This document shows positions 1 through 64,000 of a stretch of 64,000 nt of DNA, piece after piece. The notes below the pieces were generated by a model. That model was not told where the DNA came from and made no database searches. It saw only the letters and a list, made by a program, of their open reading frames with translations. The stretch lies in IMG/VR virus record IMGVR_UViG_3300042867_001113; one strand, given 5' to 3'. This stretch comes from a virus. Made by a program: the position numbers and the translations under genes. Numbering within the stretch: position 1 is the stretch's first letter; every line of letters starts with the position of its first letter.

Positions 1-1
1 T

Positions 2-196
2 TTCCGGCTCAAGCAAGCCGAGGCGAAGAAGCAAGCTGCTGCAGGGAGCTTGTTCATCGAGCTTGCAGAGGCGGTCTCGGACCTCGAAGACCAGAAAGAC
101 CATCTCACGACCGCAGCCTCCTGCTTCGCTCGGGCGAAGCGGCTGTGCCGGGACGTGATCCGCCAGAAACCGGAGCCCACATGTCCAACCGAGTGA
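2..196 (+). CDS. 3' end of hypothetical protein (5' truncated by window)
   Basis: Open frame from position 2 (FRLKQAEAKK...) to TGA at 194-196, overlapping the next start. Confidence 0.6.
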   Translation, partial: FRLKQAEAKKQAAAGSLFIELAEAVSDLEDQKDHLTTAASCFARAKRLCRDVIRQKPEPTCPTE

Positions 197-408
197 CCTC
201 GTTCGTCGTGACCCTCAAACATGACCTGAAGGAAGAGGACGCTCGCAAGTTTGCCGAGGCGATCTCCCTCTTCGACGGGGTGCTGAGCGTCGAGCCAGTG
301 GAGGCCGACTTCTTCACCGAGCAAGCGACAATCGCCCGCGTGCGTGGGCGGGTCTACGAGGCGCTGGCCGAGGCTTTCGACCCGAAGAAGTCCCAGAAGA
401 ACGGCTGA
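181..408 (+). CDS. hypothetical protein
   Basis: ATG at 181 with GGAG upstream; coding-like composition. Confidence 0.7.
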   Translation: MSNRVTSFVVTLKHDLKEEDARKFAEAISLFDGVLSVEPVEADFFTEQATIARVRGRVYEALAEAFDPKKSQKNG

Positions 409-464
409 TTGGCCTGTTACACCCCGAAGAACCCGACGAATCGGGCTCTGAAAGACGGTGCATC

Positions 465-803
465 ATGGGCATTGAAGACGACATCCGCGAGTTGCGGTCG
501 AAAGTCGAAGAGCTGGCCTTCCTGTTCTTGTCGACGTTGAGCGACCAGCAGATCGCCACAAGCGGAATGAGCACCGAGCGTCTGAAAGACGTCATCTCGG
601 ATCGTGCGGGGACCAGCTCTTTCCGGCTGGATCCTCAGTGGTCCGAGCACGGCACCTTCTTGGTGGCATCCGGCGTTCGCGGCTGGGGTAAGGGCCAATC
701 CACCGATGTGCGCCCCGTGCCTCAGTCGGTGGTCGACTACTGCGCGAAGCTGGAAGCCTTCGGATTGAAGATCAAGATCGAGAACCCGGAGCCTCCAAAG
801 TGA
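465..803 (+). CDS. hypothetical protein
   Basis: ORF whose stop overlaps the deaminase start (GTGA). Confidence 0.7.
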   Translation: MGIEDDIRELRSKVEELAFLFLSTLSDQQIATSGMSTERLKDVISDRAGTSSFRLDPQWSEHGTFLVASGVRGWGKGQSTDVRPVPQSVVDYCAKLEAFGLKIKIENPEPPK

Positions 804-1495
804 CCAGACCTTCGTGGGACCAATACTTCATGAGCATCGCGCACACCGTCGCAACGCGCTCACCGTGTGTGAAGCGACAGGTGGGCGCGGTGCTCGTCTC
901 CGAGGACAAAGCGCTGCTCGCCACGGGCTACAACGGACCGCCTCGTGGTGCGCCTCACAGGGACGACAAGACCTGCGTCCGCATCGGCATCCCCAGCGGA
1001 ACACAAGCCGACGTTGTCTGCTGCGCTCACGCGGAGAGCAACGCCATCGCCCAAGCTGCCCGCCACGGCGTGCCTGTGAAGGGGAGCACCCTTTACGTCA
1101 CCACGAGTCCGTGCGCGTGGTGCGCGAGAGGAATCGTCAACGCTGGCGTGGTCCGTGTGGTGCGCGAGGGCGCGTACAACGACTCCATCGCCGCAGGGGT
1201 GTTCGCTGAGAGCGGTGTTCCTGTTGAGGAGCTTCCTGCTGTGCCGGTGTCGCCTGAGCTTCAAAAGCTCGCCGCCTGCATGAGTCTTCCAGCGGGTTCG
1301 GGGATGGCTGAGATCAGTGTTGAGATTCAGCGCCTGCAGCGCTGCTCCCAAGCGATCGACGCGGTCGTCGAATCACGACCGGAAGCATGCGGCAGGCACT
1401 GCGGAAAGTCTTCATGTGAAGACCCGTGCGTCTTGCCTCGCGGCCACACGGGTTGGTGTACGTGCCGAACCTCAGTGGATCCTTTCGATGCTTAG
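800..1495 (+). CDS. dCMP deaminase family protein with Cys-rich C-terminal extension
   Basis: RPSWDQYFM start, RSPC..RQVGAVLV, GYNG, HAE and PCxxC zinc-binding motifs. Confidence 0.93.
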   Translation: MTRPSWDQYFMSIAHTVATRSPCVKRQVGAVLVSEDKALLATGYNGPPRGAPHRDDKTCVRIGIPSGTQADVVCCAHAESNAIAQAARHGVPVKGSTLYVTTSPCAWCARGIVNAGVVRVVREGAYNDSIAAGVFAESGVPVEELPAVPVSPELQKLAACMSLPAGSGMAEISVEIQRLQRCSQAIDAVVESRPEACGRHCGKSSCEDPCVLPRGHTGWCTCRTSVDPFDA

Positions 1496-1721
1496 GAAAG
1501 CGAAAGTCGACAAGGATACTTGGGAGGACTTCATCGTGGACGTCACCTCGCGGGCGGGGACTTGGCCCTGCTGCGGGTTGTGTGGGAACACGGGGGTGCT
1601 CGCCATCAGCGGGAGGCTCACCCCGGCAGGTATCAGCGTTCCTCCTGTCAGAGGTCACTGCATCTGCCCCAACGGTCGCGCGACCAAGTTCATCGATGAC
1701 AAGCTCAAGAAGGATCCATGA
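1488..1721 (+). CDS. small zinc-finger protein
   Basis: CGLC...CxC motif; overlaps both neighbours; ATG at 1488. Confidence 0.65.
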   Translation: MLRKAKVDKDTWEDFIVDVTSRAGTWPCCGLCGNTGVLAISGRLTPAGISVPPVRGHCICPNGRATKFIDDKLKKDP

Positions 1722-2119
1722 CTCTCCTCGTCTACATCGCAGGCCCGTACCGCGCTCCCACGACGTGGGAGATTCAAAAGAACATCCACAACGCGCGTCT
1801 GTGGGGCGTCATCGTCGCGAAGGCTGGGGCCTACCCGATGATCCCGCACAGCAACACCGCGCACTTCGACGGGGCGGTTGAAGGGGACGCCTTCTGGCTG
1901 AACGGGACGCTGGAGATGATGCGTCGGTGCGACGGGGTCGTCCTCATCGAAGGGTGGGATCGGTCGACCGGCGCCATCGAAGAGCGTCGGCAGGCGGAGC
2001 AGCTGGGAATCCCCTGTCTCGAAGTAGACTGGTGGTCGAACCGAGGAGGATCAGCCATCCATGACGACGTCTCGGACTGGATCAAGACCCTGAAGCCGAG
2101 GTCCACCCATGCCGTCTGA
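1718..2119 (+). CDS. DUF4406 / nucleoside 2-deoxyribosyltransferase-like protein
   Basis: VYIAGPY start, MRRCDGVVL and GWDRSTGAxxE motifs. Confidence 0.8.
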   Translation: MTLLVYIAGPYRAPTTWEIQKNIHNARLWGVIVAKAGAYPMIPHSNTAHFDGAVEGDAFWLNGTLEMMRRCDGVVLIEGWDRSTGAIEERRQAEQLGIPCLEVDWWSNRGGSAIHDDVSDWIKTLKPRSTHAV

Positions 2120-2546
2120 AAAAGAACTTGAAGAGCGGGATATCCTCGAACGGAACATCGACAACATCAAGTTTAGCCTCAGCGAGATCGATCACCACAC
2201 AAACGACCTCGACGGCACGGTGTTCACCGTCCAGTCCTCGAAGGGTGCCACGACTCGCGCGGCTTTGATCCAGAGGGAGTCCAACAACATCCTCCAAACC
2301 TTGGGGAAAATCTGGGGAAACGCCACGTCGAGCAGCAAGCCGGAGACACCGAGCGAGGAAGCCCTCAAGAAAGCCCTCAAGCTCGCGCGGGAGTGGCTCA
2401 CCGAGTACGCGCCGACCGAGCATGACCTCCGGTGCCAGCGTCTGAGGGACGCGAACACCCTTGAATGTCGCTGCACAATCGACGCCTACCGCGACGACGT
2501 GAAGGTCATCGACGCGGCTCTGGGTTGGAAGGGAGAGGAGTCTTGA
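2109..2546 (+). CDS. hypothetical protein
   Basis: ORF within a run of overlapping genes. Confidence 0.7.
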   Translation: MPSEKELEERDILERNIDNIKFSLSEIDHHTNDLDGTVFTVQSSKGATTRAALIQRESNNILQTLGKIWGNATSSSKPETPSEEALKKALKLAREWLTEYAPTEHDLRCQRLRDANTLECRCTIDAYRDDVKVIDAALGWKGEES

Positions 2547-2851
2547 CAACACAAGCCGACCGACTCGCCGCAGCAGGCTTCTACCTCCGGACACACACTG
2601 GCGCGATCCAGAGCTGGATCGACAGCAGCGTCGACGAAGAGGACCGGGTGGACGAGGACATCAAAGCCCTATCGGTCTTGCTGGCCGAGGTCCGGGCATC
2701 CGGGGCGGCGGCGGAGCGAAAACTACACCCGAAGCCCGAAGCTGCGGTCGTCACACTCATCGAGACGATCGACGACCTACACAAGAAACTGATCGTAGCG
2801 CAGGAAGAGATCACCGCTCTGAAGCTCGTTCCAGTTACTTCCCAGTCATGA
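2543..2851 (+). CDS. hypothetical protein
   Basis: TTG start after GAGGAG, overlapping the previous stop. Confidence 0.6.
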   Translation: MTTQADRLAAAGFYLRTHTGAIQSWIDSSVDEEDRVDEDIKALSVLLAEVRASGAAAERKLHPKPEAAVVTLIETIDDLHKKLIVAQEEITALKLVPVTSQS

Positions 2852-3180
2852 CCAAGAAGCTCTACATCGTGACGGTTAGCTACGAGTATGCCTGTTTGGC
2901 AGAAGACGAGTATGAAGCTGCTGACTTCAGGGAAGAGGCCCTCCACGACGAGGGAGACCCGACCACGCACGCGAGGTTGGCAGTCACGGGCCCGGTTCCC
3001 TATCGCCCTCGTGGATGGACCAACGACACGCTCATCTACGGGGCAGACAGCGATCTCCGTCTGGACGACGCCATCGCAGCGGAGAAGACCCGGGTTGAAC
3101 AAGAAAACCGCGATGCGGAATTATCGAAACGCCAACTGTGGTTGTCTGTAGACACCTCCAAAGACGAAGACCTGAAATGA
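2848..3180 (+). CDS. hypothetical protein
   Basis: ATGA overlap; GTTAC 9 nt upstream. Confidence 0.75.
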   Translation: MTKKLYIVTVSYEYACLAEDEYEAADFREEALHDEGDPTTHARLAVTGPVPYRPRGWTNDTLIYGADSDLRLDDAIAAEKTRVEQENRDAELSKRQLWLSVDTSKDEDLK

Positions 3181-3416
3181 TCAACCAGAAGTACCGCTTC
3201 CGAGTTCGTCTTTTTGAGAGGTGCGGGCGCCCTGAGAAGTGCGGTCTGTGCGGCTTGCTCGTCACACCCGACAGTCCGGTCGGGCTTCTTCCCGTCGCAT
3301 TGGACGAGGATGACGCTCGTATTGCACGAGCGCAGGTCGCTCATTGGGAGTGCATCGTGAACCCCAAGAACGCAGACCTGCTGGAGAGGCTGGAGGTTGA
3401 AATTGTCCTCGACTGA
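3177..3416 (+). CDS. small zinc-binding protein
   Basis: CGLC...HWEC; ATGA overlap. Confidence 0.6.
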   Translation: MINQKYRFRVRLFERCGRPEKCGLCGLLVTPDSPVGLLPVALDEDDARIARAQVAHWECIVNPKNADLLERLEVEIVLD

Positions 3417-3636
3417 GATTGAGATATTGAAGAAGCACTTCGACGACTGTCAGAGGGACTTCGACGCTTTGAGTGTTGAGTTGGAACGCCGCAACGATGC
3501 GCTGCGCGCCATCGCCGCTCATCTCAGTCTCGCCGACGACACGCCGATGCAGGTTCTTGTTGATACTGCCCTGAAGATGATCGAGCTGGGCCTGCAGAAA
3601 CACTTGGACGACAACTCGCCGCCCGACCGTGGCTGA
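3397..3636 (+). CDS. hypothetical coiled-coil protein
   Basis: ORF after GGAGG; helical composition. Confidence 0.6.
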   Translation: MKLSSTEIEILKKHFDDCQRDFDALSVELERRNDALRAIAAHLSLADDTPMQVLVDTALKMIELGLQKHLDDNSPPDRG

Positions 3637-3684
3637 CGGAGCCTCTGTGACGTACCCCTACCCATCAATGGCGACCGAACCACC

Positions 3685-3851
3685 CAGCTCATCGGCAAGC
3701 GCCTTTGCAGGGTGCCCCCGAACGACAAAGAGAGAGGCTGCCCTCTCCCTTGTCATCGCTCTCAGCCGAGCCGGGATCATCGCCGGGATGGTTTTCGGAC
3801 ACGTAGCCGGTCGTGAGGCCAGCTACGCTTCCGAACCAACTATCCGAGCTG
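3685..3851 (+). ncRNA. candidate structured RNA
   Basis: Nested stem TTCGGA/CGTAGC/GGTC-GTGA-GGCC/GCTACG/TCCGAA (3794-3835), hairpin 3724-3754, possible closing pair CAGCTC/GAGCTG. Confidence 0.35.
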
Positions 3852-4634
3852 CCCCTTGAGGTGAGCCTTCTTGATGGCCGCGCGCCCCTCCAGAAGCATC
3901 TCACGGACTTCCTTCTCGCCCATACCGAGGTTGAGACCGTCCGCCTTGGTGTCGAGCATGATGACCTTGGCCCAGTTGGCGTCCTCGATGTGCTCGCGGT
4001 CTTGCGCTGCCAGCATGTTGCTGATGGTGCCCTCTGCGCGATCGATCTTCGTGAACGGCGGCTTGCGCGGCTTCGCTTCGTTGGGGCTGCGGACCTTGAG
4101 GCCCAACACGGGAACATCGTCGTAGGGATTTGCCCAGCCCTCGTAGTCAAGCGCAAAGTTCATGCGGACGCCGCCATCCTCGTAGAGGTCGCCGTCGATC
4201 TCAGCCATGTCGAAGATCGGGAGACACATGCTCGCGAACAGCCGGATGGGGAGGTCGCCCGACGTCCAGACCTTCGACTCCCCCTTCGTCCAGTTTGTTG
4301 TGACGATGTGCAGCTTTGAGTGACCGTCTTCGACTTTCGGGTGGAGGTGCTTCTTGAAGACCTTGAGCAGCCCTTCCTTCGTGTAGAGCCCCGCCTGACC
4401 TCCGAACGGAAACCAGTTCTTCGTAAGGAACGTGCTGGGGAGGAGGGTCAGCGCCAGCGACTCCAGCTCCGCGCTGGTCTTGAACTTCGCTGCAGCAGCA
4501 GCTGTGATCGCGCCACCTGACGCCCCGACCATCTCGGGGAACGTGAACCCCAAGTCCAGCAACTCGCAGACCGCGCCGATCTGAACCGGGTACCGCGTTC
4601 CAGACCCTGACAAGACGAGCTTGAGACGCTTCAC
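3840..4634 (-). CDS. patatin-like phospholipase
   Basis: LVLSGSGTR oxyanion loop, GASGG nucleophile elbow, DGG catalytic Asp; GTG start after GGAGG. Confidence 0.92.
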   Translation of the reverse strand: MKRLKLVLSGSGTRYPVQIGAVCELLDLGFTFPEMVGASGGAITAAAAAKFKTSAELESLALTLLPSTFLTKNWFPFGGQAGLYTKEGLLKVFKKHLHPKVEDGHSKLHIVTTNWTKGESKVWTSGDLPIRLFASMCLPIFDMAEIDGDLYEDGGVRMNFALDYEGWANPYDDVPVLGLKVRSPNEAKPRKPPFTKIDRAEGTISNMLAAQDREHIEDANWAKVIMLDTKADGLNLGMGEKEVREMLLEGRAAIKKAHLKGQLG

Positions 4635-4737
4635 TTGAACCTCCGTTGAAAGACAAGGCACCTTATGTGCCCTGCCGAAAGTTGGCGAGAGGCTTTGGTT
4701 TTCGTGTTACGTCCCGCCCGGAGTAGGGAATCCGCAC

Positions 4738-4950
4738 ATGCTTGAGGTCTGGAATCATATAGTTGAGTGGTGGTGGCTGCGGAAGACGTCGCGCTGCGCT
4801 CGGTGCAAGTACGACGCGCCGCGCCGCATACTTGAGCGCAGGGACAGCTTTGTCGTCGACTGTATGGGCTGCGACATCTCCGGATGCCTTGGAGTCACGC
4901 CCGCAGATGCGGTCCAGAAGTGGAACACTGAGAATCGAGGCCCTCGATGA
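4738..4950 (+). CDS. small zinc-ribbon protein
   Basis: CARC...CMGC and terminal AVQKWN, reminiscent of Lar-like proteins. Confidence 0.55.
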   Translation: MLEVWNHIVEWWWLRKTSRCARCKYDAPRRILERRDSFVVDCMGCDISGCLGVTPADAVQKWNTENRGPR

Positions 4951-5417
4951 GCGGCGGAAGCTGGGGCTACCTTTACCGGAACATCAACGATGCGGCCTTT
5001 GCGCTGCAAAGAGGCGCGGCGACCGAACGAGACTACGCGCTCGATCTGAACGATGAGCAGCGCGAGAAGCGCCGGAAGCTGGGTGAGCTTCTGGAGAAGG
5101 TCGCGCACGCTCTCCACGAGATTGAGTGGGTCGACAGCTGCGACTCTTCGTTCCCATCCGACACGCAGGCCATCGACGCCGTGTTCGCGAGCCTTGGGCG
5201 CGTTCCCAAGATAGAACTGCGGCATGACGATAAAGGTCTTCTGGACGAGGTGGTTGCCCACGAGGCGACGATTCACATGGAGGACATGGGTTCCTCGTGG
5301 TCGATCCTCATTGACGCGGGCGAAGATCACCTCAGTCTGTCGTTCGGAGGTCGCCTCAAAAGACCCCTTGTCATCGATCAGTCAGGATCTGTGATTTCCA
5401 CTCACCCCAAACGCTAG
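4947..5417 (+). CDS. hypothetical phage protein
   Basis: MSGGSWGYLY start and HEIEWVDSCD motif; ATGA overlap. Confidence 0.75.
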   Translation: MSGGSWGYLYRNINDAAFALQRGAATERDYALDLNDEQREKRRKLGELLEKVAHALHEIEWVDSCDSSFPSDTQAIDAVFASLGRVPKIELRHDDKGLLDEVVAHEATIHMEDMGSSWSILIDAGEDHLSLSFGGRLKRPLVIDQSGSVISTHPKR

Positions 5418-5430
5418 CCCCGAGAACTGC

Positions 5431-5736
5431 ATGTCTGTTCAGAACGCTGTCATCACCCTCGCCCACGAAGCCATCGACAAGCTCGTGGCCCAGCTACAAG
5501 CCGACGCGCATCAGCACAGTTTTCAGCTGGATGCCCTCCAGATTATGAACCGCGAACTCACCGCCATGAACGAGAAGCTGCGCATGGCCAATGCCGAGCT
5601 GCAAGCAGAGTCGGCTCGACTGCAAGCAGAGATCGAGACGCGTGCTGCCACCACTGATCCAGCCGTCAAGGCCCCGCGAAAGCAGAGAGCGCCCAAGGCG
5701 CCCCCGGATCCCGTAGTCGACGCTGACCAGCCCTGA
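5431..5736 (+). CDS. coiled-coil protein
   Basis: Heptad-rich central region. Confidence 0.7.
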   Translation: MSVQNAVITLAHEAIDKLVAQLQADAHQHSFQLDALQIMNRELTAMNEKLRMANAELQAESARLQAEIETRAATTDPAVKAPRKQRAPKAPPDPVVDADQP

Positions 5737-5737
5737 G

Positions 5738-5947
5738 TCAGCGCGAGCGCAGGAGCTTGATCGCCGTCAGCACCTCGTCGAGGGTGACGTGCGACGAGCC
5801 CAGCAGGCTCTCGTCTCCGAGCCAGAAGTCGACCTCGACGTCCTTCGGCGACGAAGCTTCGAGGTTGACGGATTCGGTGACCCGACTGCCGCTGCTCAAG
5901 CGCTGGAAGGTGACAGTGAGATCGGGGTCGGTCTTTTCAGTGGTCAT
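5738..5947 (-). CDS. hypothetical protein
   Basis: ATG at 5947 overlapping the upstream gene. Confidence 0.55.
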   Translation of the reverse strand: MTTEKTDPDLTVTFQRLSSGSRVTESVNLEASSPKDVEVDFWLGDESLLGSSHVTLDEVLTAIKLLRSR

Positions 5948-6323
5948 TGAGGACTCGTTTCTTGGTGGTGGTGGTGCGAGCGAGCTTCTGTTCAGCGCCG
6001 AACATGACGCTCCAGATCTCGCCGTAGAGGTGAGCACGATCGTAGCCCTGCACCTTGCCAACCATCGTCTTGAAGTTCGAGTAGTCGACGTCTTCGGACA
6101 TCAGCGCAGCGACCTTCGCCCACTGCTTCTTCCCGACGAAGATGCGGTAGGGGTAGTCGGAGTGTTTCTCGATAACGACGTCGGGCATGTCTGGGAAGTA
6201 GAGCTGGTGCAGGCTCTCGAAGTCAGCGAGGACGCGGGTCCGGACACACACCTCGCCGACGCCTCGGCCTTGGGACTTTTTATCGACGACGCTGAAGAAT
6301 CCTGCACGGGTGAAGAGCCACAT
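5937..6323 (-). CDS. conserved hypothetical phage protein
   Basis: MWLFTxxGFFSVV start, DYPYR and DYSNFK motifs. Confidence 0.8.
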   Translation of the reverse strand: MWLFTRAGFFSVVDKKSQGRGVGEVCVRTRVLADFESLHQLYFPDMPDVVIEKHSDYPYRIFVGKKQWAKVAALMSEDVDYSNFKTMVGKVQGYDRAHLYGEIWSVMFGAEQKLARTTTTKKRVLNDH

Positions 6324-6433
6324 TTCTCGATCCTGCCTTCTGCCTCTCGGCGGTACCGCAAGCGTGCGGTAGACGAGATGTAACTCACGTTTTGGAAGTT
6401 TCAGATCCGCTCAATTGAACTCAGAGGTCTGAC

Positions 6434-6661
6434 TTGCTTGAACTGCGCGCGGTGGCTTTTCTGGATGGCGGCGAGGTTGCGTTTGTCGAAGAGACCGACG
6501 CGGATGCATTTGGGCTCTACCTCGTCGAGGGTGATGCGCTTGGATGGATCGCGGATTTTGCGGACTACGGCTGGGCTCTAAAGTTTTCCGCACAGTATGC
6601 AGAGGAGTTGAACATCGACTTGGTTGACCGCGTGCGGGCCCTGATCTCCCAGCTGGTGTGA
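6434..6661 (+). CDS. hypothetical protein
   Basis: TTG start after GAGG; WIADF motif. Confidence 0.55.
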   Translation: MLELRAVAFLDGGEVAFVEETDADAFGLYLVEGDALGWIADFADYGWALKFSAQYAEELNIDLVDRVRALISQLV

Positions 6662-6800
6662 TCGCTCGAAAGTGATCAGACGGGACCATACGGTCCTGAA
6701 AAAAGGTCGCAGATCTGCCCGTTTTCGAGAGAAGCCGGATCCGGTTTTGTGGCTTCGTAAAGCCGTTTTTTCACGGTCACCATGGCACTGAACGCAAGTG

Positions 6801-6828
6801 TTGACTCCGGCTCGGATCGCGTTATGAT
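6801..6828 (+). promoter_or_regulatory. sigma-70-like promoter
   Basis: TTGACT-N16-TATGAT upstream of the sigma-like gene. Confidence 0.7.
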
Positions 6829-6882
6829 GGGCGAAGAAAGTCCGGGCACCCGATGGATCGGGTCCACGCGACGGAGGCAGCC

Positions 6883-7530
6883 ATGACGACCCAGAAGACC
6901 CGCGCCGAACACCAGACCCCCAAGTTCGGCATCACCTACAACGACGCGATGAAAGAGGCGATGACGATCGCTGCCCGCGCCGCGCGTCGCCACCACAAGT
7001 GGGTGTCCTGCGGGAGCGACAAGGACGACCTGCTCGCAGCCGCCTACGAGGGAATCCTCCTCGCTTGGAAGGCGTGGAAGGGCCCCGAAGTGGTCTCGTG
7101 GTCGTTTGCCGCGTGGACCTATGCGGAGCTGTACGCTCGCCGCGAGGGGAACCGCCGCAAGTCCGTCGTGAGCACGGGCAGCGGCAGCTACTCGCTGCAC
7201 AAGGGCCGTCAGGCGGTCCGTGACGACGCCCTGCTGATGCAGAACGAGGACGGGGCTTGGGTCGACGCTGACCTCAAGGACGAACGCCCGCTTCCCTCCC
7301 AGCAAGTCGAGATGATGGAGACCCTCCGAGTGATCGGGGTCGCCCTCCGCGAAGCGATCCCCACTTGCGCGGGAGAGCAAGTCGCCCTCGCCCAAGACGT
7401 GATCACCCAACGTATTCTGATCGACGTTGCCCAGAGCGCGGCCAGCATCGCTGACAAGCACGGGGTGAGCAGTGCGACGGTCTACAAGGTTGAGACCGCG
7501 CTGCGCGGGGCCTTGCAGGCTGCTCTCTGA
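6883..7530 (+). CDS. divergent sigma-70-family sigma factor
   Basis: Region-2-like DDLLAAAYEGILLAWKAW...SFAAWTYA and C-terminal HTH SIADKHGVSSATVYKVE; GGAGG before ATG 6883. Confidence 0.7.
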   Translation: MTTQKTRAEHQTPKFGITYNDAMKEAMTIAARAARRHHKWVSCGSDKDDLLAAAYEGILLAWKAWKGPEVVSWSFAAWTYAELYARREGNRRKSVVSTGSGSYSLHKGRQAVRDDALLMQNEDGAWVDADLKDERPLPSQQVEMMETLRVIGVALREAIPTCAGEQVALAQDVITQRILIDVAQSAASIADKHGVSSATVYKVETALRGALQAAL

Positions 7531-7537
7531 ACGACAG

Positions 7538-7564
7538 CGGATCCGGGTGAAAAACCCGGATCCG
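7538..7564. repeat. 11-bp inverted repeat (terminator or operator)
   Basis: CGGATCCGGGT-GAAAA-ACCCGGATCCG just after the sigma gene stop. Confidence 0.7.
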
Positions 7565-7615
7565 AGTTACTCAACCCTCAGAGCGGGATGGTTCCCGCCT
7601 ACACAGGAGACGCAG

Positions 7616-7903
7616 ATGAACAAGAACAATACCGTCCGTCGCACCCTCATCCAGAACGTCGTCGCCCCCTCGATTCATGGCGCACTTGCTGCGGTCCCCG
7701 GGCTCGACCTCAACCGCGAAGAGGATCGACGCCGCACGATGCGCGCGACGGTCCACACCGTCGCCGGTCTCCTGCTGGAGAAGGGAGCCAACCCCAACGA
7801 GCTTCTGCAAGCCTGCATCGAGGCGATCTCGAAGGAGATGGAATCGCTGCAGGCGCAGCACGAGGGTGACGGCACCTTCCCACAGGCTGGAGCCAACGCC
7901 TGA
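7616..7903 (+). CDS. hypothetical protein
   Basis: AGGAG then ATG at 7616. Confidence 0.75.
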   Translation: MNKNNTVRRTLIQNVVAPSIHGALAAVPGLDLNREEDRRRTMRATVHTVAGLLLEKGANPNELLQACIEAISKEMESLQAQHEGDGTFPQAGANA

Positions 7904-8034
7904 GCCGCACCTCCGTTGACCTTGAAGGACGGGGGTGACAGCCTGCTTCCGTGCAGCCCAAGCAACTGCTCGTGAACCCCGCACCTGCGATTCTGTAGGG
8001 GCGGGGTTCGGCCTTTGTGGGGAACGCCGCAAAT

Positions 8035-8070
8035 GAAAGACCCCGGACCATACGGTGCCGGGGTCTTTTC
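8035..8070. terminator. intrinsic terminator between convergent genes
   Basis: GAAAGACCCCGG...CCGGGGTCTTTTC hairpin. Confidence 0.75.
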
Positions 8071-8100
8071 AATTCCGCGCAGCTCGGGGCTTTAGAAAAC

Positions 8101-9045
8101 TCAGCCACCCAAGGGAGGAACAACCACCGCAGGCACGCCGGGGCAGAGGATCATCGTGACCTCCACCTTCGGGTCGCACTGACGGAGTCCCAGCGTGTCG
8201 TCGTAGGCGTAGCCGTAGGCCGTGCTGTGACAGCCTGCGTGAACCGCCTTGACGTACTTGGTCTGCACCACGGGACCGGCGCTGCACTGAGCTGGAGAGA
8301 CCGGAGGAGTCGGGCAGCAGTAGGGGGCAGGAGCGTCCGCAGACGGAGGCTGCTGGCCCTTGCCACCGAAGGTCGGGTACGTGAGCGCCGCGCACGGCGA
8401 GAAGCAGGCCCCGGCTTCCCCAGCGACGCGAAGGTCGACAGCTGAAAACTCAGGGTGCTGCTGCGCGAGGCCCTGCGAGAGGTTTTCTGATGTCGGACAT
8501 TGGTTCAAGTCGAGGCCAGAGCAATCCACATCCATGCATCCGTTGGACTCGGTAGACGCTTCGATCCGGAACGGCAAAGTGAAGCCGTCGACAGCAGACG
8601 CGTTCCAGAAGGTGTTGGCGACTGGGTTCCCCTGAGCGGTCACCGCGCACTTCGTCTTGTCCTCAAGAGAGCAACCCCAGGTCGCTTCCAGTTTGGAGTC
8701 GACCGGCGGCGCGCATCCTGCGGGTGGGCACGGGGGAGACGACTGACCGACCTTGCAGTTGTTGCCGATGTCATCGCAGCCGGTCTTGGGCCAGTAGCGC
8801 ACGGAGGGAAGACCCGCGTCTGGGATTGGGAACGTCGCCGTGTCGCCCTTGATGAGCTTCGTCACGTCAGGCGAGCCCGTGTGGCCCTGCTGCTGCACCC
8901 ACACCGTGTCGGCGCACTGGTTGAGGATCTTGAGAGAGCGGCCCTCGGCCAGCTTCGGACCTGCGTCCGGAGCTGCGGGTGCCGGAGGTGTCGGGCACCC
9001 CGTGAAAAAGGCCGCGACCACGAGCACCGCATAGAAAATCTTCAT
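8101..9045 (-). CDS. thaumatin-like (PR-5) lipoprotein
   Basis: Signal peptide with FFTGC lipobox; NQCADTVW, RYWPKTGC, SAVDGFTLP, CFSPC, YCC and YGYAYDD thaumatin motifs. Confidence 0.9.
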   Translation of the reverse strand: MKIFYAVLVVAAFFTGCPTPPAPAAPDAGPKLAEGRSLKILNQCADTVWVQQQGHTGSPDVTKLIKGDTATFPIPDAGLPSVRYWPKTGCDDIGNNCKVGQSSPPCPPAGCAPPVDSKLEATWGCSLEDKTKCAVTAQGNPVANTFWNASAVDGFTLPFRIEASTESNGCMDVDCSGLDLNQCPTSENLSQGLAQQHPEFSAVDLRVAGEAGACFSPCAALTYPTFGGKGQQPPSADAPAPYCCPTPPVSPAQCSAGPVVQTKYVKAVHAGCHSTAYGYAYDDTLGLRQCDPKVEVTMILCPGVPAVVVPPLGG

Positions 9046-9083
9046 GGAAAACTCCGCACCTCGGAAATCGAGGTCGGCGGACC

Positions 9084-9302
9084 TTACCCTACGATCACGT
9101 CCGGGCGAAGGGCCTCGACGTCCACAGGTGGCTTCCCACAGACACCGCACTTCGCGGGCGCTTGGCGGCAGTTGATGCTGACCCGATTGCAGCACCGAGC
9201 GGCCCACACGACCTCTTCCTTCTGCTCAAGGAAGAGTGGCAGCAGCAACAGTCGGACGATCGGGTCGTCGCGCAGAGGAACGGGTGTCTCCGAGTCGCTC
9301 AT
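9084..9302 (-). CDS. small Cys-rich protein
   Basis: RCC...CGVC motifs; abuts the upstream gene. Confidence 0.55.
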   Translation of the reverse strand: MSDSETPVPLRDDPIVRLLLLPLFLEQKEEVVWAARCCNRVSINCRQAPAKCGVCGKPPVDVEALRPDVIVG

Positions 9303-9532
9303 CAGACCACCTCCGGAATTGGAATAACGTCGACGATGTCAGGCGGGCAGATGACCGACAGCGTGCGCCCGTTGTCCCAGCGGATTCCAAGTTGCCATTC
9401 CTTGGAGACCCCAGATGGGCTCCGCTCAAAGACCGTGACGGTGTGGACGGTCCCCTCAGTCCCGACAGGGATCGGGTCAGGGTCGTCAGGCATGTGGACG
9501 AGGCGGACGCGGTCACCTTTTTTCACGTTCAA
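9302..9532 (-). CDS. DUF4314-like protein
   Basis: GDRVRLVHMxDD..PIPVGTEGTV...WDNGRTL. Confidence 0.8.
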   Translation of the reverse strand: MNVKKGDRVRLVHMPDDPDPIPVGTEGTVHTVTVFERSPSGVSKEWQLGIRWDNGRTLSVICPPDIVDVIPIPEVV

Positions 9533-9540
9533 GTGGCACC

Positions 9541-10713
9541 TCAGAAGGGGAGGACGGTTGGCTTCTCGGGGACGTAGGGGGCGGGTGCTTTCGGCAGGTT
9601 TATGACCGGGGTGTGCGAGGTGATCATCGTCTGCTTCACCGCCGCCGCCTTTATAGCCGCCTTCGATGCCGCCGCTGCGTCAGCGAGAGCTTGCGCGTTG
9701 TCGACATGCTTCATCACGCTCGCCATGTCTGCGCTGATGGCCGCGACGTCGATGTAGGTCGGGGTCTTCTTGTAGACCTGCGTGATCAGGTCTGTGACCT
9801 GAGGAAGGTAGCTCGCGTCGCACATCCACGCCTTCGTTGCGGCGTCCCAGCTTCGATCCTTGTAGGGGATCATGTTCTTGAACCCCGCGATGAATGTCGC
9901 GTCGTAGGGCGTGTTGATCTTCAGGCTGTTCCCGTTCTTCTCGATTCGGCAGGTGGACACGGGGCCTCCGGGTGCTGGGGTTGCCTGCACTGTAACAGGC
10001 GTCAGCGTCGGCTTCAGTACCGCCGAGGTTGCGAGGAAGGCTTCCACCTCGACACGAGCATCCGCCAGTCCGACGGACATTGGGTAGTGCGTCTGGACGA
10101 TGGTGGCGAAGGCATCGAGGTGCTTCGGGTCAACACCGAACATCCGACGACCCGGTTTCGGAGAGGGGAAATTCACCGCGCCAAGACTGTGGAGCTTATG
10201 ACGTGCTGCTGGGCAGCGGGGACCGTCGACGAAGATTCGAGGGCCCTTTGATGTGAGGGGGTCGAAACGGACCACGGCATCCCCAGTAGCTGCCTCGCCG
10301 TTCCAGAGAGCCGCGACACCGAGGTACCCGAGCCATCGAGCGACTTCAGAGCAGGCTTTCAGCACCTTCCAGCGGGTGCTGTCGTAGCTCAGGATCTTCT
10401 CGATCTTGCGGATCGCGATGCGCCAGTCTGTCCCGTCGAGGTTCAGCGTGAGCATGCCGAGCAGGTCGGCATACGTTGCTTGCGCGTCGGGGGTGATGCT
10501 GGTGTCGGGGTTGATTGTCAGGAGCGCCATGAGCGCCTCTGGAGGGTTCGCTGGGATGCTGTTCGCGAGGAGCTTGTTGTCCTGCTTCCGGCAGATAGGA
10601 CCGATGCCCGCCTCGATGGAGGCCATGTCCGTCAGGTCTTTCCGACACCGGCAGCACGATCGGCCTGTGTGCGACTTGAACTGCGGGGCGACATTGCTTG
10701 TGTTGATGTCCAT
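9541..10713 (-). CDS. zinc-finger (DUF6011-like) multidomain protein
   Basis: CxxC..LTDxxSIExGIGPIC N-terminus; PYD..RSWDxxxKAW small domain; GGAGGAG RBS. Confidence 0.75.
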   Translation of the reverse strand: MDINTSNVAPQFKSHTGRSCCRCRKDLTDMASIEAGIGPICRKQDNKLLANSIPANPPEALMALLTINPDTSITPDAQATYADLLGMLTLNLDGTDWRIAIRKIEKILSYDSTRWKVLKACSEVARWLGYLGVAALWNGEAATGDAVVRFDPLTSKGPRIFVDGPRCPAARHKLHSLGAVNFPSPKPGRRMFGVDPKHLDAFATIVQTHYPMSVGLADARVEVEAFLATSAVLKPTLTPVTVQATPAPGGPVSTCRIEKNGNSLKINTPYDATFIAGFKNMIPYKDRSWDAATKAWMCDASYLPQVTDLITQVYKKTPTYIDVAAISADMASVMKHVDNAQALADAAAASKAAIKAAAVKQTMITSHTPVINLPKAPAPYVPEKPTVLPF

Positions 10714-10902
10714 CGGGTGCTCCTCCGAAAACCGTTCCGGTGATGCTGATGTAACTCGTGATCGTCAGATCCGTTTTCTGCGCTCGTATGAACAACAGCC
10801 GTGCTGGACCGTAGAAAACTCATGTTTCCGCGAACCTTGAGGTGATTCCCGCTGAAGACTGGGGCCGCAGATCATGCCCCGAGGGGCAGGGGGTTCGGAC
10901 AT

Positions 10903-10944
10903 TCCACGAGCGGGTTTGCCCACTCCACGAGCGGGTTTGCCCAC
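10903..10944. repeat. perfect 21-bp tandem repeat (2 copies)
   Basis: TCCACGAGCGGGTTTGCCCAC at 10903-10923 and 10924-10944. Confidence 0.95.
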
Positions 10945-11116
10945 ATACAGCCCCGATCCCCGTACATCGCGTCCGGAAGCCATTTTCACGGGTGATCACC
11001 AGATCTGGGATCGAGCAATATCTTTTTTTGAATTTATTTTCGCGCAGATCACCGCGTTCGGAAGCCGTTTTCCGCGCAGATCCGCAGATCAGTTCATTTG
11101 AACTCGGACGTGACTG

Positions 11117-11144
11117 TTGACTTCAACGCGGCTGGTGTTATGAT
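11117..11144 (+). promoter_or_regulatory. sigma-70-like promoter with extended -10
   Basis: TTGACT-N16-TATGAT with TG before the -10. Confidence 0.75.
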
Positions 11145-11182
11145 GATCTCACGGCACGGATGCCGCACCGAAGGAGCCCGCC

Positions 11183-11383
11183 ATGATCGCCATCGCTACT
11201 GTCCTCGCCACTGTCCCCAGCAGCAGCAACCCCGAGGTGGTCTACACGATCAAGCGCGGGGCCGACGGCAACGTCTACTGCAGCTGCCCCGCGTGGAAGT
11301 TTCAGAAGCTCAACCCCGCGCAGCGCACCTGCAAGCACCTCCGCAACCTCGCCGCCAGCATGAAGCAGCACGCCGCGAAGTGA
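11183..11383 (+). CDS. SWIM zinc-finger protein
   Basis: CSCPAW...CKH; AAGGAG RBS. Confidence 0.85.
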   Translation: MIAIATVLATVPSSSNPEVVYTIKRGADGNVYCSCPAWKFQKLNPAQRTCKHLRNLAASMKQHAAK

Positions 11384-11469
11384 GCTGCAGCTGCCCCGCG
11401 CAACGCAGCCTCCCCCGGTCAGCCCGGGGTTCAGGCGTAGCGGCACGGTTGCCGCGCAAGGAGCAAAAC

Positions 11470-11682
11470 ATGCGAACCCCCAAGACCACCAAGCTTCAAA
11501 TTGTCGAACGCGCCACGGGCGTGGTGCTCGACGCAGACGCTGCCCCCACAGCGTTTCTCTGCGCCAAGGGTGGACCCGCCGTCAAGCGTGATGGGTGCTG
11601 GTTCGAGACTCGCTACGAGGGGTTCGAGGTGCGCGACGGCGAGCAGATCTACGACGTCCGGGTCCGCGCCACTCGCGGTTGA
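11470..11682 (+). CDS. hypothetical protein
   Basis: AAGGAG then ATG at 11470. Confidence 0.65.
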   Translation: MRTPKTTKLQIVERATGVVLDADAAPTAFLCAKGGPAVKRDGCWFETRYEGFEVRDGEQIYDVRVRATRG

Positions 11683-11736
11683 ACTGAAGTTACTTCCCTC
11701 CCACAACCCGGCACGAATGCCGACTTGGAGAATGTC

Positions 11737-12015
11737 ATGAAAGCCGTCATCGGAAACACCTTCCCCGTGAAGGAGCAGATCAAAGCCCTCGGCGGTCGAT
11801 GGGACGGCATGAAAAAGTGCTGGAACGTCCCTGACGAGAAGTTCGATGCCGCGATGGCGCTCGTCACAGGAGCGGGCCCGAAGGGCAGCTACGTCGCCTC
11901 GACAGGCTCGGTGCGCGCCGCTCCCCGCCCATCGAAGGGGTGGCGACCCTGCGGCTACCCGGGCTGCAACAGAGCGCACTGCGATGAGTGCGATGGAGCC
12001 GGGTTCTACGGATGA
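11737..12015 (+). CDS. small protein with GGRWD..KCW (DUF5710-like) domain and Cys tail
   Basis: NTFPVKEQIKALGGRWD..W; C-terminal Cys cluster. Confidence 0.75.
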   Translation: MKAVIGNTFPVKEQIKALGGRWDGMKKCWNVPDEKFDAAMALVTGAGPKGSYVASTGSVRAAPRPSKGWRPCGYPGCNRAHCDECDGAGFYG

Positions 12016-12221
12016 CGCTCGATTGGATTGCCTGCAATGTCTGCGAAGACGACGGGTTCGTTTGGATCCCGTGCGTCCGCTACAGCACCGCGCACTGGCG
12101 CCGGAAGGGCGAATCGGAGTTTTCCATTGTGAAACACCGCGAGCGCTTCCGCTACCCGTGCGAATGCGCGCGCGGTTCGGCTTGGATCGAGGACCAAAGA
12201 CGAGGCAAGGATCCTGACTGA
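12012..12221 (+). CDS. small zinc-finger protein
   Basis: CNVC...CEC; ATGA overlap. Confidence 0.6.
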   Translation: MTLDWIACNVCEDDGFVWIPCVRYSTAHWRRKGESEFSIVKHRERFRYPCECARGSAWIEDQRRGKDPD

Positions 12222-12223
12222 GG

Positions 12224-12706
12224 TCAGCCGGATTTCGATGATCGAACGCCGCGCTTCTTCCAGTTCTCCAGCACCTTCACGCGCTTCTGCAAGTTCGCCA
12301 GCACGGCTTGGTTGTCCGCACACGCACAAGGAGCCCCTGCCTGCACCACAGGGGCGTCAGGAGCGGCCTCCGACGAATCCTCGTTTGAGGGAGGAGCACT
12401 CATCAGCTCGCCCTCCAGCGACACCTTCAGTTCGGAGACAGCCTGTGGGTCCACGTCCTTCGCCAGCGCAATCGCCTTCATGCGCTCATCGTGGCCAGCC
12501 TGCAGGACCATCTGCAGCTTCTTGCCGATGCCTGCCACGAGGACTGCGAACGCCATAAGCGCTCCGAGCAGACCGGACCCTTCCATTGTGGACGGCGACG
12601 TGGCTGGAGCCTGCGAGGGGTCAACAGCGATACTCGCGAGGTCATCGGGAGTCAGCCCCTCCGTCGGCGCGTCGTTCACGAGGGCCGCTTCTTCTTCTGG
12701 GTTCAT
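12224..12706 (-). CDS. membrane-anchored hypothetical protein
   Basis: One hydrophobic segment LLGALMAFAVLVAGIG. Confidence 0.7.
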   Translation of the reverse strand: MNPEEEAALVNDAPTEGLTPDDLASIAVDPSQAPATSPSTMEGSGLLGALMAFAVLVAGIGKKLQMVLQAGHDERMKAIALAKDVDPQAVSELKVSLEGELMSAPPSNEDSSEAAPDAPVVQAGAPCACADNQAVLANLQKRVKVLENWKKRGVRSSKSG

Positions 12707-12841
12707 GGATGCCTCGGGTCAAGTTTTCAACTGACCCTGAGCATAACCCACATTGAAACGAGCTGAAAGCCGAGCCCGTAAGCCAGTCCATGCGGTGTTA
12801 CTCTCCGCAGACCCCTCCACAAGACGCTCGTAAGGACACCC

Positions 12842-13093
12842 ATGTCACGCAAGAATTCCACCGAAAACCCGAAGTTCATCGCCTCCCGGCCTCTCGTCGG
12901 CGAGATGCGGTCCGTTATCAAGCGGTCGATCGACCTGTGCCCCGAGGCCGATCCTGAGATGCTCATGGCCGAGCTGTTTCAGCGGTTCGTTGACGATGGG
13001 CTCATCGAGCAGGCTGACTGGGCGGAAGACCTCGTCCTCTCGATGGCCATCGCGGAAGTCGACGCCATGTGGGCGAGAGCGGAGGTCGTGTGA
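12842..13093 (+). CDS. hypothetical protein
   Basis: AAGGA then ATG. Confidence 0.7.
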   Translation: MSRKNSTENPKFIASRPLVGEMRSVIKRSIDLCPEADPEMLMAELFQRFVDDGLIEQADWAEDLVLSMAIAEVDAMWARAEVV

Positions 13094-13257
13094 AGCAGCC
13101 CAAGCTCAGGACGCGTTCCTACGTCGCTCGACAGGCGTGGGACCGGGGAGGTGCTGGTCCGCATCGGGATCAGAAGGCTCATGCGAAGCGGCGGGCCTGC
13201 AGGGGCCGCGTCACAGCCGACGATTGAGGACCATACGGGCCTGTTACTGGACTGGGT

Positions 13258-14421
13258 ATGAAGCATCCGAAGTACCCTCTGTATATGGAAGGCGACCCGT
13301 CTCCGGTGATGCCTGACGGCGCGACACTCTGGACGAAGCCGGAGGTGACGGACAAGCCAGCGATGTCCTACGAGCGGGTCGACGGGTCGAGGCTCATCAG
13401 GACGATCGGCGACCTCTACCGCTACACGCAGCATCTGATCGGGGAAGGGTTCAAGGGGAACCCCCGTCCCGGCGTTCTGGACATGGACCGGAACGAGATC
13501 CTGCTGACGCTCGGCTCCATCAGCGCGCACAGGAACGCGAAGGACTTCGGCATCGACGACATGGCGTTGACTCCACGAGAGGAGATCGCCCGAGACTCGT
13601 CCATCCTGCACCACTGGCAGCATCATCGCTGGGATGCCAACGGGCGCTTCATCTACGACCTCACCGTCGAAATCGCCCAAGCCTTCCTCGATACAGACCT
13701 CACCGTCGTCCCTGAAGACATCGCTCTCCCTGAGAGCACCTGCTACATCGCGGTCCCCGCAAGCCTTGGCTTGAAGGTGTGGCACGCAGCCACCGGCTTC
13801 CACGACCTCGATGGCTTCTACGTCACGCTCTCCGACGAGATCTTCACCATCGTCGCTTGTGGCTTCGCTCAACCGGGTCGCCCCAGCTACGACAACGCCC
13901 TCGCATCCTTTACCTTCGCCAGCTTGGGGAAACAGACCGTCGCTGAGTGGATTGCAAAGGAAGAACTCGATCCAGTCTCGACGAAGATCATGGGGCCGAA
14001 CGCAGCCCAAGTTCCCATCTGGACTCGGCTCGTCGTCAACGCCCTGCTCTACATCAGCAACGTCCGCGAAGACGTTCGCCACGACGTGGACTACGGTGTG
14101 CCCTCCAAGAAGATAGAGCACGCGAAACGAATCCAAGGGCGTCGCGTTCGTGAGAAGTACCTGAGCGAGTGGCGGGTGCGCTGCCGCTACCACATCCTCG
14201 GCGAAGCGGTGCAGAAGGCTCTTGGTTCCTCCACAGGCGGGACCAGCGTCGAGGGCACATCCCCGCAGGTGCGCTTCTCTGTGCGGGGACACTGGCGTCA
14301 GCAGCCTCATGGCCCTCAGAACTCCCTGCGGAAGCTGCTGTGGATCCAACCTTTCTGGAAGGGTGCAGACAAGGAACCATCAGACACACCACGGATAACC
14401 CATATCGTGAAAGTGGTCTGA
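13258..14421 (+). CDS. conserved phage protein with C-terminal VRGHWR motif
   Basis: VRGHWRQQ..G....KLLWIQPFWKG; 387-aa ORF. Confidence 0.8.
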   Translation: MKHPKYPLYMEGDPSPVMPDGATLWTKPEVTDKPAMSYERVDGSRLIRTIGDLYRYTQHLIGEGFKGNPRPGVLDMDRNEILLTLGSISAHRNAKDFGIDDMALTPREEIARDSSILHHWQHHRWDANGRFIYDLTVEIAQAFLDTDLTVVPEDIALPESTCYIAVPASLGLKVWHAATGFHDLDGFYVTLSDEIFTIVACGFAQPGRPSYDNALASFTFASLGKQTVAEWIAKEELDPVSTKIMGPNAAQVPIWTRLVVNALLYISNVREDVRHDVDYGVPSKKIEHAKRIQGRRVREKYLSEWRVRCRYHILGEAVQKALGSSTGGTSVEGTSPQVRFSVRGHWRQQPHGPQNSLRKLLWIQPFWKGADKEPSDTPRITHIVKVV

Positions 14422-14465
14422 GCCCTGCTAGGGTCTTCAAGTCCGCTTCGGACATTGAGGTTCAT

Positions 14466-15062
14466 ATGAGCATGGTTCCAGTGAAATACTGGCAGGGTGG
14501 AAAGCCGTGGGGCACCGAACAGATTTTCACCGGCGTCTCGATGGGAGGAAGCGGCTGCGTCATCAGCTCCGCCGCCATCGTCCTCTCGATGCTGCTGGGG
14601 AAGGTCATAACGCCGATGGACGTGCTGACCATGTGTCGCAAGACGCCCGGTTCCCTCGTCAACAGCCGAGGGAAGTCCCCCGGCAGCTTGATGGTCTGGC
14701 CGGTGGTCTGCAAAGCCTTCGGCGTGCTCTGCGATGAGTCGGTGGCTGGGGTGCCGGGGCTCAAAGGCATCCACGACTTTGGAAAACTGAAAGTCGACGA
14801 CAACGCGGACCTCGCTGGGACATTGGCAGAGGCGATGACGCACGGGCTGGCCGCAGTGCGCGTGGACATCGACGGCGACGGGAAGGGTGACCACACCATT
14901 GCGTGCGTCGGTCGTGACGGTGACGGCTTCCTGTGCAGCGATCCTGCCCTTGGCAAGACGATCACCCTCGACGCGAACTTGGAGAAGCCCGACGTGTTCT
15001 GGGGCCCAAAGCAGAAGCTCTATCGGGCTGTCGCTGTCCGAGCGGTCTACCTCACGAAGTGA
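14466..15062 (+). CDS. peptidase C39-like protein
   Basis: GCVISSAAIVL catalytic Cys, DHTI His and SDP Asp; GAGG RBS. Confidence 0.7.
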   Translation: MSMVPVKYWQGGKPWGTEQIFTGVSMGGSGCVISSAAIVLSMLLGKVITPMDVLTMCRKTPGSLVNSRGKSPGSLMVWPVVCKAFGVLCDESVAGVPGLKGIHDFGKLKVDDNADLAGTLAEAMTHGLAAVRVDIDGDGKGDHTIACVGRDGDGFLCSDPALGKTITLDANLEKPDVFWGPKQKLYRAVAVRAVYLTK

Positions 15063-15302
15063 TCAAAAGCTCCCTTTCAAGAACGCCATGAAGGTTCCGG
15101 TCTTTCGGTCATGCGTGATCGAAAACTGGACCTTCGCGTCTATGCACGCGCGCTCCAGCATGAAGTCCAGCCTGCCCTGAACGAAATCCTGCACCAGCGC
15201 CTCAGCAATCTTCGTCGTTGATGCGTCCATGAACGGGCTTCGGATGATGCTAGCTGCCTCGGCGTTTATCGAGTCGAGCGCCTGTTGTGGGGTGAACTTC
15301 AT
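15063..15302 (-). CDS. hypothetical protein
   Basis: ATGA overlap with the upstream gene. Confidence 0.6.
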   Translation of the reverse strand: MKFTPQQALDSINAEAASIIRSPFMDASTTKIAEALVQDFVQGRLDFMLERACIDAKVQFSITHDRKTGTFMAFLKGSF

Positions 15303-15604
15303 GGCAGCACTCTGATGGTCCCGACTGGGTCGGAAAGAAGTGACAGTCGACCCTTTGGCTCCGGAACGCTTGAAAGTTGGGCCGATATGGTCCCCGGCTG
15401 CCCATCGATGCACTCGTAGAAGCGTCCCGTTGGAGGACCGACGAGCATCGAGGCACCTTGCGTCACTGGGTAGACGTTCAGATCCTGCGGCTGCTCGTAG
15501 GATGGAACATCGCACGAGCTTGGATCTTCAGTCGGCCCACCCAAAGTCACGGGGTAGACGTTGAGTGGTTGAGGCTGCTCCCAAGACGGTTTCTCGCACG
15601 GCAT
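15299..15604 (-). CDS. hypothetical protein with internal duplication
   Basis: PS(W/Y)EQPQxLNVYPVT occurs twice. Confidence 0.7.
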   Translation of the reverse strand: MPCEKPSWEQPQPLNVYPVTLGGPTEDPSSCDVPSYEQPQDLNVYPVTQGASMLVGPPTGRFYECIDGQPGTISAQLSSVPEPKGRLSLLSDPVGTIRVLP

Positions 15605-15618
15605 GGAGACCTCAGGTG

Positions 15619-16143
15619 TCAGCTGTTGAGCGTGATGACGTCTTCGAGGCTGACATCAGGGTCGGATGCTGCCAACGATGCGAGGTCCACAGCAACTGCG
15701 TTGACCGCTGCGCTGTCAGAGGCAGCAAGGATCTCGTCTCGCTTGAGGTAGTAGTGCTGGAGGACGGACTTGATCCAGTCGATCGCCGTCTGAATCAGAT
15801 CCCGGCGATTGGTGTACCCGAGCACTTGGGCCTCTTGGTAGAGCATCATCAGGGAACGCTGCTGGGCATCGGAGTAACGCGCCTCAATAACATGCTGCGT
15901 CACGTCGACCTTCAGTTTATGAATGGCTCGTTCTTTGGTGCGAGCCAGTCTTTCTGCGGCCACAGAGAGCGCCACAGCTGACGAAAACTCAGCGTGTAAC
16001 TCTTCAAGCGCGACATCGTCCATCTCGATGCGATTGGGCGGGCAGACATCACCTGCTCTGAGGAGCAGCGAACTGTCGACACTCCCTACAGGTCGTCCAC
16101 GTGGGTCATCCGGACCTACAAGCAAAACAGCGTACAAAGTCAT
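15619..16143 (-). CDS. putative tail-fibre-associated (chaperone-like) protein
   Basis: Directly downstream of a fibre gene; helical C-terminus. Confidence 0.5.
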   Translation of the reverse strand: MTLYAVLLVGPDDPRGRPVGSVDSSLLLRAGDVCPPNRIEMDDVALEELHAEFSSAVALSVAAERLARTKERAIHKLKVDVTQHVIEARYSDAQQRSLMMLYQEAQVLGYTNRRDLIQTAIDWIKSVLQHYYLKRDEILAASDSAAVNAVAVDLASLAASDPDVSLEDVITLNS

Positions 16144-16151
16144 GAGTCACC

Positions 16152-18863
16152 TCACCGCTCAGTGTTGAAGTAGCAGTGTCCATAAACGAAGTCGACGAAC
16201 GCGGTGCGTGCAGTGGTGCCGACGAGCTTGAATAGCTGAAGCTGGATACCGAACAGGTCGGCACTGGTCGGTACTGGTGCGCCGGTCTGGGTCTGCACGA
16301 GGACATCATCGATGTAGTACGCAACGGAGGAGGCAGTGCGGTCCCACTCGATACGAAGAACGTACCAAGTGTTCGCAGCAATCGCCGACTCCTGTGAGGA
16401 TGTGTTTACGCCGTCGTTGCCGGTCACTGTGAACCAGACATTTGTACCGAGCGCGGCGCGCTGGTACTCGAACATCGCGTAGTCGGTCCCTGCGGTCTGA
16501 CCAGCGGTGTTTGAGAACCCGAAGCGGAACACATACTCCTGCAAAGCTGTGGAAAGAATCGAGAACTGAACGCGCGCACTGCACACCAGTTTGCCGTTAT
16601 TGGGCCGGGTCAGATCGGTTGTGCCGAAAACGTACTGGATTCCTGAGGTGGCAGCGACGCCTGTGTTCATCGACGAGATACCGAAGCTGTTGTTCGTGAG
16701 CCCCGCGACCGGCGCCGACGTTTGACCTGCGACAGCTCCCGTCGAGACCTCTGCCCACCGACTGTCGCTTGATATCGGTTGCCCGCTTGTCCGAACCATG
16801 TCGTCGATGAACTCGAACGAATGAAGCGCGCGTTTTGGTTCTTCGACACCGCCGCCGAGGTGGGTGGTATCTGACTGCACCCATAAGGCGAAAGAATTCG
16901 TGATGGTGGCGTTCGTACCTGCGATCGGAGCGCCTGCTACATAGAGAGTCGCAGCTTCCGATATGGTGGACGCAGCGGTGAACGAGTAGGTTCGGTTTCC
17001 GACGAGGGTCGTGGCCTGTAAACCGATGCTCCCCGAGTTGTACTGGATGGATGCTGTTGGGATGGTAGGTCCAAGAATGACGTCAAAGACGGGAGTGCCT
17101 GCTGTCTGTCCCGTCAGCGTCTGTCCCGACGCGAACAGCGCAGCAAACTTTCCTTCCGTCGTGTCAGCGGATGTTGCTGACGAAATTAAGACCGGCCCCG
17201 TGAGTCGCCCTGCATAGTTCTGCGAGGCTCCCGTGGGAGGCGCTACAAGAATGCCATACGCAGTGGTAACGAACGTCCCTCCGGGGTTCACGTTCGTTGT
17301 GGGTACTCGGATGCCTGCGGCGGACAAGATCGTTGTGTTGGTCCCTGCCTTTGGAAGAGACACCTCCAGCCCGACCGCGTTCGAGATCGTGGATGCGCCG
17401 ACAAAACTATAGGTCTGACTTTCAAGACGACTGCTTCTCTGTAGGGCAAGCGCTCCAGTGTTGAACTGGATGGTCCCGCTGCTCAGAGCGAAGTCGCTGA
17501 TCTCAGTGCTGGCAGGTTGAGCCGTCAGGCCGAGTGGGACAAGCCCCAAACTGGTCACGCCGTTGGAAGACCTGTCGCTGGCCACGAGAACCGGAGAGTA
17601 GCTGAGAACACCCGAGTCCCATCCCGTGCCCACCTGAATGCCGACGGCTGCACCACCTCCCGTACCGGGCGTCACGTTGGCGATTTCAATTCCCGCCAAC
17701 CCTACGGATGTGCGCGTACCCGTACCACTCGCAGTGATACGAAGACCAGTGGCGACACCGTAGTCGCCGCCGAACGTACCGATGTTGACCTCCACACCGC
17801 GTGCGTTCAGCGTCCCGCCTACAGCTGCCTTGGTGACATTCGGCATGACGACACGGTTGCCGTACCACGTCAGTGTGTTGGTGGACGTGTGCGTGAGCCC
17901 TCCGAGGGACGCGTCAAGCAAAACACCGTGATATGTGGACGGAGACACACCAGCTGACTTGGTGATCACAGGACTGTCGAGTTCCAGCATTGCGAAGTCA
18001 GCTGCGTTCGTTCCCACGTAGTTGGTTGCCCAGTCAATCTCGATTCCCTTGGTCGGGTTTCCAGATGCACTGAGGTACTGGCGCAGCCCCGTGGTGCCGG
18101 TGCTGCGAACGTCCATGTCCAGAAGACGGCCTGTGCTTGAACTTGCACTGGAAAGCGTCAGTGCGGTGGCTCCTGCGCTCGATCCCGGCTGGATCGTGGT
18201 GTGACCGCTTTTGCCAATGGAAACGCGTGTGGTGCCGCTATCACGGGCTCGGAAGATGTCATCAGAAACTGTGATGTTGTTGACATCCAGTGTTGATCCC
18301 GGCGTCGCGGAACCAACGCCCAAGCGGTCGTTGGTGTTGTCCCAGAACAGGTTGGTGTTGTCCTGCGTGTACACGCCGGACGCCCCTGCAAACACGACGG
18401 AGCCCGCCGTGAAAGCCGTCGCAGTGCCCGTGCCCCCGTTCACGACACCAACCGTTCCGCTCAGGCCGATGGTGATCGACCCTGCGGCGTTGACGATGCC
18501 AATGTTCGTGCCCGTTGTGAGTGTAGCCTTGTCGAAGTGGCCATTCGCCGTGTCCCCGATGAGGACTTGGCCGTTCGTCGGCGCGCTTCCAGCATAGGTG
18601 TGGATGCGACCGCCAGCCCCGACGGCGAAGTTGCTGAGAACCTCAAACGGATGCGCCACAGGAACCACGCCGATGCCGACTCGCGAGTTGATCGTGTCGA
18701 CGTCGAGCACTGTGACGGTGCCAAGGGCGTTCTGCACTCGGAACGCAGTGGTGCTGTTCGTCTTCGCGAGCACGGCACCGCCGATCTCCAGCGAGTCTCC
18801 CGCGACGGAAGGAAACTGGGCCGTGGTACCGCTGCCGATGACGAGAGGCTTCTGTGTGGCCAT
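16152..18863 (-). CDS. tail fibre / receptor-binding-like protein
   Basis: 903 aa, G/T/S/A rich; NGGTG and FWDNTNDRLGVG..P fibre motifs; C-terminal ConA-like WYVLRIEW..YYIDD. Confidence 0.8.
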   Translation of the reverse strand: MATQKPLVIGSGTTAQFPSVAGDSLEIGGAVLAKTNSTTAFRVQNALGTVTVLDVDTINSRVGIGVVPVAHPFEVLSNFAVGAGGRIHTYAGSAPTNGQVLIGDTANGHFDKATLTTGTNIGIVNAAGSITIGLSGTVGVVNGGTGTATAFTAGSVVFAGASGVYTQDNTNLFWDNTNDRLGVGSATPGSTLDVNNITVSDDIFRARDSGTTRVSIGKSGHTTIQPGSSAGATALTLSSASSSTGRLLDMDVRSTGTTGLRQYLSASGNPTKGIEIDWATNYVGTNAADFAMLELDSPVITKSAGVSPSTYHGVLLDASLGGLTHTSTNTLTWYGNRVVMPNVTKAAVGGTLNARGVEVNIGTFGGDYGVATGLRITASGTGTRTSVGLAGIEIANVTPGTGGGAAVGIQVGTGWDSGVLSYSPVLVASDRSSNGVTSLGLVPLGLTAQPASTEISDFALSSGTIQFNTGALALQRSSRLESQTYSFVGASTISNAVGLEVSLPKAGTNTTILSAAGIRVPTTNVNPGGTFVTTAYGILVAPPTGASQNYAGRLTGPVLISSATSADTTEGKFAALFASGQTLTGQTAGTPVFDVILGPTIPTASIQYNSGSIGLQATTLVGNRTYSFTAASTISEAATLYVAGAPIAGTNATITNSFALWVQSDTTHLGGGVEEPKRALHSFEFIDDMVRTSGQPISSDSRWAEVSTGAVAGQTSAPVAGLTNNSFGISSMNTGVAATSGIQYVFGTTDLTRPNNGKLVCSARVQFSILSTALQEYVFRFGFSNTAGQTAGTDYAMFEYQRAALGTNVWFTVTGNDGVNTSSQESAIAANTWYVLRIEWDRTASSVAYYIDDVLVQTQTGAPVPTSADLFGIQLQLFKLVGTTARTAFVDFVYGHCYFNTER

Positions 18864-19049
18864 GTGGTTTTATCCTGGGCAAAAGCGGTGTCCCTATCGA
18901 TACCACGGCGTCAGAGCGCGGTCATCCTCCTGCGGAGGCTTCAGAGCGGGCTGTGAACCGTGTTACACCCCGTAAATGCAACGGACTTTTGTCATCGGAT
19001 GGGAGGAAAGACTACCGTTGTCGGTGTGACGCCTGTAGACTATGCAGCC

Positions 19050-19643
19050 ATGATGACTACCAAAGAAAAGCAGGCAGCCGGGATGCGGAACTACTGGTCC
19101 GAGCTGAAAGCAGGGAACCGACCCACACGAAGGTTCACGCCAAGAAAGCCTGCTCCTTTCTGGTCGCGGGTCAAGAAAAGCGCCGGAAGAAACAGCTGCT
19201 GGCTGTGGGTCGGAGCCTTGAGCGGGGACGGTTACGGCAGTGTGCGGACGCAGGGCTGCACGCGCGGCGCGCATCGGGTTGCGTGGGAAGAAGCTCATGG
19301 CCCCGTTCCTAGAGGTTGCTCAGTGCTACATAAATGCGACGTCCCTCAGTGTGTGAGGCTCAGTCATCTATTCCTTGGAACACAGACCGACAACATGGCG
19401 GACGCATCTCGAAAGGGTCGCTTGGCAGGTAGGAAGTCAGCCTCCGGCGAACATCACGGATCGCACACACACCCCGAAAGTGTTCGCCGTGGGGCGCGAA
19501 ACGGAGCTGCAGTGTTGACTGAACAGCAAGTGGCCGCAATCCGCGCGGCCTATCCGATGAAAACGCAAAAGAAGCTGGCGCAAGAGTATAGCGTTGACCA
19601 AGTCACGATCTCACGAATCGTTAGAAGGGTGACTTACAAATGA
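19050..19643 (+). CDS. HNH homing endonuclease
   Basis: CWLWVG..GYG..AHRV..VLHKCD..C...HL..GT..DN..D plus C-terminal HTH. Confidence 0.9.
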   Translation: MMTTKEKQAAGMRNYWSELKAGNRPTRRFTPRKPAPFWSRVKKSAGRNSCWLWVGALSGDGYGSVRTQGCTRGAHRVAWEEAHGPVPRGCSVLHKCDVPQCVRLSHLFLGTQTDNMADASRKGRLAGRKSASGEHHGSHTHPESVRRGARNGAAVLTEQQVAAIRAAYPMKTQKKLAQEYSVDQVTISRIVRRVTYK

Positions 19644-20443
19644 CGTCAGGCAGAACGCTAGTGTGTGGCGATGTCCACGGATGTCTCCAAGAACTGAAGA
19701 TGCTACTCTCGCGTGCAGGCTTCAGGCAGGGCTCCGATCGGCTGGTTCTGGTCGGCGACTTGGTTGACCGAGGTGACGACTCTGTTGGAGTGGTCCGCTT
19801 CGCCATGGAGACCGGCGCGGACTGCGTGCTGGGGAACCACGAGGAGAAGCACCTTCGGTACCGCAGGCACGCGTTGAAGGCGTCTTTCGACAAGACCTAC
19901 AAGAACCCGATGCAGATGCCGCACCCCGAGGTCCATAAGACGATCACAGGCGCCGAGTGGGCTTGGATGGGTGCCCTCCCCCTCACGATCTGGCTCCGGC
20001 CCGACCTCGTGGTCGTTCACGGAGGCTTCTCAACGGACTCTCCTCCGGAAGCCCCGCATCTGAATTCTTGTCGCATCCGGTACGTCGAGAAGGACACCGG
20101 GGAGTCGAAGGGATCTGCGGACGGCATGTCCCAGCCCCCACAAACCGTTTTCTGGCCCGAACGGTACACGGGCGGAGCAACGGGGCGGGTCTCGGTCCTT
20201 TACGGACACCAGCCGTTCAGAGCCGTCCGGCACGACCGAGGGTTGGGACCATACGGTGCCGCCCGAACGATCGGCCTCGACACCAGCTGCTGCTACGGTG
20301 GCGTGCTGACCGGGTACTGGGTTGAGGAGGAGCGCTTCGTTCAATCGAAGTCGCTCCAGCGGTTCTGGTCAGCAGGCGTGGACTCTTCCCGGGAGGACTG
20401 GATGTCCGCGTGGACGGCCCGCCCCTCGAAGACGGTTCAGTAG
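19640..20443 (+). CDS. metallophosphoesterase (PPP / ApaH-like)
   Basis: GDVHG, GDLVDRG, GNHE, VHGG, YGH and LDT motifs. Confidence 0.93.
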   Translation: MTSGRTLVCGDVHGCLQELKMLLSRAGFRQGSDRLVLVGDLVDRGDDSVGVVRFAMETGADCVLGNHEEKHLRYRRHALKASFDKTYKNPMQMPHPEVHKTITGAEWAWMGALPLTIWLRPDLVVVHGGFSTDSPPEAPHLNSCRIRYVEKDTGESKGSADGMSQPPQTVFWPERYTGGATGRVSVLYGHQPFRAVRHDRGLGPYGAARTIGLDTSCCYGGVLTGYWVEEERFVQSKSLQRFWSAGVDSSREDWMSAWTARPSKTVQ

Positions 20444-20658
20444 CCGTCCTTCGCCCAGCCCTTGCCCTTCAGGACGAACGACGTTGACGTCGAGAGCACC
20501 TGCTCGTAGCGACCTTCACACTGTCGGCCCCCGATGGGCTCTCGGTTCTCGTCGAGCACGATGTAGAAGCCCATGCACTGCTTCGGAGGGGACTCCTTCG
20601 GAGAGAAAACTTCGATGCGCGTCTTGCACCCGGTGCATTCATAGTCGTGGATCGGCAC
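20437..20658 (-). CDS. FmdB-family zinc-ribbon protein
   Basis: MPIxDYECxxC...FxLKGxGW...Y. Confidence 0.85.
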   Translation of the reverse strand: MPIHDYECTGCKTRIEVFSPKESPPKQCMGFYIVLDENREPIGGRQCEGRYEQVLSTSTSFVLKGKGWAKDGY

Positions 20659-20661
20659 AGG

Positions 20662-21219
20662 TCACTCCTTCGAGGAAACGTCCATAGCCCACAGCAGCAC
20701 ATCCACCTGATTGTGGAGGTCCGCGATGGAGCCGTTGTTCACGAGTTCACGGTCCACGACGTAGTCGTCCATGCTCGTCTCAGAGGCGTGCAGGTCTGTG
20801 CGCTCCCCGAGGGCAGGTCGGACGACGCGCCAGATCTCGCCACCCAAGGCTTTGACGACATCCGCCTCGTTGGGGAAGCGGACGTCGGTGATGACGAAGG
20901 AGAACGGCCCGCCCGGTCCCGTCTGGAAGCTCTCAAGCCTGCGCTGGAGTGACTTCACCCAGATGTTCTGGTCAAGTTGACGACCTATCTCGGTCCCGAA
21001 GGTCTGGAGCACAGCCCGGGGCGTGGTCTGCCAGTACGGGTCGACGACCTCCTTCAAACTACCATCGAGGTGCTCGTGGCCCCAGCCGTAGATGTAGCGC
21101 ACAGCCTCCTTGAGAGGCTTGGCGAAGCTCTCTTGCGCGAAGTCGTGCTTCATCCGCAGGTACGCGCCGACGGTGTCTTTGCCGCTGCGCTTCCGCCCCG
21201 TCATTCCGATCAGCCGCAT
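20662..21219 (-). CDS. deoxynucleoside monophosphate kinase
   Basis: GxxxSGKDT P-loop, FAxPLK, LQxFGTE, DVRFPNE and HASE motifs. Confidence 0.93.
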   Translation of the reverse strand: MRLIGMTGRKRSGKDTVGAYLRMKHDFAQESFAKPLKEAVRYIYGWGHEHLDGSLKEVVDPYWQTTPRAVLQTFGTEIGRQLDQNIWVKSLQRRLESFQTGPGGPFSFVITDVRFPNEADVVKALGGEIWRVVRPALGERTDLHASETSMDDYVVDRELVNNGSIADLHNQVDVLLWAMDVSSKE

Positions 21220-21425
21220 CCGTGCCTCGTCATTGAAGTTTGATCATGCATCTTCTCAGTGTCGCGGAGCCGCGTGGTGAGGTCCAAGACTTCAGATTCC
21301 AGCGCAGCATTTTTAGCGTTCAAACGATCGACCTCATTGGCGAGGTCCGTGTACGCCGTTGGCGAGTCGGATGGGAACACAATCCGTGCTCGTCGGTCGA
21401 CTTGGATGACGTGGTTGTGGGTCAA
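21210..21425 (-). CDS. small coiled-coil protein
   Basis: Overlaps both neighbours. Confidence 0.55.
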   Translation of the reverse strand: MTHNHVIQVDRRARIVFPSDSPTAYTDLANEVDRLNAKNAALESEVLDLTTRLRDTEKMHDQTSMTRHGCG

Positions 21426-21946
21426 ACGGTCTCCCCACCAGCCGCAAGCTCACCCAGCATGTCGAGCATGCGCCCGGTCATCGCGGTCCCCGGGAGACGC
21501 TCGAACGGGCCGACCTTGCGGGTGCCCAGACCCCCTTCGACGCCAATCATTGCTGACACGACCATCGGAGGCTTCCCGCGCCGTTCGATGGACACGATGA
21601 GCGCTTCCTGCCGCAGCACACCAGACGTTCGCATGAGGGTGATCTCTTCGTCGGTGGGGATCCTCTTGCCCGCAGGGAGGACCGTCAGCCACGCCTCGTG
21701 GATGAACACGCTGGTGTGTGCCTTCATGGCGGCGGCGATGCGCTGGATGCCCGCGACGAACATGTCCTTCTCTTCGTCGTCTTTGTACTGACCCGCGACC
21801 GGGCAGACGTCGTTGTCGCCAACGAGGAGCACGATGGGGGCGTGCTCACGTTCCGCAGCGATCTTGAGAGCGGTCGCGAGCACCTTGTTCTTCCCACCGA
21901 TCGTCACTTCAGCGTCGATGATGGCAGCGATGTCGTTGACGGTCAT
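21422..21946 (-). CDS. hypothetical protein
   Basis: HEAW..RQEALIV motif, similar to 41933..42442. Confidence 0.75.
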   Translation of the reverse strand: MTVNDIAAIIDAEVTIGGKNKVLATALKIAAEREHAPIVLLVGDNDVCPVAGQYKDDEEKDMFVAGIQRIAAAMKAHTSVFIHEAWLTVLPAGKRIPTDEEITLMRTSGVLRQEALIVSIERRGKPPMVVSAMIGVEGGLGTRKVGPFERLPGTAMTGRMLDMLGELAAGGETV

Positions 21947-22368
21947 GTCGCAGTCCTATTGGAACGGAGGTAGTCGATGGTTTCGTCGCAGCTGTCTCGT
22001 CCGGAGACGACCTTCACAGCCTGTCGAATCTCTTTCTCGGTGTAACAGGGCCCCGGAGACGTTCCTGCATCCGCCAGAGCGCGCTTCGCCTGAGCCGTTG
22101 CCTGTTCGCAGCCCAGCGATGGGTCTTCGCTGTTGGGCCAAGCCAGCATCGCCTCCAACGCAGCGCACAGCTGCTCGTGCGTGCGAGGACCGTTCGTGAG
22201 GGCACCCAGCGCGTCGGTCCGTTCCTTTTGGAGCGAGTCGATGACGCCGCCGAGGGTGTCGATGATGTGGAGGTAGCTAATCACGCGGTCATGAACGACG
22301 CCAGAACGGTCCGACAGCGTTTCAGTGACCCATCGGCGCTCCGACTGCGTGTTGAGAATCGCGCTCAT
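21943..22368 (-). CDS. hypothetical protein
   Basis: GTTAC 9 nt upstream; overlaps the next gene. Confidence 0.7.
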   Translation of the reverse strand: MSAILNTQSERRWVTETLSDRSGVVHDRVISYLHIIDTLGGVIDSLQKERTDALGALTNGPRTHEQLCAALEAMLAWPNSEDPSLGCEQATAQAKRALADAGTSPGPCYTEKEIRQAVKVVSGRDSCDETIDYLRSNRTAT

Positions 22369-22496
22369 GGACCGACAGTAACATAGCGCGCACCGTTTTT
22401 TGTCAACTCCGTTGCTGAGAACCCCTCAGTGTTCAGGGGCTGCAGGGGGCCTCCTCATGTAGGGCCGATCGCCGAAGCGGAGAAGCAGAAAACTAA

Positions 22497-22538
22497 GGAC
22501 GTGTTCACGCCATGAACACGTCCGACCGACGTGTTCAT
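22497..22538. repeat. three-arm inverted repeat
   Basis: GGACGTGTTCA / ATGAACACGTCC / GACGTGTTCAT. Confidence 0.85.
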
Positions 22539-22588
22539 TTCAGAGTGGTTTTTGCACACGTCATGACGCAGGCGCCGGAAGGATCATC

Positions 22589-23239
22589 TCACTTAGGAAC
22601 CTTGATCGAGAGCACTCCGGCGCGGAACGTGCCTTCACAGTCGTCGAGGCTGCCGCCGGAGCGGATCTTGGCGATGTTGCATTGGATGATGCCTGCCGCC
22701 CGCTCCAGCTCAGGGAGGTCGAGTGCAGGCGATGGTGGCGATGGGGCTGGTGCCTCTCCTGCCGGAACCAGCGAAACGAACTTCTTCGCACTGTCGACGA
22801 CGGCGCGAGGCATCACGAACTCATCGGTACAGACTTTCAGTTCGACTGAACGCTGCGCATCCGCGATCTTCCGAGCCAAGTCAGTAGAGGTCATGACCTT
22901 CAGGTACTCAATCACATATCCCCTGCCGATGGTGCCGTCGTGCTCGAACTCAGGCAGGGCAACCGGCGCCCCGTCGATCAGCATCGAGACATTGGAACAC
23001 TTCAGATACTCCCAGCTGTCAGAGACAAACGACAACGACAGCAGCATGCGCTGTGCCGTGCCGTCTTTCTTCAAGACGGTGAGGAACGTGATCGAGGGCC
23101 TGCTTGAGCGTTTGGCCTTGCCGAACTCCTCCTCCAAGAAGACGCTCGTCTTACCACTGAATCGGTCTTCAGTGCGTTCGACGGACGCCGACGCAGACAA
23201 GCTGAAAGCTGACAGAAAAAAAGCAATAACGGTCTTCAT
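22589..23239 (-). CDS. secreted/periplasmic protein
   Basis: Signal peptide MKTVIAFFLSAFSLSASA; GGAGG RBS. Confidence 0.8.
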   Translation of the reverse strand: MKTVIAFFLSAFSLSASASVERTEDRFSGKTSVFLEEEFGKAKRSSRPSITFLTVLKKDGTAQRMLLSLSFVSDSWEYLKCSNVSMLIDGAPVALPEFEHDGTIGRGYVIEYLKVMTSTDLARKIADAQRSVELKVCTDEFVMPRAVVDSAKKFVSLVPAGEAPAPSPPSPALDLPELERAAGIIQCNIAKIRSGGSLDDCEGTFRAGVLSIKVPK

Positions 23240-23260
23240 ATAACCTCCGGTACGTTGTCA

Positions 23261-23572
23261 TCATCTGTCTTGATAGCGTGAGCCGCAGCTGGTCGTGTTC
23301 CGCGAACGGGCGTGTCGAGCCAAGACGTCTTTGGCGTAGCTGTTGAGCGGTTGCTGGGCGCGTAGCTGTTCGGCCAGTGCGTCAGCGAGGATGCGTTCCG
23401 GCAACACCTGCTCCTCGACTTGGTCCATCAGCCAAGCGTTGAGGAAGCCCGCAGCGTGGCTGACAAGGCCATCCCACTCCTTGTCTTCCATCTGCTCACG
23501 CAGACTGCCGAAGCCATCAGGGTCGCTGTCGGCGAGACGGTTGAGGACTTCCTTGAGGTCTTTTGACTTCAC
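23261..23572 (-). CDS. hypothetical protein
   Basis: GTG start overlapping the upstream stop. Confidence 0.65.
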   Translation of the reverse strand: MKSKDLKEVLNRLADSDPDGFGSLREQMEDKEWDGLVSHAAGFLNAWLMDQVEEQVLPERILADALAEQLRAQQPLNSYAKDVLARHARSRNTTSCGSRYQDR

Positions 23573-23892
23573 ACAGCCACCTTTTCAAAGACGAGGGGGC
23601 CCCCGCAGTCAGGGCACTTGTGGTCCGCCGGAATTGCGTATGGCTCCATGTGCGAGTTCCAGCGGCAGCGGTCCTTGCGGACAGCGTTGATGTGCTTGCA
23701 GTAGTTCTTGCCGCCGTTCTTGACGTAGGCGGGGCATGTGCAGGAGTAGTCCCGCTGCACTCCTCGCGGATTGAACGTCTCTCCGTACTCGACCCGGTAG
23801 GTAGTTCCGGGGAGGGAGTCGGACGGGACCATACGGACCCACTCGCGGACCGATTGGCAGGTAGGGGCAGTCAGGACCGTGAAGTCGGGCAT
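23569..23892 (-). CDS. SWIM zinc-finger protein
   Basis: CTCPAY...CKH plus CPDC. Confidence 0.85.
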   Translation of the reverse strand: MPDFTVLTAPTCQSVREWVRMVPSDSLPGTTYRVEYGETFNPRGVQRDYSCTCPAYVKNGGKNYCKHINAVRKDRCRWNSHMEPYAIPADHKCPDCGGPLVFEKVAV

Positions 23893-23908
23893 GTCTGGGG
23901 AGTAACCG

Positions 23909-24352
23909 CTACCGAAGCTGGATCTTTATGTCTGAGTCCACCGGATCAACGTCAGGACTGAACGCGCGGAGCTGAAGCCACTGCGTGTATCGCTGGTCGT
24001 CAGACATCTGGGGATACGGAAACATTATTGCCGACGGGGCCCATGCTTTTGCCACAGGGAGCCAGAAGGACGTCGCCGGTGAGTGTTCAGTGCTGTTGGC
24101 CTCTACCTTCGTTCCCGCAGCAGCCCGAGCCCCTACCCGGGCGATGCCGAGCGCCGTCAGACCGGGCCAATCGAAGTGGTTGGAAAACTTGGCCCCTTCC
24201 TTCCGGCGACCCCAGAAGGCTTGGGCGATCGGCTTGTTCCGGTCGTCATCTTTGAAGTTCAGCCAGCAGAGACGGCACTCCTCGGCAGGACGCCAGAGCG
24301 GGCCCTTGCAGGACGCACAAAGGGGGCGGGTGGTGATCGGCACAACCATCAA
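23909..24352 (-). CDS. hypothetical zinc-finger protein
   Basis: CASC...CRLC. Confidence 0.6.
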   Translation of the reverse strand: MMVVPITTRPLCASCKGPLWRPAEECRLCWLNFKDDDRNKPIAQAFWGRRKEGAKFSNHFDWPGLTALGIARVGARAAAGTKVEANSTEHSPATSFWLPVAKAWAPSAIMFPYPQMSDDQRYTQWLQLRAFSPDVDPVDSDIKIQLR

Positions 24353-24609
24353 GCACCAGTCTTCTTGCCGTCCGGGGCAGGCTTCAGCGCCTTCAGCGCT
24401 TTCGATCGCCGATAAGCCCCCTTGTCAAAGAATTTCGTCTCCAACGTGCGCCCCGAGCAGAGCTTACAAGGGCGAAGGTCTTCGTCGACACAAGGTGACC
24501 CAGCGTCGGCTCCGCAGTCTTCACAGCGGGCGTAGGCACTGACTGGCGTTCGAGGGACAGGAACGCGGACGGGGTCCGCCTTTGTCTTGGCGCTGTGGTG
24601 GAGTCTCAT
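24349..24609 (-). CDS. small zinc-finger protein
   Basis: CEDCGADAGSPC motif; ATGA overlap. Confidence 0.6.
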   Translation of the reverse strand: MRLHHSAKTKADPVRVPVPRTPVSAYARCEDCGADAGSPCVDEDLRPCKLCSGRTLETKFFDKGAYRRSKALKALKPAPDGKKTGA

Positions 24610-25538
24610 GACTCCCCCTCCGCCTTCTCCGCACGGGCCTTCAACTCGGCACACTCGCGCAGCACGCGGGTGAAGTCGTCGCCGAGAGCACGGGCAGCGG
24701 CGTCGGACGTCTCTGCGCGGGCAATGGCGGCGTCACGCTGGGCGTGCATCTGGGCACAAGCCGCCTCCGACTGGCGCCACAGAATCCGAGCGGCTGCGGC
24801 GTCGTCGACGTACATCTCGACCATGCCTGCGGACTTGTCGAGTTCCTGCCCGTAGTTGTCTCGCTCGTTTGTCCGCTCCCTCGCCAGCGCCTCCGCTGCG
24901 TCTCGCTGGATGGTGAGGGAGGCGATGGCGGCGTCACGCTCGTCAAGGGCCGCGTTCAACTGGCGCGACGTCTCGGACCTGATCTCTTCGAGTCCCTGAA
25001 AGTCGGCTGCGCTCCTCCACCTCCCCCGCTCGGCGATGACGTCGGGGCGGGAGAGGATGGCGCGGGCGTTGTCGGCGGCATCAAGGAGAAACGGCGGCGC
25101 CGTCTCGCCGACGTCGCTACACCCATGACGGACCGCGTCGATCAGATCGGCCAACGCCTCCCCCATCGCCGCCACGGTGCGGCTGAGGTCGTCGGTGCGG
25201 GTCTCAATGGCGACGAGCCGCCATGCCTCGGCGACTGCAGCGTCGCGTTCCGCCTTGAGCCCACCACTCGGAAGGAGGGGGCTGTCGGGAAAACTCCACC
25301 TCCGAGCGGTGGTAGGTCGTCCCATGTCTCTATCGGGGTCGACGTTCTCCACCAGAGACGAATCAGGGAACGCGCGCGGGCTTTGGAGGCGAGCGGCTTC
25401 CTGATCTGCCTCTGACAATGTCTCGAAGATGGCGTCGGCCTCCTCAAGGAGGACGCGGTCCTCTTCGGGCCTCCATCCCGGTCTTGCCCGTTGCTCCCTG
25501 AGCTTGTCCAAGAGGCGGCTGTAGTCGGTCATGGTCAT
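24606..25538 (-). CDS. coiled-coil protein
   Basis: Repeated (E/Q)RDAA segments; AAGGAG RBS. Confidence 0.75.
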   Translation of the reverse strand: MTMTDYSRLLDKLREQRARPGWRPEEDRVLLEEADAIFETLSEADQEAARLQSPRAFPDSSLVENVDPDRDMGRPTTARRWSFPDSPLLPSGGLKAERDAAVAEAWRLVAIETRTDDLSRTVAAMGEALADLIDAVRHGCSDVGETAPPFLLDAADNARAILSRPDVIAERGRWRSAADFQGLEEIRSETSRQLNAALDERDAAIASLTIQRDAAEALARERTNERDNYGQELDKSAGMVEMYVDDAAAARILWRQSEAACAQMHAQRDAAIARAETSDAAARALGDDFTRVLRECAELKARAEKAEGES

Positions 25539-25603
25539 GAGGCGCTCCTTCCCTAGTTCGTCAGCCACTGAACGCGCTGACACTTGATGCACACGATCAT
25601 GGT

Positions 25604-25888
25604 TCACCTCCACGTCTGCAGCGTGCGGAGAAGTTCCTCGACGGAGACTTTGGAGAGTTGGAGCAACGCCGCGCGCCGGATTTCAGCTGCGGTGAACGTC
25701 TCTTCGGACGCCGTCGTCTTGGGAGAGACGCCCGCCTTGGTGATGGTGACCTCGTCGTCGAGGCCGGGGTTCGTCTTGTTGCGAACGAACTTGATCAGCT
25801 CGTCGCGGTCGTCGCACGAGATCAAGATTCGCGGTTCGCCTTCAGGCTCGTCGCGCAGGGCAATGTCACCGACCGCTAGGATTCTCAT
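25604..25888 (-). CDS. hypothetical protein
   Basis: ATG at 25888 with GGAG and GTTAC upstream. Confidence 0.7.
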   Translation of the reverse strand: MRILAVGDIALRDEPEGEPRILISCDDRDELIKFVRNKTNPGLDDEVTITKAGVSPKTTASEETFTAAEIRRAALLQLSKVSVEELLRTLQTWR

Positions 25889-26343
25889 GCTCCCTCCGTA
25901 ACAGGGTCCGTATGGTCCTCTTCGTTCCAGACCAGCTCCCCTGCGGCATTGGTTCCGATCCCCGCTCCTCGCCAAGCATCGAGCCCGGTCGGGAAGACGC
26001 GGATCAGCATACCGAAGTTCGGGGTCCGCACGAGCACGAGCGGCTCCCAATGGGAAGTCGCCCGGGTCTCCAGCACGGAGTTGCAGTGGTCCAGAAAACT
26101 CGGGTCTTCCCGAAGGTGGTCGAGGGCCATCCAGTGCTCCACCGCGTTGATGCTCTCGCCCTCCGCGTCGTACCCTCGATCTTCGTCGTCGGACCACCGG
26201 ACTTGCTGGGAGGTCATACCGACCAAGTCGCAGATGGTGCAGCGAGGATCGCTGAACTCGGCGGTCACGTTGTGCGGTCTGTTGAGCGACAGCACGCCTC
26301 GCTCAGGCATCCTGCAGACAGGGCAAAGGGTCCGATTGCTCAT
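25885..26343 (-). CDS. hypothetical zinc-finger protein
   Basis: CPVC...CTIC. Confidence 0.7.
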   Translation of the reverse strand: MSNRTLCPVCRMPERGVLSLNRPHNVTAEFSDPRCTICDLVGMTSQQVRWSDDEDRGYDAEGESINAVEHWMALDHLREDPSFLDHCNSVLETRATSHWEPLVLVRTPNFGMLIRVFPTGLDAWRGAGIGTNAAGELVWNEEDHTDPVTEGA

Positions 26344-26356
26344 AGGGTCACCGCTT

Positions 26357-26632
26357 TCAAGGCGTCGTCTTCTTCACGACGATGGCGACGTCCGGTGCAT
26401 TGTTCAGTTCGATGTGGTCGATCGCTCTCGACACGATCCACTTGCTGGACCTCACCCCACAGAGGAAGGCGCTGCTCAAAGCCGGGAGCATGGCCCTCGC
26501 AGTGGGCTCGTCGACATCCTTCAAAGGGGTGCCGACCTCCTCACCGTTCTTCCGCCGGATGACCACCCGGAAGGAGGGGTTGTTGAGAAAACTTGACTGC
26601 GGGTCCGGTTCGACATGGATCTTGTGCTTCAC
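26357..26632 (-). CDS. hypothetical protein
   Basis: GAGG then GTG. Confidence 0.65.
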   Translation of the reverse strand: MKHKIHVEPDPQSSFLNNPSFRVVIRRKNGEEVGTPLKDVDEPTARAMLPALSSAFLCGVRSSKWIVSRAIDHIELNNAPDVAIVVKKTTP

Positions 26633-26701
26633 GTGTTCCTCACTTTGACCGCGCCAGCAGACACAGCAACCGGATATCCTGCGGATGCGCTTCCGAGGCG
26701 G

Positions 26702-26980
26702 TCACGATTGGACTCGTGCCTTCCTGAGAGCGGCGCGGGCATTGGCGGTCACGAGTTCACCGGCAGTGACAGACTCCAAGGCGATGCAAAGTTCCTCCAG
26801 CGCCTTCACCAAGTCAGGCGCAGCGGCCATGACAGCGGCGTTGGCTTCGGCCTCTTCAGCGGAGCACGTTCGGGGGTCGGCTTCGACGCGAACGTAGAAG
26901 TGGTTCACGCCCCTGTCAGACAGCGTGTAGACGGTGCGCCCCTCTCGGAGCCACGGACCAGAGGTGTGTTTCAGCGGCAT
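26702..26980 (-). CDS. phage protein of the HTxGPW / ANA..AAAPDL type
   Basis: KHTSGPW...EANAAVMAAAPDLVKALE. Confidence 0.8.
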   Translation of the reverse strand: MPLKHTSGPWLREGRTVYTLSDRGVNHFYVRVEADPRTCSAEEAEANAAVMAAAPDLVKALEELCIALESVTAGELVTANARAALRKARVQS

Positions 26981-27183
26981 TCCAGATCCTGTGCTTTCGT
27001 GATGGCGTTCTCGACAAGGGCGATGGACCGGGTCCACTCCTCGTCTCCCCACGCTGCGGTGGTGAGCGAGTGAGGCAGAAGTGGCCTGATGGTCAGGAGA
27101 GCCTCCAGCATCAGGTCGAACGCCTCTTGCTTGGCAAGACGCTGCGTTGCGTCAAAGTCTCGGCGGCTCTCCCAATCGCTCAT
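26971..27183 (-). CDS. hypothetical protein
   Basis: AAGGAG RBS; ATGA overlap. Confidence 0.65.
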   Translation of the reverse strand: MSDWESRRDFDATQRLAKQEAFDLMLEALLTIRPLLPHSLTTAAWGDEEWTRSIALVENAITKAQDLECR

Positions 27184-27572
27184 GGTTGCTCCTTCGGCTT
27201 CTCAGGCATCAGGAGCGTAACCGGGGCGTCGCCGTTCTTCTCGGCGAGGGCCGTCAACCCCGCCCGCTGGATGGTCGCCGTCGCAACGAGGGCCTGAACC
27301 CTGTGCCCAGTGAGGTGCGCTGCGAGCGTAGCGCTGAGCAGGGTGGGGTCACCCGCAGGCACCACTTCCAAGACGTCTTTGGCTTCCACCATTCCGTGGA
27401 CGGTGCAGTAGACCTTGCCGCTCGGGCCGAAGGGCTGGAAGAGGTGCGCCTGCTCCTCCGTACTCGCCCAGTCGTCGTGCGCGTTCTCCACCGTCACGAC
27501 CGTGAGCACAGGGGCAATGTGCGGGCGGGTTTCCCGCAGGTAGTGGATAAAGTCTCCGAGCTTCGCGTGCAT
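27180..27572 (-). CDS. hypothetical protein
   Basis: GGAG then ATG at 27572. Confidence 0.65.
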   Translation of the reverse strand: MHAKLGDFIHYLRETRPHIAPVLTVVTVENAHDDWASTEEQAHLFQPFGPSGKVYCTVHGMVEAKDVLEVVPAGDPTLLSATLAAHLTGHRVQALVATATIQRAGLTALAEKNGDAPVTLLMPEKPKEQP

Positions 27573-27945
27573 GGGTCGCTCCGGGGGGTTCGTGTTCTCA
27601 CGGAAGTAACTCACCCCACGGATTTCTTTTTTCTGAAAACCGCTTTGTCAACTCCACTGGAAAACTGGCCTCGGTGATCAGAGGGGGCAAAGGGGGGTCT
27701 GGTTTCCCGAAAAATCCTCGAAGCGGAGAAGAAAAAAAGTTTCGGCAAACTAGGGGCCCTCTTCCGTTCCCATGGTCCGCCGGGCGTCCACCCCCCTCCC
27801 GGGGTCCGGGTCGGAAAATTAGACCGGGAGGGGGAAGTGGGGAGGCAGACAAACGGTGGGGAACTTTCCCTACGGGGTTCTGAAGAGTCTTTCTTCGGGT
27901 GATGACAAATCATGCGCTTCGACAGATTAGATCCATTTGAACAAG

Positions 27946-28344
27946 TCAGCGCAGTCCCCTCATGATGTCTTCGAGTCGGTCCTCCCCTAGAGCGAGGAGC
28001 TGTCTCTCGGCTGCGACTACAAGGACGGCGCGTTCTTGGTGAGCCCTCAATGGAAGGGTGCAGCTCAGGATGCTCACGATTGCCTGAGGAGACAGCTCGG
28101 CGATTCGTTCTGCGGCTTCCCTCATGAAGTCGAAGACCTCAGCCACCTCCGGCGTTTGGTGGGCCGACAAGCCTGCGTCCTTCCCGGCCTGCTCCCATGG
28201 CTTGGTGAAGATGGTCGTGGCTGCGTCCGCGCCTGCAGATGCCAGACGGACGTCGATCCACTCCAGCACCTCCCGGGCAGTGCGGCGAGGTGCATTGGAC
28301 GAAGGCAGAGACGTCAGATGGTCGACGAAGGCTTTGGCGTTCAC
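27946..28344 (-). CDS. hypothetical protein
   Basis: GTG start overlapping the upstream stop. Confidence 0.65.
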   Translation of the reverse strand: MNAKAFVDHLTSLPSSNAPRRTAREVLEWIDVRLASAGADAATTIFTKPWEQAGKDAGLSAHQTPEVAEVFDFMREAAERIAELSPQAIVSILSCTLPLRAHQERAVLVVAAERQLLALGEDRLEDIMRGLR

Positions 28345-28532
28345 TTGGTCCCCTCGAAGGGTGGAACGTAGGCGCTGTCGCGCGAGCACTCGCTGTCGGC
28401 CTCACAGCCAGCTTCCCCGCACTCCCAGCACATGCCGGGGGCCTGCACGTCGTCGCTCACTGCGATGTCGAAGCAGTCGCGGCACGCGCAGCTCGTGTAC
28501 CCGCTGCCTCCGGTCTTGGTGGGCTTGCTCAT
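28341..28532 (-). CDS. small Cys-rich protein
   Basis: CACRDC...CWEC...C; GTTAC 9 nt upstream. Confidence 0.7.
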   Translation of the reverse strand: MSKPTKTGGSGYTSCACRDCFDIAVSDDVQAPGMCWECGEAGCEADSECSRDSAYVPPFEGTK

Positions 28533-28719
28533 GTCAGGGATGTAACAGGCTGGCGACCTATCAGGTGGAGGTTGACTGCCGACTAGGGGAAAGCACTGAA
28601 CAGAAAACTAGCACCCGGGGTTTCTCGGGAGGTTTTGAGAGGTTTCTAGTGGGTTTTCAGAGAGGTTTTCTTCAAGGACCACATGGTCCGTCTAATCCAC
28701 GTTCACTTGAACGTAGTTG

Positions 28720-28747
28720 TTGACTTCTACGCGCATGGTGTTACCGT
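28720..28747 (+). promoter_or_regulatory. sigma-70-like promoter
   Basis: TTGACT-N16-TACCGT with extended TG; closely resembles the 11117 promoter. Confidence 0.65.
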
Positions 28748-28785
28748 GGGATCACGGCATGGTTGCCGCCACCAAGGAGCGCCAG

Positions 28786-28965
28786 ATGAGCTACCGCAGC
28801 TACTACATCCCGACGGACCGCGAAGAGGACGCCATGCGCGCGAGCGACGAGCGCAACGAGGCCCGCCGCGAGCTGGAAGCGATCCACCCCGATGACCGCA
28901 CCGACGAGGACTACCGCAACGCGGGGATCCGTCGGGGCTACAGCGCCCACCGAGAGGAGCGCTGA
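28786..28965 (+). CDS. small acidic/basic protein
   Basis: AAGGAG RBS after a leader hairpin. Confidence 0.7.
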   Translation: MSYRSYYIPTDREEDAMRASDERNEARRELEAIHPDDRTDEDYRNAGIRRGYSAHREER

Positions 28966-28966
28966 G

Positions 28967-29206
28967 ATGCTCGCCATGCTCATCCCCTCGAAGATCGCAG
29001 TCGGCGACAAGCTGATGGTGGAAGGAACGCTCCACGAGGTGACCCGCATCGACGTGAAGCGCGACCCACGAACCTCCAAGCGGAAGAACGGGTCGCCCCG
29101 ACTCGGGACCGTGCGGAAGGTGACTCTCCACTTTGATGGCCGGAAGCGCACGCTGTCCCGCCTGCAACGGGTACTGGTTCAGCGAAGCGAACCTGCGCTC
29201 ACTTGA
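28967..29206 (+). CDS. small basic beta-barrel-like protein
   Basis: GAGGAG RBS; IAVGDKL motif. Confidence 0.65.
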   Translation: MLAMLIPSKIAVGDKLMVEGTLHEVTRIDVKRDPRTSKRKNGSPRLGTVRKVTLHFDGRKRTLSRLQRVLVQRSEPALT

Positions 29207-29648
29207 GCGTGTAGAGTTCGCGCATTGCTTCATCGAACTGTTTCTGGTCAGCGACGCTGGTGCTCAGGGCCACAGCGACGCGGCCCTCTCGCCATTGCTT
29301 GACAGCTTCCGAGAGCAGCTTGCTGTCGACCTTCGAGGTCAGGACGTGCGCGGGCTTCTCGATCACCCACCCGGCGTAGTTGGTGGCGTCTGGGTCTCGC
29401 AGGGTGATGTCCCCGCCTGCATGAACGAGCTGCAGGGCTGGCTGCCACGTAGGGCGGCGGTAAAGCGCGACGTAGGTGCTGCCGTTCCAGCGAGTCTCGT
29501 CGCTCTTCTCAGCCTCTTCAGCACCGGCCTTGCAGGACTCCCAGCCGATCTGCGTCCGCGTCTCCACGAGCTTCCAGTCGTCGGGATGAGCGGCGAGGCT
29601 CGCGATGATGTGCGCGCAGAACGGATCGGGCTTTGAGAACGGCCACAT
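29199..29648 (-). CDS. hypothetical protein
   Basis: MWPF start; GTTAC 10 nt upstream. Confidence 0.7.
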   Translation of the reverse strand: MWPFSKPDPFCAHIIASLAAHPDDWKLVETRTQIGWESCKAGAEEAEKSDETRWNGSTYVALYRRPTWQPALQLVHAGGDITLRDPDATNYAGWVIEKPAHVLTSKVDSKLLSEAVKQWREGRVAVALSTSVADQKQFDEAMRELYTLK

Positions 29649-29691
29649 GACCCGGGCAGTAACAGAGCTTCAGAAAACTGGTCCTCAAACG

Positions 29692-29717
29692 AAAAAAGCA
29701 CCGGATTGCTCCAGTGC
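29692..29717 (-). terminator. intrinsic terminator
   Basis: GCACTGGA-GCAA-TCCGGTGC-TTTTTT on the minus strand. Confidence 0.85.
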
Positions 29718-30025
29718 CTTCTTCCCGTTCTCTTCTGCCTGTCGCGAAACAGGCTTCATCGGACGAGCGCGTCGTTCCGCGCGGTCCCGACCTTCCGCTG
29801 TCACCGCTCAGGCTTTCACCTGCGAGGCGCGGTCTCTGTCCTTGGCCCGGGTGAGGGGTTCAGGTCGGAGGCCGTTGTGGGGCTTGGTCGGAGCCCTGTG
29901 TCCCGGTCAGCGATTCGGCTGGCTTTCGGTGAGGACCAATCAGGCTTGCGCCGTCTCGAACCATGCCGTCGTCCAGTCCCAGCAGCGACCCTCTTGCGAG
30001 GAAAACTACCGGGCGACGAGTGCTT
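29692..30025 (-). ncRNA. candidate large structured non-coding RNA (~330 nt)
   Basis: Gene-free gap with nested helices, several GNRA tetraloops, G-U pairs favouring the minus strand and a terminal hairpin plus U6. Confidence 0.65.
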
Positions 30026-30081
30026 TCTCTCATGGGTCCAAGAGAGCGTCAACACTTTTTTTCAGATGGGCCCGTGCTCCT

Positions 30082-30363
30082 TCAGCAGTTCGGGTCGCAC
30101 TCGGCGCAGCCGTGGCCGTTGCACACGCCGCAGGGCTCGGGAAGGTTGACGCAGAAGAGCCAGCCCGCGTTCGGGACGAAGACGTAGTCGCCAAGGGTGA
30201 GGGCCTTCACGGCGCGAACCATATGGTCCGTCGCATGTGGCGGGCACAGCGCCTTGACAGTGGCGATCGTCTCGTCGAGGAGGTGTAGCTGCAGGCGCTT
30301 GCGCGGCGCTACCTTGTCGAGGTCGCCTGCGAAGTGGAAGCGCCGTGCGTTCGGGTTGTTCAT
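30082..30363 (-). CDS. hypothetical protein with Cys tail
   Basis: CGVCNGHGCAEC; ATGA overlap. Confidence 0.65.
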   Translation of the reverse strand: MNNPNARRFHFAGDLDKVAPRKRLQLHLLDETIATVKALCPPHATDHMVRAVKALTLGDYVFVPNAGWLFCVNLPEPCGVCNGHGCAECDPNC

Positions 30364-30617
30364 GCCCAGCCCCCTTCGTGGGCGGCTTGGTAGCTGGCGC
30401 GTTCGGCTTCCCGTTCCATGTAGCGCTCCTCGCAGGCGTCGTGGTCGACGCAAGTGACGGCGAGCACCTCGCGCCGGTCGAGGTCGTACTCCCAGAGCAC
30501 GTCGTGCTTGCGGGTGCCGCAGCACATGCAGGGGTACTGGATGCCCTTGCACACTTCGGTGGCGATGCGCGGGTTGCGGACGATCTTGTGGGTGTTGCGG
30601 TCGAAGGGTGCGTTCAC
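30360..30617 (-). CDS. small zinc-binding protein
   Basis: CMCCG...C....C; GGAG then GTG. Confidence 0.7.
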   Translation of the reverse strand: MNAPFDRNTHKIVRNPRIATEVCKGIQYPCMCCGTRKHDVLWEYDLDRREVLAVTCVDHDACEERYMEREAERASYQAAHEGGWA

Positions 30618-30674
30618 TTGAGGCTCCGTTGGGCATCCATGCCCGTTGGGTCTCGGCTCGGTTGCCGTGATCTG

Positions 30675-30703
30675 ACTGTAACACGGTTCACGGACACTGT
30701 CAA
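30675..30703 (-). promoter_or_regulatory. sigma-70-like promoter
   Basis: TTGACA-N17-TACAGT with extended TG. Confidence 0.75.
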
Positions 30704-30849
30704 CACAAGAGCACAGATCTAGTTCAATCGAACTAGATCTGCGGGCACGAGGATCTCGGCGGGGCCGCGTGGGCTGTCGGAAAACTGTGTCGGGCCCTCC
30801 AACGGAGCACGAGGCTCCGGGGTGAGGGAGGTTCGGAGGCAGGACTCGC

Positions 30850-31455
30850 TCAGTCGCTGCTGTCGACCTCGCTGTGGACCGTGGCGGTCAGGTCGCCGGG
30901 GTTGCCTGTGACGACGTGGACTTGGCCTCGGGGGTATGCCTTCAGCGCGGCGATGTCGTCTGCCGTCAGGGGGGCGTCGTCGCAGCGGACCACCACGTCG
31001 GTGTAGACGTAGTAGCAGTTCCCGGCCTGCCCTCCCTTGCTCTGGATCGTTCGGAAGTTGCAGGCGACGTAGCGGCGGTCCTTCGGGTCGGTGATGCCCG
31101 TGGGGCGGGTCTCGATCACTTCGCCGAGGACGTAGGCGTGGGGTTCGCTCAGGGCGAGGGTCCGTCGCGCCTTGTAAGCCGCCCACGCTGCGTTCTTCCC
31201 CGTGATCTGCTTGGGGAGGGCCAGCATCGTTTGGATGCTCTGGAAGGAGGCGCTCCGCTGGTGCCGTTCCTCGGTCAGCTGGTAGGTAGCCGTCGTGCCG
31301 ATCTGGGTCAGCGCGATCACGCGGCGGTCCATCAAGGCGTTCGGCGCCGAGAGCGAGACCGTGAAGGTCACCCGGTTTTCGCTCGCGTCCTTGTGGTGGA
31401 CGTTGCGGACGGCGGGGGTCTTGAGGGCGGGGGTCTTGGCGGTGTGCGTGGTCAT
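30850..31455 (-). CDS. hypothetical protein
   Basis: GGAGG then ATG at 31455; strongly GC3-biased codons. Confidence 0.8.
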   Translation of the reverse strand: MTTHTAKTPALKTPAVRNVHHKDASENRVTFTVSLSAPNALMDRRVIALTQIGTTATYQLTEERHQRSASFQSIQTMLALPKQITGKNAAWAAYKARRTLALSEPHAYVLGEVIETRPTGITDPKDRRYVACNFRTIQSKGGQAGNCYYVYTDVVVRCDDAPLTADDIAALKAYPRGQVHVVTGNPGDLTATVHSEVDSSD

Positions 31456-31490
31456 GCGATCCTCCGGGGCGGCATCCGTGCCGTGATCAC

Positions 31491-31518
31491 AGCATAACAC
31501 CGCTAGCGCGGCTGTCAA
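31491..31518 (-). promoter_or_regulatory. sigma-70-like promoter
   Basis: TTGACA-N16-TATGCT with extended TG. Confidence 0.75.
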
Positions 31519-31659
31519 CAAGCAACCACGGATCTTGTTCATATGAGCGGATCTGGCCGGATCTGACCGTCCGGCAGGCGACTCGCCCAAGCGGCTTCCG
31601 GGCCGGTTTCGGAAAACTGGTCCCGGGCCCCCGGGCGAACCATATGGTCCTCGCCCCCA

Positions 31660-31986
31660 TCAGCTCGGGCGAGAGAGGCCCTTACAGGCAACGATGGTGC
31701 CTGCAGCGTCGCGCACGACTTCACCGGGAACGAGTAGGTCTTTCCGCTCAGGGAGCGCCTGCGCGACCATCAACGAGACGATGAGGAAGACCCCGGGCTC
31801 TGCGGGAGGCATGTCGACGACGCCACCATAGATGACGCGGTCGACCGGGATGCCATCGACGATGGAGAACTGCATGCGGGTTGACGCTGTTCTCGGCGTC
31901 GGAAAGGTCGGCTCGATTGTCCGGATGGCCTCCTCACCCACGAGGATGCGGACGACGTGAGGGGTGCGGTTGACGAGGGTGGGCAT
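31660..31986 (-). CDS. conserved phage protein (NxTPH family)
   Basis: VNRTPH...LIVS..VA..RKDLLVP..VRD..G. Confidence 0.8.
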   Translation of the reverse strand: MPTLVNRTPHVVRILVGEEAIRTIEPTFPTPRTASTRMQFSIVDGIPVDRVIYGGVVDMPPAEPGVFLIVSLMVAQALPERKDLLVPGEVVRDAAGTIVACKGLSRPS

Positions 31987-31989
31987 TGG

Positions 31990-32223
31990 TCATCCTATCG
32001 GCGTGAAATCGAAGTACCGACGTGGCGAGTGAGTGAACATCATCACGCCCTTCACGCCGTCGGCCTTGCGGATGACCGAGACGAAGGGTGCGAGGAACCC
32101 TTGGACTGTGAAGTGCTCTTGCAGTTGCTGGGTGTCGTAGGACACATCCGCGTCAGCCAGCCGCTGCGTGGGGACGTCGCTGTCGATCAGGAAGCGGCGC
32201 GTGGTCTCGGTTGAGTCGGTCAT
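31990..32223 (-). CDS. hypothetical protein
   Basis: AAGGAG RBS; FTHSPRRYF motif. Confidence 0.75.
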   Translation of the reverse strand: MTDSTETTRRFLIDSDVPTQRLADADVSYDTQQLQEHFTVQGFLAPFVSVIRKADGVKGVMMFTHSPRRYFDFTPIG

Positions 32224-32603
32224 GAGTTCTCCTTGAGTCCTGCGAGGGCCCGACGACACATCGTCGCCACCTCGTCCGTGTCTTTGTTCCCGCTGATGCC
32301 GTCCCGCTGCCACCAGTCGGCGACGGCCTGACACGCCTCCCGTAACGCCTCACGCTCGGCTTTCACCCGTTCGACGTAGGTCTTTCCCCGATCGAGGACG
32401 TCGAGCATGGCTTGGGCGTCAGGGGCGCTCCCGGCGCGGGCGATGGTCGAGAGACGCATCAGCAGGGAGGCGGTGACCTGCGCCCACTCCAGCTCGGGGA
32501 GAGTCTGGATGCGGGCCAGCTCGGCGCGGGCCTCGCGCAGCTCCGCAAGGGCTGCGTCGAGGGTGGTCGGCTCTGGTCGAGGACGCTGTTCGTCGATTCT
32601 CAT
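32220..32603 (-). CDS. coiled-coil protein
   Basis: ATGA overlaps on both sides. Confidence 0.7.
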   Translation of the reverse strand: MRIDEQRPRPEPTTLDAALAELREARAELARIQTLPELEWAQVTASLLMRLSTIARAGSAPDAQAMLDVLDRGKTYVERVKAEREALREACQAVADWWQRDGISGNKDTDEVATMCRRALAGLKENS

Positions 32604-32998
32604 GGGCTGTCCGCTGGGGTTTCGGGGTGGACTGTTTGTTCGGCCTTCGCCGCTTTCGCAGCGTCGGCGTCTTCGGTCCGGATGGCGCGCACCGCGCGTT
32701 CACGCATGAGCTTCGTGAGCTTCTTCGCGAACTGCGCGTCCGTGGTGTCGCTGACGTTGGTGCTCAAACCGACGTGGGCCCTCACCACCTCCGCGCTGAT
32801 GTTGGTCGGGCCTGCGATCATCTCGTACTGGCGAAGTCGCACGATAAAGTCCTCGACATTCTTCGGGGTGATCCCGCCGAGGTCGAGAGCCATCGTCAGC
32901 CAGATGAGCGCGTCGGTGGCGACCCGGATCTCCCCTTCAGGCGTGAAGCACACCGTCTCGTTGTTTTTGACCTTGGTGAAGTCGAAGTGCAGGGCCAT
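32600..32998 (-). CDS. hypothetical protein
   Basis: GGAG then ATG at 32998; HVGLSTNV motif. Confidence 0.75.
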   Translation of the reverse strand: MALHFDFTKVKNNETVCFTPEGEIRVATDALIWLTMALDLGGITPKNVEDFIVRLRQYEMIAGPTNISAEVVRAHVGLSTNVSDTTDAQFAKKLTKLMRERAVRAIRTEDADAAKAAKAEQTVHPETPADSP

Positions 32999-33132
32999 GA
33001 GGACTCTCCGGGTTGTCGACAGCATCCGTGCTGCACCCCTCCCGTAACTGGCTTGCGCTCCGTTTCGCAGATCCGTTCAAGTGAACAACATTTTACGACT
33101 GATGGATCTGCGGATCGAGTTACTGCTGGGGC

Positions 33133-33645
33133 ATGAAGACCCTCGACCCGAACACCTACTCTCCCGAACAGCTTCGAGACATGCTGGCGAAGATGGAGGC
33201 GGTGACGGCTGCTTTTTATCCTGCCGCTGCCAGCACTGGAGTGCATACCTTCATCGAGTTCACGGGCCTGATGCACGAGTTCATCAAGATCTGCAGACAG
33301 TCCGCAGCACAGGACGTCGACTTCGCGTCGGCGAGCACGCACACGGGAAAGCCTCTCGTGGTCTACTCCTACAACGCCGACTACATCGTCGAGAAGCTCG
33401 ACTGCATCTTCGGGCCCGCCATCAAGTCCAGCCCTGAGGTCCGAGCGGCGTTCGCGAAGCTCCTCGGCGACCCCGAACAGGACCGCCTCGAACAAGAAGC
33501 CCTTGAGCTTCCCTTGCTCTTCCACAGCGGCGGTGCTTGGGACGAGGATAAGCGCACTCGTTGGAAGGCCATCACAGGCAGCGACGAGGCGACGACGAAG
33601 GCTATGTGTGACCACATCCGGAAGACGCTGGGGCGTGACTCTTGA
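33133..33645 (+). CDS. hypothetical protein
   Basis: HTFIEFTGLM...YIVEKLDCIFGP; GTTAC 9 nt upstream. Confidence 0.8.
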   Translation: MKTLDPNTYSPEQLRDMLAKMEAVTAAFYPAAASTGVHTFIEFTGLMHEFIKICRQSAAQDVDFASASTHTGKPLVVYSYNADYIVEKLDCIFGPAIKSSPEVRAAFAKLLGDPEQDRLEQEALELPLLFHSGGAWDEDKRTRWKAITGSDEATTKAMCDHIRKTLGRDS

Positions 33646-33660
33646 AGTACCCGCTCCCGA

Positions 33661-34050
33661 TCAGAGGCTGGCCTCTTTCACGAAGAGGGCGACGCGGGTG
33701 AGCCCCTTGTCCGTCATCCCCAGTTTTGCTGCCGACCCTTGCGATAGGTCGATGACTCGGTCTCCGGCGTAGGGCCCCCGGTCGTTGATGACCACCTCGA
33801 CCGACCGACCGCTGTCGAGGTCGTGTACCACCACGATGGTACCGAACGGCAGCGTCCGGTGGGCAGCCGTGGCTCCGGCGGCACGGAAAACTGCTCCAGA
33901 GGCCGTCAGCCGCCCGTCGAAGCCCGGCCCGTACCAAGAGGCAACCCCGGTGGAGAACGGGACTGGGTCCGATGAGGCGACCGGGTCCATATGGTCCGAG
34001 GCGAGAGGCGCCGCGAAAAGCAGCGCGAGCGAGGCAACGGTTTTTCGCAT
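33661..34050 (-). CDS. rlpA: RlpA-like lytic transglycosylase (double-psi beta-barrel)
   Basis: Signal peptide; GVASWYG..F.GR.TASG, TAAHRTLPFGT, INDRGPY and RVIDLS motifs. Confidence 0.92.
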   Translation of the reverse strand: MRKTVASLALLFAAPLASDHMDPVASSDPVPFSTGVASWYGPGFDGRLTASGAVFRAAGATAAHRTLPFGTIVVVHDLDSGRSVEVVINDRGPYAGDRVIDLSQGSAAKLGMTDKGLTRVALFVKEASL

Positions 34051-34080
34051 GGGCGGATCGTGCTCCGACGACGTCAGGAG

Positions 34081-34530
34081 TCAACACGGCTCGGCGTTGA
34101 AGTACTGGTCGGTGAGGTCTTCGCACTCCTTGCTGCAGTGATTCGCAGAATGGCTGGTGGGGAAACAAGGCTTCCCGCAGTCCATGCACTTGCCGATCGG
34201 GATGCGGTCTTTCGTGGAGGCCGCGTTCAGGTCGACCTCTTTGTAGCGAGGCTTGGTGAGGCTGGAGGCGAACTGCTCTGCCGTCGGGTCGATGATGACC
34301 CCGTCAGGGGACACGCACCACCAGTGCTGGTCCTCGATGTCCCTACTCGGGATGGACCAGTGAACGAACCCACACGCTCGACGCAGCTCGGGGAAGTCGG
34401 CGATCATGAGGTCGACCGCCTGCTTGCACTTGCCGCGCACGAACCTGTGGGGTTGCGCGTGAACGTATCGCTCGATCCATGCGATCCACTGGCTCGCCGA
34501 CGAGGCTACCACCGAGGTGTGGCGGGTCAT
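34081..34530 (-). CDS. transglutaminase/papain-like fold protein
   Basis: GKC...HWWC...IIDPTAEQF Cys-His-Asp pattern; C-terminal CxxC pair. Confidence 0.6.
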   Translation of the reverse strand: MTRHTSVVASSASQWIAWIERYVHAQPHRFVRGKCKQAVDLMIADFPELRRACGFVHWSIPSRDIEDQHWWCVSPDGVIIDPTAEQFASSLTKPRYKEVDLNAASTKDRIPIGKCMDCGKPCFPTSHSANHCSKECEDLTDQYFNAEPC

Positions 34531-35138
34531 TCGGCAGCGACCGCAGCCGGGGTGTCCGCCGCGATGATGCCGTCGCGCTTCAGTCCTTCGAGGATGTAGA
34601 GCGCCGCCTGTGCCGAGAGGCTCCGCAGGTTCCCCGTCGCTGCCTTCGCGAGCGCGGCCTTGAGCGGTACCTTCATCGACACCACCGCCGTCGTGCTGTT
34701 CGGCCCGCGCGAGGGTTGACCGGCCACCTCCTTGAGAGGCTTCAGCACCTTTGGAGGCTTCACCTTGGGAGGCTTCGGCTCCTTCGGCTTTCCGTGGTTC
34801 GGGTTCTTCGGAATCCACAAGCCGCTCTCAGGGTCGAGGTGGGGCGTGATCTCGACAGCAGGGCTCTTCGTGACGGCAGGGAGCGTAGCGATCTCCACGT
34901 TCGCGGCAGGCTCCGGCTTCTTGTCCTCCTTGAGTGCCTTCACTGCCTTCTTCTTCGGGCTGGCCACAGGGTCCGTCGTCAGGTTGTCCTTGACTACAAG
35001 CGTAGCCTTGGCGGCGACGTCTGCCTTCACGGTCGCGATGGCGTTGTTGATGGCGTCGTCGAGAGCGTCTGGAGCGTTCGAGGCTTCCGGGGTCGTCGTC
35101 GGAGGCGTGAATTCAGGGCTGCGGGTGTGCTTTGGCAT
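34527..35138 (-). CDS. Lys/Pro-rich protein with C-terminal ribbon-helix-helix-like domain
   Basis: VVSM..PLKAAL..AA....RSLSAQ....I..GL Arc-like pattern; AAGGAG RBS. Confidence 0.65.
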   Translation of the reverse strand: MPKHTRSPEFTPPTTTPEASNAPDALDDAINNAIATVKADVAAKATLVVKDNLTTDPVASPKKKAVKALKEDKKPEPAANVEIATLPAVTKSPAVEITPHLDPESGLWIPKNPNHGKPKEPKPPKVKPPKVLKPLKEVAGQPSRGPNSTTAVVSMKVPLKAALAKAATGNLRSLSAQAALYILEGLKRDGIIAADTPAAVAAE

Positions 35139-35177
35139 GTTGGTCTCCTTCCGAGGAAGTAACTGCACTTTTGCAGT

Positions 35178-35660
35178 TCAAACGAACGAGATCTGATGGT
35201 CGATGTTCGTCAACTTTCGCCAGATCTCTGCCTGTGTCTGCTGGAACCACTCTGGGTTGATGGGGCCGAACACGCGGGTCTGGCAGATCCCGACGCGGAC
35301 CTCAGTGGGAGTGTATTCGCGGTGAGCGAGCACAACAGGGTTGCGATCGGGCGAGAGCGTGATGTCGCGGGTGACGCCATGCTCGTCCTTCAGCCAAGCG
35401 TGCTCGATGGGGAACGGGACGTGGTGCGTCGAGACAAACCCCTCGCAGTAGGTGAGGGGGACATCCTTCTGCTGAAGGACAAGTCGGATGCAGTTCTCGA
35501 AGCACGCCTTCATCTTCGGGCGCATGTGCGCCTCTCGGATGGCGAGACGAATGTGCGGCGGGTGGTGCGCGTAGGGGACCGGAGCCCAGCCGTTCCGCAT
35601 GTACTGCCGGATGCGGCGGTCTGTTTCGTCTTCGTCGGTGTGCAGCGGCTTCTTGGGCAT
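35178..35660 (-). CDS. conserved phage protein, papain/transglutaminase-like
   Basis: CFENC...YCEG...IEHAW...DIT. Confidence 0.65.
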   Translation of the reverse strand: MPKKPLHTDEDETDRRIRQYMRNGWAPVPYAHHPPHIRLAIREAHMRPKMKACFENCIRLVLQQKDVPLTYCEGFVSTHHVPFPIEHAWLKDEHGVTRDITLSPDRNPVVLAHREYTPTEVRVGICQTRVFGPINPEWFQQTQAEIWRKLTNIDHQISFV

Positions 35661-35818
35661 GCCTCTGACAGTAACTCCGGATGAACGATCTGCTCGTTCT
35701 CAGCGCCCAAACACCGACGCGGTGAACTTCTGGAGCAGCCATTGTCCTGCGACCACTGTGAAGGCGAGCCCGACCCAAGCCCCCAACAAGATTGCGGCCC
35801 GTAGAACCTTCAGCCGGG

Positions 35819-36199
35819 TCACAGCGGCCCCCGCGAGTAGTCGCTGGCCGACGGGATGGCCGTGAGGATTCCGGGGATGAAGTCGGACCGCTTGGCCCGG
35901 GAAACTACGATCTCCGGCATCTTGAAAGCCGCGTAGTAGTCATCCTTGCCCAGCCCGACGATGAAGGAGAGCAGATCCACCCGGTCTTCCCCGTCGAGAG
36001 GGAACACGACGTTGTGCTCCATCTCCCATTCGTTCACGACACGGTCCAGCTCCTGCATCTTGCGACGGAAGGTCCACCAGAGCCCTTCGGCTTGGAGTGG
36101 TTTCAGTATTACAAGTAGGGACGCTCTGACCGCAGCCCAATCAGGCGGAGTGGTCCACTTGATCCATGAAACGATCGACCAGAACTCGGCATCAGACAT
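35819..36199 (-). CDS. DUF4240-like protein
   Basis: MSDAEFWSIV...SFIVGLGKDDYY. Confidence 0.6.
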   Translation of the reverse strand: MSDAEFWSIVSWIKWTTPPDWAAVRASLLVILKPLQAEGLWWTFRRKMQELDRVVNEWEMEHNVVFPLDGEDRVDLLSFIVGLGKDDYYAAFKMPEIVVSRAKRSDFIPGILTAIPSASDYSRGPL

Positions 36200-36346
36200 G
36201 GAACGCCTCGTAGGTAGGTGTATGTCCGTCCGTCATTCCGGCGTGAGTCGTCCCGCCGATAGTACCCCGGCTTTCCAGAGAGCGCATCTGACGCCTCTGA
36301 CGCATCTGACGACTTCAAAATAATACTAGATGACCCAGTAAAGCTG

Positions 36347-36808
36347 TCACCGAGAGCGGAAGCGCAACAGGGTCAGCGACGTCGGATCATCCACGAAGGG
36401 ATCGACCTTCGCTCGCCGAACCATCTTGAGCTTCCCGGGGCCTTCGACATTGGCCTGCAGCAGCGAGAGAATCTCAGCCTCGGCTTGTCGCTCGACGCCT
36501 GCCCACTCTTCAGCGGATGCCTTGCCGTCGTAGGTCACGACGAGAGGCACGACGTAGTCCACGGCATCCTTGCGGCGATGCACCAAGGGGCGCTTCGTCT
36601 TGGCGATGGACAGGGTGGCACCGCGAGGAGTCGAGAAGCCTCGGCCTCGCAGCGAGCGCAGCGCGGTCGAAGCTCTGGCGGCGAACGCCTGCTCCGGCGA
36701 CCCGTCGTCAGCCTTGCTGAAAACTGGCTCCGCCGGGGCCCCCTCAGCCTCTTCGGCCATGGGAACTCCGAACAGATCGGCGACGTCGGAGAGGGGACCG
36801 CGCATCAT
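36347..36808 (-). CDS. hypothetical (possible virion) protein
   Basis: ATGA overlap with the upstream gene. Confidence 0.7.
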   Translation of the reverse strand: MMRGPLSDVADLFGVPMAEEAEGAPAEPVFSKADDGSPEQAFAARASTALRSLRGRGFSTPRGATLSIAKTKRPLVHRRKDAVDYVVPLVVTYDGKASAEEWAGVERQAEAEILSLLQANVEGPGKLKMVRRAKVDPFVDDPTSLTLLRFRSR

Positions 36809-37836
36809 GGTGACCTGTAGGGATTGATCATCTTGCGGATGTACTCCCGCTCGGACTCTTTGTCGGACTCGTCCGCCAGCTCCTCAGCGTTGCTGCGGAA
36901 GATCCGCCAGTCCTGATCGTCTTTGAAGACTTTCAGGGACGTGAAAACCTTGGGGTACTTGAGCCCTGAAGGACGGCTGGAAGCCATTGTGCTGGCTTCC
37001 AAAGCGTTTTTCGGCAACTTGTTCATCCACTCGATCGCAGCCTTTGCCAGATCGGGGGTCGCGAAGTTGAACGTCGCCAGCATGGATCCGGAGTCGTCCA
37101 GACTCCGCACGTAGACCGGAACCGCTTTGGCAATAGGGGCAGATTCGACTGCCTTGAGCCATTTCGCGCGGATCTTCGGGTAGGCGTAGTGCCCGTCGCC
37201 TTTCGGCTTGGGGTAGATGCCCTTCTTGGCCAGCAGTGCGGCTTGCTTCTCAGCTGCTGCCTTCCCGATGTCGATGTAGTGCTGCGCAGGCTTCGACACC
37301 ACAATCTTCCACCCGGCGCCCGTCTTCCCCTTCACGGCGGTGACGGTAACCTTCGGAGGGTTGGACTCGATGGCTTTGTTCATCGCCTCGTCGTCTGCCT
37401 GTGTGAGGGCCATGCCCCACTCGCCGTCGCCGAACATCTCCGGGCCATCGGCGTAGATTTCACCGTCGTTCGAGTCGAAGCCGAACATCGAGACACGCGA
37501 GACGCCATCAAGGCGTTTATTCGCGAGCTTCTCGATCTGCTGCTGGTTCAACTTCCCGTTGGGGTCGCGGATGAACGTCTCAGTGGAGGTTGGCTTGCGG
37601 AGCAGCAAACTCAGCGCCTCGCCGACGGCTTCGTCTGGCTGCATCTTGAGCGGGCTGTCGTTGCCCATGTCCACGAAGCCTTGCTTCAGATGGTGGTTCG
37701 AGACCTCCTGTCCGACGTACTGCCCCTTCTTCTGCTTCGCGACGATATCGGAGAGGCCCTCGACAAGACCACGATCCCATGGAGCGAAGTCGCTGTGGTC
37801 GAGGCCAGAGAATCGGCGGAAGTCATCGAGGTTCAA
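36805..37836 (-). CDS. putative internal head protein
   Basis: N-terminal DFRRFSGL...LVE-G; Lys-rich. Confidence 0.55.
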   Translation of the reverse strand: MNLDDFRRFSGLDHSDFAPWDRGLVEGLSDIVAKQKKGQYVGQEVSNHHLKQGFVDMGNDSPLKMQPDEAVGEALSLLLRKPTSTETFIRDPNGKLNQQQIEKLANKRLDGVSRVSMFGFDSNDGEIYADGPEMFGDGEWGMALTQADDEAMNKAIESNPPKVTVTAVKGKTGAGWKIVVSKPAQHYIDIGKAAAEKQAALLAKKGIYPKPKGDGHYAYPKIRAKWLKAVESAPIAKAVPVYVRSLDDSGSMLATFNFATPDLAKAAIEWMNKLPKNALEASTMASSRPSGLKYPKVFTSLKVFKDDQDWRIFRSNAEELADESDKESEREYIRKMINPYRSP

Positions 37837-37839
37837 GGG

Positions 37840-38067
37840 TCAGCTCCTGAAACGCAGTGCGGCGAGTTGCTCGTGTAATTTTGAGAGGAAGTCCGCCGCT
37901 GCGTTGAGTGCTTCCTTATCAGGGCCTTTGGCGGAATCCATGCGCTTCCAGTACCCTTCGATCTGATCGTTGACCTCCATCCGCAGCTTCTTCACGAAGT
38001 CGTTCACCTCGCGGTCGCTGAAGTCGGAAGACTCCGTGATGCGTCGCATACGCTCTTGAAGGGTCAT
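37840..38067 (-). CDS. putative internal head protein
   Basis: MTLQERMRRITE-S leader. Confidence 0.55.
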   Translation of the reverse strand: MTLQERMRRITESSDFSDREVNDFVKKLRMEVNDQIEGYWKRMDSAKGPDKEALNAAADFLSKLHEQLAALRFRS

Positions 38068-38387
38068 GCGCCGTATCGCTTGTGGTGGCTCTGGAGACGA
38101 CCAATGTCTTCGTCGTCCTTGAAGGCTTCCAAGGAATCGATGTGCTGAAAAACATGCATGACGTCGCCGTCGCCGAAGTTCTTTGGGTTGTCCACCGCTT
38201 GGAGGTAGGTTGGCCCAACCAGACCCACGATCCACTTCAGACACTGGTCTCGCAGCTTCTTGTCGTCGAAGGCGTACTCAAGGGTGTAGTCCTTGTAGCC
38301 GCCTTGGATGCCGTAAGGCACCTTCTGGTTGGACGAGAGGCCCTCGATAAGGCGGGCGAGCACAGGAAAGTTCCGAAGACGGTTCAT
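38064..38387 (-). CDS. putative internal head protein
   Basis: Short leader ending LIE-G. Confidence 0.5.
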   Translation of the reverse strand: MNRLRNFPVLARLIEGLSSNQKVPYGIQGGYKDYTLEYAFDDKKLRDQCLKWIVGLVGPTYLQAVDNPKNFGDGDVMHVFQHIDSLEAFKDDEDIGRLQSHHKRYGA

Positions 38388-38587
38388 TGCTGATCTGTAC
38401 TGGAGGGAGCAGGGATGGTCAAAGACCGAGAGTCGTTCTCAACCAACGCAGGACGAACGGGAACCTGAATCGAGTAGGTCACTTCGTTCCGATGGATCGG
38501 ACGACCCTCCTCAGGGAGCATCTCAAGGTCTGGCCACGTGTTGTTCATCAAGGCCAGCGCAAACCCCAAATCCATCCGCATCCACAT
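38384..38587 (-). CDS. hypothetical protein
   Basis: GGAG then ATG; ATGA overlap. Confidence 0.55.
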   Translation of the reverse strand: MWMRMDLGFALALMNNTWPDLEMLPEEGRPIHRNEVTYSIQVPVRPALVENDSRSLTIPAPSSTDQQ

Positions 38588-38614
38588 GATCGCTCCCGTT
38601 TTGAGGTCCGCACC

Positions 38615-39235
38615 TTACGCTGAGTCGGGGTCGGAAGTCAGCGACGCAGAAGTGAGAATCTGAGGGGGAGCCTGCAGTCCCCAAGTTGTCCATCCCGGCT
38701 CTTGTGTACGAGCGAACAACTCTACTCGGGGTCTGTCGCCGAGCAGCTCCAAGATCCGCCGGTGAACCTCCGGTGGCTTCGCCGAGTGCTTCTCTCCGGG
38801 GCGCGACGCAAGAAGCACCTGCCCCATCGCCTCCGTGAGCAGCGGCAGAGGTCGGCCCGTCTTGCAGGTGGTTCCTGCCAGCACGAATTCCGTCGTCGGC
38901 TTCACCAGCGTTGGGCGCACGCCTTGGCCGTTGATGATTTTTCCGGCCTTGTTGGTTTTGATCCAAACGAACGCCACCCCCCTGAAATGGAAATTCCAAG
39001 CCTCCATGACCTTGATTGCCTCGGGAAGCTTTGGCCCGGTCGCCCAGAGGAAGAGGACCGCGTTCTTGGCGCAGAATGACCGAACGGGGAGGGCGCAGAT
39101 CTCCTCCGTTGGCATCAGCGTGTAGTGCTTGCCCGCCGCTTGAGGCTTCAAAGGGTCGCCGAAGTAGGCCCACGGGGGGTCAGCGACGACGATCTCGTAG
39201 TCCCGGCGGGGGAGCTGCAACGGAAAACTGGTCAT
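38615..39235 (-). CDS. MT-A70-family adenine methyltransferase
   Basis: ADPPW, LFLWAT, WIKTN, HSAKP and ELFAR..GW..WG motifs. Confidence 0.93.
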   Translation of the reverse strand: MTSFPLQLPRRDYEIVVADPPWAYFGDPLKPQAAGKHYTLMPTEEICALPVRSFCAKNAVLFLWATGPKLPEAIKVMEAWNFHFRGVAFVWIKTNKAGKIINGQGVRPTLVKPTTEFVLAGTTCKTGRPLPLLTEAMGQVLLASRPGEKHSAKPPEVHRRILELLGDRPRVELFARTQEPGWTTWGLQAPPQILTSASLTSDPDSA

Positions 39236-40692
39236 CGCTTCAGGCTCTTCGCGACCAACCGCTTGAAGTCCTTGGATGCCAGTCCACCGGGTTTCCTCTC
39301 AACCTTGATCTCGTCCGTCAGGTCGAACGCCTTCCGGAGCGCCTCGCTGTCGGGGAGCGGAACGACCTCGGTGCGCTCGCGCTCCTTGGGAGCCAGCTTG
39401 ACCGGAGGCAGACCCGTCGACTCTTTCTCGGCATGTATCAGTCGCCCGGTTGAGATTTCGACGAACCGTTCTTCGCGTTCGCAGCCGACGTACCGAGCCC
39501 CTTCGTGAAGGGCAGCGACACCAGTCGTCCCAGACCCGTTGAAGGGATCGAGAACGATGGAGCCCGGTGGGGCGACGAGGCGGACCAACCAACGCATGAC
39601 GTCGACGGGCTTCACAGTCGGGTGATTGTTCCAGACGTCTTCAGCGGTCCGACCGGCTCCGGCACGAGGAGACTCCATGCCTTTGCTGCCTTTCTTGCGC
39701 TTGACCGCCTCGGCACCCGTCACACGCTCCGCGTCCTCGGGGGCCCCGGTTTCCCGCTCCGCACGAGACGCCTTCGGTGAGTAGTAAAACTGTGGGAAGA
39801 ACCTCGTGACGTCGCTCCCGGTCTGAGCCTTGAGCTGTTCCGCCATGCACTCTTGATGGCAGACGCCGTCCTCGACACACTCCGGGTGGTGGGTCATCAA
39901 GACGTTTGGGGGCCAACGTCCAGTTGCGAAGGTGCCAGCCCCCACACCTTGGTGTGTGGGGTTGTTGAACCGCTCCTCCGTCCCCACCCTGCAGCCATCG
40001 ATGTTCAGGGCTCCTGTCCCCCCAGACAGCAGGGCTTCTGCGGTGGTGCCGACCAGAGGCTTCCTTGCGAGCAAGACCGGCTCGAATGCAGGCTTGAGAG
40101 CGGATCCCCAGCCCTGCCACTGCTGTGCCTCCGGGGTGGCGGGGATGTCCCGACGTTCACCGGACCACGCCAGATTGTCCGTGTAGCCCGACGCCCCTGT
40201 TTTGAATGCAGGTCTTTCGATCGAACCGGAGACGACTCGTTCCGCTCCGAGGGCTTCGTCAACCGCCTTGCTCGCATCGAGGGATTTCGGAAAGCCCTGC
40301 GAGTACAGCCACGCCATGAGGGTTTCGCGCATCTCGAAGCCTGCGAACCGAATCGAGAAGCCCATCAGGTCCATCGTCCGCGACCCGGTGAACGCCAGCA
40401 GGTGGGCCCCGGGCTTCATCACCCGGTAGACCTCTTTCCACACTTCAGGACCGGGGACGAAGGAGTCCCACTCGGCTCCCATGAACCCAGCCTTGTCGTG
40501 CTTGTAGCTGTTCCCCATGAACCACTGACGGATGACCTTGCGGATGTCGACGTCAGCGCTGAGGCCATACGGAGGGTCGCAGACCACAGCATCGAAGTAG
40601 TTGTCGGGTACCGCCTTGAGGGTGACGAGACAATCACCGCGCAGGAGATTCCAGCGCTGACCCTCTTCCAAGGGTTCCTTCTTCTCCGTCAT
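39232..40692 (-). CDS. N4/N6 DNA methyltransferase (beta class)
   Basis: GDC, DPPY, HPTVKP and VLDPFNGSGTT motifs. Confidence 0.95.
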   Translation of the reverse strand: MTEKKEPLEEGQRWNLLRGDCLVTLKAVPDNYFDAVVCDPPYGLSADVDIRKVIRQWFMGNSYKHDKAGFMGAEWDSFVPGPEVWKEVYRVMKPGAHLLAFTGSRTMDLMGFSIRFAGFEMRETLMAWLYSQGFPKSLDASKAVDEALGAERVVSGSIERPAFKTGASGYTDNLAWSGERRDIPATPEAQQWQGWGSALKPAFEPVLLARKPLVGTTAEALLSGGTGALNIDGCRVGTEERFNNPTHQGVGAGTFATGRWPPNVLMTHHPECVEDGVCHQECMAEQLKAQTGSDVTRFFPQFYYSPKASRAERETGAPEDAERVTGAEAVKRKKGSKGMESPRAGAGRTAEDVWNNHPTVKPVDVMRWLVRLVAPPGSIVLDPFNGSGTTGVAALHEGARYVGCEREERFVEISTGRLIHAEKESTGLPPVKLAPKERERTEVVPLPDSEALRKAFDLTDEIKVERKPGGLASKDFKRLVAKSLKR

Positions 40693-40753
40693 GCAGTCTC
40701 CGGCGTCTGGTTCGAGCGAGTCGGTCCATCTCCGATAGGGAGTATGGTTTTCA

Positions 40754-41296
40754 CTACGTGATGCGTTGGCGGAACTTGGGGGACGGCTGCTCCACGCCCA
40801 TGCGCCTGTTGATGAATGGCTGAAAGTAGCCTCGGTAGCGCTGTTGAAGCTCGGGTAGGCGCCAGTCACGCCCCGTCACTCGACCTCGACACAGCGCCGT
40901 GCCGCAACCACAGATTTCAGCGTACAGGTAGTCCTCGTCGCACCACAGAGCGAAGTCGGTCGTGATTTCCTCGTCGATCTCGATGTTCCTCTTGGCGATA
41001 ACCTTGCGCTCGGAAGCCATCCAAGTGTTCGGGTCGCAGGAATGGTTCAGGAATTCGTCGACAGAGTCCGGCGCTCCCAGCGGGAGCGTCAAGCAGTAGG
41101 TCTCGTCGAAGGCTGTCGTTGCGCGGGCCTTGTGCTTTGCCTCGTCATACTTGTCGTAAGGGACGAGGACGCCACCCCAGACGAGGACTTTTTCCCCTTC
41201 TCTGATGGGCTGTGACGTGAAGAGGCCACCGCCGTTGATGCCTGATTCCTTGGAGTACAGGGAAGGGTGGCTCCACGCCGGAAAGATAAACTCCAC
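40754..41296 (-). CDS. SET-domain protein-lysine methyltransferase
   Basis: GxGLF, FLNHSCDPN, EEITxD(F) and post-SET CGCG...CRG. Confidence 0.93.
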   Translation of the reverse strand: MEFIFPAWSHPSLYSKESGINGGGLFTSQPIREGEKVLVWGGVLVPYDKYDEAKHKARATTAFDETYCLTLPLGAPDSVDEFLNHSCDPNTWMASERKVIAKRNIEIDEEITTDFALWCDEDYLYAEICGCGTALCRGRVTGRDWRLPELQQRYRGYFQPFINRRMGVEQPSPKFRQRIT

Positions 41297-41312
41297 GATT
41301 GCTCCGTCTGGT

Positions 41313-41921
41313 TCAGTAGAGAGCGTCAGGTCGGGGCCGCGAGGCTCCGTGGTCCTCGGTGAGGAGGGCGGTTCCTTCTAACACGAAGGTCACATCTGTC
41401 ACGTCCCCAAAGAAAACTCGAAGCCCGAGCCGCCGGATGTCGGTGGTGAATTCTCGAAGAGATGTCTTGAGGGCGAAGGGAAGGACGATGCCTGTGGGCC
41501 GGTCGCCGTGCTGCTTCTGCCATGACGCCACCATGTCAGGGAGCATCGCCCCCACGAGCGTGGTGACAGGCGGATTGATCGTCGGCGGTGCTGGGTCTGG
41601 GTAGGGAGCAGGGAACGGCTCCGTGAGCAGTTGAGGGCCCCGGACGAGCGGGTCGAGGCCCGGGTGCATCTGGGAGGCAACTTCGACCTGTGGTGGTGGT
41701 GGTGGGGTAGGCACGACCGGCATCCGGAAGATCTGGTTGCCGCTGCCTCCGAGGATCGTCTCGATCTTCATACCGAAGGTGTTGACCAATGTTCGGACTG
41801 CGATTTGCCAGTGTGGTCCTGCAGCGTCCTTCAGTTCACGCGAAGTGACGGAAACACCGTTCGCTTCAAGGAGCACTTTGTAGACCGCGCGAAGAGTCGG
41901 GTCGTCGATCGGAATCTGCAT
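41313..41921 (-). CDS. hypothetical protein, possible N-terminal winged HTH
   Basis: Helix-turn-helix-like N-terminus followed by a Pro-rich linker. Confidence 0.6.
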   Translation of the reverse strand: MQIPIDDPTLRAVYKVLLEANGVSVTSRELKDAAGPHWQIAVRTLVNTFGMKIETILGGSGNQIFRMPVVPTPPPPPQVEVASQMHPGLDPLVRGPQLLTEPFPAPYPDPAPPTINPPVTTLVGAMLPDMVASWQKQHGDRPTGIVLPFALKTSLREFTTDIRRLGLRVFFGDVTDVTFVLEGTALLTEDHGASRPRPDALY

Positions 41922-41932
41922 CAGGGTCGCTC

Positions 41933-42442
41933 TCAGTGGATGTTGATGTCGGACATCTTCGGCAGGAAGCCTGTCAGTCCCGGGAGGTAGATAGATGACA
42001 CGGGGCGCCACGGACCGAGACGAGGACGAGGGTTGAAGCGGTCAATCTCGCTCAGCGTCACCGAAAACTGGTTCGCGGTCTCGACGTGGACCACGATCGC
42101 TTCTCGCCGCAGGTTCCTCAAAGGAGGGTGAATGCTGGACGAGAGGCGGCTCTCCACTTGAAACCAGACCTCGGCAATGATGATGACGGACGACACGGTC
42201 GACTGCGCGACCACCTCATCGACCGCCTGTCGGAAGATAGATCGAGCCTCTTCCTCTCCGTCCTCGCACGAGGAAGACGGAACCGTCAGCGTGATCAAGT
42301 CTTGGTCTGTCTCAATCAGCGCCGTCGCGTTGACGTGTTCTGACTCGAAGAAGGTCGCTTCGGCGAACCGCTGTCCGCGCGTCACTAGGTTCTGCATCCA
42401 GCCTCTCATACCAGTGATTGCGCGCTGCGTCTCGACTGGCAC
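41933..42442 (-). CDS. hypothetical protein
   Basis: AEVW..RREAIVVHVE, similar to 21422..21946. Confidence 0.7.
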   Translation of the reverse strand: MPVETQRAITGMRGWMQNLVTRGQRFAEATFFESEHVNATALIETDQDLITLTVPSSSCEDGEEEARSIFRQAVDEVVAQSTVSSVIIIAEVWFQVESRLSSSIHPPLRNLRREAIVVHVETANQFSVTLSEIDRFNPRPRLGPWRPVSSIYLPGLTGFLPKMSDINIH

Positions 42443-42751
42443 CTAGACAACGATCTTCATGATGCGGTCGACTTGCTTGTCGTCGAGGCCGATCGTGTTC
42501 CCCTCCAAGTCAGAGGAGACAATGATGGCGGTGCCGACGACCGGGCGGGGACCATATGGGGTCACGAAGTAGCGGTTGAAGGGAAGATTCTTCATCAGGC
42601 CCTCCTCGTTGACCATCGCATCGATCCCACCACCGAGGCCCAGAGCCTCGATCCAGCCGCCGACTTCAGCCTGCAGAGCATCGAGGGTGTCCTCGATTTC
42701 GACCACTTCAGGGAGAGCCCCCGGACAAACACGGACAGCGCGGATTTTCAT
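42443..42751 (-). CDS. DUF3846-like protein
   Basis: LQAEVGGWIE...NEEG..KNLPFN. Confidence 0.85.
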   Translation of the reverse strand: MKIRAVRVCPGALPEVVEIEDTLDALQAEVGGWIEALGLGGGIDAMVNEEGLMKNLPFNRYFVTPYGPRPVVGTAIIVSSDLEGNTIGLDDKQVDRIMKIVV

Positions 42752-42783
42752 GGTTTGCTCCTATGAGCAGGGTCGTAACAGAG

Positions 42784-43182
42784 TCACTGCTCTTCCTCAG
42801 CGACGAACCGGATCGCCGATGCGACGTCTTTGCATCCCCTGTACGCGAAGGAGTCGGGGCGTCCATCGACAGGTTCGTGAACAAGGATCTCGCCGTTGTC
42901 ATAGATGCTGGCGGCATACTCTCGCCCTGCATCTAAGCCCAAGCTGTAGTCCAGCACGCCTCCGCCTCCGCTGCCGTCGATGCACTCAAGATACTCGCAG
43001 CACACAGCCTCATCCCCACCGGACTCGCCCCACGTCGTCGGCTCTGGAACGGCCAGCGGTGTGTAGGCGGGGATCAGTGGCGAAAGGCATGGGTAGTCGC
43101 CCCAGCACTCGCGGACGTGGTGAACCCGGTCGGGCCACGTGACGTTGGTTGATTGGCAGTAGTACCCGTCGGGCTTGCTCAT
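42784..43182 (-). CDS. hypothetical protein
   Basis: GTTAC 9 nt upstream. Confidence 0.65.
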   Translation of the reverse strand: MSKPDGYYCQSTNVTWPDRVHHVRECWGDYPCLSPLIPAYTPLAVPEPTTWGESGGDEAVCCEYLECIDGSGGGGVLDYSLGLDAGREYAASIYDNGEILVHEPVDGRPDSFAYRGCKDVASAIRFVAEEEQ

Positions 43183-43323
43183 GGAGCATCAGTAACAGGA
43201 CTTCTGCTCTTGAAAAAACCCCTCGCACAGCGGGGGGAGCTGTACGAGGGGCGCTGCTCAATGCCGGAGGAATAAAACCGGCATCGCGCATCTGCACTGT
43301 AACACCGTCTCAGCGCTTTTCAA

Positions 43324-43989
43324 TCAAGGCGCCGTAGAGACCGAGAAGCGCACCATGTCGAGATAGGCGCTGCCCGCTTGGCCCCAAGGGCCAGCCGTCG
43401 ACAGCCCGCACCTGCTGGCTCCACCCCACGGGGCGTAAGTTGGCAGGGCGCTGGACACGAAGTACCCGTCGTCGGGCAAGCCGCCATTGATGCCGATGTT
43501 GACGTAGACCCCGCTGCCGGGGCTCGTTTCCTGAGACACGACGATCTGGTCGCCCGTTGTGCTCAGGGGAAACACGTCCATGCGAAACGACAGCCAAGTC
43601 GTCATGATGTTTCCCGTGTGGGCGAGGGACACCGACGTACCATTGTTGAGGTACAGGGCAGCCGCTTGAGGGTTCGCGTCGTAGGCGATGCCGTAACCGC
43701 TGGCAAAAGGGCCAGAAGCAGAAGTCCACTTCACGAAGAACCCGCCCGCAAAGGTGCCGACGTTGTTGGCGCGGCGGATGTATCCTTCTGCGCGGATGGC
43801 TTTTGTGATCGGGATGCCGACGAGCGCGCCTCCAGAGACAGCCGCCGACACCATCAGCGTCGCAAAGCCGTTATCCGCACCAAGCTGGCGGCAGAACGAA
43901 CCTGCGCTCCCCGGCAAGGGGCTAGACAGTGAACTGTTCAGGATGGCCAAGTTCGTGCCTGTGATCGTATCCCAATCAGCGTAAGCCAT
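43324..43989 (-). CDS. putative virion beta-sandwich (ConA-like) protein
   Basis: Paralog of 44252..45031 (TKA...Y/WxR, W...R.D..P, RCG, Y.D). Confidence 0.7.
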   Translation of the reverse strand: MAYADWDTITGTNLAILNSSLSSPLPGSAGSFCRQLGADNGFATLMVSAAVSGGALVGIPITKAIRAEGYIRRANNVGTFAGGFFVKWTSASGPFASGYGIAYDANPQAAALYLNNGTSVSLAHTGNIMTTWLSFRMDVFPLSTTGDQIVVSQETSPGSGVYVNIGINGGLPDDGYFVSSALPTYAPWGGASRCGLSTAGPWGQAGSAYLDMVRFSVSTAP

Positions 43990-44016
43990 GCGCGCTCCAA
44001 TTGCTCAAGAGAAAAG

Positions 44017-44211
44017 TCAGGTTCCCGGCCATCCGCCAGCGCTCTCAAACGACTCGTCAAAAGCCGCCGATGGTGTGGCGAACCCGGTGTACGTCCGCCA
44101 GTAGTCGGCTGGGTAGGTACCCGGCCATCCACCAGAAAACTCAAACGACTCCACGAATGGAGGCGCAGGGTCACGAGACGGTGTAAAACTGTTGATGAAG
44201 CCTGGGCGCAT
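44017..44211 (-). CDS. small repeat peptide
   Basis: MRPGFINSF start; ESFE..GGWPGT occurs twice; GAGG RBS. Confidence 0.75.
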   Translation of the reverse strand: MRPGFINSFTPSRDPAPPFVESFEFSGGWPGTYPADYWRTYTGFATPSAAFDESFESAGGWPGT

Positions 44212-44251
44212 AGGTCGTCCTCTTAGTCGGGTACACCAAAACTGACAGGGA

Positions 44252-45031
44252 TCACTGCGCGTCTACGACGAGGGCCTCAAAAGCATCGATGTAGCTCGAA
44301 GCAGGGTTGCTGGTGTCTGAGGATCCGTTCGTGTTTGACGCCCACGCCGTGAAGCCACAGCGCGTTGTTCCCGTAGGCGGGTTGTAGACGGGGTCGGTGA
44401 CCAGCACGTCGACGGTATGCACGAGTGTCCAAGTGACGACGCCGAACCCGTCCGCCACCCCGGTGTACACGTCCAAGCGGTCTTTCGCGGATCCGACCGG
44501 CACGATGTCCAACCGGATGGCGTACCAGATGTCCTCGACGAACGTGCCTGATATGACGGTGTCTGGGAAACTGCCGTTTACGGCACCGGCTGGTGTTCGC
44601 TTGCACAGGCGCAATCCGACGGCGGCAGCGCTGCCGCCTCCAGCTCCATCCCACGATGTCGCTCGACCAAGCACAAGATGGTAGCCGCCGGAGGTCACGC
44701 TGGCAGGTGTACGCCCGCTGACCCCGATCACAGACAGCGTCACAGCAGCGCCGGGGACGACCGATGGTTTGACCCGGACCCACGCGCGAAGCGAGACGGC
44801 CTTCGTCAGTGGAGTCCCGACGAATGCTCCCGATGAAGTTGCGGCGTTGATGCGCCCGACCCAACACTTTCCGGTTGCTCCGCTTCCTGATGGAAGCATC
44901 CGGTACTCGCGCCCGTAGGCTCCGTGAAACGTGAGCGGGTTCGACAGGCTCACATGCGTGATGGGGACACCGTCGGTGCCCCCGATGGGCAGCGAACCAA
45001 AGCTGAAGAAGTCGAAGTCAGCCTGAGCCAT
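44252..45031 (-). CDS. putative virion beta-sandwich (ConA-like) protein
   Basis: Paralog of 43324..43989; TGATG coupling to the upstream peptide. Confidence 0.7.
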   Translation of the reverse strand: MAQADFDFFSFGSLPIGGTDGVPITHVSLSNPLTFHGAYGREYRMLPSGSGATGKCWVGRINAATSSGAFVGTPLTKAVSLRAWVRVKPSVVPGAAVTLSVIGVSGRTPASVTSGGYHLVLGRATSWDGAGGGSAAAVGLRLCKRTPAGAVNGSFPDTVISGTFVEDIWYAIRLDIVPVGSAKDRLDVYTGVADGFGVVTWTLVHTVDVLVTDPVYNPPTGTTRCGFTAWASNTNGSSDTSNPASSYIDAFEALVVDAQ

Positions 45032-45309
45032 CAGACACCATCCCATCCAGAGTCAAACTCTTCGAGAAAAGAAGCAGAAGGAGCAGCGAAGTTGGGCGTG
45101 GGAACGGTGTTGGCAACAGTGCCTTCCCATCCGCCAGCGAACTCGTACTCCTCAGGAAAAGAGGCTGAAGGAGCATCGAAGTTCGGCGTGGGGACGGTGT
45201 TGGCGACCGTCCCTTCCCACAAGCCAGAAAACTCGAACTCCTCAAGCAGAGAGGGCGCGTCGCGAGCGCGACGAGACGTCTGGAAGCTATTGATGCATCC
45301 GGGGCGCAT
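45031..45309 (-). CDS. small repeat peptide
   Basis: MRPGCINSF start; EE(F/Y)(E/D)..GxW(E/D)G-type motif occurs three times; AGGAG RBS. Confidence 0.8.
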   Translation of the reverse strand: MRPGCINSFQTSRRARDAPSLLEEFEFSGLWEGTVANTVPTPNFDAPSASFPEEYEFAGGWEGTVANTVPTPNFAAPSASFLEEFDSGWDGV

Positions 45310-45327
45310 GGTGCTCCTGAAGTTGGT

Positions 45328-45555
45328 TCAAGGTGACGACGTGAACGCTTGCGTCACGGGCGCTGCTGTGATCGTGTTCTTCACCTTGACGTTGTACGGA
45401 ATCAGCGCAGAGTTGCTGTACGCAAGCTGGCCGTAGACCAAGAACGTGTTGGCAACGCCGTTGATTGCGTACCCTGTCCCCGTGCCTGCTGTCGCACCGC
45501 CTGAAGCGACGGAAAGGGAGGCGTTGCTGCCCCCCCCCCGATAACGCGCCAGCAA
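45328..45555 (-). other. fibre-like open frame in phase with the upstream gene, containing a G10 tract
   Basis: Same frame as 45565..48837 with only its TGA in between; C10 at 45530-45539. Confidence 0.5.
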
Positions 45556-45564
45556 TGAACCTAG

Positions 45565-48500
45565 TCAAACAATGCTCCCGGAAGCGTTGACCCACGCGGA
45601 GCCGCTCCACCAGATCGGGAGCCCGAGCGTCGTATCAAAATACGTTCGTCCGACGTCTCCTGCCACCAGTCCAGCAGGCCGCGAACCCGCTGCGCCCGCC
45701 AGCACTCCGATAGACGCGAGCGTGATGGTCCCGGCACCGTTTGTGACGCTGATACCAGTACCCGCCGTGAGCACCGCAGGCGTGAAGTTGGTGCCATTAC
45801 CAATCGGGATCGCGCCGTTCGCGGGTGCCGCCGCGAGCAGGCCGAGCGCGCCGACCTTGTCGAGCGCCGAACCGACCGTGGAGGGATCAGGGTCGAGCCA
45901 GTTTGCACCCGTCGTCGGCGTGTACGCGAGCGAGCGCGAGTCGTCGAGCAAGTCGTAGGCGACGAGCGCGGTGACGGTGTACGTCGTCCCGGCAGCGGGG
46001 TTCGCGGTGATGGTGTACGTCGTTCCGGCAGCCGGATTCGTCGTCCACGCAGCAGACACCGTGATGGTGTTCGCGGTGTTGGACAAGACGGTACGAGTCT
46101 GCCCCGACCCCGTACCGCCTGTCAGCGTGATGGTGCAGCCAGCCCATTGATTGACCGTCCACGCAGCAGCAGAGTTCGTGAGCGTCGTTGGCCCGCCCGC
46201 CGTTGCTGTGCCCGAACTCGTCGTCCACGCAGGCGTCACCGTGATGGCAGTCGCGGTGTTGGAGACGACCGTGCGCGTCTGCCCCACTCCGGTTCCCCCC
46301 GTCAACGTGATCGTGCCGCCCGCCCATTGGTTGGTCGTGAACGCCTTGCTGGTGTCCGTGATCGTCGTAGCTGCGCCCGACGTTGCCGTCCCCGAGCTTG
46401 TCGGGATGTTCAGTGTGCGCGCAGTGAGCACGCCCGATGTGTTTCGGCTGAACGCGAGCGTCGTGTACGACGTCGAGTCCATCTTGTAGCGAGCGCCGCC
46501 CGAAGAAGAGCCGATCTGGTACTGCGAAGCCGGGATTCCCGTACCCGAATACACGCGGAACTGGTCGACGACCATTCCGAGGTAGGACGTAGACGTCGAT
46601 CCGGTGACAGCGCCGTTGTCGACGGTGCCGAGCATCGTTCGATCAATGTCGTAGATGCGGCAACCGTCAATCTCACCGATGGTCAAACGCGGGCCGAGGG
46701 CCGCGCCAAGGGTCGAGTTGTGCGTCTTGAGCGTGATCACGCCTGTGGGTGTTTTGTTCGTTGTACCGATCAGCGAGTAGATGGTGCTGTTGGCAACCGG
46801 CGTCGTCGCCCACGGTGCCGAGATCGTCAGCGCGGTCGCCGTGTTGGAGACGACCGTGGCGGTCTGACCCGCACCCGTACCTGCGGTCAACGTGACCGTA
46901 GCACCCGCGTACTGGTTGACCGTCCACGCCTTCGTCGTGTCCTGCAACGTCGTGCTGCTTTGCGTGCCTGTGGCTTGTCCGGTGCCGAGGTTCCACGTCG
47001 ACGGCGTGGAGACATAGGCGTAAGGCACGGCGCCGAGATAGGTACGAGCGGTGCTCGCCGACTCGCCGATGGTGCAGCCGTCGATCTCGATGACGCACGT
47101 CGGAAGGCCGTTCGTCGTCGGGATTGTGTAGGCGGTCGCGATAACCTGACCACCGATCAAGTTGGCCCGGTTCGCGTAGAAGTTGAACTGCCCGTAGTTG
47201 GCATCCCAGTTTTGTCCGAGGTTCGATCCGGGGAAAGTCGGTTCGTTGAACAAGAGAGTGCTCAGGCCCGTGACCAACAGCGGATCTGAGGTCGCGTCGG
47301 CCTCGACACCGCCCCCGACAGCCCCTGTGATCTCAAACGTCGTCAGCGCGCCCGCATTAGTCCACGGCGCAGGGAACAGAGCCTTCAACGCTTCCATGTT
47401 GGAAGAAGGGAAGTCTGCGCGCACGGCGGCGAGCGTTACGTTGCCGATGATCTGAACACCGTTGCCGATAAGCTGCACTCGCGCCCGCTTGAAGCCGAGT
47501 GTCACGTCACCGACGTAGCGCCCCGTCGCAAGCTGGAAGATCAGCTTCTCGGTGACGAACTGATTTACTTGCCCGACTTCATACGTCGTGCTGCCTGAAA
47601 CAGGGGTCGTCGTCCACGCAGACGAAATCGTCAGCGTGTTCGCAGTATTAGACACGACCGTAGCGGTCTGACCGGAACCTGTACCGCCAGTCAGTCGAAC
47701 GGTGCCGCCTGCCCATTGATTGATCGTCCATGAAGCCGACGTATTCTGAAGCGTCGTGCTGCTCTGCGTACCAAGCGCGGTCCCAGACACATAGGGCAGC
47801 GACGTGACCTGCGAATAGGCGTAGTTGATGCTCGCATAGGGCTTGCCGAGCGTTCCACCTGCGGGGGTATCAGTGCCGTTGGTGGGATCGACGTAGACGG
47901 TAAGCGCCCCGGCGAAAACTGCGCCACCCGACGGCGCCGCCGACGTCCAGCCGCCCGCACCGTCTGATGTCAGGACGTTTCCAAGCGACCCGGGCGCGGT
48001 AATGCCTGTGCCGCCGCTGCCGACGGGGAGCGTGCCCGAGACGTCCGTCGCGAGTGCCACGGAACCCCACGCCGGGGCTGAACCCGTCGAGCGCAGGACA
48101 GTGTTCGCTGCGCCGACGCCGAGGCTCACATTATCAGTGCCGTCGAAGTAGATCGTATCGCCCGCAACGCTCGTTGGAGCGAGTGCGTCGAACGCTTCTG
48201 TCTTTGTCGTCTGTCCCGTGCCACCGCTGGCTATGGCGACGGTGCCCGTCACGTTCGCCGCGTTGCCGCTGATATTGCCGCTGACGTCAGCACCGGGGAT
48301 CGTGGCCGACGCCGTGAAGGCGCTGGCCCCGCTGCCCTTGACGTATCCGGTCAGCGTCGTGGCACCCGTACCACCGTTGGCGACACCGACGGTGCCGAGG
48401 CTGATAGCTGGTGTGGCGCCACCGCTCGAAGACAACGGCAACGAGGCGGTCACCGAGGTGACGCCACCACCTCCTCCTCCTCCGATTCCAACCCAGACAG

Positions 48501-48837
48501 TGCCATTCCAAGCAAACTGCTGAAGGATGTCGATGACGAGGCGAGTGTCGCCGAGACGGTTGTTCAGCAGCGGAAGAGCGACAGTTGTTGGCACTGCGGG
48601 ACGCCCGTTGAGACCAAGAGGCCAGACCGGCACCAGTTCCCCTGACGACTCGTAGGCTTCGAGGTCAATGTCGACGGCGACTTTTCCTTGGGCAAGGTAC
48701 TCTTGCAGCCCAACCATGTCCCCCATCTCGGCAGGAGTGCGCTTGATGGTCGCGGTTTCACCCGGGGACAGCTCTGTGTAGAGGTCACGCATCCAGAGAT
48801 TCCCCGAAGAGACGTTGGTGATGCGCAGAATGGACAT
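45565..48837 (-). CDS. long fibre/decoration protein
   Basis: 1090 aa; MSILRITN anchor domain, GGTG repeats, four W..NQ(W/Y)AG..GTG.GQT repeats, FDTTLG.PIWW C-terminus. Confidence 0.85.
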   Translation of the reverse strand: MSILRITNVSSGNLWMRDLYTELSPGETATIKRTPAEMGDMVGLQEYLAQGKVAVDIDLEAYESSGELVPVWPLGLNGRPAVPTTVALPLLNNRLGDTRLVIDILQQFAWNGTVWVGIGGGGGGGVTSVTASLPLSSSGGATPAISLGTVGVANGGTGATTLTGYVKGSGASAFTASATIPGADVSGNISGNAANVTGTVAIASGGTGQTTKTEAFDALAPTSVAGDTIYFDGTDNVSLGVGAANTVLRSTGSAPAWGSVALATDVSGTLPVGSGGTGITAPGSLGNVLTSDGAGGWTSAAPSGGAVFAGALTVYVDPTNGTDTPAGGTLGKPYASINYAYSQVTSLPYVSGTALGTQSSTTLQNTSASWTINQWAGGTVRLTGGTGSGQTATVVSNTANTLTISSAWTTTPVSGSTTYEVGQVNQFVTEKLIFQLATGRYVGDVTLGFKRARVQLIGNGVQIIGNVTLAAVRADFPSSNMEALKALFPAPWTNAGALTTFEITGAVGGGVEADATSDPLLVTGLSTLLFNEPTFPGSNLGQNWDANYGQFNFYANRANLIGGQVIATAYTIPTTNGLPTCVIEIDGCTIGESASTARTYLGAVPYAYVSTPSTWNLGTGQATGTQSSTTLQDTTKAWTVNQYAGATVTLTAGTGAGQTATVVSNTATALTISAPWATTPVANSTIYSLIGTTNKTPTGVITLKTHNSTLGAALGPRLTIGEIDGCRIYDIDRTMLGTVDNGAVTGSTSTSYLGMVVDQFRVYSGTGIPASQYQIGSSSGGARYKMDSTSYTTLAFSRNTSGVLTARTLNIPTSSGTATSGAATTITDTSKAFTTNQWAGGTITLTGGTGVGQTRTVVSNTATAITVTPAWTTSSGTATAGGPTTLTNSAAAWTVNQWAGCTITLTGGTGSGQTRTVLSNTANTITVSAAWTTNPAAGTTYTITANPAAGTTYTVTALVAYDLLDDSRSLAYTPTTGANWLDPDPSTVGSALDKVGALGLLAAAPANGAIPIGNGTNFTPAVLTAGTGISVTNGAGTITLASIGVLAGAAGSRPAGLVAGDVGRTYFDTTLGLPIWWSGSAWVNASGSIV

Positions 48838-48899
48838 GCGTGCCTCAGTTCAAAGTTTGAGCAGGTGAGCAGGTGTCAGACGTCTTCGCGGTGTGCAAG

Positions 48900-49103
48900 T
48901 CAACCGAGAGGTGGCCAGAGACCCGCGTCGATGTTCGACTGAGCATTCTCTTCAGCCCACGCTTGCGCTTCGTCCTTCGACGACCAAAGCGCCCCGCTGT
49001 TGGGATTGTACGGTTGCCAGACGACAGCCGCACCGTTGACATAGATGCGGACGGCGAAGGGAGAGGAATCTTCGACTTGAATGAAGGTCATTTTCAGCCC
49101 CAA
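48900..49103 (-). CDS. small fibre-associated protein
   Basis: QPYNP.SG..W.S..EA.AW motif. Confidence 0.65.
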   Translation of the reverse strand: MGLKMTFIQVEDSSPFAVRIYVNGAAVVWQPYNPNSGALWSSKDEAQAWAEENAQSNIDAGLWPPLG

Positions 49104-49435
49104 AAGAAGGTGAGTTGCGCGCTGGGCGAAGGAGGCGTGACTGTGTTGGACTGCTTCACCATGGCGGTCGCTGTGACTGGCAGGATATTCCGGCCCGCAA
49201 AGTTGCCCCCCGACACCGTCGAGAATGCTACGGCAGACTCAGGTGCCACGACAAGGGGGACCGGCGTGTTTGAAAACGCGATCCCCACAGCAACGAGTCC
49301 CCACGACACCAGCGACGACGCCGACGTCGTTGCGACGACAGGAGTCACGGGGGCGACCCCGTCGACGTAGGCGGATGCGACGACCGCCGACGTCTGCGTC
49401 AGAGCGGCGACGTAGGTGGTCACCGCCACGGTCAT
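49094..49435 (-). CDS. small virion-associated protein
   Basis: V/T/A/S rich; ATGA overlap. Confidence 0.65.
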   Translation of the reverse strand: MTVAVTTYVAALTQTSAVVASAYVDGVAPVTPVVATTSASSLVSWGLVAVGIAFSNTPVPLVVAPESAVAFSTVSGGNFAGRNILPVTATAMVKQSNTVTPPSPSAQLTFFWG

Positions 49436-51387
49436 GTGGGCACCGCGAGGACGGACAGGAGGCCGGTGCCGAAGACGCTGATCGGAACGAGCGTGTCAGC
49501 ACTGGTGCTCGTCGTGATCACTGTCGAGGGACTGCCCGAGAAGTCGAAGTTGGTCGTGTCTCGCGTCAGCGTCACGCTGAGAGCGACGCGAGCCCCCGCC
49601 GTGTCGTAGGCGTTGACGACGACACTCGACGAGATCGTGGCGCCCGTGTAGGTATAGGCCGAGGACAGGAAGCTGACGGTGATGTTCGTCGCCGCGCCCG
49701 ACGGCTCGTAGACGTAGAGGCTCTGCGACAGGTACCCAGTGGGGTAGCCGGGGGCATACGAGCCGATGTCGGTCGCCCACACGCGCCCCTGCGTGTCAAC
49801 GCCGACGTCCTGCGTCTGAAGCGACTGATTGCTCTGGAACGTCCAGTTCGTCGACGAGTTCCAAGCGTAGAACGTGATCTTGTCGTCGTAGACCACGGCG
49901 AGGCGCTTCTGCGTCGAGTCCACTGGCATGAACGAGCGCACGCGGCCAGCGACGCCGAGTTCCAGCTTCTGCAAGAAGGTCGCTACCGTCTTACTGTCGA
50001 GGCGCCAGAGGTACAGGTTGATGGCCGTCGTTGGAACCGACGATGTGGTTCCCGGCTCGTACACACCCACACAGAGATAGTTCGTGCCGCTGTCGACAAA
50101 CGTCCATGCACGCACGTTTCGGTTTGTAGTCCCCGGTGGTGCGACACCGACGACTGCGCTGGTGTCGAGGTTCAGCGTCTGGTACGCGGTCATCGTCTGC
50201 GTGCCCGCGCCTGTCGTCGTCAGGTCGATGTATGTACCGGCGACGGCGTTGGCGTAGGACGTGGCGATGCGCGACGTCGAAGCCGTTATGCGGATCGTCC
50301 AGTAGTTCGTGGCCAGCGCGAGCGGCGCAGGCAGGGCACTCGACGTCGTGAAGCGGACACGCGAGAAGTTTGGCACGTCGGCTGACGTCGTCACCCAGTC
50401 GTTCACCGTGTCCACGCCAGCGGGGGACGTGATCGTGTACGCGGTGGAGGATGCTCCGATGGTCGGTGTGCTGGCGAGGTTGCTCACCGAACCGATCCAC
50501 ACGTTGAGCCCAGTCGCGGACAGCGTTGGGTAGTAGAAGTAGAAGGACGATCCCGGCGTCTCCACGATTGCGTTTGACGGGTAGCAAAGCGCCAAGTTGA
50601 GGAAGCTGCTCTCAATCGCTGGCGGCGTGAAGGACGAAATCCAGTTTGCAGCCAACGTCGTCAGCACGCCCGTGTTCCGGTTCGTAATGTACGCAGAGAC
50701 GGAACTGTTTGTGTCAACAGTGCTGGCTGTGTCAAATGGCGTACCAGCGACCATGACCCAATCGGTGCCGATATACGGCATCGTCGGGTAGCGATTCATG
50801 TTGCCACTGGCCGTCCACACGCCCGCCTCGGTCAGCGTGCCCCAGATGGCTGCCGCCGATGTCAGGCGTACAAAATATGACGCCGCGTTCATCGTGATCC
50901 ATCGCGAGTTTTGCGACGGCAGGAACAGGTAACCCGGCATGGTGAGATTGGCGTTGATGGCTGCCGTCGTGCTGATGCCGCCCGCGTCTATGACGCGAAA
51001 GTTGTTGTCAAATGAAGACAGGGTTCCTTGCCCGTTGGAGCCAGAGACTCCGTAGTAGCGGGCCTGCGACGCCGAGTAGACGAAGCTGGTGCTCTCGATG
51101 TCTTGGCCGCAAGCAATCTTCGTCGAGTCGAACTGGCCTCCTGCGCCGTTAGCCGGATAGATGCCCGCGCTGGCCCGCACATAGGTTCGTGGCAGACAAA
51201 GCTGACCCACTGCCTGTAGCCCGTAGGCGGTCGGTGACCCCACGGACCCCCAGACCGTCGGGCCTTGCGAGAACGCAATCGGCGCGAGGTTCGTCGGCGT
51301 GAACTCGACGCCCTCGATGAACAGTTTTCCGCCCACCTCGATCACGTTGTTGGCGGAGCTGGAACGGATGTCGCAAAGGTAAGGCAT
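49432..51387 (-). CDS. virion structural / fibre-associated protein
   Basis: 651 aa, beta-rich; VRFTT..ALP.PL...T.Y insert domain. Confidence 0.75.
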   Translation of the reverse strand: MPYLCDIRSSSANNVIEVGGKLFIEGVEFTPTNLAPIAFSQGPTVWGSVGSPTAYGLQAVGQLCLPRTYVRASAGIYPANGAGGQFDSTKIACGQDIESTSFVYSASQARYYGVSGSNGQGTLSSFDNNFRVIDAGGISTTAAINANLTMPGYLFLPSQNSRWITMNAASYFVRLTSAAAIWGTLTEAGVWTASGNMNRYPTMPYIGTDWVMVAGTPFDTASTVDTNSSVSAYITNRNTGVLTTLAANWISSFTPPAIESSFLNLALCYPSNAIVETPGSSFYFYYPTLSATGLNVWIGSVSNLASTPTIGASSTAYTITSPAGVDTVNDWVTTSADVPNFSRVRFTTSSALPAPLALATNYWTIRITASTSRIATSYANAVAGTYIDLTTTGAGTQTMTAYQTLNLDTSAVVGVAPPGTTNRNVRAWTFVDSGTNYLCVGVYEPGTTSSVPTTAINLYLWRLDSKTVATFLQKLELGVAGRVRSFMPVDSTQKRLAVVYDDKITFYAWNSSTNWTFQSNQSLQTQDVGVDTQGRVWATDIGSYAPGYPTGYLSQSLYVYEPSGAATNITVSFLSSAYTYTGATISSSVVVNAYDTAGARVALSVTLTRDTTNFDFSGSPSTVITTSTSADTLVPISVFGTGLLSVLAVPT

Positions 51388-54011
51388 TACTCGTACTCCA
51401 CGAAGACGACGGCGTTACTACCGCCGTTTGCGGTGATGAGGGAGATCGTGAGGTGGTCAGCGGTCAGGACTGACACCGACGGTACAGCGACGTCAAGGGA
51501 ACGATACTGACCTGTCGCGATACTGACAGGGGCGGGCAAGATGCTCACACCGTTTTTGAGCACATCGAACTCGGTGACGCCATCGGCGTGCTCTCCGAGA
51601 GAGGCCCAAGCCCGAGTGACCGTCGACGGACTTGGGGGGTACCAGCGTGCATTTGCTGCAAGCGGGGCATCCAGCACACCGACGAAGTTCCCCACCAGAG
51701 TCTTTGAAGCACCTGCCGCAGCCGCACCCACAATCGTCGAGCCGACACGCTTGAGGTACTGACCGATGGCAATGCTGCCAATCGTGAGGTCGGTGCTGTC
51801 GGTGCGCAGCTTGTGGTCGTGATCACTGCGCGCGAACGTCGAGGCAGAACCCAAGCTGTTGTCTGCGCCGATGCCTTGGATGGGCGCTGCGGTGCCAAGA
51901 GCGTCCGGCCCTGTCGCTGCGTGACGGGCAGCGTGTGTTTCGACAGTGACCCCGTTGTAGGTGCCACCTGTGACGTTGCCGACGTTGAGCGTACCTGCGG
52001 TGACGATGTTGCCCGAGCCATCAATCGTGACGGCTGAGTTCTTGATCAGTTTTCCGGTGGTATCGCTGTACAGGGCCACGGCATTGAGCGTCGAGCTGGC
52101 GGGGCCAAGTACGTTGCCCCCCGAGTCCGTTGGCGCCCACGCCGTGCCGTTCCAGATCAAGGCTTGATTCAGCGTCGGAGCCGTCGCCGTGACCGGGCGT
52201 CCTTGGATGCCATCCACGACGGCGCTGGTGATAGGCCCCACCAAGTCGCCGCCGACGGTGACGGATGCGTTGCCTATCGTTCCTGTGAGTTGCCCTCCGA
52301 CGGCGTTGGCACTGACGTTGATGGCTTGGCTACTGGCCGAGGTGATGCGGCCCTTCGCATCCACCGCGATCTGCGGGATGGTCGTCGTCGAGCCGTAGGT
52401 GTTGGCCGCGACACCACTCGTCGCCAGTCCGAGGGTGACGTTTCCGCCCGCGCCGCCATCGGTCTGCGTGAGTTCGCCCACGGCAGGGGTCAGCACGCGC
52501 TCCCCAGTGAGAGTCGGGTTCGTCGAGAGGACGACGTACTGCGCATCGACAGGAGCCGCGCTGCCTTGTGACGTCGGCAGCCATTGCGCGCCGTCCCAAG
52601 AAAGAACCTGACCGCTCGATGGAGCAGTGGCTGAGAGTGGACGACCTTGCAGGCCATCGACCGTTGCCGATGCGATGGGGCCGACCAAGTCGCCACCCAC
52701 GGTGACACCGCTGGCGTCTATCGCCGCTGTCGTCACACCTGTCGTTCGTCCGTACTGATCGACAGTGACGACTGGAATTGCCGTCGATGAGCCGTAGGTG
52801 CTGGCCGGGTCTGGTACCAAAGGAAGCAGCGCGGGGACCGTTGTGGGCGTCCACGCCAGTCCATCCCATGCGAGCGCCTGTCCCGTGACCGGCAAGGTGG
52901 CTGCGACGGGTCTGCTTTGCAGCCCCGCAACGGTTGACGCCGTCGTCGTGCCCGTCACGTCGCCTGCCAAAGACGGCGTCGCGGTTGTCACGCCCGTCAC
53001 GCGACCAAACTGGTCCACTGTCGGCACTGATATTGAGGTGGCGCTACCGTAGGTTCCAGACGGATCGGGTGCCAGCGGAGAGAGCGCCACGACCGTCAGC
53101 GGGGACCAAGCCAGACCGTCCCATGCGAGCACTTGACCGCTTGAGGGGGCGGTGGCTGCCAGCGGGCGCCCTTGCAGCCCGTCTACTGTCGCTGTTGCGA
53201 TTGGACCGACCAAGTCACCACCAACGGTGATCGTGGTCGCCCCGATAGTCCCGCCCACCTCTCCACCGACAGCGTTGCCGCTGACGTTGAGGGATGCAGT
53301 GGTCACCCCGGTCACTCGACCGTAGAGGTCCACAGTCGGCACAGGAATAGCCGTCGTGCTGCCGTAAGTACCTGCTGGATTGGGTGCGAGAGGGACCAGC
53401 TCGGCGACGGTGGTTGGTGCCCAAGCTGAACCGCTCCACACAAGGGCTTGGCCCGCCGTCGGGGCTGTGGCAGCGACTGCACGGGTCTGGATCTTGGTGA
53501 CCGTGGCCCCGGTGATGGGTCCGGTGAGATCGCCGCCGACCGTGACCGAGGCATTCCCGATCGTACCCGTGAGCTGCCCACCGACAGAATTGGCGCTGAC
53601 GTTGATCGAAGTGGTCGAGGCGAGCGTGAGCTGGCCCTTGGTGTTGACAGAGATGACAGGGATAGCGGTGCTGCTGCCGTAGCTGCCTGCGACGACGCCC
53701 GTGGAGTCCAGCTTCGCCGACGTAACCGCGCCGTCGTCGATGGCGGACGTACCAACGGCGTTGGGCGCGATGGTTGGATTCGGGTACGTCCCGGTGAGGG
53801 AGCCTCCCATCGCCGTTGCGATACTGATCGTCGGCGTTACTCCCCCGGACGAATGCAGAGGTTCCGACACTGCGACGGAAGTGACGGCTTCGGTCCCAAC
53901 GATGCTGTTGAGAGACCGGGCTAGAAATTTACCATCGGCAATTGTGCCGATATCAAGCAGCTGTGTGCCTGTGACGTTGATTATCTTCTTAGCAGCAGGT
54001 TGGAATGTCAT
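51387..54011 (-). CDS. repetitive tail-fibre-like protein
   Basis: Repeated YGS.T.IP..VD..GR.T, GGDL.G and GQ.L.W.G..W.P modules. Confidence 0.85.
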   Translation of the reverse strand: MTFQPAAKKIINVTGTQLLDIGTIADGKFLARSLNSIVGTEAVTSVAVSEPLHSSGGVTPTISIATAMGGSLTGTYPNPTIAPNAVGTSAIDDGAVTSAKLDSTGVVAGSYGSSTAIPVISVNTKGQLTLASTTSINVSANSVGGQLTGTIGNASVTVGGDLTGPITGATVTKIQTRAVAATAPTAGQALVWSGSAWAPTTVAELVPLAPNPAGTYGSTTAIPVPTVDLYGRVTGVTTASLNVSGNAVGGEVGGTIGATTITVGGDLVGPIATATVDGLQGRPLAATAPSSGQVLAWDGLAWSPLTVVALSPLAPDPSGTYGSATSISVPTVDQFGRVTGVTTATPSLAGDVTGTTTASTVAGLQSRPVAATLPVTGQALAWDGLAWTPTTVPALLPLVPDPASTYGSSTAIPVVTVDQYGRTTGVTTAAIDASGVTVGGDLVGPIASATVDGLQGRPLSATAPSSGQVLSWDGAQWLPTSQGSAAPVDAQYVVLSTNPTLTGERVLTPAVGELTQTDGGAGGNVTLGLATSGVAANTYGSTTTIPQIAVDAKGRITSASSQAINVSANAVGGQLTGTIGNASVTVGGDLVGPITSAVVDGIQGRPVTATAPTLNQALIWNGTAWAPTDSGGNVLGPASSTLNAVALYSDTTGKLIKNSAVTIDGSGNIVTAGTLNVGNVTGGTYNGVTVETHAARHAATGPDALGTAAPIQGIGADNSLGSASTFARSDHDHKLRTDSTDLTIGSIAIGQYLKRVGSTIVGAAAAGASKTLVGNFVGVLDAPLAANARWYPPSPSTVTRAWASLGEHADGVTEFDVLKNGVSILPAPVSIATGQYRSLDVAVPSVSVLTADHLTISLITANGGSNAVVFVEYE

Positions 54012-54030
54012 CGGTATTCCATGAAGTGAA

Positions 54031-54061
54031 ACAAGGGTGGCCTCCCAGCAGCCACCCTTGT
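54031..54061 (-). terminator. hairpin / probable terminator
   Basis: ACAAGGGTGGC...GCCACCCTTGT. Confidence 0.65.
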
Positions 54062-54080
54062 CTGCTTGCTAACAGTTTTC

Positions 54081-56972
54081 TCAGACGACGAACCAGTTGG
54101 ACCCGTCGCTGATCACGGTCGCAGAGTCGAACTGCACGAGCAGCGCGTAGCTGGCCGAGCCATCGATCGTCTGGCCCGACGCGGCTGCGACGGAGCAGGC
54201 GTTGGCCGAGTCGTCAGTGCGCTTGACGAGGATCTTGCGACCCCGGTTCATCGCGGCCTGCGGCAGAGTGATCACCGCAGCCGAAGCCGCAGCACTCACA
54301 AGCACGACGTCAGATGCGAGGCTGACCGACGCGCTGGCCGACGCAATCTGCACGGGCGAGAGGCGGCTGGAGATCATGAGGGCGCTTTCCTGACGGAAAG
54401 ACGAACTCACGAAGCCAGTCGCTTCGACCACGAACGACACGGTGTTGGCCGTGGTCTGCGAGCTGCCGCAAGAGACGGTGTAGACCGCTTCCGAGGACAG
54501 CAGCGAACCAAGCTGGTTGCCGGGGACCGCCGACGTGGTCATCGGGATACGACGAGCCGACGGAACCTCTGGATGCGCGCCCGAGTCGGTGCCGAAGTAG
54601 AAGACGTACTTCAAGCCCGCAGTGAGCACGGTGGATGGGTTGGTGACCAACACGCGACGGCTTTTCGCGAAGCCGGGGAGGGCGTCGCCAGTGCCAGTCG
54701 GCATCGTGTAGATGCTGAAGAACGGGCGCTGAGCGCTCGCCGTCGAGTCCATCGTCACGACCGCGTAGCCGCTCAGACCACCCAGCGTCGCTGGGGTACG
54801 GGTACCGTCGAAAAGGTACCAGTTGATTTTGCTGGCAGCGACGGCGTTCTTGAAGTACCAGCCCGAACGATTCGAGGGGTCGAGCGTGCCGGGTTCACCG
54901 TCGGCGTACACGCCAGCGGTGTTCTCAAACACCGGCACCGTGTCGACGTAGGTTTCGAGAGCGAAGGCCCGAGCCGCGAGCGCGACGTAGCCAGCTTCCC
55001 GTGACGCAGTTTCAGCCGCGAGACTGAAAGTCAGGGCTGCGTCTCCGTCCTGCCGCGCGACGGCTTCGTCGTCGATGCGAACACCGAGCGCGACGTCGGC
55101 CAGCAGCCGAGCGTTGGCCTCACCGTCGATGCGACCGCCGAGCGCAGTGTCAGCAGCGGCGCGGGCGCCCGCTTCGCTGGTGACACGGGTGTCGAGGGCG
55201 CTGTCCGCAGAAGCGCGGGCAGAAGCCTCGGAGGTCACGCGGGTATCGAGGGCGCTGTCCGCAGCGACGCGGGCAGTTTCCTCGGACGCGATGCTGGTCT
55301 GCAACAGGCCATCGGCAGACGAACGGGTCGTCGCTTCGCTGTCGATGGCGGTTTGCAGAGCAACGTCGGCAGACGAGCGAGCCAAGACTTCGCCGTCGAT
55401 GCGGGCATCGAGAGCAAGGTCAGCGGTCGAACGAGCGGAGGACTCGGTGTCAACCGCAGTTTGCAGAGCGGCATCACCAGCGATGCGCGCAGCGACTTCG
55501 TTGTCGACGAGAACACCAAGGGCGGTGTCAGCGGCCAGACGGGCAGCGGCTTCAGCAACGTCAGCGGCCAGACGAGCGGCGGTTTCCACTGCGAGATCAG
55601 CCGAGGCCGAGGAGGCCAAGGACGAGATCGCGCCGTTGATGGTGCCGTCGGCAGCTTGGAACGCGGCAACAATCTCCGTCAGCGAGTCAATCGCAGTCGG
55701 GTCAAGGTTGCTCAGGACGTTGTCGATCCGAACGCCCAAGGCGTTGTCGGCAGCCAGACGGGCAGCGGCTTCGCCACTGACCGCAGACACCCGAGCAGCG
55801 GCTTCAGCATCGACCGCAGCTTGCAGAGCGATGTCGGCAGAAGCACGCGAGGCGGCTTCGGAGTCGACCGCAGCTTGCAGGCCAGCGTCACCAGCGACGC
55901 GCAGGGTGATTTCACCGTCGACGCGCAGGCCGAGGGCAACGTCACCAGCAGCGCGAGCAGCGACTTCGTCGGCGATGGCCGAGTTGATCGCAATGTCGGC
56001 GGCTTCACGGGCGCTGACTTCGTCGTCGATGCGAACACCGAGGGCAGAGTCAGCCGCGCCACGAGCAGAAGCCTCAGTGTCGATCCGACCACCGAGAATA
56101 ACGTCAGACGAGGCGCGCGAGGCGGACTCGGTGTCGATTCGGCTGTTGATCGAGACGTCAGCAGCCTGACGTTCGTTGACTTCGGTCGTGATCTGGTTGC
56201 CGAGGGCAACGTCAGCAGCCAACCGAGCGGCAGCTTCGGCTGTCACGGCAACGTCACGGGCGCTGATCTCGTCGTCGATACGGATACCAAGGGCGGTATC
56301 GGCGCCAGCACGAGAGACAGCCTCGGAATCGAGGTTGCTCTGCAGCAGGGCGTCGGCAGCGATGCGCGCCGTGGCTTCGCCGTCGAGCGAGAGGCTCAGG
56401 GCGTCGTCAGCCGCGATGCGGGCATTCGACTCCGCAAGGATCTCGTTCGCACGAGCGGTGGCTTCCGCCATGATCGCCGCGATGCGGTCGCTGATTTCTT
56501 GGTTCAGGTCGGTACGCAGGGCGTCGTCGCCTTGGGTACGGGCCAGAATCTCAGCGGTCAGGTCGACGCTGGCGGCGTTCGACAGGGCCGTGATGGCGCC
56601 CTGAAGATTGCTGTCGGCGTTCTGGAAAGCCAACACCAGCTCGGCCAGCGAGTTGAGCGCCGTACCGTCGGTGTTGCTCAGCAGGTTGTTGATCTGGCTC
56701 TGGAGGCCAGCGATGTCACCGCTGATGATCGATGAGACGGCGTCGTCGACGTATTTCTTGGTCGAGGCTTGGCTGTCGGACGTCGGGGTGACGAGCGAGA
56801 GCTTGGACTGGGTGATCACGCCGTCGGACAGTTGGCCGTTGCCAATCTGAGCGGCCTTGATCACGTTGCCCATACGCTGAAGGACGAGACCTTCAGGCAG
56901 GGTGCTGATGTTGAGAACTTCGGTGGCGTTGTCAGCTGCCTTGAGCTTTGCAACGTATGGCTTGAACGTCAT
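54081..56972 (-). CDS. long coiled-coil fibre protein
   Basis: Many E-xxx-R-xxx-D-xx-L units of mostly 18 residues; two (L/I)(D/N)SLxE knots; AGGAG RBS. Confidence 0.85.
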   Translation of the reverse strand: MTFKPYVAKLKAADNATEVLNISTLPEGLVLQRMGNVIKAAQIGNGQLSDGVITQSKLSLVTPTSDSQASTKKYVDDAVSSIISGDIAGLQSQINNLLSNTDGTALNSLAELVLAFQNADSNLQGAITALSNAASVDLTAEILARTQGDDALRTDLNQEISDRIAAIMAEATARANEILAESNARIAADDALSLSLDGEATARIAADALLQSNLDSEAVSRAGADTALGIRIDDEISARDVAVTAEAAARLAADVALGNQITTEVNERQAADVSINSRIDTESASRASSDVILGGRIDTEASARGAADSALGVRIDDEVSAREAADIAINSAIADEVAARAAGDVALGLRVDGEITLRVAGDAGLQAAVDSEAASRASADIALQAAVDAEAAARVSAVSGEAAARLAADNALGVRIDNVLSNLDPTAIDSLTEIVAAFQAADGTINGAISSLASSASADLAVETAARLAADVAEAAARLAADTALGVLVDNEVAARIAGDAALQTAVDTESSARSTADLALDARIDGEVLARSSADVALQTAIDSEATTRSSADGLLQTSIASEETARVAADSALDTRVTSEASARASADSALDTRVTSEAGARAAADTALGGRIDGEANARLLADVALGVRIDDEAVARQDGDAALTFSLAAETASREAGYVALAARAFALETYVDTVPVFENTAGVYADGEPGTLDPSNRSGWYFKNAVAASKINWYLFDGTRTPATLGGLSGYAVVTMDSTASAQRPFFSIYTMPTGTGDALPGFAKSRRVLVTNPSTVLTAGLKYVFYFGTDSGAHPEVPSARRIPMTTSAVPGNQLGSLLSSEAVYTVSCGSSQTTANTVSFVVEATGFVSSSFRQESALMISSRLSPVQIASASASVSLASDVVLVSAAASAAVITLPQAAMNRGRKILVKRTDDSANACSVAAASGQTIDGSASYALLVQFDSATVISDGSNWFVV

Positions 56973-57027
56973 TTTATACTCCTAGACCGATGGTTGAGTG
57001 ACAGGGGCTGACTATTGAATGACAGGC

Positions 57028-58044
57028 TCAGATGATGAACCAGTCCCCGCTATCCTTTTGAACGGTGGCGCTTTCCCACTGAACAATAAGTTTTATCGAG
57101 GCTTTCGCATCAACTGTTCCAACTGAAGGAACCAAAACTACATGGTTTGGCGACGTATCAACCTTCTTTACGTTGAAGATTGATCCGATGCTCCCGTCCA
57201 AAGTGACTGTTATTTCCCCAGCCGAGGCGTCCACTAGAATTGTAAAGTCGCTTGGAAGAGTCGTCGTGTCCGTAGCGACGCTACGGATGGCGTTTGACCC
57301 TCCCCCAGAAGGGATTGCGGTCGAAACGCTGGTGATACGACCCTTGTTGTCGACGGTGATGACAGGTATGGCCGACGATCCTCCATAGGATCCAGCAGCC
57401 ACCCCTGAGGTGACCAAAGTCGGGCTTGGATAGGTGCCTGTGAGGTCGCCGCCTGCCGGGCCCGATGGAGGAGCGCCACCGACCGCGACAGTGCTCGCCG
57501 CTGTGACCCGTCCATCGACGTCGATGGTGACGACCGGAATCTGCGTAGCGGAACCATATGGTCCTGCCACAACGCCAGTGGACTGGAGCTGTGTCGGACC
57601 GACAGTGTTGGCTGCGATGGTCGGGTTCGGATACGTCCCCGCGAGGGAGCCCCCCGCTGGTCCAGTAGGAGAGCCTCCGCCTCCACCGCCGAGTGGCAAC
57701 CAATCCGCCCCATCCCATACATACATGACGAGCGGGGAGCGAGTGACGCGGGTGTCGCCCAGCTGGTTGCCAACGGACGGAAGGTCAGACGCTTGATAGA
57801 CCGTCGGACGCCAGTTCTGACCCAGCGGCCACGCCGGAACCAGCTCGTTGAGAAGCTCGCCGGGTGAGGGGATGATCTCGACGGTCAGTTTTCCAGCCGC
57901 CAACATCTGCTGGAGGCCCATCATGTTCCCCATCTCGACAGGAGAACGGGACACGGAAATTGGTCGTCCAGATCGCAACGTCACGTAGAGATCCCTGAGC
58001 CAGAGATCCTCTGTCGAGATGTTCGTGATGCGGAGCTGAGACAT
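57028..58044 (-). CDS. short fibre/decoration protein
   Basis: MSQLRITN anchor paralog; GPAGG.L.GTYP repeats. Confidence 0.85.
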
Positions 58045-58152
58045 TATGCGGGTGTCCTCAGTTGAAGTATCTGGGGCTTCTACTACGATCGCAACTTTGC
58101 TGTGCTACCGTTTCTGAGCCCGGTGCGGTACTGGGAAGCAACTAGGGACACC

Positions 58153-59286
58153 ATGAGCTACAAAGCCGATTTCTCACGCTTCGCTGGTTTGTCCACACTC
58201 CCCGGTCTCGACGAGGGTGTAAAGGACGAGGCATACCGAGAGGGTCTCGCTGCAGGTGATGCAGTTGTGAAGGCTCTGACCCTCGGTTGGGCCAAGACTC
58301 CCAAGGAGAACACCAAGAAGGCGTGGGCACCCATCGTCGCCAAGTATGCAGGCGATCAGGAGTTCATGAACGACTCTCAGTGGGCCAAAGGCTTCGGGTC
58401 CGCGCTCACCGGCCACTACGGCAAGGAGATGAAGCTCGAATTCATCGCGCCGCTCGTGCGAGGCGCGATTGCGGTCGCGAAGTCTCCTGCTGGGCGCGCA
58501 GCGGCTTCGGCGGTCGGCCAGTATGCGGCGAAGGCGATCGGTCGCGCTGTCGTTCAGAAGGTCGACGCTGCGCAGCTCTCTCCGGGCAAGTACCACGACG
58601 AGCACGGCAAGTGTCCTCCCGGGTATCGCCGCAACAAGGCTGACACAAAGTGCGTGCCTGCTGGAAAGACCGAGTCCTCCAGCCTCCTCGCCCTCGCTGC
58701 TCGCGTTCGGATGTCCAAGACCGAGGCTGAAGAAGACGTTGCTGCGACCATCTTGAAGCAGATGGGTGGCTTCGGTCGGCTGAAGGCGATGATCGGCGCC
58801 AAGAATTTCTCGAAAACTGCCGACAGCCTCACGTTCCAGTGGCCGAGCAAGCAGCGGTCGACGGGCAACGCCCTCAAGGTCACGCTGAAGGGCGACGACA
58901 CCTATGATATGGAGTTCTTCAACGGTCCCAAGTCCGTGAAGAAGTACGACGGGGTCTACAACGACCAGCTCAAGAGCATCTTTGAGAAGCAGACCGGGCT
59001 CTACCTCACCATGAGCGCGACGAACGAAGGGGAGCCTCTTGAAGAGGCCTCTGAGGTCGAGAGCAAGGACGACCTTCCGGCCTACGCGCAGCACAACGTG
59101 AAGCGCGTCGAGAAGATGTTCGGTGTGAAGTACAGCACGGCGTGGGCGGGTGGCAACGGCATCATCCTCGTGTTCGACCTCCAGAACCCCCCTCGGATTG
59201 TGAAGGAGACGCTGAAGTCGCTGGCCGACTTGGCGGACTTCCGCTGGGTGGAATTCAACAAAGACGACATCTCCATCGGCTGCTGA
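58153..59286 (+). CDS. putative internal head polyprotein
   Basis: DFSRFAGL...LDE leader; several small domains separated by xxE-(S/A/G) sites. Confidence 0.6.
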   Translation: MSYKADFSRFAGLSTLPGLDEGVKDEAYREGLAAGDAVVKALTLGWAKTPKENTKKAWAPIVAKYAGDQEFMNDSQWAKGFGSALTGHYGKEMKLEFIAPLVRGAIAVAKSPAGRAAASAVGQYAAKAIGRAVVQKVDAAQLSPGKYHDEHGKCPPGYRRNKADTKCVPAGKTESSSLLALAARVRMSKTEAEEDVAATILKQMGGFGRLKAMIGAKNFSKTADSLTFQWPSKQRSTGNALKVTLKGDDTYDMEFFNGPKSVKKYDGVYNDQLKSIFEKQTGLYLTMSATNEGEPLEEASEVESKDDLPAYAQHNVKRVEKMFGVKYSTAWAGGNGIILVFDLQNPPRIVKETLKSLADLADFRWVEFNKDDISIGC

Positions 59287-59339
59287 CTTGAGTTCGACCC
59301 CTTTCCCATCCGAGGTACATTGTGAGCGTCTCCAGCAAA

Positions 59340-60059
59340 ATGCACTATCTACTCGACAAGGCACCGCTGCTTGCTGAGTCGAAGGAAGACGACGACAAGA
59401 AGGTGATCGTCAAGACGCTCCTCGCTGCCTTCAAGAAAGGGGGCTACGACGAGATGATGACGGCTGCCTACACGCTCGAAGGTCATGGCATCTCGAAGCA
59501 GATGCTGTCGAGTCTCCTGCTTGGGATGACCCGTACTGGCGAGTTGGGAGGCGTGTCCGTCCGGTTGACGGTCGACGAGAAGTGGTTGATCGACCAGTAC
59601 GCCTACGACATCCGTGAGTCGAAGGGCTTCCACCACGGCACCGTCCGCCAGTGGCAGAACGGTCGCCACATGAAGAACGGCACCGGCTGGGAGCGCATCA
59701 AGACCGGGCGCTCGCAGGGTCACGCATCGAAAATGCCTACCATCTTCGACGTCGTTCAAGGGAACGTCAGTCCCGAAGCTCTCGGTCCTCCCATCGCGTC
59801 CATGCCCTCCATCGGCGTCGTCGGTGCGTCGGTGCCTGAGATGTCCGTCAGCGAGGCGACCTTGATCCTTCAGGCCCAACTTGAAGGTGAGGAGTCCTTC
59901 GACGAGGACATCATGAAGATGGTGTTCGGCGTCTTGCGAAAGGTGACCGGGCGGAAGAAGCCGATGACGACCAAGGCCGTGACGCCATCCAACGTCACCC
60001 CCGTCAACGTCTACCAGCAGTTTCGGAAGTCCAATCGCACCCGCATGGCAGAGCGTTGA
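59340..60059 (+). CDS. putative internal head protein
   Basis: LAE-S, IRE-S and VSE-A motifs. Confidence 0.55.
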   Translation: MHYLLDKAPLLAESKEDDDKKVIVKTLLAAFKKGGYDEMMTAAYTLEGHGISKQMLSSLLLGMTRTGELGGVSVRLTVDEKWLIDQYAYDIRESKGFHHGTVRQWQNGRHMKNGTGWERIKTGRSQGHASKMPTIFDVVQGNVSPEALGPPIASMPSIGVVGASVPEMSVSEATLILQAQLEGEESFDEDIMKMVFGVLRKVTGRKKPMTTKAVTPSNVTPVNVYQQFRKSNRTRMAER

Positions 60060-60061
60060 AC

Positions 60062-60580
60062 ATGAAGACCATCACTACCCCCAGCGCCAAGGTTCTCACT
60101 TCAAGTGGTGTGGTCGTTGTTGACATCCTCGATGAAAAGTCGGCGAAGAGCGACCAAGGAGACCAGCCTCCGTCGGACATGACGATTTCCAACCTCAAGC
60201 AGGTCATCCGAGACGCCGAGGCGATCCTCGCGAACATCGACCCCGACACAGAGCTGATGGGGTGGGCGGAAGACAAGATCACGCAAGCCAAGGTCGCCGT
60301 CAGCAGCGTCATGAACTACGTCCTGAACGACTTCGTTGAGGAGGCACGCATCGACGAGAAGATTCAGCCTCCCACGTCTCCGAAGGGTCGCGCGGCCTTC
60401 AGCGCGAGCCTCAACGGATGGTCCAAGGCAGCCTCGAAGGTTGCGGGCTCCTATAAAGAGAAGCTGATGCAGGCGAACCCGAAAGAGATCGAGGACCAAG
60501 CGCTCCTCAGTGCTGATCTCGCTCAGGTCTCAAAGCTGCTCGCACTGGTTGCGGACCGGGCCGAGCGGATCAGGAAGTAG
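60062..60580 (+). CDS. putative prohead core / internal protein
   Basis: W..DKITxA....SSV..Y motif that I recall from T4-like myovirus head proteins; LDE and IDE sites. Confidence 0.6.
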   Translation: MKTITTPSAKVLTSSGVVVVDILDEKSAKSDQGDQPPSDMTISNLKQVIRDAEAILANIDPDTELMGWAEDKITQAKVAVSSVMNYVLNDFVEEARIDEKIQPPTSPKGRAAFSASLNGWSKAASKVAGSYKEKLMQANPKEIEDQALLSADLAQVSKLLALVADRAERIRK

Positions 60581-60586
60581 GATCCC

Positions 60587-61480
60587 ATGTCCATTCTTCG
60601 CATCACCAACGTCTCTCCGGGAAAACTGTGGCTGCGCGACCTCTACGCCGAGCTGACTCCGGGGGAGACGGCGACCATAAAACGCACCCCCGCTGAGATG
60701 AGCGACATGGTCGGCCTGCAGGAGTATCTGGCCGAGGGCAAGGTCGTCGTCGATATCGACCTCGACCCTTATGAGCCGCCGGGTGAACTTGTTGCCATCT
60801 GGCCGCTTGGACTCAACTGGCGACCCACGGTCCTTGCCACAGTGAATCTGCCGCTTCTGAAGAACAGGTTGGGTGACACTCGGCTTGTCATCAACCTCCT
60901 CCAGCTGTTCGTCTGGGATGGGACGAATTGGGTGGGTATCGGTGGTGGTGGTGGCGTAGCAGGTGTCACGGGCACCGCCCCGATCAACGTCACGGCAGGC
61001 GCGAATCCCGTCGTGAGCCACAACGCGAGCGGCGCCGCTGCAGGCACCTACGGCGACGCTTCCAACGTCCCGCAGGTCACGGTCGATGCGAAGGGACACG
61101 TCACATCGGCGACCACGGTTCCGATCTCGATCACGACCCCCATCGGGTCGTTCGTCCTCGGCACCGGCCCGATTCAAACGATCAGCGCCAACACCGACCA
61201 GATCACACCCGTCGCCCCGCTGCATCGCATCCAAGTCAGTGGCGGAAACAAAGCCTTGACGTCGACACCGCAGATCAACCTCCCCGGCGCGGTGCTCGGT
61301 CAAGTGGTCTTCATTCAAAATGTTGGAGCCTCGTTCCACGTCGACCTTGCACGCGGAATCGCCGAGGATTTGTCGCTGTCGAACGCCAACATGCGGCTCG
61401 ACCCCGGCGGTACATTCATGTTCGTTTACAACGGCTCATTGTGGGTCGAAGTCGTTCACACGCAGGGCACAACCACATGA
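60587..61480 (+). CDS. short fibre/decoration protein
   Basis: MSILRITN anchor domain highly similar to 45565..48837. Confidence 0.85.
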   Translation: MSILRITNVSPGKLWLRDLYAELTPGETATIKRTPAEMSDMVGLQEYLAEGKVVVDIDLDPYEPPGELVAIWPLGLNWRPTVLATVNLPLLKNRLGDTRLVINLLQLFVWDGTNWVGIGGGGGVAGVTGTAPINVTAGANPVVSHNASGAAAGTYGDASNVPQVTVDAKGHVTSATTVPISITTPIGSFVLGTGPIQTISANTDQITPVAPLHRIQVSGGNKALTSTPQINLPGAVLGQVVFIQNVGASFHVDLARGIAEDLSLSNANMRLDPGGTFMFVYNGSLWVEVVHTQGTTT

Positions 61481-61501
61481 TCGACGTGAGTTTCTAACCG
61501 C

Positions 61502-61987
61502 TCACGTGACAGGCTCCGAGGTTGAGTTTTCTTTGGCCTTGGACTTTCGCTTTTTCTTCTCGGGCTTGTCGGGGACCGCAGACTCAGCGGGCTCCTTCAA
61601 GCCCGTTGTCAGGCCGAAGTGATACAGACGCCCCCACAGGTGCCATCCGCTGGAGAAGCCCGCCTTCTCGGCGGCAGCCGCATAGGAACCGCCTGTGCGA
61701 AGAACTCCAAGCGCCACGTTCACTCGGAGCATCGCGTTCTCGTAGCGCTCTTTGTGCAGACACTCGCGAGAGCAAAACTGCGCTCGCAAGGTCTGACAGA
61801 TCTTCCCGCACGTGAGACATGCCGAGCGGTCAGCGGCCCCGCGTCCTCGTCCTCGTGTTGGAACTCCCGCAACAGCCAGTGTCTTGCGGACCCACTCGTG
61901 TGAACGATTGAGCGCCCCTGCGACTTCGCGGAGATCCTTCCCGAGACCGTACAGCGTGACCGCCTGTTCTTGGATCGGAGTGAGCAT
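61502..61987 (-). CDS. HTH DNA-binding protein with zinc finger
   Basis: LREVAGALNRSHEWV HTH, CxxC..FCSxxC and a second HTH-like segment. Confidence 0.75.
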   Translation of the reverse strand: MLTPIQEQAVTLYGLGKDLREVAGALNRSHEWVRKTLAVAGVPTRGRGRGAADRSACLTCGKICQTLRAQFCSRECLHKERYENAMLRVNVALGVLRTGGSYAAAAEKAGFSSGWHLWGRLYHFGLTTGLKEPAESAVPDKPEKKKRKSKAKENSTSEPVT

Positions 61988-62025
61988 CTCTTCCTGTAGC
62001 TGTTACCAGTCCGTTGTGTAACAGT

Positions 62026-62214
62026 ATGAGCACGCAGTCAACTGCGGAGGTGCGCGTGAACACATCCTCGAACCAACTCGTGCTGACGAGTAGGCCCAGC
62101 GGCGGCGAGCTGCTCTGGGAAGCGTGGCGGATGTCAGTTGAGGGCTTCAGGCGTGTCGCTGCTGGTCTGGACATTGCGCAGGTGTTGAGAGAAGCCCGAA
62201 TGGAGAAGAGATGA
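62026..62214 (+). CDS. hypothetical protein
   Basis: ATGA overlap with the next gene. Confidence 0.5.
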   Translation: MSTQSTAEVRVNTSSNQLVLTSRPSGGELLWEAWRMSVEGFRRVAAGLDIAQVLREARMEKR

Positions 62215-62420
62215 ATGCAAGCGAGTCAGGTGCAGCCCTGCTGCGGGGACGACGGATGCAGACGGGCAAGTGCCCGGACCACGGGATCGTTCTCGTCACG
62301 AAGGGCGACATGATCGAAGGAGATCAAGTCGTCGGTCGGGTCTACAAGTGCCCGAAGGACGAGTGCCAGTTCGAGGTGGTCGCTCGCAGCGGGTCTCGGA
62401 TGATGAAGCTGCTGCGCTAG
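62211..62420 (+). CDS. small zinc-ribbon protein
   Basis: CPDH...CP...C; GGAG RBS. Confidence 0.7.
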   Translation: MNASESGAALLRGRRMQTGKCPDHGIVLVTKGDMIEGDQVVGRVYKCPKDECQFEVVARSGSRMMKLLR

Positions 62421-62659
62421 GCGGCGCGGATGACTTCGGAGCAGGACAACTCAGCGACGCGGACTCGGTGCTTGCGCTTCATGTCGAGCGCTCGCTCAAG
62501 CTCTTGCATGGCGAGGTCGAGGGATGTCTGGACGCGGCGCTCGTCGCTGGGCGGGGCTGAAGCAGCGACAGTCGGATTGATTGGGCGAGCGACACTGACT
62601 TGGGGAACAGCAGTCTCAGCAGAGTCGGTGCTGAAGTTCCAGCGGGTCGCTACGTCCAT
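62417..62659 (-). CDS. hypothetical protein
   Basis: GAGG then ATG. Confidence 0.55.
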   Translation of the reverse strand: MDVATRWNFSTDSAETAVPQVSVARPINPTVAASAPPSDERRVQTSLDLAMQELERALDMKRKHRVRVAELSCSEVIRAA

Positions 62660-62732
62660 GTTGCACCTCTTCAGGTCGAGTCTTCAAGAATTGCGCGACG
62701 GTTGCAACCGTCTCGACACTTCTTCGCCCGTG

Positions 62733-63074
62733 TCAAGATCGACCCTTGCCGTTGGTCAAAGCGTGACGCTCCAGTTTGTCAACACTGCTGACCAGTCGCT
62801 CCAACAGGGAATTTGATTCCGACCCCAAAGCGGTCTGCTCCTTGACCACCAAGAGCAGCTTCTCTGCCATGCGTTCGGTGTCGGCGACTCTCTTGCTCTG
62901 GTCGTCCCCGCGTGCCTTCTCAGCAGCGGCGACAAGAGCTGCCTGAGCAACGACCTGCGTGTGCAGGTCGTTGTTGTTCTTCCACAGGAAGACGACAGCG
63001 ATCATCGGGGCCACGATGAGGAGGCCCGCAATGCCGTAGGTCTTCATGATCAGAGCGAGCAATTCCTCAGGCAT
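62733..63074 (-). CDS. membrane protein (holin-like)
   Basis: N-terminal transmembrane segment followed by a coiled coil; AGGAGG RBS. Confidence 0.65.
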   Translation of the reverse strand: MPEELLALIMKTYGIAGLLIVAPMIAVVFLWKNNNDLHTQVVAQAALVAAAEKARGDDQSKRVADTERMAEKLLLVVKEQTALGSESNSLLERLVSSVDKLERHALTNGKGRS

Positions 63075-63112
63075 CGGCGATCCTCCTGACCGAACAAGAC
63101 TAGCGAACGGGA

Positions 63113-63448
63113 TCAGGAACGCGAATCTGTTGTGCTGGAGGGCGAAAGGTGTCTCTCCGACTTCATGGAATTCAGATGACGCTGGAGCCGTTCAGCCTTG
63201 ACCGCGAAGCCGCTGACGGCGTTGCAAGCGTCTTCAAGGTAGAGAGTAGATATTTCGTGCAGGATCTTCGCGGTCTTTTCATCCAGTTGAACATTCTCAA
63301 AGCGAGAGTGATCTGGAAAATCGTTGAAGACTGCCTGCAACACGCGCAACCACTCGTGCAGGTCGTCGTTCCAAGCCTCCAACGGAGTCTTCGGCTTCGT
63401 TGACGGCCTCAAGAACTTCCAGAAATTGGCGATCCACTGAAACATCAT
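63113..63448 (-). CDS. hypothetical protein
   Basis: GTTAC 9 nt upstream. Confidence 0.65.
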   Translation of the reverse strand: MMFQWIANFWKFLRPSTKPKTPLEAWNDDLHEWLRVLQAVFNDFPDHSRFENVQLDEKTAKILHEISTLYLEDACNAVSGFAVKAERLQRHLNSMKSERHLSPSSTTDSRS

Positions 63449-63984
63449 GTTCCTGAAGTAACAGGCCGAGTCTTTCTTTCAGAGGAACTTTTGCGGATGT
63501 GGCACGGCACACACAAGGTCTGAAAAGAATCCACTCCACCCGATGACTCTCCGACGTCGACACCGCCGCCTTGGGAGACCGGCACCATATGGTCCGCCTC
63601 CCACAGAGCGAGGTGCCTTGACTGGTGAGCCGGGAATCCCTTCTCCATACCGACTCGCTCCCGCTCCTCCAAGGGAAGATCGTACAGGCGCCGACGGAGG
63701 GCGAGCGTGTCGAGATGGCAGCACGCGCAGAAGCCCTTGTCTCGCAGGAAGACTTGAGACCGCAGGTACGCTGTGTCGCTCCGTAGCCGCCACTCGTGGA
63801 CACAGTTCGGACCACAGTAGGTGCGATGCGGCGGGAAGACTTCTCCGGCACACCAGCGGCACAGACGCCCGCCGTGGGCTCCTCGTTTCGAGGGCTTGGC
63901 TTCAGCGGAAGTCAGGCGCCGCTTTGTGCTCAAGGACGTCTTCCGCAGCACAAGCAGATGACCCCAGTGACGCTGGTCGTCCAA
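63445..63984 (-). CDS. HNH endonuclease (start uncertain)
   Basis: RDKGFCACC...EADH.VP...GGG...QTLCVPCH. Confidence 0.85.
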   Translation of the reverse strand: MDDQRHWGHLLVLRKTSLSTKRRLTSAEAKPSKRGAHGGRLCRWCAGEVFPPHRTYCGPNCVHEWRLRSDTAYLRSQVFLRDKGFCACCHLDTLALRRRLYDLPLEERERVGMEKGFPAHQSRHLALWEADHMVPVSQGGGVDVGESSGGVDSFQTLCVPCHIRKSSSERKTRPVTSGT

Positions 63985-64000
63985 GGGCCCGAACAGCGGA

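Follow-up and report, generated by a model that had tools for sequence, protein, structure and literature searches.

What keeps the 11-mer GGACCATAYGG at scattered positions along a phage genome, and what might read it there, is the question raised by the 64,000-nt stretch of DNA analysed here (the window). The phage is uncultured, comes from lake water, and is virulent-looking and of the gp23 type (T4-like). All 12 exact copies reported for the window by a first-pass annotation were recovered with their coordinates and strands, and the two near-matches listed with them were also present. The whole 110-kb record (G000) contained 18 exact copies, and a circular map of about 154 kb, a composite covered by G000 and G001 together, contained about 25, or about one per 6 kb. 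The sequence was present in assembled Logan contigs of 20 lake-water runs. The sites in the window are located as follows.

6683..6696, plus strand: intergenic site GGACCATACGGTCC, with a stop codon 21 nt before it
8045..8058, plus strand: between convergent genes, in a terminator-like hairpin, of which the site occupies the loop; kept in G1
13228..13241, plus strand: intergenic site immediately 3' of TGA, with a GTTAC promoter-like element 4 nt downstream; kept in G2
15380..15393, minus strand: one-mismatch site GGACCATATCGGCC, possibly a decayed copy or a chance match
20246..20259, plus strand: in-gene site on the sense strand, GGA CCA TAC GGT (GPYG), in minority codons
23826..23839, plus strand: in-gene site, antisense to the SWIM zinc-finger ORF 23569..23892
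25905..25918, minus strand: site at the 3' end of ORF 25885..26295; kept in G2
28676..28689, no strand assigned: variant site GGACCACATGGTCC, both arms perfect and the centre altered
30216..30229, minus strand: in-gene site (DHMV) in ORF 30082..30363; kept in G2
31637..31650, minus strand: intergenic site, stop codon 9 nt before, in a stable local fold (1.9th percentile)
33984..33997, minus strand: in-gene site (DHMD) in the DPBB lytic-transglycosylase-like ORF 33661..34050, close to its 5' end
42549..42562, plus strand: in-gene site, antisense (PYGP), in ORF 42443..42751
57551..57564, minus strand: in-gene site (GPYG) in ORF 57028..58044, in minority codons throughout
63582..63595, minus strand: intergenic; the site is the apex of a long hairpin (-33.4 kcal/mol, 0.1th percentile)

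None of 100 dinucleotide-preserving shuffles contained any GGACCATAYGG copy, and both variants of the motif came first when the 11-mers of the genome were ranked. Of the 20 CCATAYGG 8-mers in the record, 18 fall within the 11-mer, and copies with one mismatch were weakly above the null level (6 against 2.2, null maximum 5). The first-pass annotation had staked its claim of enrichment on a codon-preserving null, and the claim stands: nine in-gene copies were observed, against a mean of 0.94 and a maximum of 5 in 1000 such shuffles. The peptides said to be encoded across in-gene copies (GPYG, DHTD, DHMV, DHMD and PYGP, in differing frames and strands) were confirmed. These copies use rare codons, among them GTA (fraction 0.03), TAT (0.12), CCA (0.13) and CAT (0.19), and the synonymous-codon fractions at 57551..57564 are 0.16, 0.13, 0.12 and 0.20.

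In relatives of about 87% nucleotide identity, 10 of 13 sites were identical at all 11 positions, against 32% of random 11-mers (P = 0.001). Orthologous intergenic sites persisted amid flanks of 66-80% identity, with only T/C changes at position 9. The site at 6683 kept 14 of 14 bases in both G1 and G2 with a flank identity of only about 80%, that at 23826 was kept in G2 within an isolated homology island, and the variant GGACCACATGGTCC was retained at the orthologous position in G2 (G2:3114); the G2 orthologue of 20246, GGACCGTATGG, carries one mismatch. In the gene for a protein designated P0001, the motif was preserved across an H-to-R amino-acid change. Codon-aware enrichment, use of minority codons and conservation in relatives altogether indicate that selection acts on the DNA and not on the peptides, as had been proposed.

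The orientation of the sites is free. The record has 11 plus-strand and 7 minus-strand sites; on the map, 15 are co-oriented with transcription and 10 opposed, and six in-gene sites are antisense. Reversal was observed in relatives, where the motif strand is flipped at three orthologous sites; at the G2 orthologue of 8045 the loop is inverted and the motif strand inverted with it. Strand flips and mixed orientation to transcription indicate that the signal is at the DNA level, not at the RNA level.

The flanks had been described as converging on a perfect palindrome and the sites as those of a symmetric dimer, and neither description agrees with the sequences. C14 was retained in 16 of 18 copies while positions 12-13 were free, and the perfect palindrome GGACCATATGGTCC was absent from this genome; each site carries one strict 11-mer strand, and its second arm is free. 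Among 70 distinct contexts, in which lineages are mixed and orthologues counted, the TCC arm was found in 0 of 26 T-type (ATAT-centred) sites and 15 of 44 C-type sites (P = 3e-4). In the L044 lineage, the centre is the asymmetric ATAC wherever both arms of a site are perfect; one perfect palindrome was found in a relative, L227. The GGACCATAYGG site is not a true palindrome, and the full 11-mer is on one strand.

Of the 25 sites on the map, 14 overlap non-coding DNA or a gene end in a genome with a coding density of 89.5% (P = 7e-7), and 11 are inside genes; intergenic sites are mostly located 0-40 nt past a stop codon. The spacing is more even than random (gap CV 0.62 against 0.95, P = 0.007), with a smallest gap of 1362 bp (P = 0.002), and this evenness speaks for the earlier idea of a possible genome-organisation or packaging tag. 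Placement and spacing add to the evidence for selection on the DNA. The local contexts described earlier were also observed: the site at 8045 occupies the loop of a strong hairpin that precedes a T-run (-28.8 kcal/mol, 0.8th percentile of random windows), and the copies at 13228 and 25908 are 4-5 nt upstream of GTTAC, the latter lying 5 nt before GTTAC and the ATG of the next gene. The motif is unrelated to the iterons of the initiator-like gene (GGGGACATC, at least 5 copies, beside a 42% GC dip), and in this respect does not behave as a replication iteron.

The motif was confined to a clade with capsid protein identity of at least 86%; at 77% or below, one stray copy (L051) was detected in about 370 kb of relatives' fragments. 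L208 had none in 20.8 kb, a stretch that covers the positions orthologous to two sites of this phage. A more distant relative, G4, carries its own exact 14-mer, GGATCGGACGATCC, dispersed in 11 copies, 5 of them intergenic. Among 80 cellular stretches (594 kb), each with one chance copy of a 14-mer version of the present motif, a second copy was absent, and the matches in the cellular-genome scan were single and taxonomically scattered; a further copy was likewise absent from nearly all of 120 unrelated viral stretches with the perfect palindrome. Equal abundance in unrelated genomes, which had been offered as a refutation, was therefore not observed, as chance copies were almost never accompanied by others. 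The motif is lineage-specific, with a parallel motif in a related lineage.

On balance, we lean toward reading the 11-mer together with C14 as a double-stranded-DNA recognition site for an asymmetric sequence-specific protein, kept by selection. The earlier claim of binding sites is retained in part: the sites behave like the recognition sites of a sequence-specific protein, and the symmetric dimer, parS and strict stoperator forms of the claim are given up. Binding by a protein, the identity of the binder and the effect of binding are what we infer. An asymmetric protein would bind each site, either as one polypeptide that reads DNA through two modules or as another non-symmetric complex, and would more likely be encoded by the phage than by the host. 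As the sites stand apart from one another and do not cluster at promoters, each is proposed to act on a kb-scale neighbourhood, where it could serve as a global transcription roadblock or regulator, or as a mark identifying phage DNA. Evidence against this reading includes the almost all-or-none nature of the sites, a pattern seen with nuclease-grade recognition more typically than with operators, and the retention of the identical motif by lineages whose proteins share only 40-60% identity, which a host factor of slow evolution would explain at least as well as a phage protein; the perfect palindrome in L227 also counts against it.

The most concrete candidate for the binder is P0001, a protein with a dead HNH domain and a single-chain tandem RHH, for which the evidence is mixed. 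Its gene is located in the part of the genome outside the 110-kb record and carries a motif copy 20 nt in, conserved at the 5' end in four lineages. An AF2 model (pLDDT 80) predicts an HNH-like zinc domain with two strand-helix-helix units after it. At domain level, the best Foldseek matches were HNH nucleases, VirC2 and a chain of the F-plasmid relaxosome; TraY, a component of that relaxosome, is, like VirC2, a single-chain tandem-RHH protein. Homologues of P0001 are also present in motif-free relatives, and in L032, with no site in 14.4 kb, the RHH strands of the homologue are nearly identical. No protein was found to track presence or absence of the motif among the relatives compared.

An unlikely alternative is that a host protein (nucleoid-associated protein, transcription factor or DNA-processing enzyme) reads the sites, so that phages of the same host accumulate the motif and lineages of other hosts are without it. 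This would agree with retention of the identical 11-mer across lineages with proteins just 40-60% identical, yet with its absence from the equally distant L208, L032 and L045. In the roughly 44 kb that are comparable, the sole gene missing from motif-free relatives is also missing in other motif-bearing lineages, and the 5-4-5 layout with its ATAT centre may be likened to winged-helix boxes, such as the Gram-positive LexA box, CGAACATATGTTCG. However, the failure to find second copies in the cellular stretches, and further copies in nearly all of the viral ones, points away from a host reader, and the different motif of the same layout in G4 reads more naturally as phage-encoded specificity.

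We regard as less likely again that a strand-specific nicking enzyme acts on the sites, as in T5, phiKMV-like phages and tf, or that they are oriented loading or initiation points, for example in packaging or clamp loading. Either function would account for the full 11-mer on one strand per site, and the exact, nuclease-grade recognition with few degenerate copies, the avoidance of the form placing the 11-mer on both strands, and the even spacing are in agreement with it; in phage tf, a 9-bp asymmetric consensus is nicked at its 14 copies (PMC3517423). Against it are the distribution of sites over both strands of the record, the perfect palindrome in L227, and the HNH domain of P0001, which lacks the catalytic histidine across the whole family.

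It is improbable that a ParB_N protein is loaded onto DNA at the sites and from there slides or spreads, in the manner of ParB/parS or KorB/OB. A search for ParB-like or repressor genes, as suggested with the first-pass annotation, did reveal such a protein of 269 aa (G000:1455..2264, E = 2e-12, with a GGEHRW box), and there is a precedent in KorB for silencing of distant promoters from dispersed palindromic operators (PMC11790492). No HTH was recognised in the protein, however, and no match to a ParA-type ATPase (CbiA/ParA, PF01656) was obtained in G000, G001 or G002, in a search in which all 14 control genomes matched. The ParB_N gene belongs to the conserved core (more than 300 homologues, the best 120 listed all at least 53% identical), and its orthologue is 81% identical in L208, without sites in 20.8 kb; the sites themselves are asymmetric, evenly spaced and not clustered by this gene. 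The parS analogy was therefore abandoned. The repressor part of the search gave no Phage_integrase, Resolvase or above-threshold HTH_3 match in G000 and G001, a result that concerns Xre-type repressors and that a repressor of another family could escape. The strict stoperator analogy fails on this result together with the independence of orientation from transcription.

Very improbable is a signal acting in RNA or in transcription, whether terminator hairpin, RNA-processing site, translation-initiation element or promoter for a phage-specific polymerase or sigma factor. Seven of 25 sites lie in hairpins whose folding energy does not exceed the 5th percentile, and some of these are followed by T-runs; most intergenic sites closely follow a stop codon, the central ATG is the called start codon in four sites, and two sites are at the -35 position of GTTAC elements. 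However, the remaining 18 sites have no unusual fold, and the 3' arm required for pairing is unconserved, so that a stable hairpin with U-tract is not a general property of the sites as in intrinsic terminators. The position of the conserved half (5' or 3') varies between transcripts, orthologous sites are flipped, six in-gene sites are antisense, and GTTAC, plus CTAGG in the structural module, are already present as separate promoter-like elements. A recombination linker or mobile-element footprint at mosaic junctions has next to no probability and is not supported: a few sites (8045, 23826, 25908) are 20-60 nt from conserved-block edges, but distances to block boundaries overall show no difference from random (P = 0.19 and 0.45), the copies have unrelated flanks, and the capsid-adjacent LAGLIDADG homing endonuclease is sporadic among motif-bearing genomes.

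Recognition by an asymmetric protein, as favoured here, can be compared with known dispersed-site systems. KorB binds OB as a dimer, alongside the ParA-type partition ATPase IncC. It is a CTP-dependent clamp that silences promoters at a distance, and the core of the RK2 operator, TTTAGCGGCTAAA, is a true palindrome (PMC11790492). The present sites are similar to OB in being dispersed, near-exact and of similar length, some of them far from promoters, as OB acts over kb distances; they differ in asymmetry, in the lack of a detected ParA and in a ParB_N protein that does not track the motif. In contrast to ParABS, they are over-dispersed round the whole map and not clustered at a par locus or origin. 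The nick sites of tf, of which the function is unknown, are all on one strand, and those of phiKMV-like phages are in the non-coding strand (PMC3517423). Compared by sequence only, the present motif shares with the tf, T5 and phiKMV-like sites (about 5-14 copies) a short exact asymmetric consensus, a virulent phage and few degenerate copies, and differs from the one-strand nicks of tf and phiKMV-like phages in its presence on both strands.

Cluster O mycobacteriophages carry 17-bp dyad-symmetric repeats that are mainly intergenic and truly symmetric, and for which we know of no binder or function. The present motif differs from them in sequence and host group, and is alike in being a lineage-specific short motif with many copies along a phage genome. 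In Cluster A phages (L5, TipsytheTRex), which are temperate, the immunity repressor binds more than 20 dispersed, asymmetric stoperators of 13-14 bp, many in short intergenic gaps, and reads each as one monomer with two DNA-binding domains, a precedent for the binder proposed here; orientation follows transcription, and function is lost when a site is reversed (PMC9283540). In contrast, the phage described here is T4-like without a detected integrase, resolvase or Xre-type repressor, 11 of its 25 sites are within genes, and its sites are orientation-free (15 co-oriented and 10 opposed, with three orthologues flipped). What it shares with the Cluster A phages is a set of at least 20 dispersed copies (18 in the record, about 25 on the map) of a conserved asymmetric site, many in short intergenic gaps; here one strand of each site has the strict 11-mer.

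The first-pass annotation had counted 12 copies of the motif GGACCATAYGG in the window, and all 12 were found at exactly the places assigned to them. None of 100 dinucleotide-preserving shuffles of the window contained any copy of the motif, and sequences with up to three mismatches to the 14-mer palindrome were located at 14 places against 2.2 expected. The 109,966-bp IMG/VR virus record G000, from which the window was taken (G000:27264-91263), carries 18 copies (11 forward and 7 reverse), nine each of the C variant (ATAC centre) and the T variant (ATAT centre), both ranking at the top among 11-mers of this genome. As many as 18 of the 20 CCATAYGG 8-mers in G000 belong to the motif. The sole conserved base outside the 11-mer is C14, kept in 16 of the 18 copies, while positions 12-13 and all the flanks are unrelated to one another.

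The proposal of a symmetric palindromic site had to be abandoned: the site is asymmetric, and its second arm is free in G000. Half-sites by themselves are not enriched in G000 (32 copies of GGACCAT, 18 of which are within full sites; about 14 expected from base composition by hand arithmetic). Among 70 distinct site contexts, the TCC arm was observed for none of 26 ATAT-centred sites versus 15 of 44 ATAC-centred sites (P = 3e-4), a count confounded by lineage and orthology. In the lineage of contigs L044 and L209, both arms are perfect, yet the centre is ATAC at every site. Among relatives, the perfect palindrome was detected in one instance, in L227; in a survey for unrelated phages sharing the motif, 120 viral stretches with the perfect palindrome gave no further copies except for L227, already known as a relative, and L281, a 15-kb viral contig with two sites. 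One-mismatch copies were barely above the null level (6 versus 2.2), from which the recognition of the motif looks close to all-or-none.

Enrichment over a codon-aware null had been set beforehand as a check on the motif. When all proteins and per-gene codon usage were held constant by a codon-preserving shuffle, the nine in-gene copies stood against a mean of 0.94 and a maximum of 5. These in-gene copies draw on minority codons (GTA 0.03, TAT 0.12, CCA 0.13, and CAT 0.19). Chance or codon bias as the source of the motif was thus ruled out by the shuffles, the codon-preserving null, and the use of minority codons. Three IMG/VR relatives with about 87% nucleotide identity (G1-G3) carry 15, 10, and 10 exact copies, at a density similar to that of G000. 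For 13 G000 sites an aligned orthologue was available, and 10 of these were identical at all 11 positions, as were 32% of random 11-mers (P = 0.001). Intergenic sites are retained in more distant relatives too, within flanks of 66-80% identity, T/C at position 9 being the only change seen at these sites. Turnover of sites was also observed among relatives, including gains, losses, and decayed sites. The motif is real, under selection, and lineage-specific, and most likely serves for recognition.

The motif is present in contigs with capsid protein at least 86% identical. At capsid identity of 77% or less it is essentially absent, since about 370 kb of fragments contained a single stray copy, and it is also absent from one intermediate-distance lineage (contigs L032 and L045, and L208). 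The relative G4 (129 kb; capsid 64% identical) carries an exact 14-mer of its own, GGATCGGACGATCC, in 11 copies, 5 of which are intergenic; this sequence resembles the motif in its length of 14 bp, in its GGA...TCC ends, and in the asymmetry of its centre. Also in G4 (L067-L073; IMGVR_UViG_3300017963_000204), 13 copies of CCAACGGAGGGG are located 4-8 nt before start codons; they appear to be an extended form of the ribosome-binding sequence, or a sequence associated with starts. In 20 kb of an unrelated phage (L214 and L215; IMGVR_UViG_3300037466_003214 and 3300037418_002133), seven copies of GTCAGAACTGA were found, a sequence belonging to a quasi-palindrome of 5-2-5 layout. Several phages of this sample seem to have dispersed quasi-palindromes. 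The apparently L032-specific 10-mer GCCTGTGACG (4 copies) and the 10-mer CTCGAAGAGG of G5 (10 copies) were both judged to be coding or composition effects. No second motif copy was found around the scattered single 14-mer matches in cellular genomes, and a full-text literature search for comparable motifs gave nothing relevant.

The major capsid protein of this phage is gp23-like and shares less than 35% identity with its counterpart in any of the cultured phages listed; megablast against phage records detected no close cultured relatives. G000 encodes RecA/UvsX-like, DnaB, DnaG, helicase-loader, and RuvC-like proteins. G1-G3 overlap with G000, and together they form a circular map of about 153.6 kb (joins: G000 97529-109966 = G1 54-12644; G000 17-36238 = G1 56117-91506); this fits a genome that is circularly permuted and packaged by the headful mechanism. 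A 153,911-bp contig encodes a homologue, 91% identical, of P0001, a protein with a dead HNH and tandem RHH units encoded outside G000. Tyrosine integrase, serine recombinase, ParA, and above-threshold Xre-type HTH were not found in G000 and G001, and on this ground the phage looks virulent. The sequence was contained in 20 lake-water or freshwater metagenome runs, with no RNA runs listed among them.

The composite map has a coding density of 89.5%, and 14 of its 25 sites fall at least partly in non-coding DNA or at a gene end (P = 7e-7); many sites occupy tiny gaps right behind stop codons. The spacing is more even than random (gap CV 0.62 versus 0.95, P = 0.007), with no two sites closer than 1362 bp (P = 0.002). 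At 7 of the 25 sites the DNA folds into an unusually stable hairpin, in several cases of terminator-like form; this does not hold for the other 18. The hairpin at window 8045 was missed by a simple terminator scan because its loop is larger than the limit of the scan. The sites have no association with mosaic block boundaries, and a role at mosaic junctions was rejected. With respect to transcription, 15 sites are co-oriented and 10 opposed, and at three orthologous positions the motif lies on the opposite strand in a relative (window 8045 in G2; G1:28841 in contig L033; G000:619 in contig L211). The mixed orientation and the strand flips argue against an RNA element or promoter.

Other elements were noticed alongside the motif:
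Window 13243, 22378, 23902, 25898, 28542, 29659, 33119, 35159, 35671, 43192, and 63458: (T)GTTAC, with about 30 more in G000
Window 62002-62022: inverted pair GTTAC ... GTAAC, just upstream of the HTH_58 gene 61502..61987
L015:6450-6530, 17590-17620, and 18010-18050: examples of short gaps between G1 structural genes with CTAGG/TCTAGG
L009:15790-16210, outside the window: AT-rich region (GC dip to 42%) inside the winged-helix initiator-like gene G000:14816..16873
L016:17338-18378 (G1), minus strand: LAGLIDADG homing endonuclease, 346 aa, free-standing, directly downstream of the capsid gene
Window 39232-40692, minus strand: DNA methyltransferase, 486 aa (PHROG 67, E = 3e-60)

Upstream of genes (T)GTTAC is enriched about 10-fold, 31 of 193 regions containing it where 3 would be expected. 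Many non-structural genes have it exactly 9-10 nt ahead of an ATG that lacks a Shine-Dalgarno sequence, and it is nearly missing from the structural module; it looks like a -10-like promoter element for leaderless or near-leaderless mRNAs. The inverted pair is a possible operator or divergent promoter. For CTAGG/TCTAGG, a candidate element of late promoters, the count was 13 upstream regions where 1 would be expected. Beside the GC dip, at least 5 direct and inverted copies of GGGGACATC were found, and the initiator-like gene is followed by the helicase-loader, DnaB, and DnaG genes; a replication origin is probably located at the dip. The G1 endonuclease has N-terminal helix-turn-helix repeats, and its gene is present in some close relatives only. 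No link was found between the methyltransferase and the motif.

With respect to the protein reading the motif, P0001 is a structurally plausible candidate. In its structural model, an HNH-like zinc domain that lacks the catalytic histidine precedes two strand-helix-helix units; the best structural matches at domain level were to HNH nucleases, one chain of the F-plasmid relaxosome, and VirC2. A conserved motif site is located 20 nt into its own gene. Motif-free relatives have P0001 homologues as well, and the RHH strands of these are nearly identical; in motif-free L032 the DNA-reading strands are unchanged. Comparison of gene presence and absence between motif-bearing and motif-free relatives (about 44 kb comparable) gave no candidate reader, and Pfam and PHROG scans of about 50 site-adjacent proteins detected DNA-binding domains only in the HTH_58 protein and the winged helix of the initiator. 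A host factor may read the motif. As for the ParB-like reader suggested in the first-pass annotation, a ParB_N protein, member of a large and well-conserved family, was indeed found (G000:1455..2264), but it is 81% identical in motif-free L208 and this suggestion lost its ground. Also rejected were dispersed origins bound by the initiator, which has its own iterons; the 116-aa protein upstream of the large terminase as a specificity factor, being hypervariable (28-100% identity among motif-bearing genomes); and the LAGLIDADG endonuclease beside the capsid gene, which is sporadic and therefore unrelated to the motif.

This is a clean and statistically solid case of a dispersed motif in an uncultured freshwater T4-like lineage, its on/off pattern being phylogenetically well defined and a related lineage carrying a second, different motif of the same layout. 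As a speculative and rather improbable function, the motif might be a strand-specific genome tag, each site having the 11-mer on a single strand, whichever of the two that is, and sites recurring about every 6 kb. Phage DNA would then be told from host DNA by an enzyme or motor of the phage, for which the sites would be points of nicking, clamp loading, or packaging entry, and tags such as GGATCGGACGATCC would have arisen separately in related T4-like lineages. If the sites are self-marks of a virulent phage, or serve it as regulatory anchors with a range of kilobases, they would add a genome-wide control layer; to our knowledge, no control layer of such kind has been described for T4-type phages. 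Dispersed exact motifs are documented in a few phage groups: the stoperators of temperate actinophages and the nick sites of T5, phiKMV-like phages, and tf.

Among known systems, KorB operators resemble the motif in their dispersal and would do so in acting at a distance (PMC11790492). The KorB operator core is a true palindrome (PMC11790492), whereas the motif site is not symmetric. The nick sites of phage tf, T5, and phiKMV-like phages have, as does the motif, an exact asymmetric consensus without assigned function (PMC3517423); the tf nick sites are all on one strand, and the phiKMV-like nicks are in the non-coding strand (PMC3517423). Cluster A stoperators follow an orientation rule and belong to a temperate context, neither of which applies to the motif. 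In site architecture, however, these stoperators are the nearest known system: more than 20 asymmetric 13-mers, each recognised by a two-domain monomer (PMC9283540).

Follow-up and report, generated by a model that had tools for sequence, protein, structure and literature searches.

In both E. coli and B. subtilis, short hairpins at the 5′ ends of mRNAs hinder RppH and stabilise transcripts (PMC3997798, a review, with its references 93-95 and 109). In the E. coli ompA and papA leaders, the B. subtilis aprE leader and hairpins appended to bla mRNA, a short hairpin lies a few nucleotides from the 5′ end, is followed by an accessible ribosome-binding site (RBS), and protects against RppH conversion and 5′-end-dependent decay by RNase E or J (PMC3997798). 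The mRNA of T4 gene 32 is stabilised by a 5′ CUUCGG hairpin, and C(UUCG)G hairpins form a small tetraloop family dispersed in phage intergenic regions, some of them stabilising at 5′ ends, according to the passages of PMC8948821 that cite Tuerk et al. 1988 and Gorski et al. Conservation of the T4 loops reflects the exceptional stability of the UUCG tetraloop. In the early leaders of phage lambda, the nut site downstream of the early promoters combines boxA with boxB, a hairpin with a 5-bp stem that is bound by N. The T4-like phages RB49 and phi1 reportedly carry PeSL (promoter-early stem-loop) cassettes, which are said to repeat a strong sigma70-like promoter and a stem-loop acting as transcription terminator within a plastic region of small non-essential genes.

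The window analysed here, a stretch of 64,000 nucleotides (64 kb) from a 110-kb uncultured phage record that is 84% complete, contains a repeated hairpin that shares features with each of these systems. Each copy is predicted to form on the sense strand, with a 5-7 bp stem and a 4-nt loop closed by A-U, and at least 13 early or middle transcription units would carry a copy in their 5′ leaders, within cassettes of promoter, leader and Shine-Dalgarno sequence (SD). We judge the chances to be about even that they are cis-acting 5′-terminal leader stem-loops that shield the mRNA 5′ end. An earlier note had reported eight of them in the window, and all eight are real: sequence, coordinates and strand agree, and every one is followed 3-10 nt downstream by GGAG and then by ATG or GTG. 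Membership in the genome is not eight, however, but at least 13, as we found four more copies in the window (432, 6369(-), 10739(-) and 11441; Table 1) and one outside it (genome position 20695(-)). The loop pattern A-YGRW-T proposed for the reported eight holds for those copies, but the additional copies and the relatives widen it to A-NGNW-T.

A genome scan for stems of four perfect pairs with an A-T pair closing an NGNN loop, placed ahead of an SD and a start, gave 13 matches, as against 1.77 ± 1.26 in 100 dinucleotide shuffles (maximum 5) and 3 in a mirror-orientation control. A covariance model, which the earlier note had suggested building, detects 12 copies at 18.9-29.5 bits with the next match at 13.8 bits, leaving a clean gap between these family members and background. 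Looser searches discriminate less: accepting every hairpin of at least 5 bp is uninformative because 91 of 162 upstream regions score in this GC-rich DNA, and a scan allowing one G·U pair gives 17 matches versus 17 in its mirror control, of which only those at orthologous leader positions were accepted. No Rfam family matched the 64-kb window at gathering score, and a tRNA scan gave no match. Scanning IMG/VR with the pattern TCACGGCANGNNTGCCG returned chance matches only, the sole multi-hit locus being a coding tandem repeat.

Table 1. Members of the hairpin family and associated promoters in the window (window coordinates; G001, G003 and G004 are related genomes)
Feature	Coordinates	Strand	Context and orthologues
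Leader hairpin CCCGA-CGAA-TCGGG	432..445	+	11 nt after GTTAC; before gene 465-803; 19.4 bits; G001 loop CGGA
Leader hairpin CCGCA-CGCT-TGCGG	6356..6369	-	Extends to 7 bp; 10 nt after GTTAC; before gene 6323-5937; loop CGTT in G001 and G003, GGGT with U·G wobble in G004
Leader hairpin CCCGA-TGGA-TCGGG	6849..6862	+	Tip of longer stem; ~+14 from promoter 6801-6828; before sigma-like gene 6883-7530
Leader hairpin GCGGGA-TGGT-TCCCGC	7583..7598	+	12-13 nt after GTTAC; before gene 7616-7903; loop TGGT<->CGGT in relatives
Leader hairpin CCGGAA-CGGT-TTTCGG	10725..10740	-	One G·U pair (G-C or G·U in orthologues, loop CGGA); 12-13 nt after GTTAC; abuts SD of gene 10713-9541 (DUF6011); minimum-free-energy fold favours different pairing
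Leader hairpin CGGCA-CGGA-TGCCG	11152..11165	+	7 nt after end of -10 hexamer of sigma70-like promoter 11117-11144 (promoter tool); before gene 11183-11383
Intercistronic hairpin (G)CGGCA-CGGT-TGCCG(C)	11441..11454	+	No recognisable promoter; before gene 11470-11682; G·U wobble (TGTCG) in G001 and G003
Leader hairpin CGGCA-CGAA-TGCCG	11709..11722	+	15 nt after GTTAC; before gene 11737-12015
Leader hairpin CGGCA-TGGT-TGCCG	28755..28768	+	7 nt after -10 (TACCGT) of TTGACT promoter; before ORF 28786-28965; in G001, loop GGGT and different first gene downstream
Leader hairpin GGGCA-TGGA-TGCCC	30631..30644	-	~+24 from promoter 30703-30675; before gene 30617-30360
Leader hairpin CGGCA-CGGA-TGCCG	31470..31483	-	7 nt after end of -10 hexamer of promoter 31518-31491 (promoter tool); before gene 31455-30850; 29.5 bits, top match
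Leader hairpin CAGCA-CGGA-TGCTG	33020..33033	-	10 nt after GTTAC; before gene 32998-32600; in G001, stem kept, loop GGTT
sigma70-like promoter, TTGACw-N16/17-TAYnnT	6801-6828	+	Tool call
sigma70-like promoter, TTGACw-N16/17-TAYnnT	11117-11144	+	Tool call
sigma70-like promoter, TTGACw-N16/17-TAYnnT	31518-31491	-	Tool call
sigma70-like promoter, TTGACw-N16/17-TAYnnT	30703-30675	-	Tool call
Fifth sigma70-like promoter	28720-28747	+	Pattern match only

Four related IMG/VR phages carry about 30 orthologous copies with none lost, and together with this genome they provide 26 distinct copies in 16 orthologous groups with the conserved signature stem-A-[N G N W]-U-stem. Four of the five stem pairs covary over the distinct copies; the compensatory changes claimed earlier are indeed seen both among relatives (two pairs in the 6849 group) and across copies, and three orthologous groups contain G·U wobbles that pair in the mRNA strand alone. 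Taken together, the compensatory changes and sense-only wobbles argue that the hairpin acts as an RNA structure in the mRNA sense. Perfect palindromes at or just past the predicted start of several promoters, and the recurrence of the commonest half-site, CGGCA, could instead suggest a palindromic operator over +1 that works in double-stranded DNA and binds a dimeric repressor, a reading that we find scarcely credible. The half-sites are diverse (CGGCA, CGGGA, CCCGA, CCTGA, CAGCA, GGGCA, CCGCA and CGGAA) with paired changes preserving symmetry, the G·U wobbles are A·C mismatches on the opposite strand, the loop G is strand-specific and in mRNA sense in every copy, and one copy lacks a promoter. 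A better operator candidate is a different palindrome, GTTCAnnTGAAC, located upstream of the -35 elements. In a distant relative (G005, RecA 76% identical), we found no family members in a 50-kb fragment, which apparently lacks the early region, and an alignment-based search with the sigma-like protein returned the same four relatives and no others.

The predicted start site can be calibrated with apparently leaderless genes of the same phage, in which ATG follows GTTAC by 9 nt (10 genes) or 10 nt (5 genes), with no more than three genes at any other distance. A GTTAY -10-like element precedes the hairpin start by 10 nt in five copies, all five having a purine as the 10th nucleotide after it, and by 11-15 nt in five others. 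Since this spacing approximates that of the 15 leaderless genes, the hairpins appear to cap the predicted 5′ ends. Promoter calls and the calibration together place the stem within about 0-4 nt of the predicted 5′ end in 9-10 of the 13 copies, while three do not fit: 6849, whose longer stem reaches about +5, 30644, and the promoterless 11441. As for the element TCACGGCA described at the start of four promoters, four of its six window copies do directly follow -10 elements; its count (6 versus 3.5 expected) is not significant alone.

These position data are best matched by simple 5′ stabilising stems, the outcome that the earlier note had set against its own model. Transcription would start about 10-11 nt after the GTTAY element and the hairpin would begin at +1 to +6 in most copies, so that the nascent mRNA would carry a base-paired 5′ end and leave 0-4 nucleotides free. 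The SD follows the hairpin after 0-10 nt; it would stay single-stranded, and is mostly unpaired in predicted leader folds. A 5′-terminal stem-loop of this kind would probably block RppH-type triphosphate conversion and 5′-end-dependent attack by RNase E or J, and may in addition keep the RBS insulated as cassettes recombine before new genes. In comparison with the ompA, papA, aprE and bla hairpins, the phage hairpin recurs in at least 13 copies with a conserved A-NGNW-U loop, three copies are not 5′-terminal, and the start sites are predicted. The T4-type hairpins differ further: the phage loops are NGNW with weak A-U closing rather than UUCG closed by C-G, are not known extra-stable tetraloops, have unremarkable energies, and always lie just 5′ of the SD. 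Thermodynamic stability was dropped as evidence because the leaders fold no better than shuffles (z +0.8 to -2.0); the hairpin is missing from two minimum-free-energy folds. Compared with PeSL cassettes, the phage hairpin lacks a U-tract and lies between the promoter and an SD.

A stability role alone leaves the invariant A, loop G2 and U, and the W at loop position 4, unexplained. The first three are invariant in 26 of 26 distinct copies even as the stems covary, and the 13 loop substitutions inside orthologous groups fall at positions 1, 3 and 4 with none at position 2 ((3/4)^13, ~0.02). Such conservation could mark an operator at which a dedicated phage or host factor, either an RNA-binding protein or an endoribonuclease, reads the A-NGNW-U loop and co-regulates about 13 leaders; we see this as a tentative possibility, along with its potential modes of translational repression or activation beside the SD, timed decay of early mRNA, and antitermination like that of N and boxB. 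The hairpin-to-SD position is also steadier than the hairpin-to-start-site position, and one copy is intercistronic. In the 30644 group, G001 has a swapped promoter region next to a 100% identical hairpin and SD, indicating that the hairpin is tied to the RBS and not to the start site. On the other hand, a specific protein site would be expected to hold more information than three conserved loop-region bases, and the likeness may partly be common descent of duplicated cassettes, as in the 42-nt identity between the 31483 cassette and those of the 11152 type. No CsrA, RegA, Hfq, ProQ or cold-shock domain was found in the 110-kb, 84% complete record. A search for boxA (YGCTCTTTA, at most one mismatch) gave 9 matches versus 11.7 expected, none adjoining a hairpin, and the family differs from lambda nut in this respect as well as in its 4-nt NGNW loop versus a GNRA-like pentaloop and its 13 copies each abutting an SD. 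We consider it unlikely that a new post-transcriptional regulon of the phage has the hairpin as its operator and a reader encoded by an orphan early gene or by the host; if that were so, about 13 early or middle messages would be switched together across both promoter classes.

The core of a CsrA site is GGA. The earlier note had proposed that host or phage CsrA/RsmA binds a GGA in the loop and another in the SD to control an early-gene regulon, and its tally of the eight reported loops against CANGGANG (four exact, one near, three non-matching) is correct. The hairpin-plus-SD geometry resembles that of CsrA sites, with A-YGGA-U loops in 5 of the 13 copies and 11-18 nt between the loop GGA and the SD GGA, a spacing that reportedly falls inside the range bridgeable by a CsrA dimer. 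However, the loop GGA is neither general nor conserved: it is absent in 8 of the 13 copies here and in 16 of the 26 distinct copies over five genomes, and 8 of the 16 orthologous groups lack it throughout. Three groups gain or lose it, with GGU, GAA or GUU in its place (33033, CGGA<->GGTT; 432, CGAA<->CGGA; 10739, CGGT<->CGGA). The second GGA occurs in nearly every copy but is not diagnostic, since almost any SD contains a GGA. Linear CANGGANG is at chance level in the window (57 versus 48.8 ± 6.6 expected), and a search for csrA, as the note had advised, gave no PF02599 match in the record. About 1% of phages carry csrA (PMC7366521), yet the host may itself lack CsrA, as do some lineages hosting csrA+ phages or plasmids, such as Burkholderia cepacia/cenocepacia and S. 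meliloti (PMC7366521). We therefore regard CsrA/RsmA as a very unlikely reader of these loops.

The picture of an early-gene leader family that includes a sigma factor stands as far as covarying sense-strand RNA hairpins in early-type leaders are concerned, while the sigma identity of the 215-aa product comes from ESM Atlas look-alikes only. Genes downstream of the hairpins have essentially no Pfam or PHROGs families, and so display no functional theme. All attempts at host assignment failed: the structural protein has weak matches to Ralstonia jumbo phages, RecA, DnaB and primase are <33% identical to phages of many hosts, the methylase has promiscuous matches, and the sole match of the thaumatin-like gene is a cyanobacterial MAG at 40% identity.

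The phage appears to make mRNA 5′ ends in two ways, with a leaderless ATG 9-10 nt after GTTAC or with a hairpin-capped leader at the same distance. The compact promoter-hairpin-SD cassettes are located at mosaic junctions between related genomes, a further likeness to PeSL cassettes. A tempting CsrA annotation is removed as unsupported, and the conserved loop bases pose a choice between a stability element and a protein site. The family thus offers a testable picture of how early transcripts may be protected and organised in an uncultured phage.

The leader hairpins of this phage, in which a stem closes with A and U on the loop [N G N W] ahead of an SD sequence, form an RNA hairpin family that is real, enriched and evolutionarily maintained. 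All eight copies described in the earlier note, named here by window coordinate, have exactly the sequences reported, with GGAG and a start codon after each. Further copies (see table) came from a scan for perfect hairpins with a 5-bp stem and a 4-nt loop, or carry one G.U pair. The genome contains 13 instances of an NGNN loop closed by an A-T pair on top of four perfect pairs, with an SD and a start codon downstream (11 of the 13 accepted as members), versus 1.77 ± 1.26, with a maximum of 5, in 100 dinucleotide shuffles, and three in a mirror-orientation control. Hairpins 432 and 10739 escaped this strict scan because the first lacks a canonical SD and the second has a G.U pair. A genome scan with a covariance model built on 26 distinct copies, one of the checks proposed in the earlier note, recovered 12 copies at 18.9-29.5 bits, with the next match at 13.8 bits. 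The structural half of the window holds no family members.

Coordinates of hairpins, genes and DNA elements (window positions unless stated)
Feature	Position	Strand	Remark
Additional hairpin	432	+	perfect-hairpin scan
Additional hairpin	6369	-	perfect-hairpin scan
Additional hairpin	11441	+	perfect-hairpin scan
Additional hairpin	genome 20695	-	perfect-hairpin scan; outside window
Additional hairpin	10739	-	one G.U pair in stem
Sigma-like protein	6883-7530	+	215 aa
Patatin-like phospholipase	3840-4634	-	Pfam E 1.5e-18
Thaumatin-family protein	8101-9045	-	314 aa; Pfam E 2e-14
RecA-family recombinase, DNA primase, DnaB-like helicase (listed together)	sequence L040: 6843-8081, 11410-12468, 12894-14192	-	outside window
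GTTAC-to-ATG genes without SD (partial list)	2848, 13258, 33133		
GTTAC-to-ATG genes without SD (partial list)	22368, 23892, 25888, 28532, 29648, 35660, 43182, 63448	-	
Palindrome GTTCAnnTGAAC	30712-30743; about 11095-11106, 28700-28711, 33070-33081		
GATC-containing words	6400-6420, 7540-7575, 10755-10775, 33050-33070		

The window covers bases 27264-91263 of a 109,966-bp IMG/VR record (61% GC, estimated completeness 84%), from which it differs by a one-base mismatch at window position 41523. No cultured phage is closely related to it; a megablast search of phage sequences gave no matches, and protein matches are below 35% identity and fall in phages of many hosts. Over its first 34 kb the window is a mosaic in which short operons lie on either strand and intergenic gaps are numerous; the structural genes are located further on. 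The recombinase, primase and helicase are all less than 33% identical to cultured-phage proteins. The early region also encodes the patatin-like phospholipase. The thaumatin-family match, unusual for a phage, spans the full length of its protein; among genomes, a cyanobacterial MAG alone gave a relative, at 40% identity.

The same leaders are present in four related IMG/VR contigs, whose sigma-like protein is 84-87% identical and whose RecA is up to 93% identical, and the hairpin is kept at all of about 30 orthologous positions. In the hairpin 6849 group, two stem pairs are altered on both sides (CCCGA/TCGGG to CCTGA/TCAGG, and a sixth pair from A-T to G-C). The compensatory stem changes noted earlier extend to double changes at four of the five pairs among the 26 copies, in a count where 100% pairing arises by construction because members were selected as perfect stems. 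G.U wobbles, which pair in the mRNA sense only, are exempt from this bias: hairpin 11441 orthologues have TGTCG instead of TGCCG, the G004 orthologue of hairpin 6369 reads TCGCA...TGCGG, and one pair in the 10739 group is G-C in some members and G.U in others. Judged from these sequences, the hairpin is an RNA structure on the mRNA strand. An inverted repeat could instead serve as a DNA operator, which is unlikely given the variable half-sites, the strand-specific wobbles and a loop G that lies in the mRNA sense in every copy. Thermodynamics alone lends the structure no support, as the 5-bp cores are modest (-4 to -7 kcal/mol) and the leaders fold no better than shuffles (z +0.8 to -2.0).

The closing A, the closing U and G at loop position 2 (G2) are invariant in 26/26 distinct copies, partly by ascertainment because the search fixed those bases; 25 of them have A or T at position 4, and positions 1 and 3 are freely variable. 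Within orthologous groups identified by homology, 13 substitutions fall at loop positions 1, 3 and 4, and position 2 has none. The earlier note had proposed a CsrA/RsmA-type regulon over probable early genes, yet GGA, which defines CsrA sites, is neither general nor conserved in the family. It occurs in the loop of 10 of the 26 distinct copies and 5 of the 13 in this genome; by orthologous group (n = 16) it is always present in five, switches in three (33033, CGGA<->GGTT; 432, CGAA<->CGGA; 10739, CGGT<->CGGA) and is never present in eight. The linear motif CANGGANG is found 57 times versus 48.8 ± 6.6 expected, and a search for a phage csrA found none in the 84%-complete record. About 1% of phages carry csrA, and the gene is missing from certain lineages in which csrA+ phages or plasmids are found (PMC7366521). 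CsrA is thus an unlikely reader of these leaders, and the reading as a CsrA regulon is left without support, while the hairpins themselves are borne out as an RNA structure.

In the predictions of a promoter tool, a sigma70-like -10 ends 7 nt before hairpins 11152 and 31483, 20 nt before 6849 and 30 nt before 30644; a pattern scan places it likewise 7 nt from 28755. A GTTAY element is common to all promoters, and many genes have GTTAC alone, without a -35. Where ATG has no SD, GTTAC ends 9 nt before it in 10 genes and 10 nt before it in five, with at most three genes at any other distance. This spacing implies what looks like a class of leaderless-mRNA promoters and, as a calibration, puts the start on the 10th-11th nt past GTTAC. 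The sigma-like protein has no Pfam or PDB sequence matches. Of its ESM Atlas look-alikes with assigned families, the 10 best are all annotated with sigma-70 region 2 or region 4; as a lead, the protein is likely to be a divergent sigma factor of the phage, and possibly reads the leaderless-class promoters.

GTTAY lies 10 nt from the hairpin in five copies, 11-15 nt in five others, and 23 and 33 nt in two; one copy has no promoter, leaving its spacing undefined. By the GTTAC ruler, five leaders would have the hairpin starting at +1 or +2, and about ten would have it starting no later than +6. In all five copies with 10-nt spacing, a purine immediately precedes the stem. The SD lies 0-10 nt after the stem, except for one copy at 21 nt, and predicted folds leave it mostly unpaired.

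The block from the -10 through the hairpin is common to non-homologous genes. Over 42 nt, the 31483 cassette shares 93% identity with 11152-type cassettes of the related phages G001 and G003, and in G001 the 28755 cassette stands ahead of another first gene (window 28720-28790 versus L024:2440-2540). Hairpin, SD and start are identical in the 30644 group, where the promoter region has been replaced, in G001 by unrelated sequence (window 30650-30745 versus L024:470-600). These comparisons indicate that the hairpin moves with the ribosome-binding site and is located at mosaic junctions.

Two further elements recur in this DNA. Several early promoters have the palindrome GTTCAnnTGAAC immediately 5' of their -35, and at 30712-30743 it forms the centre of an inverted repeat of 14 bp. 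This palindrome, which is separate from the leader hairpins, is a candidate operator in DNA. Words containing GATC (GGATCTG or GGATCCG) are found repeatedly at 12-25 nt before GTTAC elements, and at 7540-7575 form the inverted repeat GGATCCGGG...CCCGGATCC.

The best-supported reading, with function and start sites both inferred, is that the hairpin would act in cis as a 5' leader stem-loop capping early and middle transcripts. RppH acts poorly on paired 5' ends that leave 0-2 nucleotides free, and 5' hairpins stabilise mRNAs of E. coli and B. subtilis (PMC3997798); in T4, CUUCGG hairpins are dispersed and one stabilises gene 32 mRNA (PMC8948821). The presence of leaderless and hairpin-capped classes in one phage fits a general need for 5'-end protection. 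Several points count against a pure stabiliser: three copies lie away from the 5' terminus, the hairpin is tied to the SD and not to the promoter, folding energies are unexceptional, and the invariant A, G2 and U are unaccounted for. These facts leave room for a specific reader, protein or nuclease, although no CsrA, RegA, Hfq, ProQ or cold-shock domains were found in the 84%-complete record, and an N-like system is disfavored by the lack of boxA. Stem-loops in 5' leaders form a class known from phages and bacteria, to which this family adds a new variant.

What the first reader, a model, noticed from the sequence alone, without database searches (positions are those of the whole stretch)
29692..30060. 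Candidate novel ~330-nt structured RNA with its own terminator
Seen on the minus strand in a gene-free gap: nested helices UCGUC/GACGA > CCCGGUAG/CUGCUGGG > CCUC-GCAA-GAGG; GGC-GCAA-GCC; long-range UUGGUC/GACCAA; long-range UCCGACCU/AGGUCGGG enclosing CAGGU-GAAA-GCCUG; GCGCG/CGCGC; GCCUGUU/GACAGGC; then GCACUGGA-GCAA-UCCGGUGC-U6. Four GNRA loops and the G-U pairs all favour this strand. An A-tract plus TTGACG (30047-30052) lies upstream, but there is no clear -10. I could not recognise RNase P, tmRNA, SRP, group I/II intron or small-ribozyme cores. Inference: an unclassified multi-domain phage ncRNA (scaffold, decoy or ribozyme).
Basis: partly seen in the sequence, partly recalled or inferred. 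Interest (0 to 1): 0.85.

Follow-up and report, generated by a model that had tools for sequence, protein, structure and literature searches.

The report
New pseudoknotted phage RNA gene
An uncultured phage carries a stand-alone gene for an intricately folded RNA of about 300 bases that codes for no protein and matches no catalogued RNA family; its core is almost unchanged in related phages and in one bacterial genome bin, so it very probably has a real job, which is still unknown.

Summary
Real and uncatalogued. Window 30020-29724 (minus strand) is a ~297-nt structured RNA between a phased promoter and an intrinsic terminator in a 110-kb phage contig. I found ten distinct copies: this one, eight in related phage-like contigs, and one in a Myxococcales MAG contig, where only the promoter-RNA-terminator cassette is shared. 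A 72-nt core is 70/72 identical in that copy (65% overall). Among phage copies it is about 4-5 times more conserved than silent sites of the neighbouring gene. Peripheral helices are swapped or covary: 9 pairs with double changes, 0/500 shuffles. No ORF is conserved. Flanking genes vary on both sides. Rfam gives no match; manA, T-box, RNase P and small-ribozyme tests failed. A multi-junction fold with two probable pseudoknots fits better. Transcription is untested. Best guess: a trans-acting binding platform or decoy (0.40). Rivals are ribozyme, RNA cage and attenuator. The scan noted a possible homologue on other DNA (e1-5837661, unverified), and many uncatalogued phage RNAs of this general kind.

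The parts
30056..30077 (-). Conserved upstream promoter element (GC-rich box 30077-30067) and A-tract / UP-like element (30062-30056)
   Evidence: Kept in all ten copies, including the MAG copy, while DNA further upstream differs
30024..30052 (-). Predicted promoter: -35 TTGACG (30052-30047), variable spacer, TG at 30032-30031, weak -10 GAGAAA (30029-30024). Start site inferred between 30020 and 30017
   Evidence: The RNA begins exactly 32 nt after TTGAC in 9/9 copies tested and in L323. The pattern A-tract/TTGAC/N15/TGAGA occurs once in the phage and once in the 6.2-Mb MAG, both times at this RNA; control 0
29724..30020 (-). Structured RNA body, about 297 nt (291-316 in homologues), probably closed by helix P1 (30020-30016 with 29728-29724)
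   Evidence: P1 pairs in all copies with one one-sided change (L127); it needs a start site at or before 30020
30012..30017 (-). 5' segment GUCRCC, complementary to 29805-29800 (candidate pseudoknot 1)
   Evidence: Compatible in all 9 aligned copies; one position shows G-U, A-U and G-C pairs
29978..30013 (-). Hairpin P2 with a variable tip
   Evidence: 98% of cells paired, one-sided changes; tip differs by a 4-nt indel
29919..29976 (-). Long irregular arm closed by CUGG/CCAG and capped by an invariant GCAA tetraloop (29949-29946); probable tertiary strut
   Evidence: Arm length 58-59 nt and loop offset 27-28 in all ten copies despite sequence turnover; double change in the cap stem
29874..29922 (-). 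5' half of the near-invariant core: helix P7 5' strand (29913-29908), unpaired linkers, hairpin P8 (29896-29880) with loop 29891-29886
   Evidence: Core 70/72 identical in the MAG copy; 0-4% change against 15-22% at four-fold sites in six relatives
29830..29874 (-). Irregular hairpin P9; its loop UCRCC (29854-29850) is a second candidate partner of 29805-29801
   Evidence: 4 pairs with double changes. Loop and partner change together in L290; the register is ambiguous in L298
29806..29829 (-). Variable GNRA-capped helix P10 (24 nt here, about 36 nt in other alleles)
   Evidence: Four different alleles, each folding as a hairpin
29784..29805 (-). 3' half of the core: pseudoknot-1 partner (29805-29800), P7 3' strand (29800-29795), and segment 29792-29787 complementary to the P8 loop (candidate pseudoknot 2)
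   Evidence: Both complementarities hold in 9/9 copies; pseudoknot 2 is invariant except one G-U, so it is consistent but not proven
29762..29786 (-). Hairpin P11
   Evidence: 4 of 5 upper pairs show double changes
29737..29754 (-). Variable hairpin P12
   Evidence: Replaced by different hairpins in relatives
29692..29717 (-). Intrinsic terminator (8-bp stem, GCAA loop, U6)
   Evidence: -17 kcal/mol, pair probability 0.99; the MAG copy has a different-sequence terminator at the same place

Best explanation
A stand-alone non-coding RNA gene (own promoter, about 300-nt body, own terminator) in a variable small-ORF region of an uncultured phage, possibly one that infects Myxococcota. The transcript folds into an outer multi-way junction and an inner four-way junction (P7 closing P8, P9, P10). 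Two probable pseudoknots flank P7, and a fixed-length GCAA-capped arm probably braces the fold. It most likely acts in trans as a compact binding platform: its near-invariant, partly unpaired core binds and sequesters or scaffolds a conserved host factor (decoy or sponge) during infection. Shown: conservation, covariation of peripheral helices, phased promoter and terminator, independence from flanking genes, no conserved ORF. Inferred: transcription, the pseudoknots, the strut, the host and the binding function. Confidence that it is a functional stand-alone RNA is about 0.85; the number below is for the binding-platform mechanism.
For: Ten distinct copies. Revised structure: 98.5% of cells paired, 9 pairs with double changes, 0/500 shuffles, slid controls 27-45% (the model was derived from these sequences, so part of that margin is built in). 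The core is 70/72 identical between phage and MAG copies at 65% overall identity, including many unpaired bases, and more conserved than silent sites. This points to recognition by, or of, a conserved partner. Flanking genes differ: downstream a 149-aa gene, an unrelated gene of at least 198 aa (L323) or unrelated bacterial ORFs (L298). Similarity to the MAG contig is confined to the ~385-bp cassette. No catalytic-core motif of a known ribozyme was found. No conserved loop-loop kissing pair of the manA type appeared in the all-pairs stem scan.
Against: An invariant pseudoknotted core with a GNRA strut is equally typical of large ribozymes and of self-assembling ornate RNAs. Most copies are close relatives (85-93% identity); the covariation comes mainly from two diverged alleles (L290, L298). 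The -10 is weak, and the two possible 5' ends favour different pairings.
Confidence: 0.4

Rival explanations
1. A new class of trans-acting ribozyme: the double-pseudoknot core around P7 is an active site, and the GNRA arm and variable helices stabilise it, as in RNase P or group I introns.
For: Near-invariant core with many unpaired bases, two candidate pseudoknots flanking one helix, a fixed-length GNRA arm, and its own transcription unit, as RNase P has.
Against: No RNase P, intron, hammerhead or HDV-like core was found (the HDV descriptor had no positive control). No substrate or associated ORF. Not inserted in a gene.
Confidence: 0.17
2. A self-assembling RNA that works like manA, ROOL or GOLLD: the complementarities modelled as pseudoknots form between copies and build protein-free oligomers or cages.
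For: Phage-borne, stand-alone, ornate. The overall topology resembles manA (closing helix, nested four-way junction, two 3' hairpins). manA, ROOL and GOLLD oligomerise through kissing loops and GNRA contacts (10.64898/2026.07.01.735769; PMC12990946).
Against: The manA model does not hit it and its model does not hit two manA loci. Pairwise similarity is at chance level (p 0.18-0.92). The complementarities are loop-to-junction, not loop-to-loop, and no conserved palindromic loop was seen.
Confidence: 0.15
3. A cis-acting riboswitch or attenuator: the core is an aptamer that controls read-through of the terminator into the co-oriented downstream genes.
For: The layout is promoter, structured RNA, terminator, then a gene 43 nt after the U-tract. 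An invariant core fits ligand binding. The start site could lie inside P1.
Against: The terminator does not overlap the core, is formed with probability 0.92-0.99, and is replaced wholesale in L298. No antiterminator in a shared register. Downstream genes are unrelated. The 149-aa gene keeps its own upstream element when the RNA is not adjacent (L283).
Confidence: 0.12
4. A tRNA- or ribosome-binding RNA (T-box-like elbow clamp, tRNA mimic or tmRNA-like) that tunes translation during infection.
For: The window allele has CAGAGA and GUGACA words in T-box-like order, and a T-loop-like invariant CCGAAUC.
Against: CAGAGA is lost in L290, L291 and L298. No UGGNACC bulge and no canonical T-loop in any copy. 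ARAGORN finds nothing. No CCA end.
Confidence: 0.08
5. A guide or remnant RNA of a mobile element, or a DNA-level element or small ORF, not an independently acting RNA.
For: The cassette occurs in unrelated contexts (phage and MAG contig). Mosaic alleles show recombination (L290). Weak folding z-score.
Against: Single copy per genome. No adjacent transposase, reverse transcriptase or nuclease found by PHROGs or Pfam. Strand-specific G-U-tolerant covariation. Overlapping ORFs are broken by indels and stops.
Confidence: 0.08

Closest known systems
manA RNA motif (Rfam RF01745; PMC2864571; cryo-EM preprint 10.64898/2026.07.01.735769)
   Same: Occurs in phages and bacteria. Multi-junction fold with a closing helix, a nested junction of three hairpins and two further hairpins. 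A few short words look alike.
   Different: About 300 nt against 192. No model match in either direction. Similarity not above shuffles. Lacks manA's conserved 5' motif and its GGUGG/ACCA loop pair. Complementarities are loop-to-junction.
ROOL (RF03087) and GOLLD large ornate RNAs (PMC12286853; PMC12990946)
   Same: Stand-alone, phage-associated, highly structured RNAs of unknown function with a conserved core and variable peripheral helices.
   Different: About half the size or less (ROOL 550-598 nt, GOLLD 700-833 nt in PMC12990946). No Rfam match at E<=10. No tRNA genes in the 110 kb held.
Bacterial RNase P RNA (RF00010/RF00011)
   Same: Similar length, own transcription unit, pseudoknotted invariant core with a GNRA strut (RNase P features from general knowledge).
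   Different: No conserved CR-I/CR-V (P4) sequences and no model match over the RNA.
T-box leader (RF00230)
   Same: A structured RNA followed by an intrinsic terminator; superficial AGAGA and GUGA words in the window allele.
   Different: The words are not conserved, there is no UGGNACC antiterminator, and the downstream genes are unrelated to amino-acid metabolism as far as annotated.

Membership tests
Any Rfam 15 family | Covariance-model score at or above the gathering threshold | tested here: not met
   0 hits in the window. Only sub-threshold chance hits at E<=10 on the window region and on four homologous loci
manA (RF01745) | Match to the manA covariance model | tested here: not met
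   No hit in G000 or G018; positive controls P-SSM2 and S-SSM7 scored 182 and 124 bits
manA (RF01745) | Conserved 5' GACUGAAUA motif and L5 GGUGGU / L7 ACCA kissing pair | tested here: not met
   Both motifs absent from all ten copies; consensus
manA (RF01745) | Sequence similarity above chance to real manA RNAs | tested here: not met
   Local alignment p 0.18-0.92 against shuffles, profile HMM no hit; model R1 no hit on two manA loci
manA / ROOL / GOLLD (works-like) | Protein-free oligomerisation through intermolecular loops | not testable with these tools
   Needs mass photometry or cryo-EM
ROOL / GOLLD | Model match and length of 550-830 nt | tested here: not met
   No match; body 291-316 nt
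RNase P RNA | P4 pseudoknot from conserved regions CR-I and CR-V | tested here: not met
   A CR-I-like word in 2 of 10 bodies only, no CR-V word; no model hit on the RNA
T-box leader | AG-bulge/T-loop pair and UGGNACC antiterminator bulge | tested here: not met
   CAGAGA absent in 3 of 10 copies, UGGNACC absent in all
HDV-like ribozyme | Nested double pseudoknot P1-P2-P3-P1.1-P4 with catalytic C | tested here: inconclusive
   My descriptor found 0 hits in ten copies but had no positive control; Rfam models give no hit
Hammerhead, group I and group II introns | CUGANGA/GAAA core; P7 and S element; domain 5 | tested here: not met
   Motif scans negative apart from one isolated 5-mer; no Rfam hit
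tRNA / tmRNA | Cloverleaf or tRNA-like ends | tested here: not met
   ARAGORN 0 genes in window and genome
Riboswitch with terminator platform | Conserved antiterminator overlap and a consistent downstream function | tested here: not met
   ligand-dependent read-through itself cannot be tested here
Any functional ncRNA | A discrete transcript exists | not testable with these tools

The most novel reading that the evidence does not exclude
The invariant double-pseudoknot core is the active site of an undescribed class of free-standing, trans-acting ribozyme (or a small-molecule sponge aptamer) that phages of Myxococcota and their hosts exchange as a 385-bp promoter-RNA-terminator cassette.
Probability: 0.17. 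Interest if true: 0.9.

Novelty: new member of a known kind. Interest (0 to 1): 0.6.

Why it matters
It adds an uncatalogued family to the short list of ornate phage RNAs, whose biological role is an open question. At about 300 nt, with natural alleles that swap the periphery around a 72-nt near-invariant core, it is small enough for SHAPE, cryo-EM, pull-down and cleavage tests, and the core to mutate is already delimited. The same cassette in a bacterial genome bin suggests exchange between phage and host. If the core is catalytic or binds a signalling molecule, it would be a new functional class.

Tried and rejected
Rfam scans at gathering and E<=10 thresholds: nothing. BLAST against cultured phages and plasmids with two alleles: only short chance matches, mostly to the terminator. 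Five of six viral pattern scans returned only L060 or chance hits, and one returned only chance hits (checked in 14, 21, 39, 42, 50). The single metagenome scan returned one real hit, the same contig as L127. Seventeen phage records related through the helicase have no copy, but the five I tested do not cover the syntenic region, so absence is not shown. No further copy in 400 genomes of the MAG's phylum by BLAST, nor in 10, 37 and 149 genomes by covariance model: not found in those searched. L313 (20 bits, most of the model deleted) was rejected as chance. My early T-box double-T-loop idea was dropped when L290, L291 and L298 lost the words. The manA lead from earlier scan notes was tested and not met. 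I first read L283 as a relative lacking the RNA; one search shows a 461-bp gap further upstream in a contig carrying the same 149-aa protein, so I withdrew the 'accessory' claim. A literature search for core words and for Myxococcota phage RNAs found nothing relevant. The flanking proteins have no PHROGs or Pfam family, and the Atlas hits for the 149-aa protein were at chance level.

Full report
Setting. The window is part of a 110-kb linear phage contig, 84% complete by CheckV's estimate, with no tRNA or tmRNA genes. The finding lies on the minus strand among small ORFs of unknown function, between a 93-aa gene (30363-30082) and a 149-aa gene (29648-29199). It is single-copy in the contig. 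The closest cultured phages are remote: 29% identity for the helicase.

Checking the observation. Thermodynamics alone is weak evidence: z -1.7 with the terminator and -0.4 without it. In five of six copies the sense strand scores better than the antisense strand for the core, and in all six when the terminator is included. Rfam has no match at the gathering threshold in the window, and only chance hits at E<=10 for the window region and four homologous loci.

Homologues. Through the neighbouring proteins and pattern scans I collected ten distinct full copies: the window, L117, L127, L284, L287, L290, L291, L292, L323 and L298. Most are 85-93% identical to the window. L290 is a mosaic with a diverged 3' half (78%). 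L298 (65%) lies in a contig of an uncultured Myxococcales MAG. There the similarity covers only promoter, RNA and terminator, about 385 bp; no other part of that 8-kb locus resembles the phage, and the rest of the MAG has only one 31-bp match to 20 kb of phage DNA. The host assignment to Myxococcota is therefore an inference from one possibly mis-binned contig. No further copy was found in the sampled genomes of that phylum.

It is a gene of its own. The RNA starts exactly 32 nt after TTGAC in every copy, although the spacer sequence varies. An upstream GC-rich box, the A-tract and TGAGA are kept. That promoter pattern occurs once in the phage and once in 6.2 Mb of the MAG, each time at this RNA. 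The terminator is formed with probability 0.92-0.99 and has a different sequence in L298. Upstream genes vary. Downstream lies the 149-aa gene in most phages, an unrelated gene in L323 and bacterial ORFs in L298. Overlapping frames are broken by indels and stops, so a protein is not what is conserved.

Selection. A 72-nt core (29922-29874 plus 29805-29784) differs by 0-4% from six relatives whose four-fold degenerate sites in the 149-aa gene differ by 15-22%; the periphery differs by 10-19%. The mosaic L290 is the exception (10% core, 11% silent). The core is 70/72 identical in the MAG copy.

Structure. RNAalifold and an all-pairs stem scan gave a revised model. An outer junction is closed by P1 and holds hairpin P2, a long GCAA-capped arm, the P7 domain, and hairpins P11 and P12. 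P7 closes an inner junction of P8, P9 and the variable P10. On nine aligned copies this model has 98.5% of cells paired and 9 pairs with double changes, beyond all 500 shuffles. The caveats are that it was derived from these sequences and that the double changes come mostly from L290 and L298 and lie in peripheral helices (P5 cap, P9, P11). Two pseudoknots are probable. First, the P8 loop (29891-29886) is complementary to 29792-29787 in all copies; it is invariant but for one G-U, so consistent but unproven. An earlier scan note on another genome (e1-5837661) lists a pair that would be its doubly changed form, but I could not obtain that DNA. Second, 29805-29800 is complementary to the 5' segment 30017-30012 in all copies, with G-U, A-U and G-C at one position. 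It also matches the P9 loop, which changes with it in L290. These partners exclude each other and partly compete with P1 and P2, so either a switch or an error in one assignment is possible. The arm 29976-29919 keeps a length of 58-59 nt and its GCAA at offset 27-28 in all ten copies, whereas P10 varies by about 12 nt. I infer that the GCAA docks on the core as a tertiary strut.

How it most likely works. The anatomy is an independent transcription unit, a near-invariant and partly unpaired core, and exchangeable periphery and neighbours. This says the RNA acts in trans and that its core is read by something conserved, or is itself an active site. I put 0.40 on a binding platform (decoy or scaffold for a host factor during infection), because no known catalytic motif and no loop-loop assembly pair was found. 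Rivals are a new ribozyme (0.17), a manA/ROOL/GOLLD-like self-assembling RNA (0.15), an attenuator (0.12), a tRNA or ribosome binder (0.08), and a mobile-element or non-RNA feature (0.08). All functional steps are inference.

Comparison with known RNAs. manA has a similar branching pattern and forms cages in vitro (10.64898/2026.07.01.735769). Membership failed every test: no model match in either direction with working positive controls, chance-level alignment, and missing hallmark motifs. ROOL and GOLLD are much longer (PMC12990946) and unmatched. RNase P, T-box, hammerhead, intron and tRNA/tmRNA hallmarks are absent; the HDV test was uncontrolled. Literature searches found no description.

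Verdict. This is a real, conserved, uncatalogued RNA family. It belongs to the known broad kind of ornate phage RNAs of unknown function, but it is not a member of any named family. The scan has noted many other uncatalogued phage RNAs of this kind, and one possible homologue on other DNA. Interest 0.6; it would be 0.9 if the core proves catalytic or ligand-binding.

Noticed in passing
window 11117 (+), 28720 (+), 30703 (-), 31518 (-): Four sigma70-like promoters share TTGAC, a TGT just before the -10 and a conserved GATCACGGCA right after it: a probable phage early-promoter class, distinct from the RNA's promoter.
   Followed up: no
L290:1108-1455: Mosaic RNA allele: the 5' half is nearly identical to the window and the 3' half comes from a diverged lineage, while the fold is kept. 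This points to recombination inside the RNA gene.
   Followed up: partly
window 29649-29690 and L283:320-358: A short element (CAGTTTT ... CTGTTACT) travels with the 149-aa gene even when the RNA is not adjacent; possibly that gene's own promoter or leader.
   Followed up: no
window 27615-27945: A second stretch of about 330 bp without a convincing gene, with C/G and T runs, ending in a CAGTTTTCC word and a TTGACA before the 144-aa ORF; possibly a regulatory region.
   Followed up: no
window 30216-30229: A copy of the dispersed 14-bp GGACCAT palindrome noted by earlier scan readers lies in the gene just upstream of the RNA (seen).
   Followed up: no
window 33661-34050 (-): 129-aa RlpA/DPBB-like lipoprotein gene (PHROG 7930; PF03330 on the syntenic gene in L127), the only annotated gene near the RNA.
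   Followed up: no
L284:1501-1950: The 149-aa gene is split into 83-aa and 55-aa pieces in one relative while the RNA upstream is intact.
   Followed up: no
L298 / G018: The MAG belongs to a small class (38 genomes held) with many very small genome bins; none of the other 37 matched the RNA model.
   Followed up: partly
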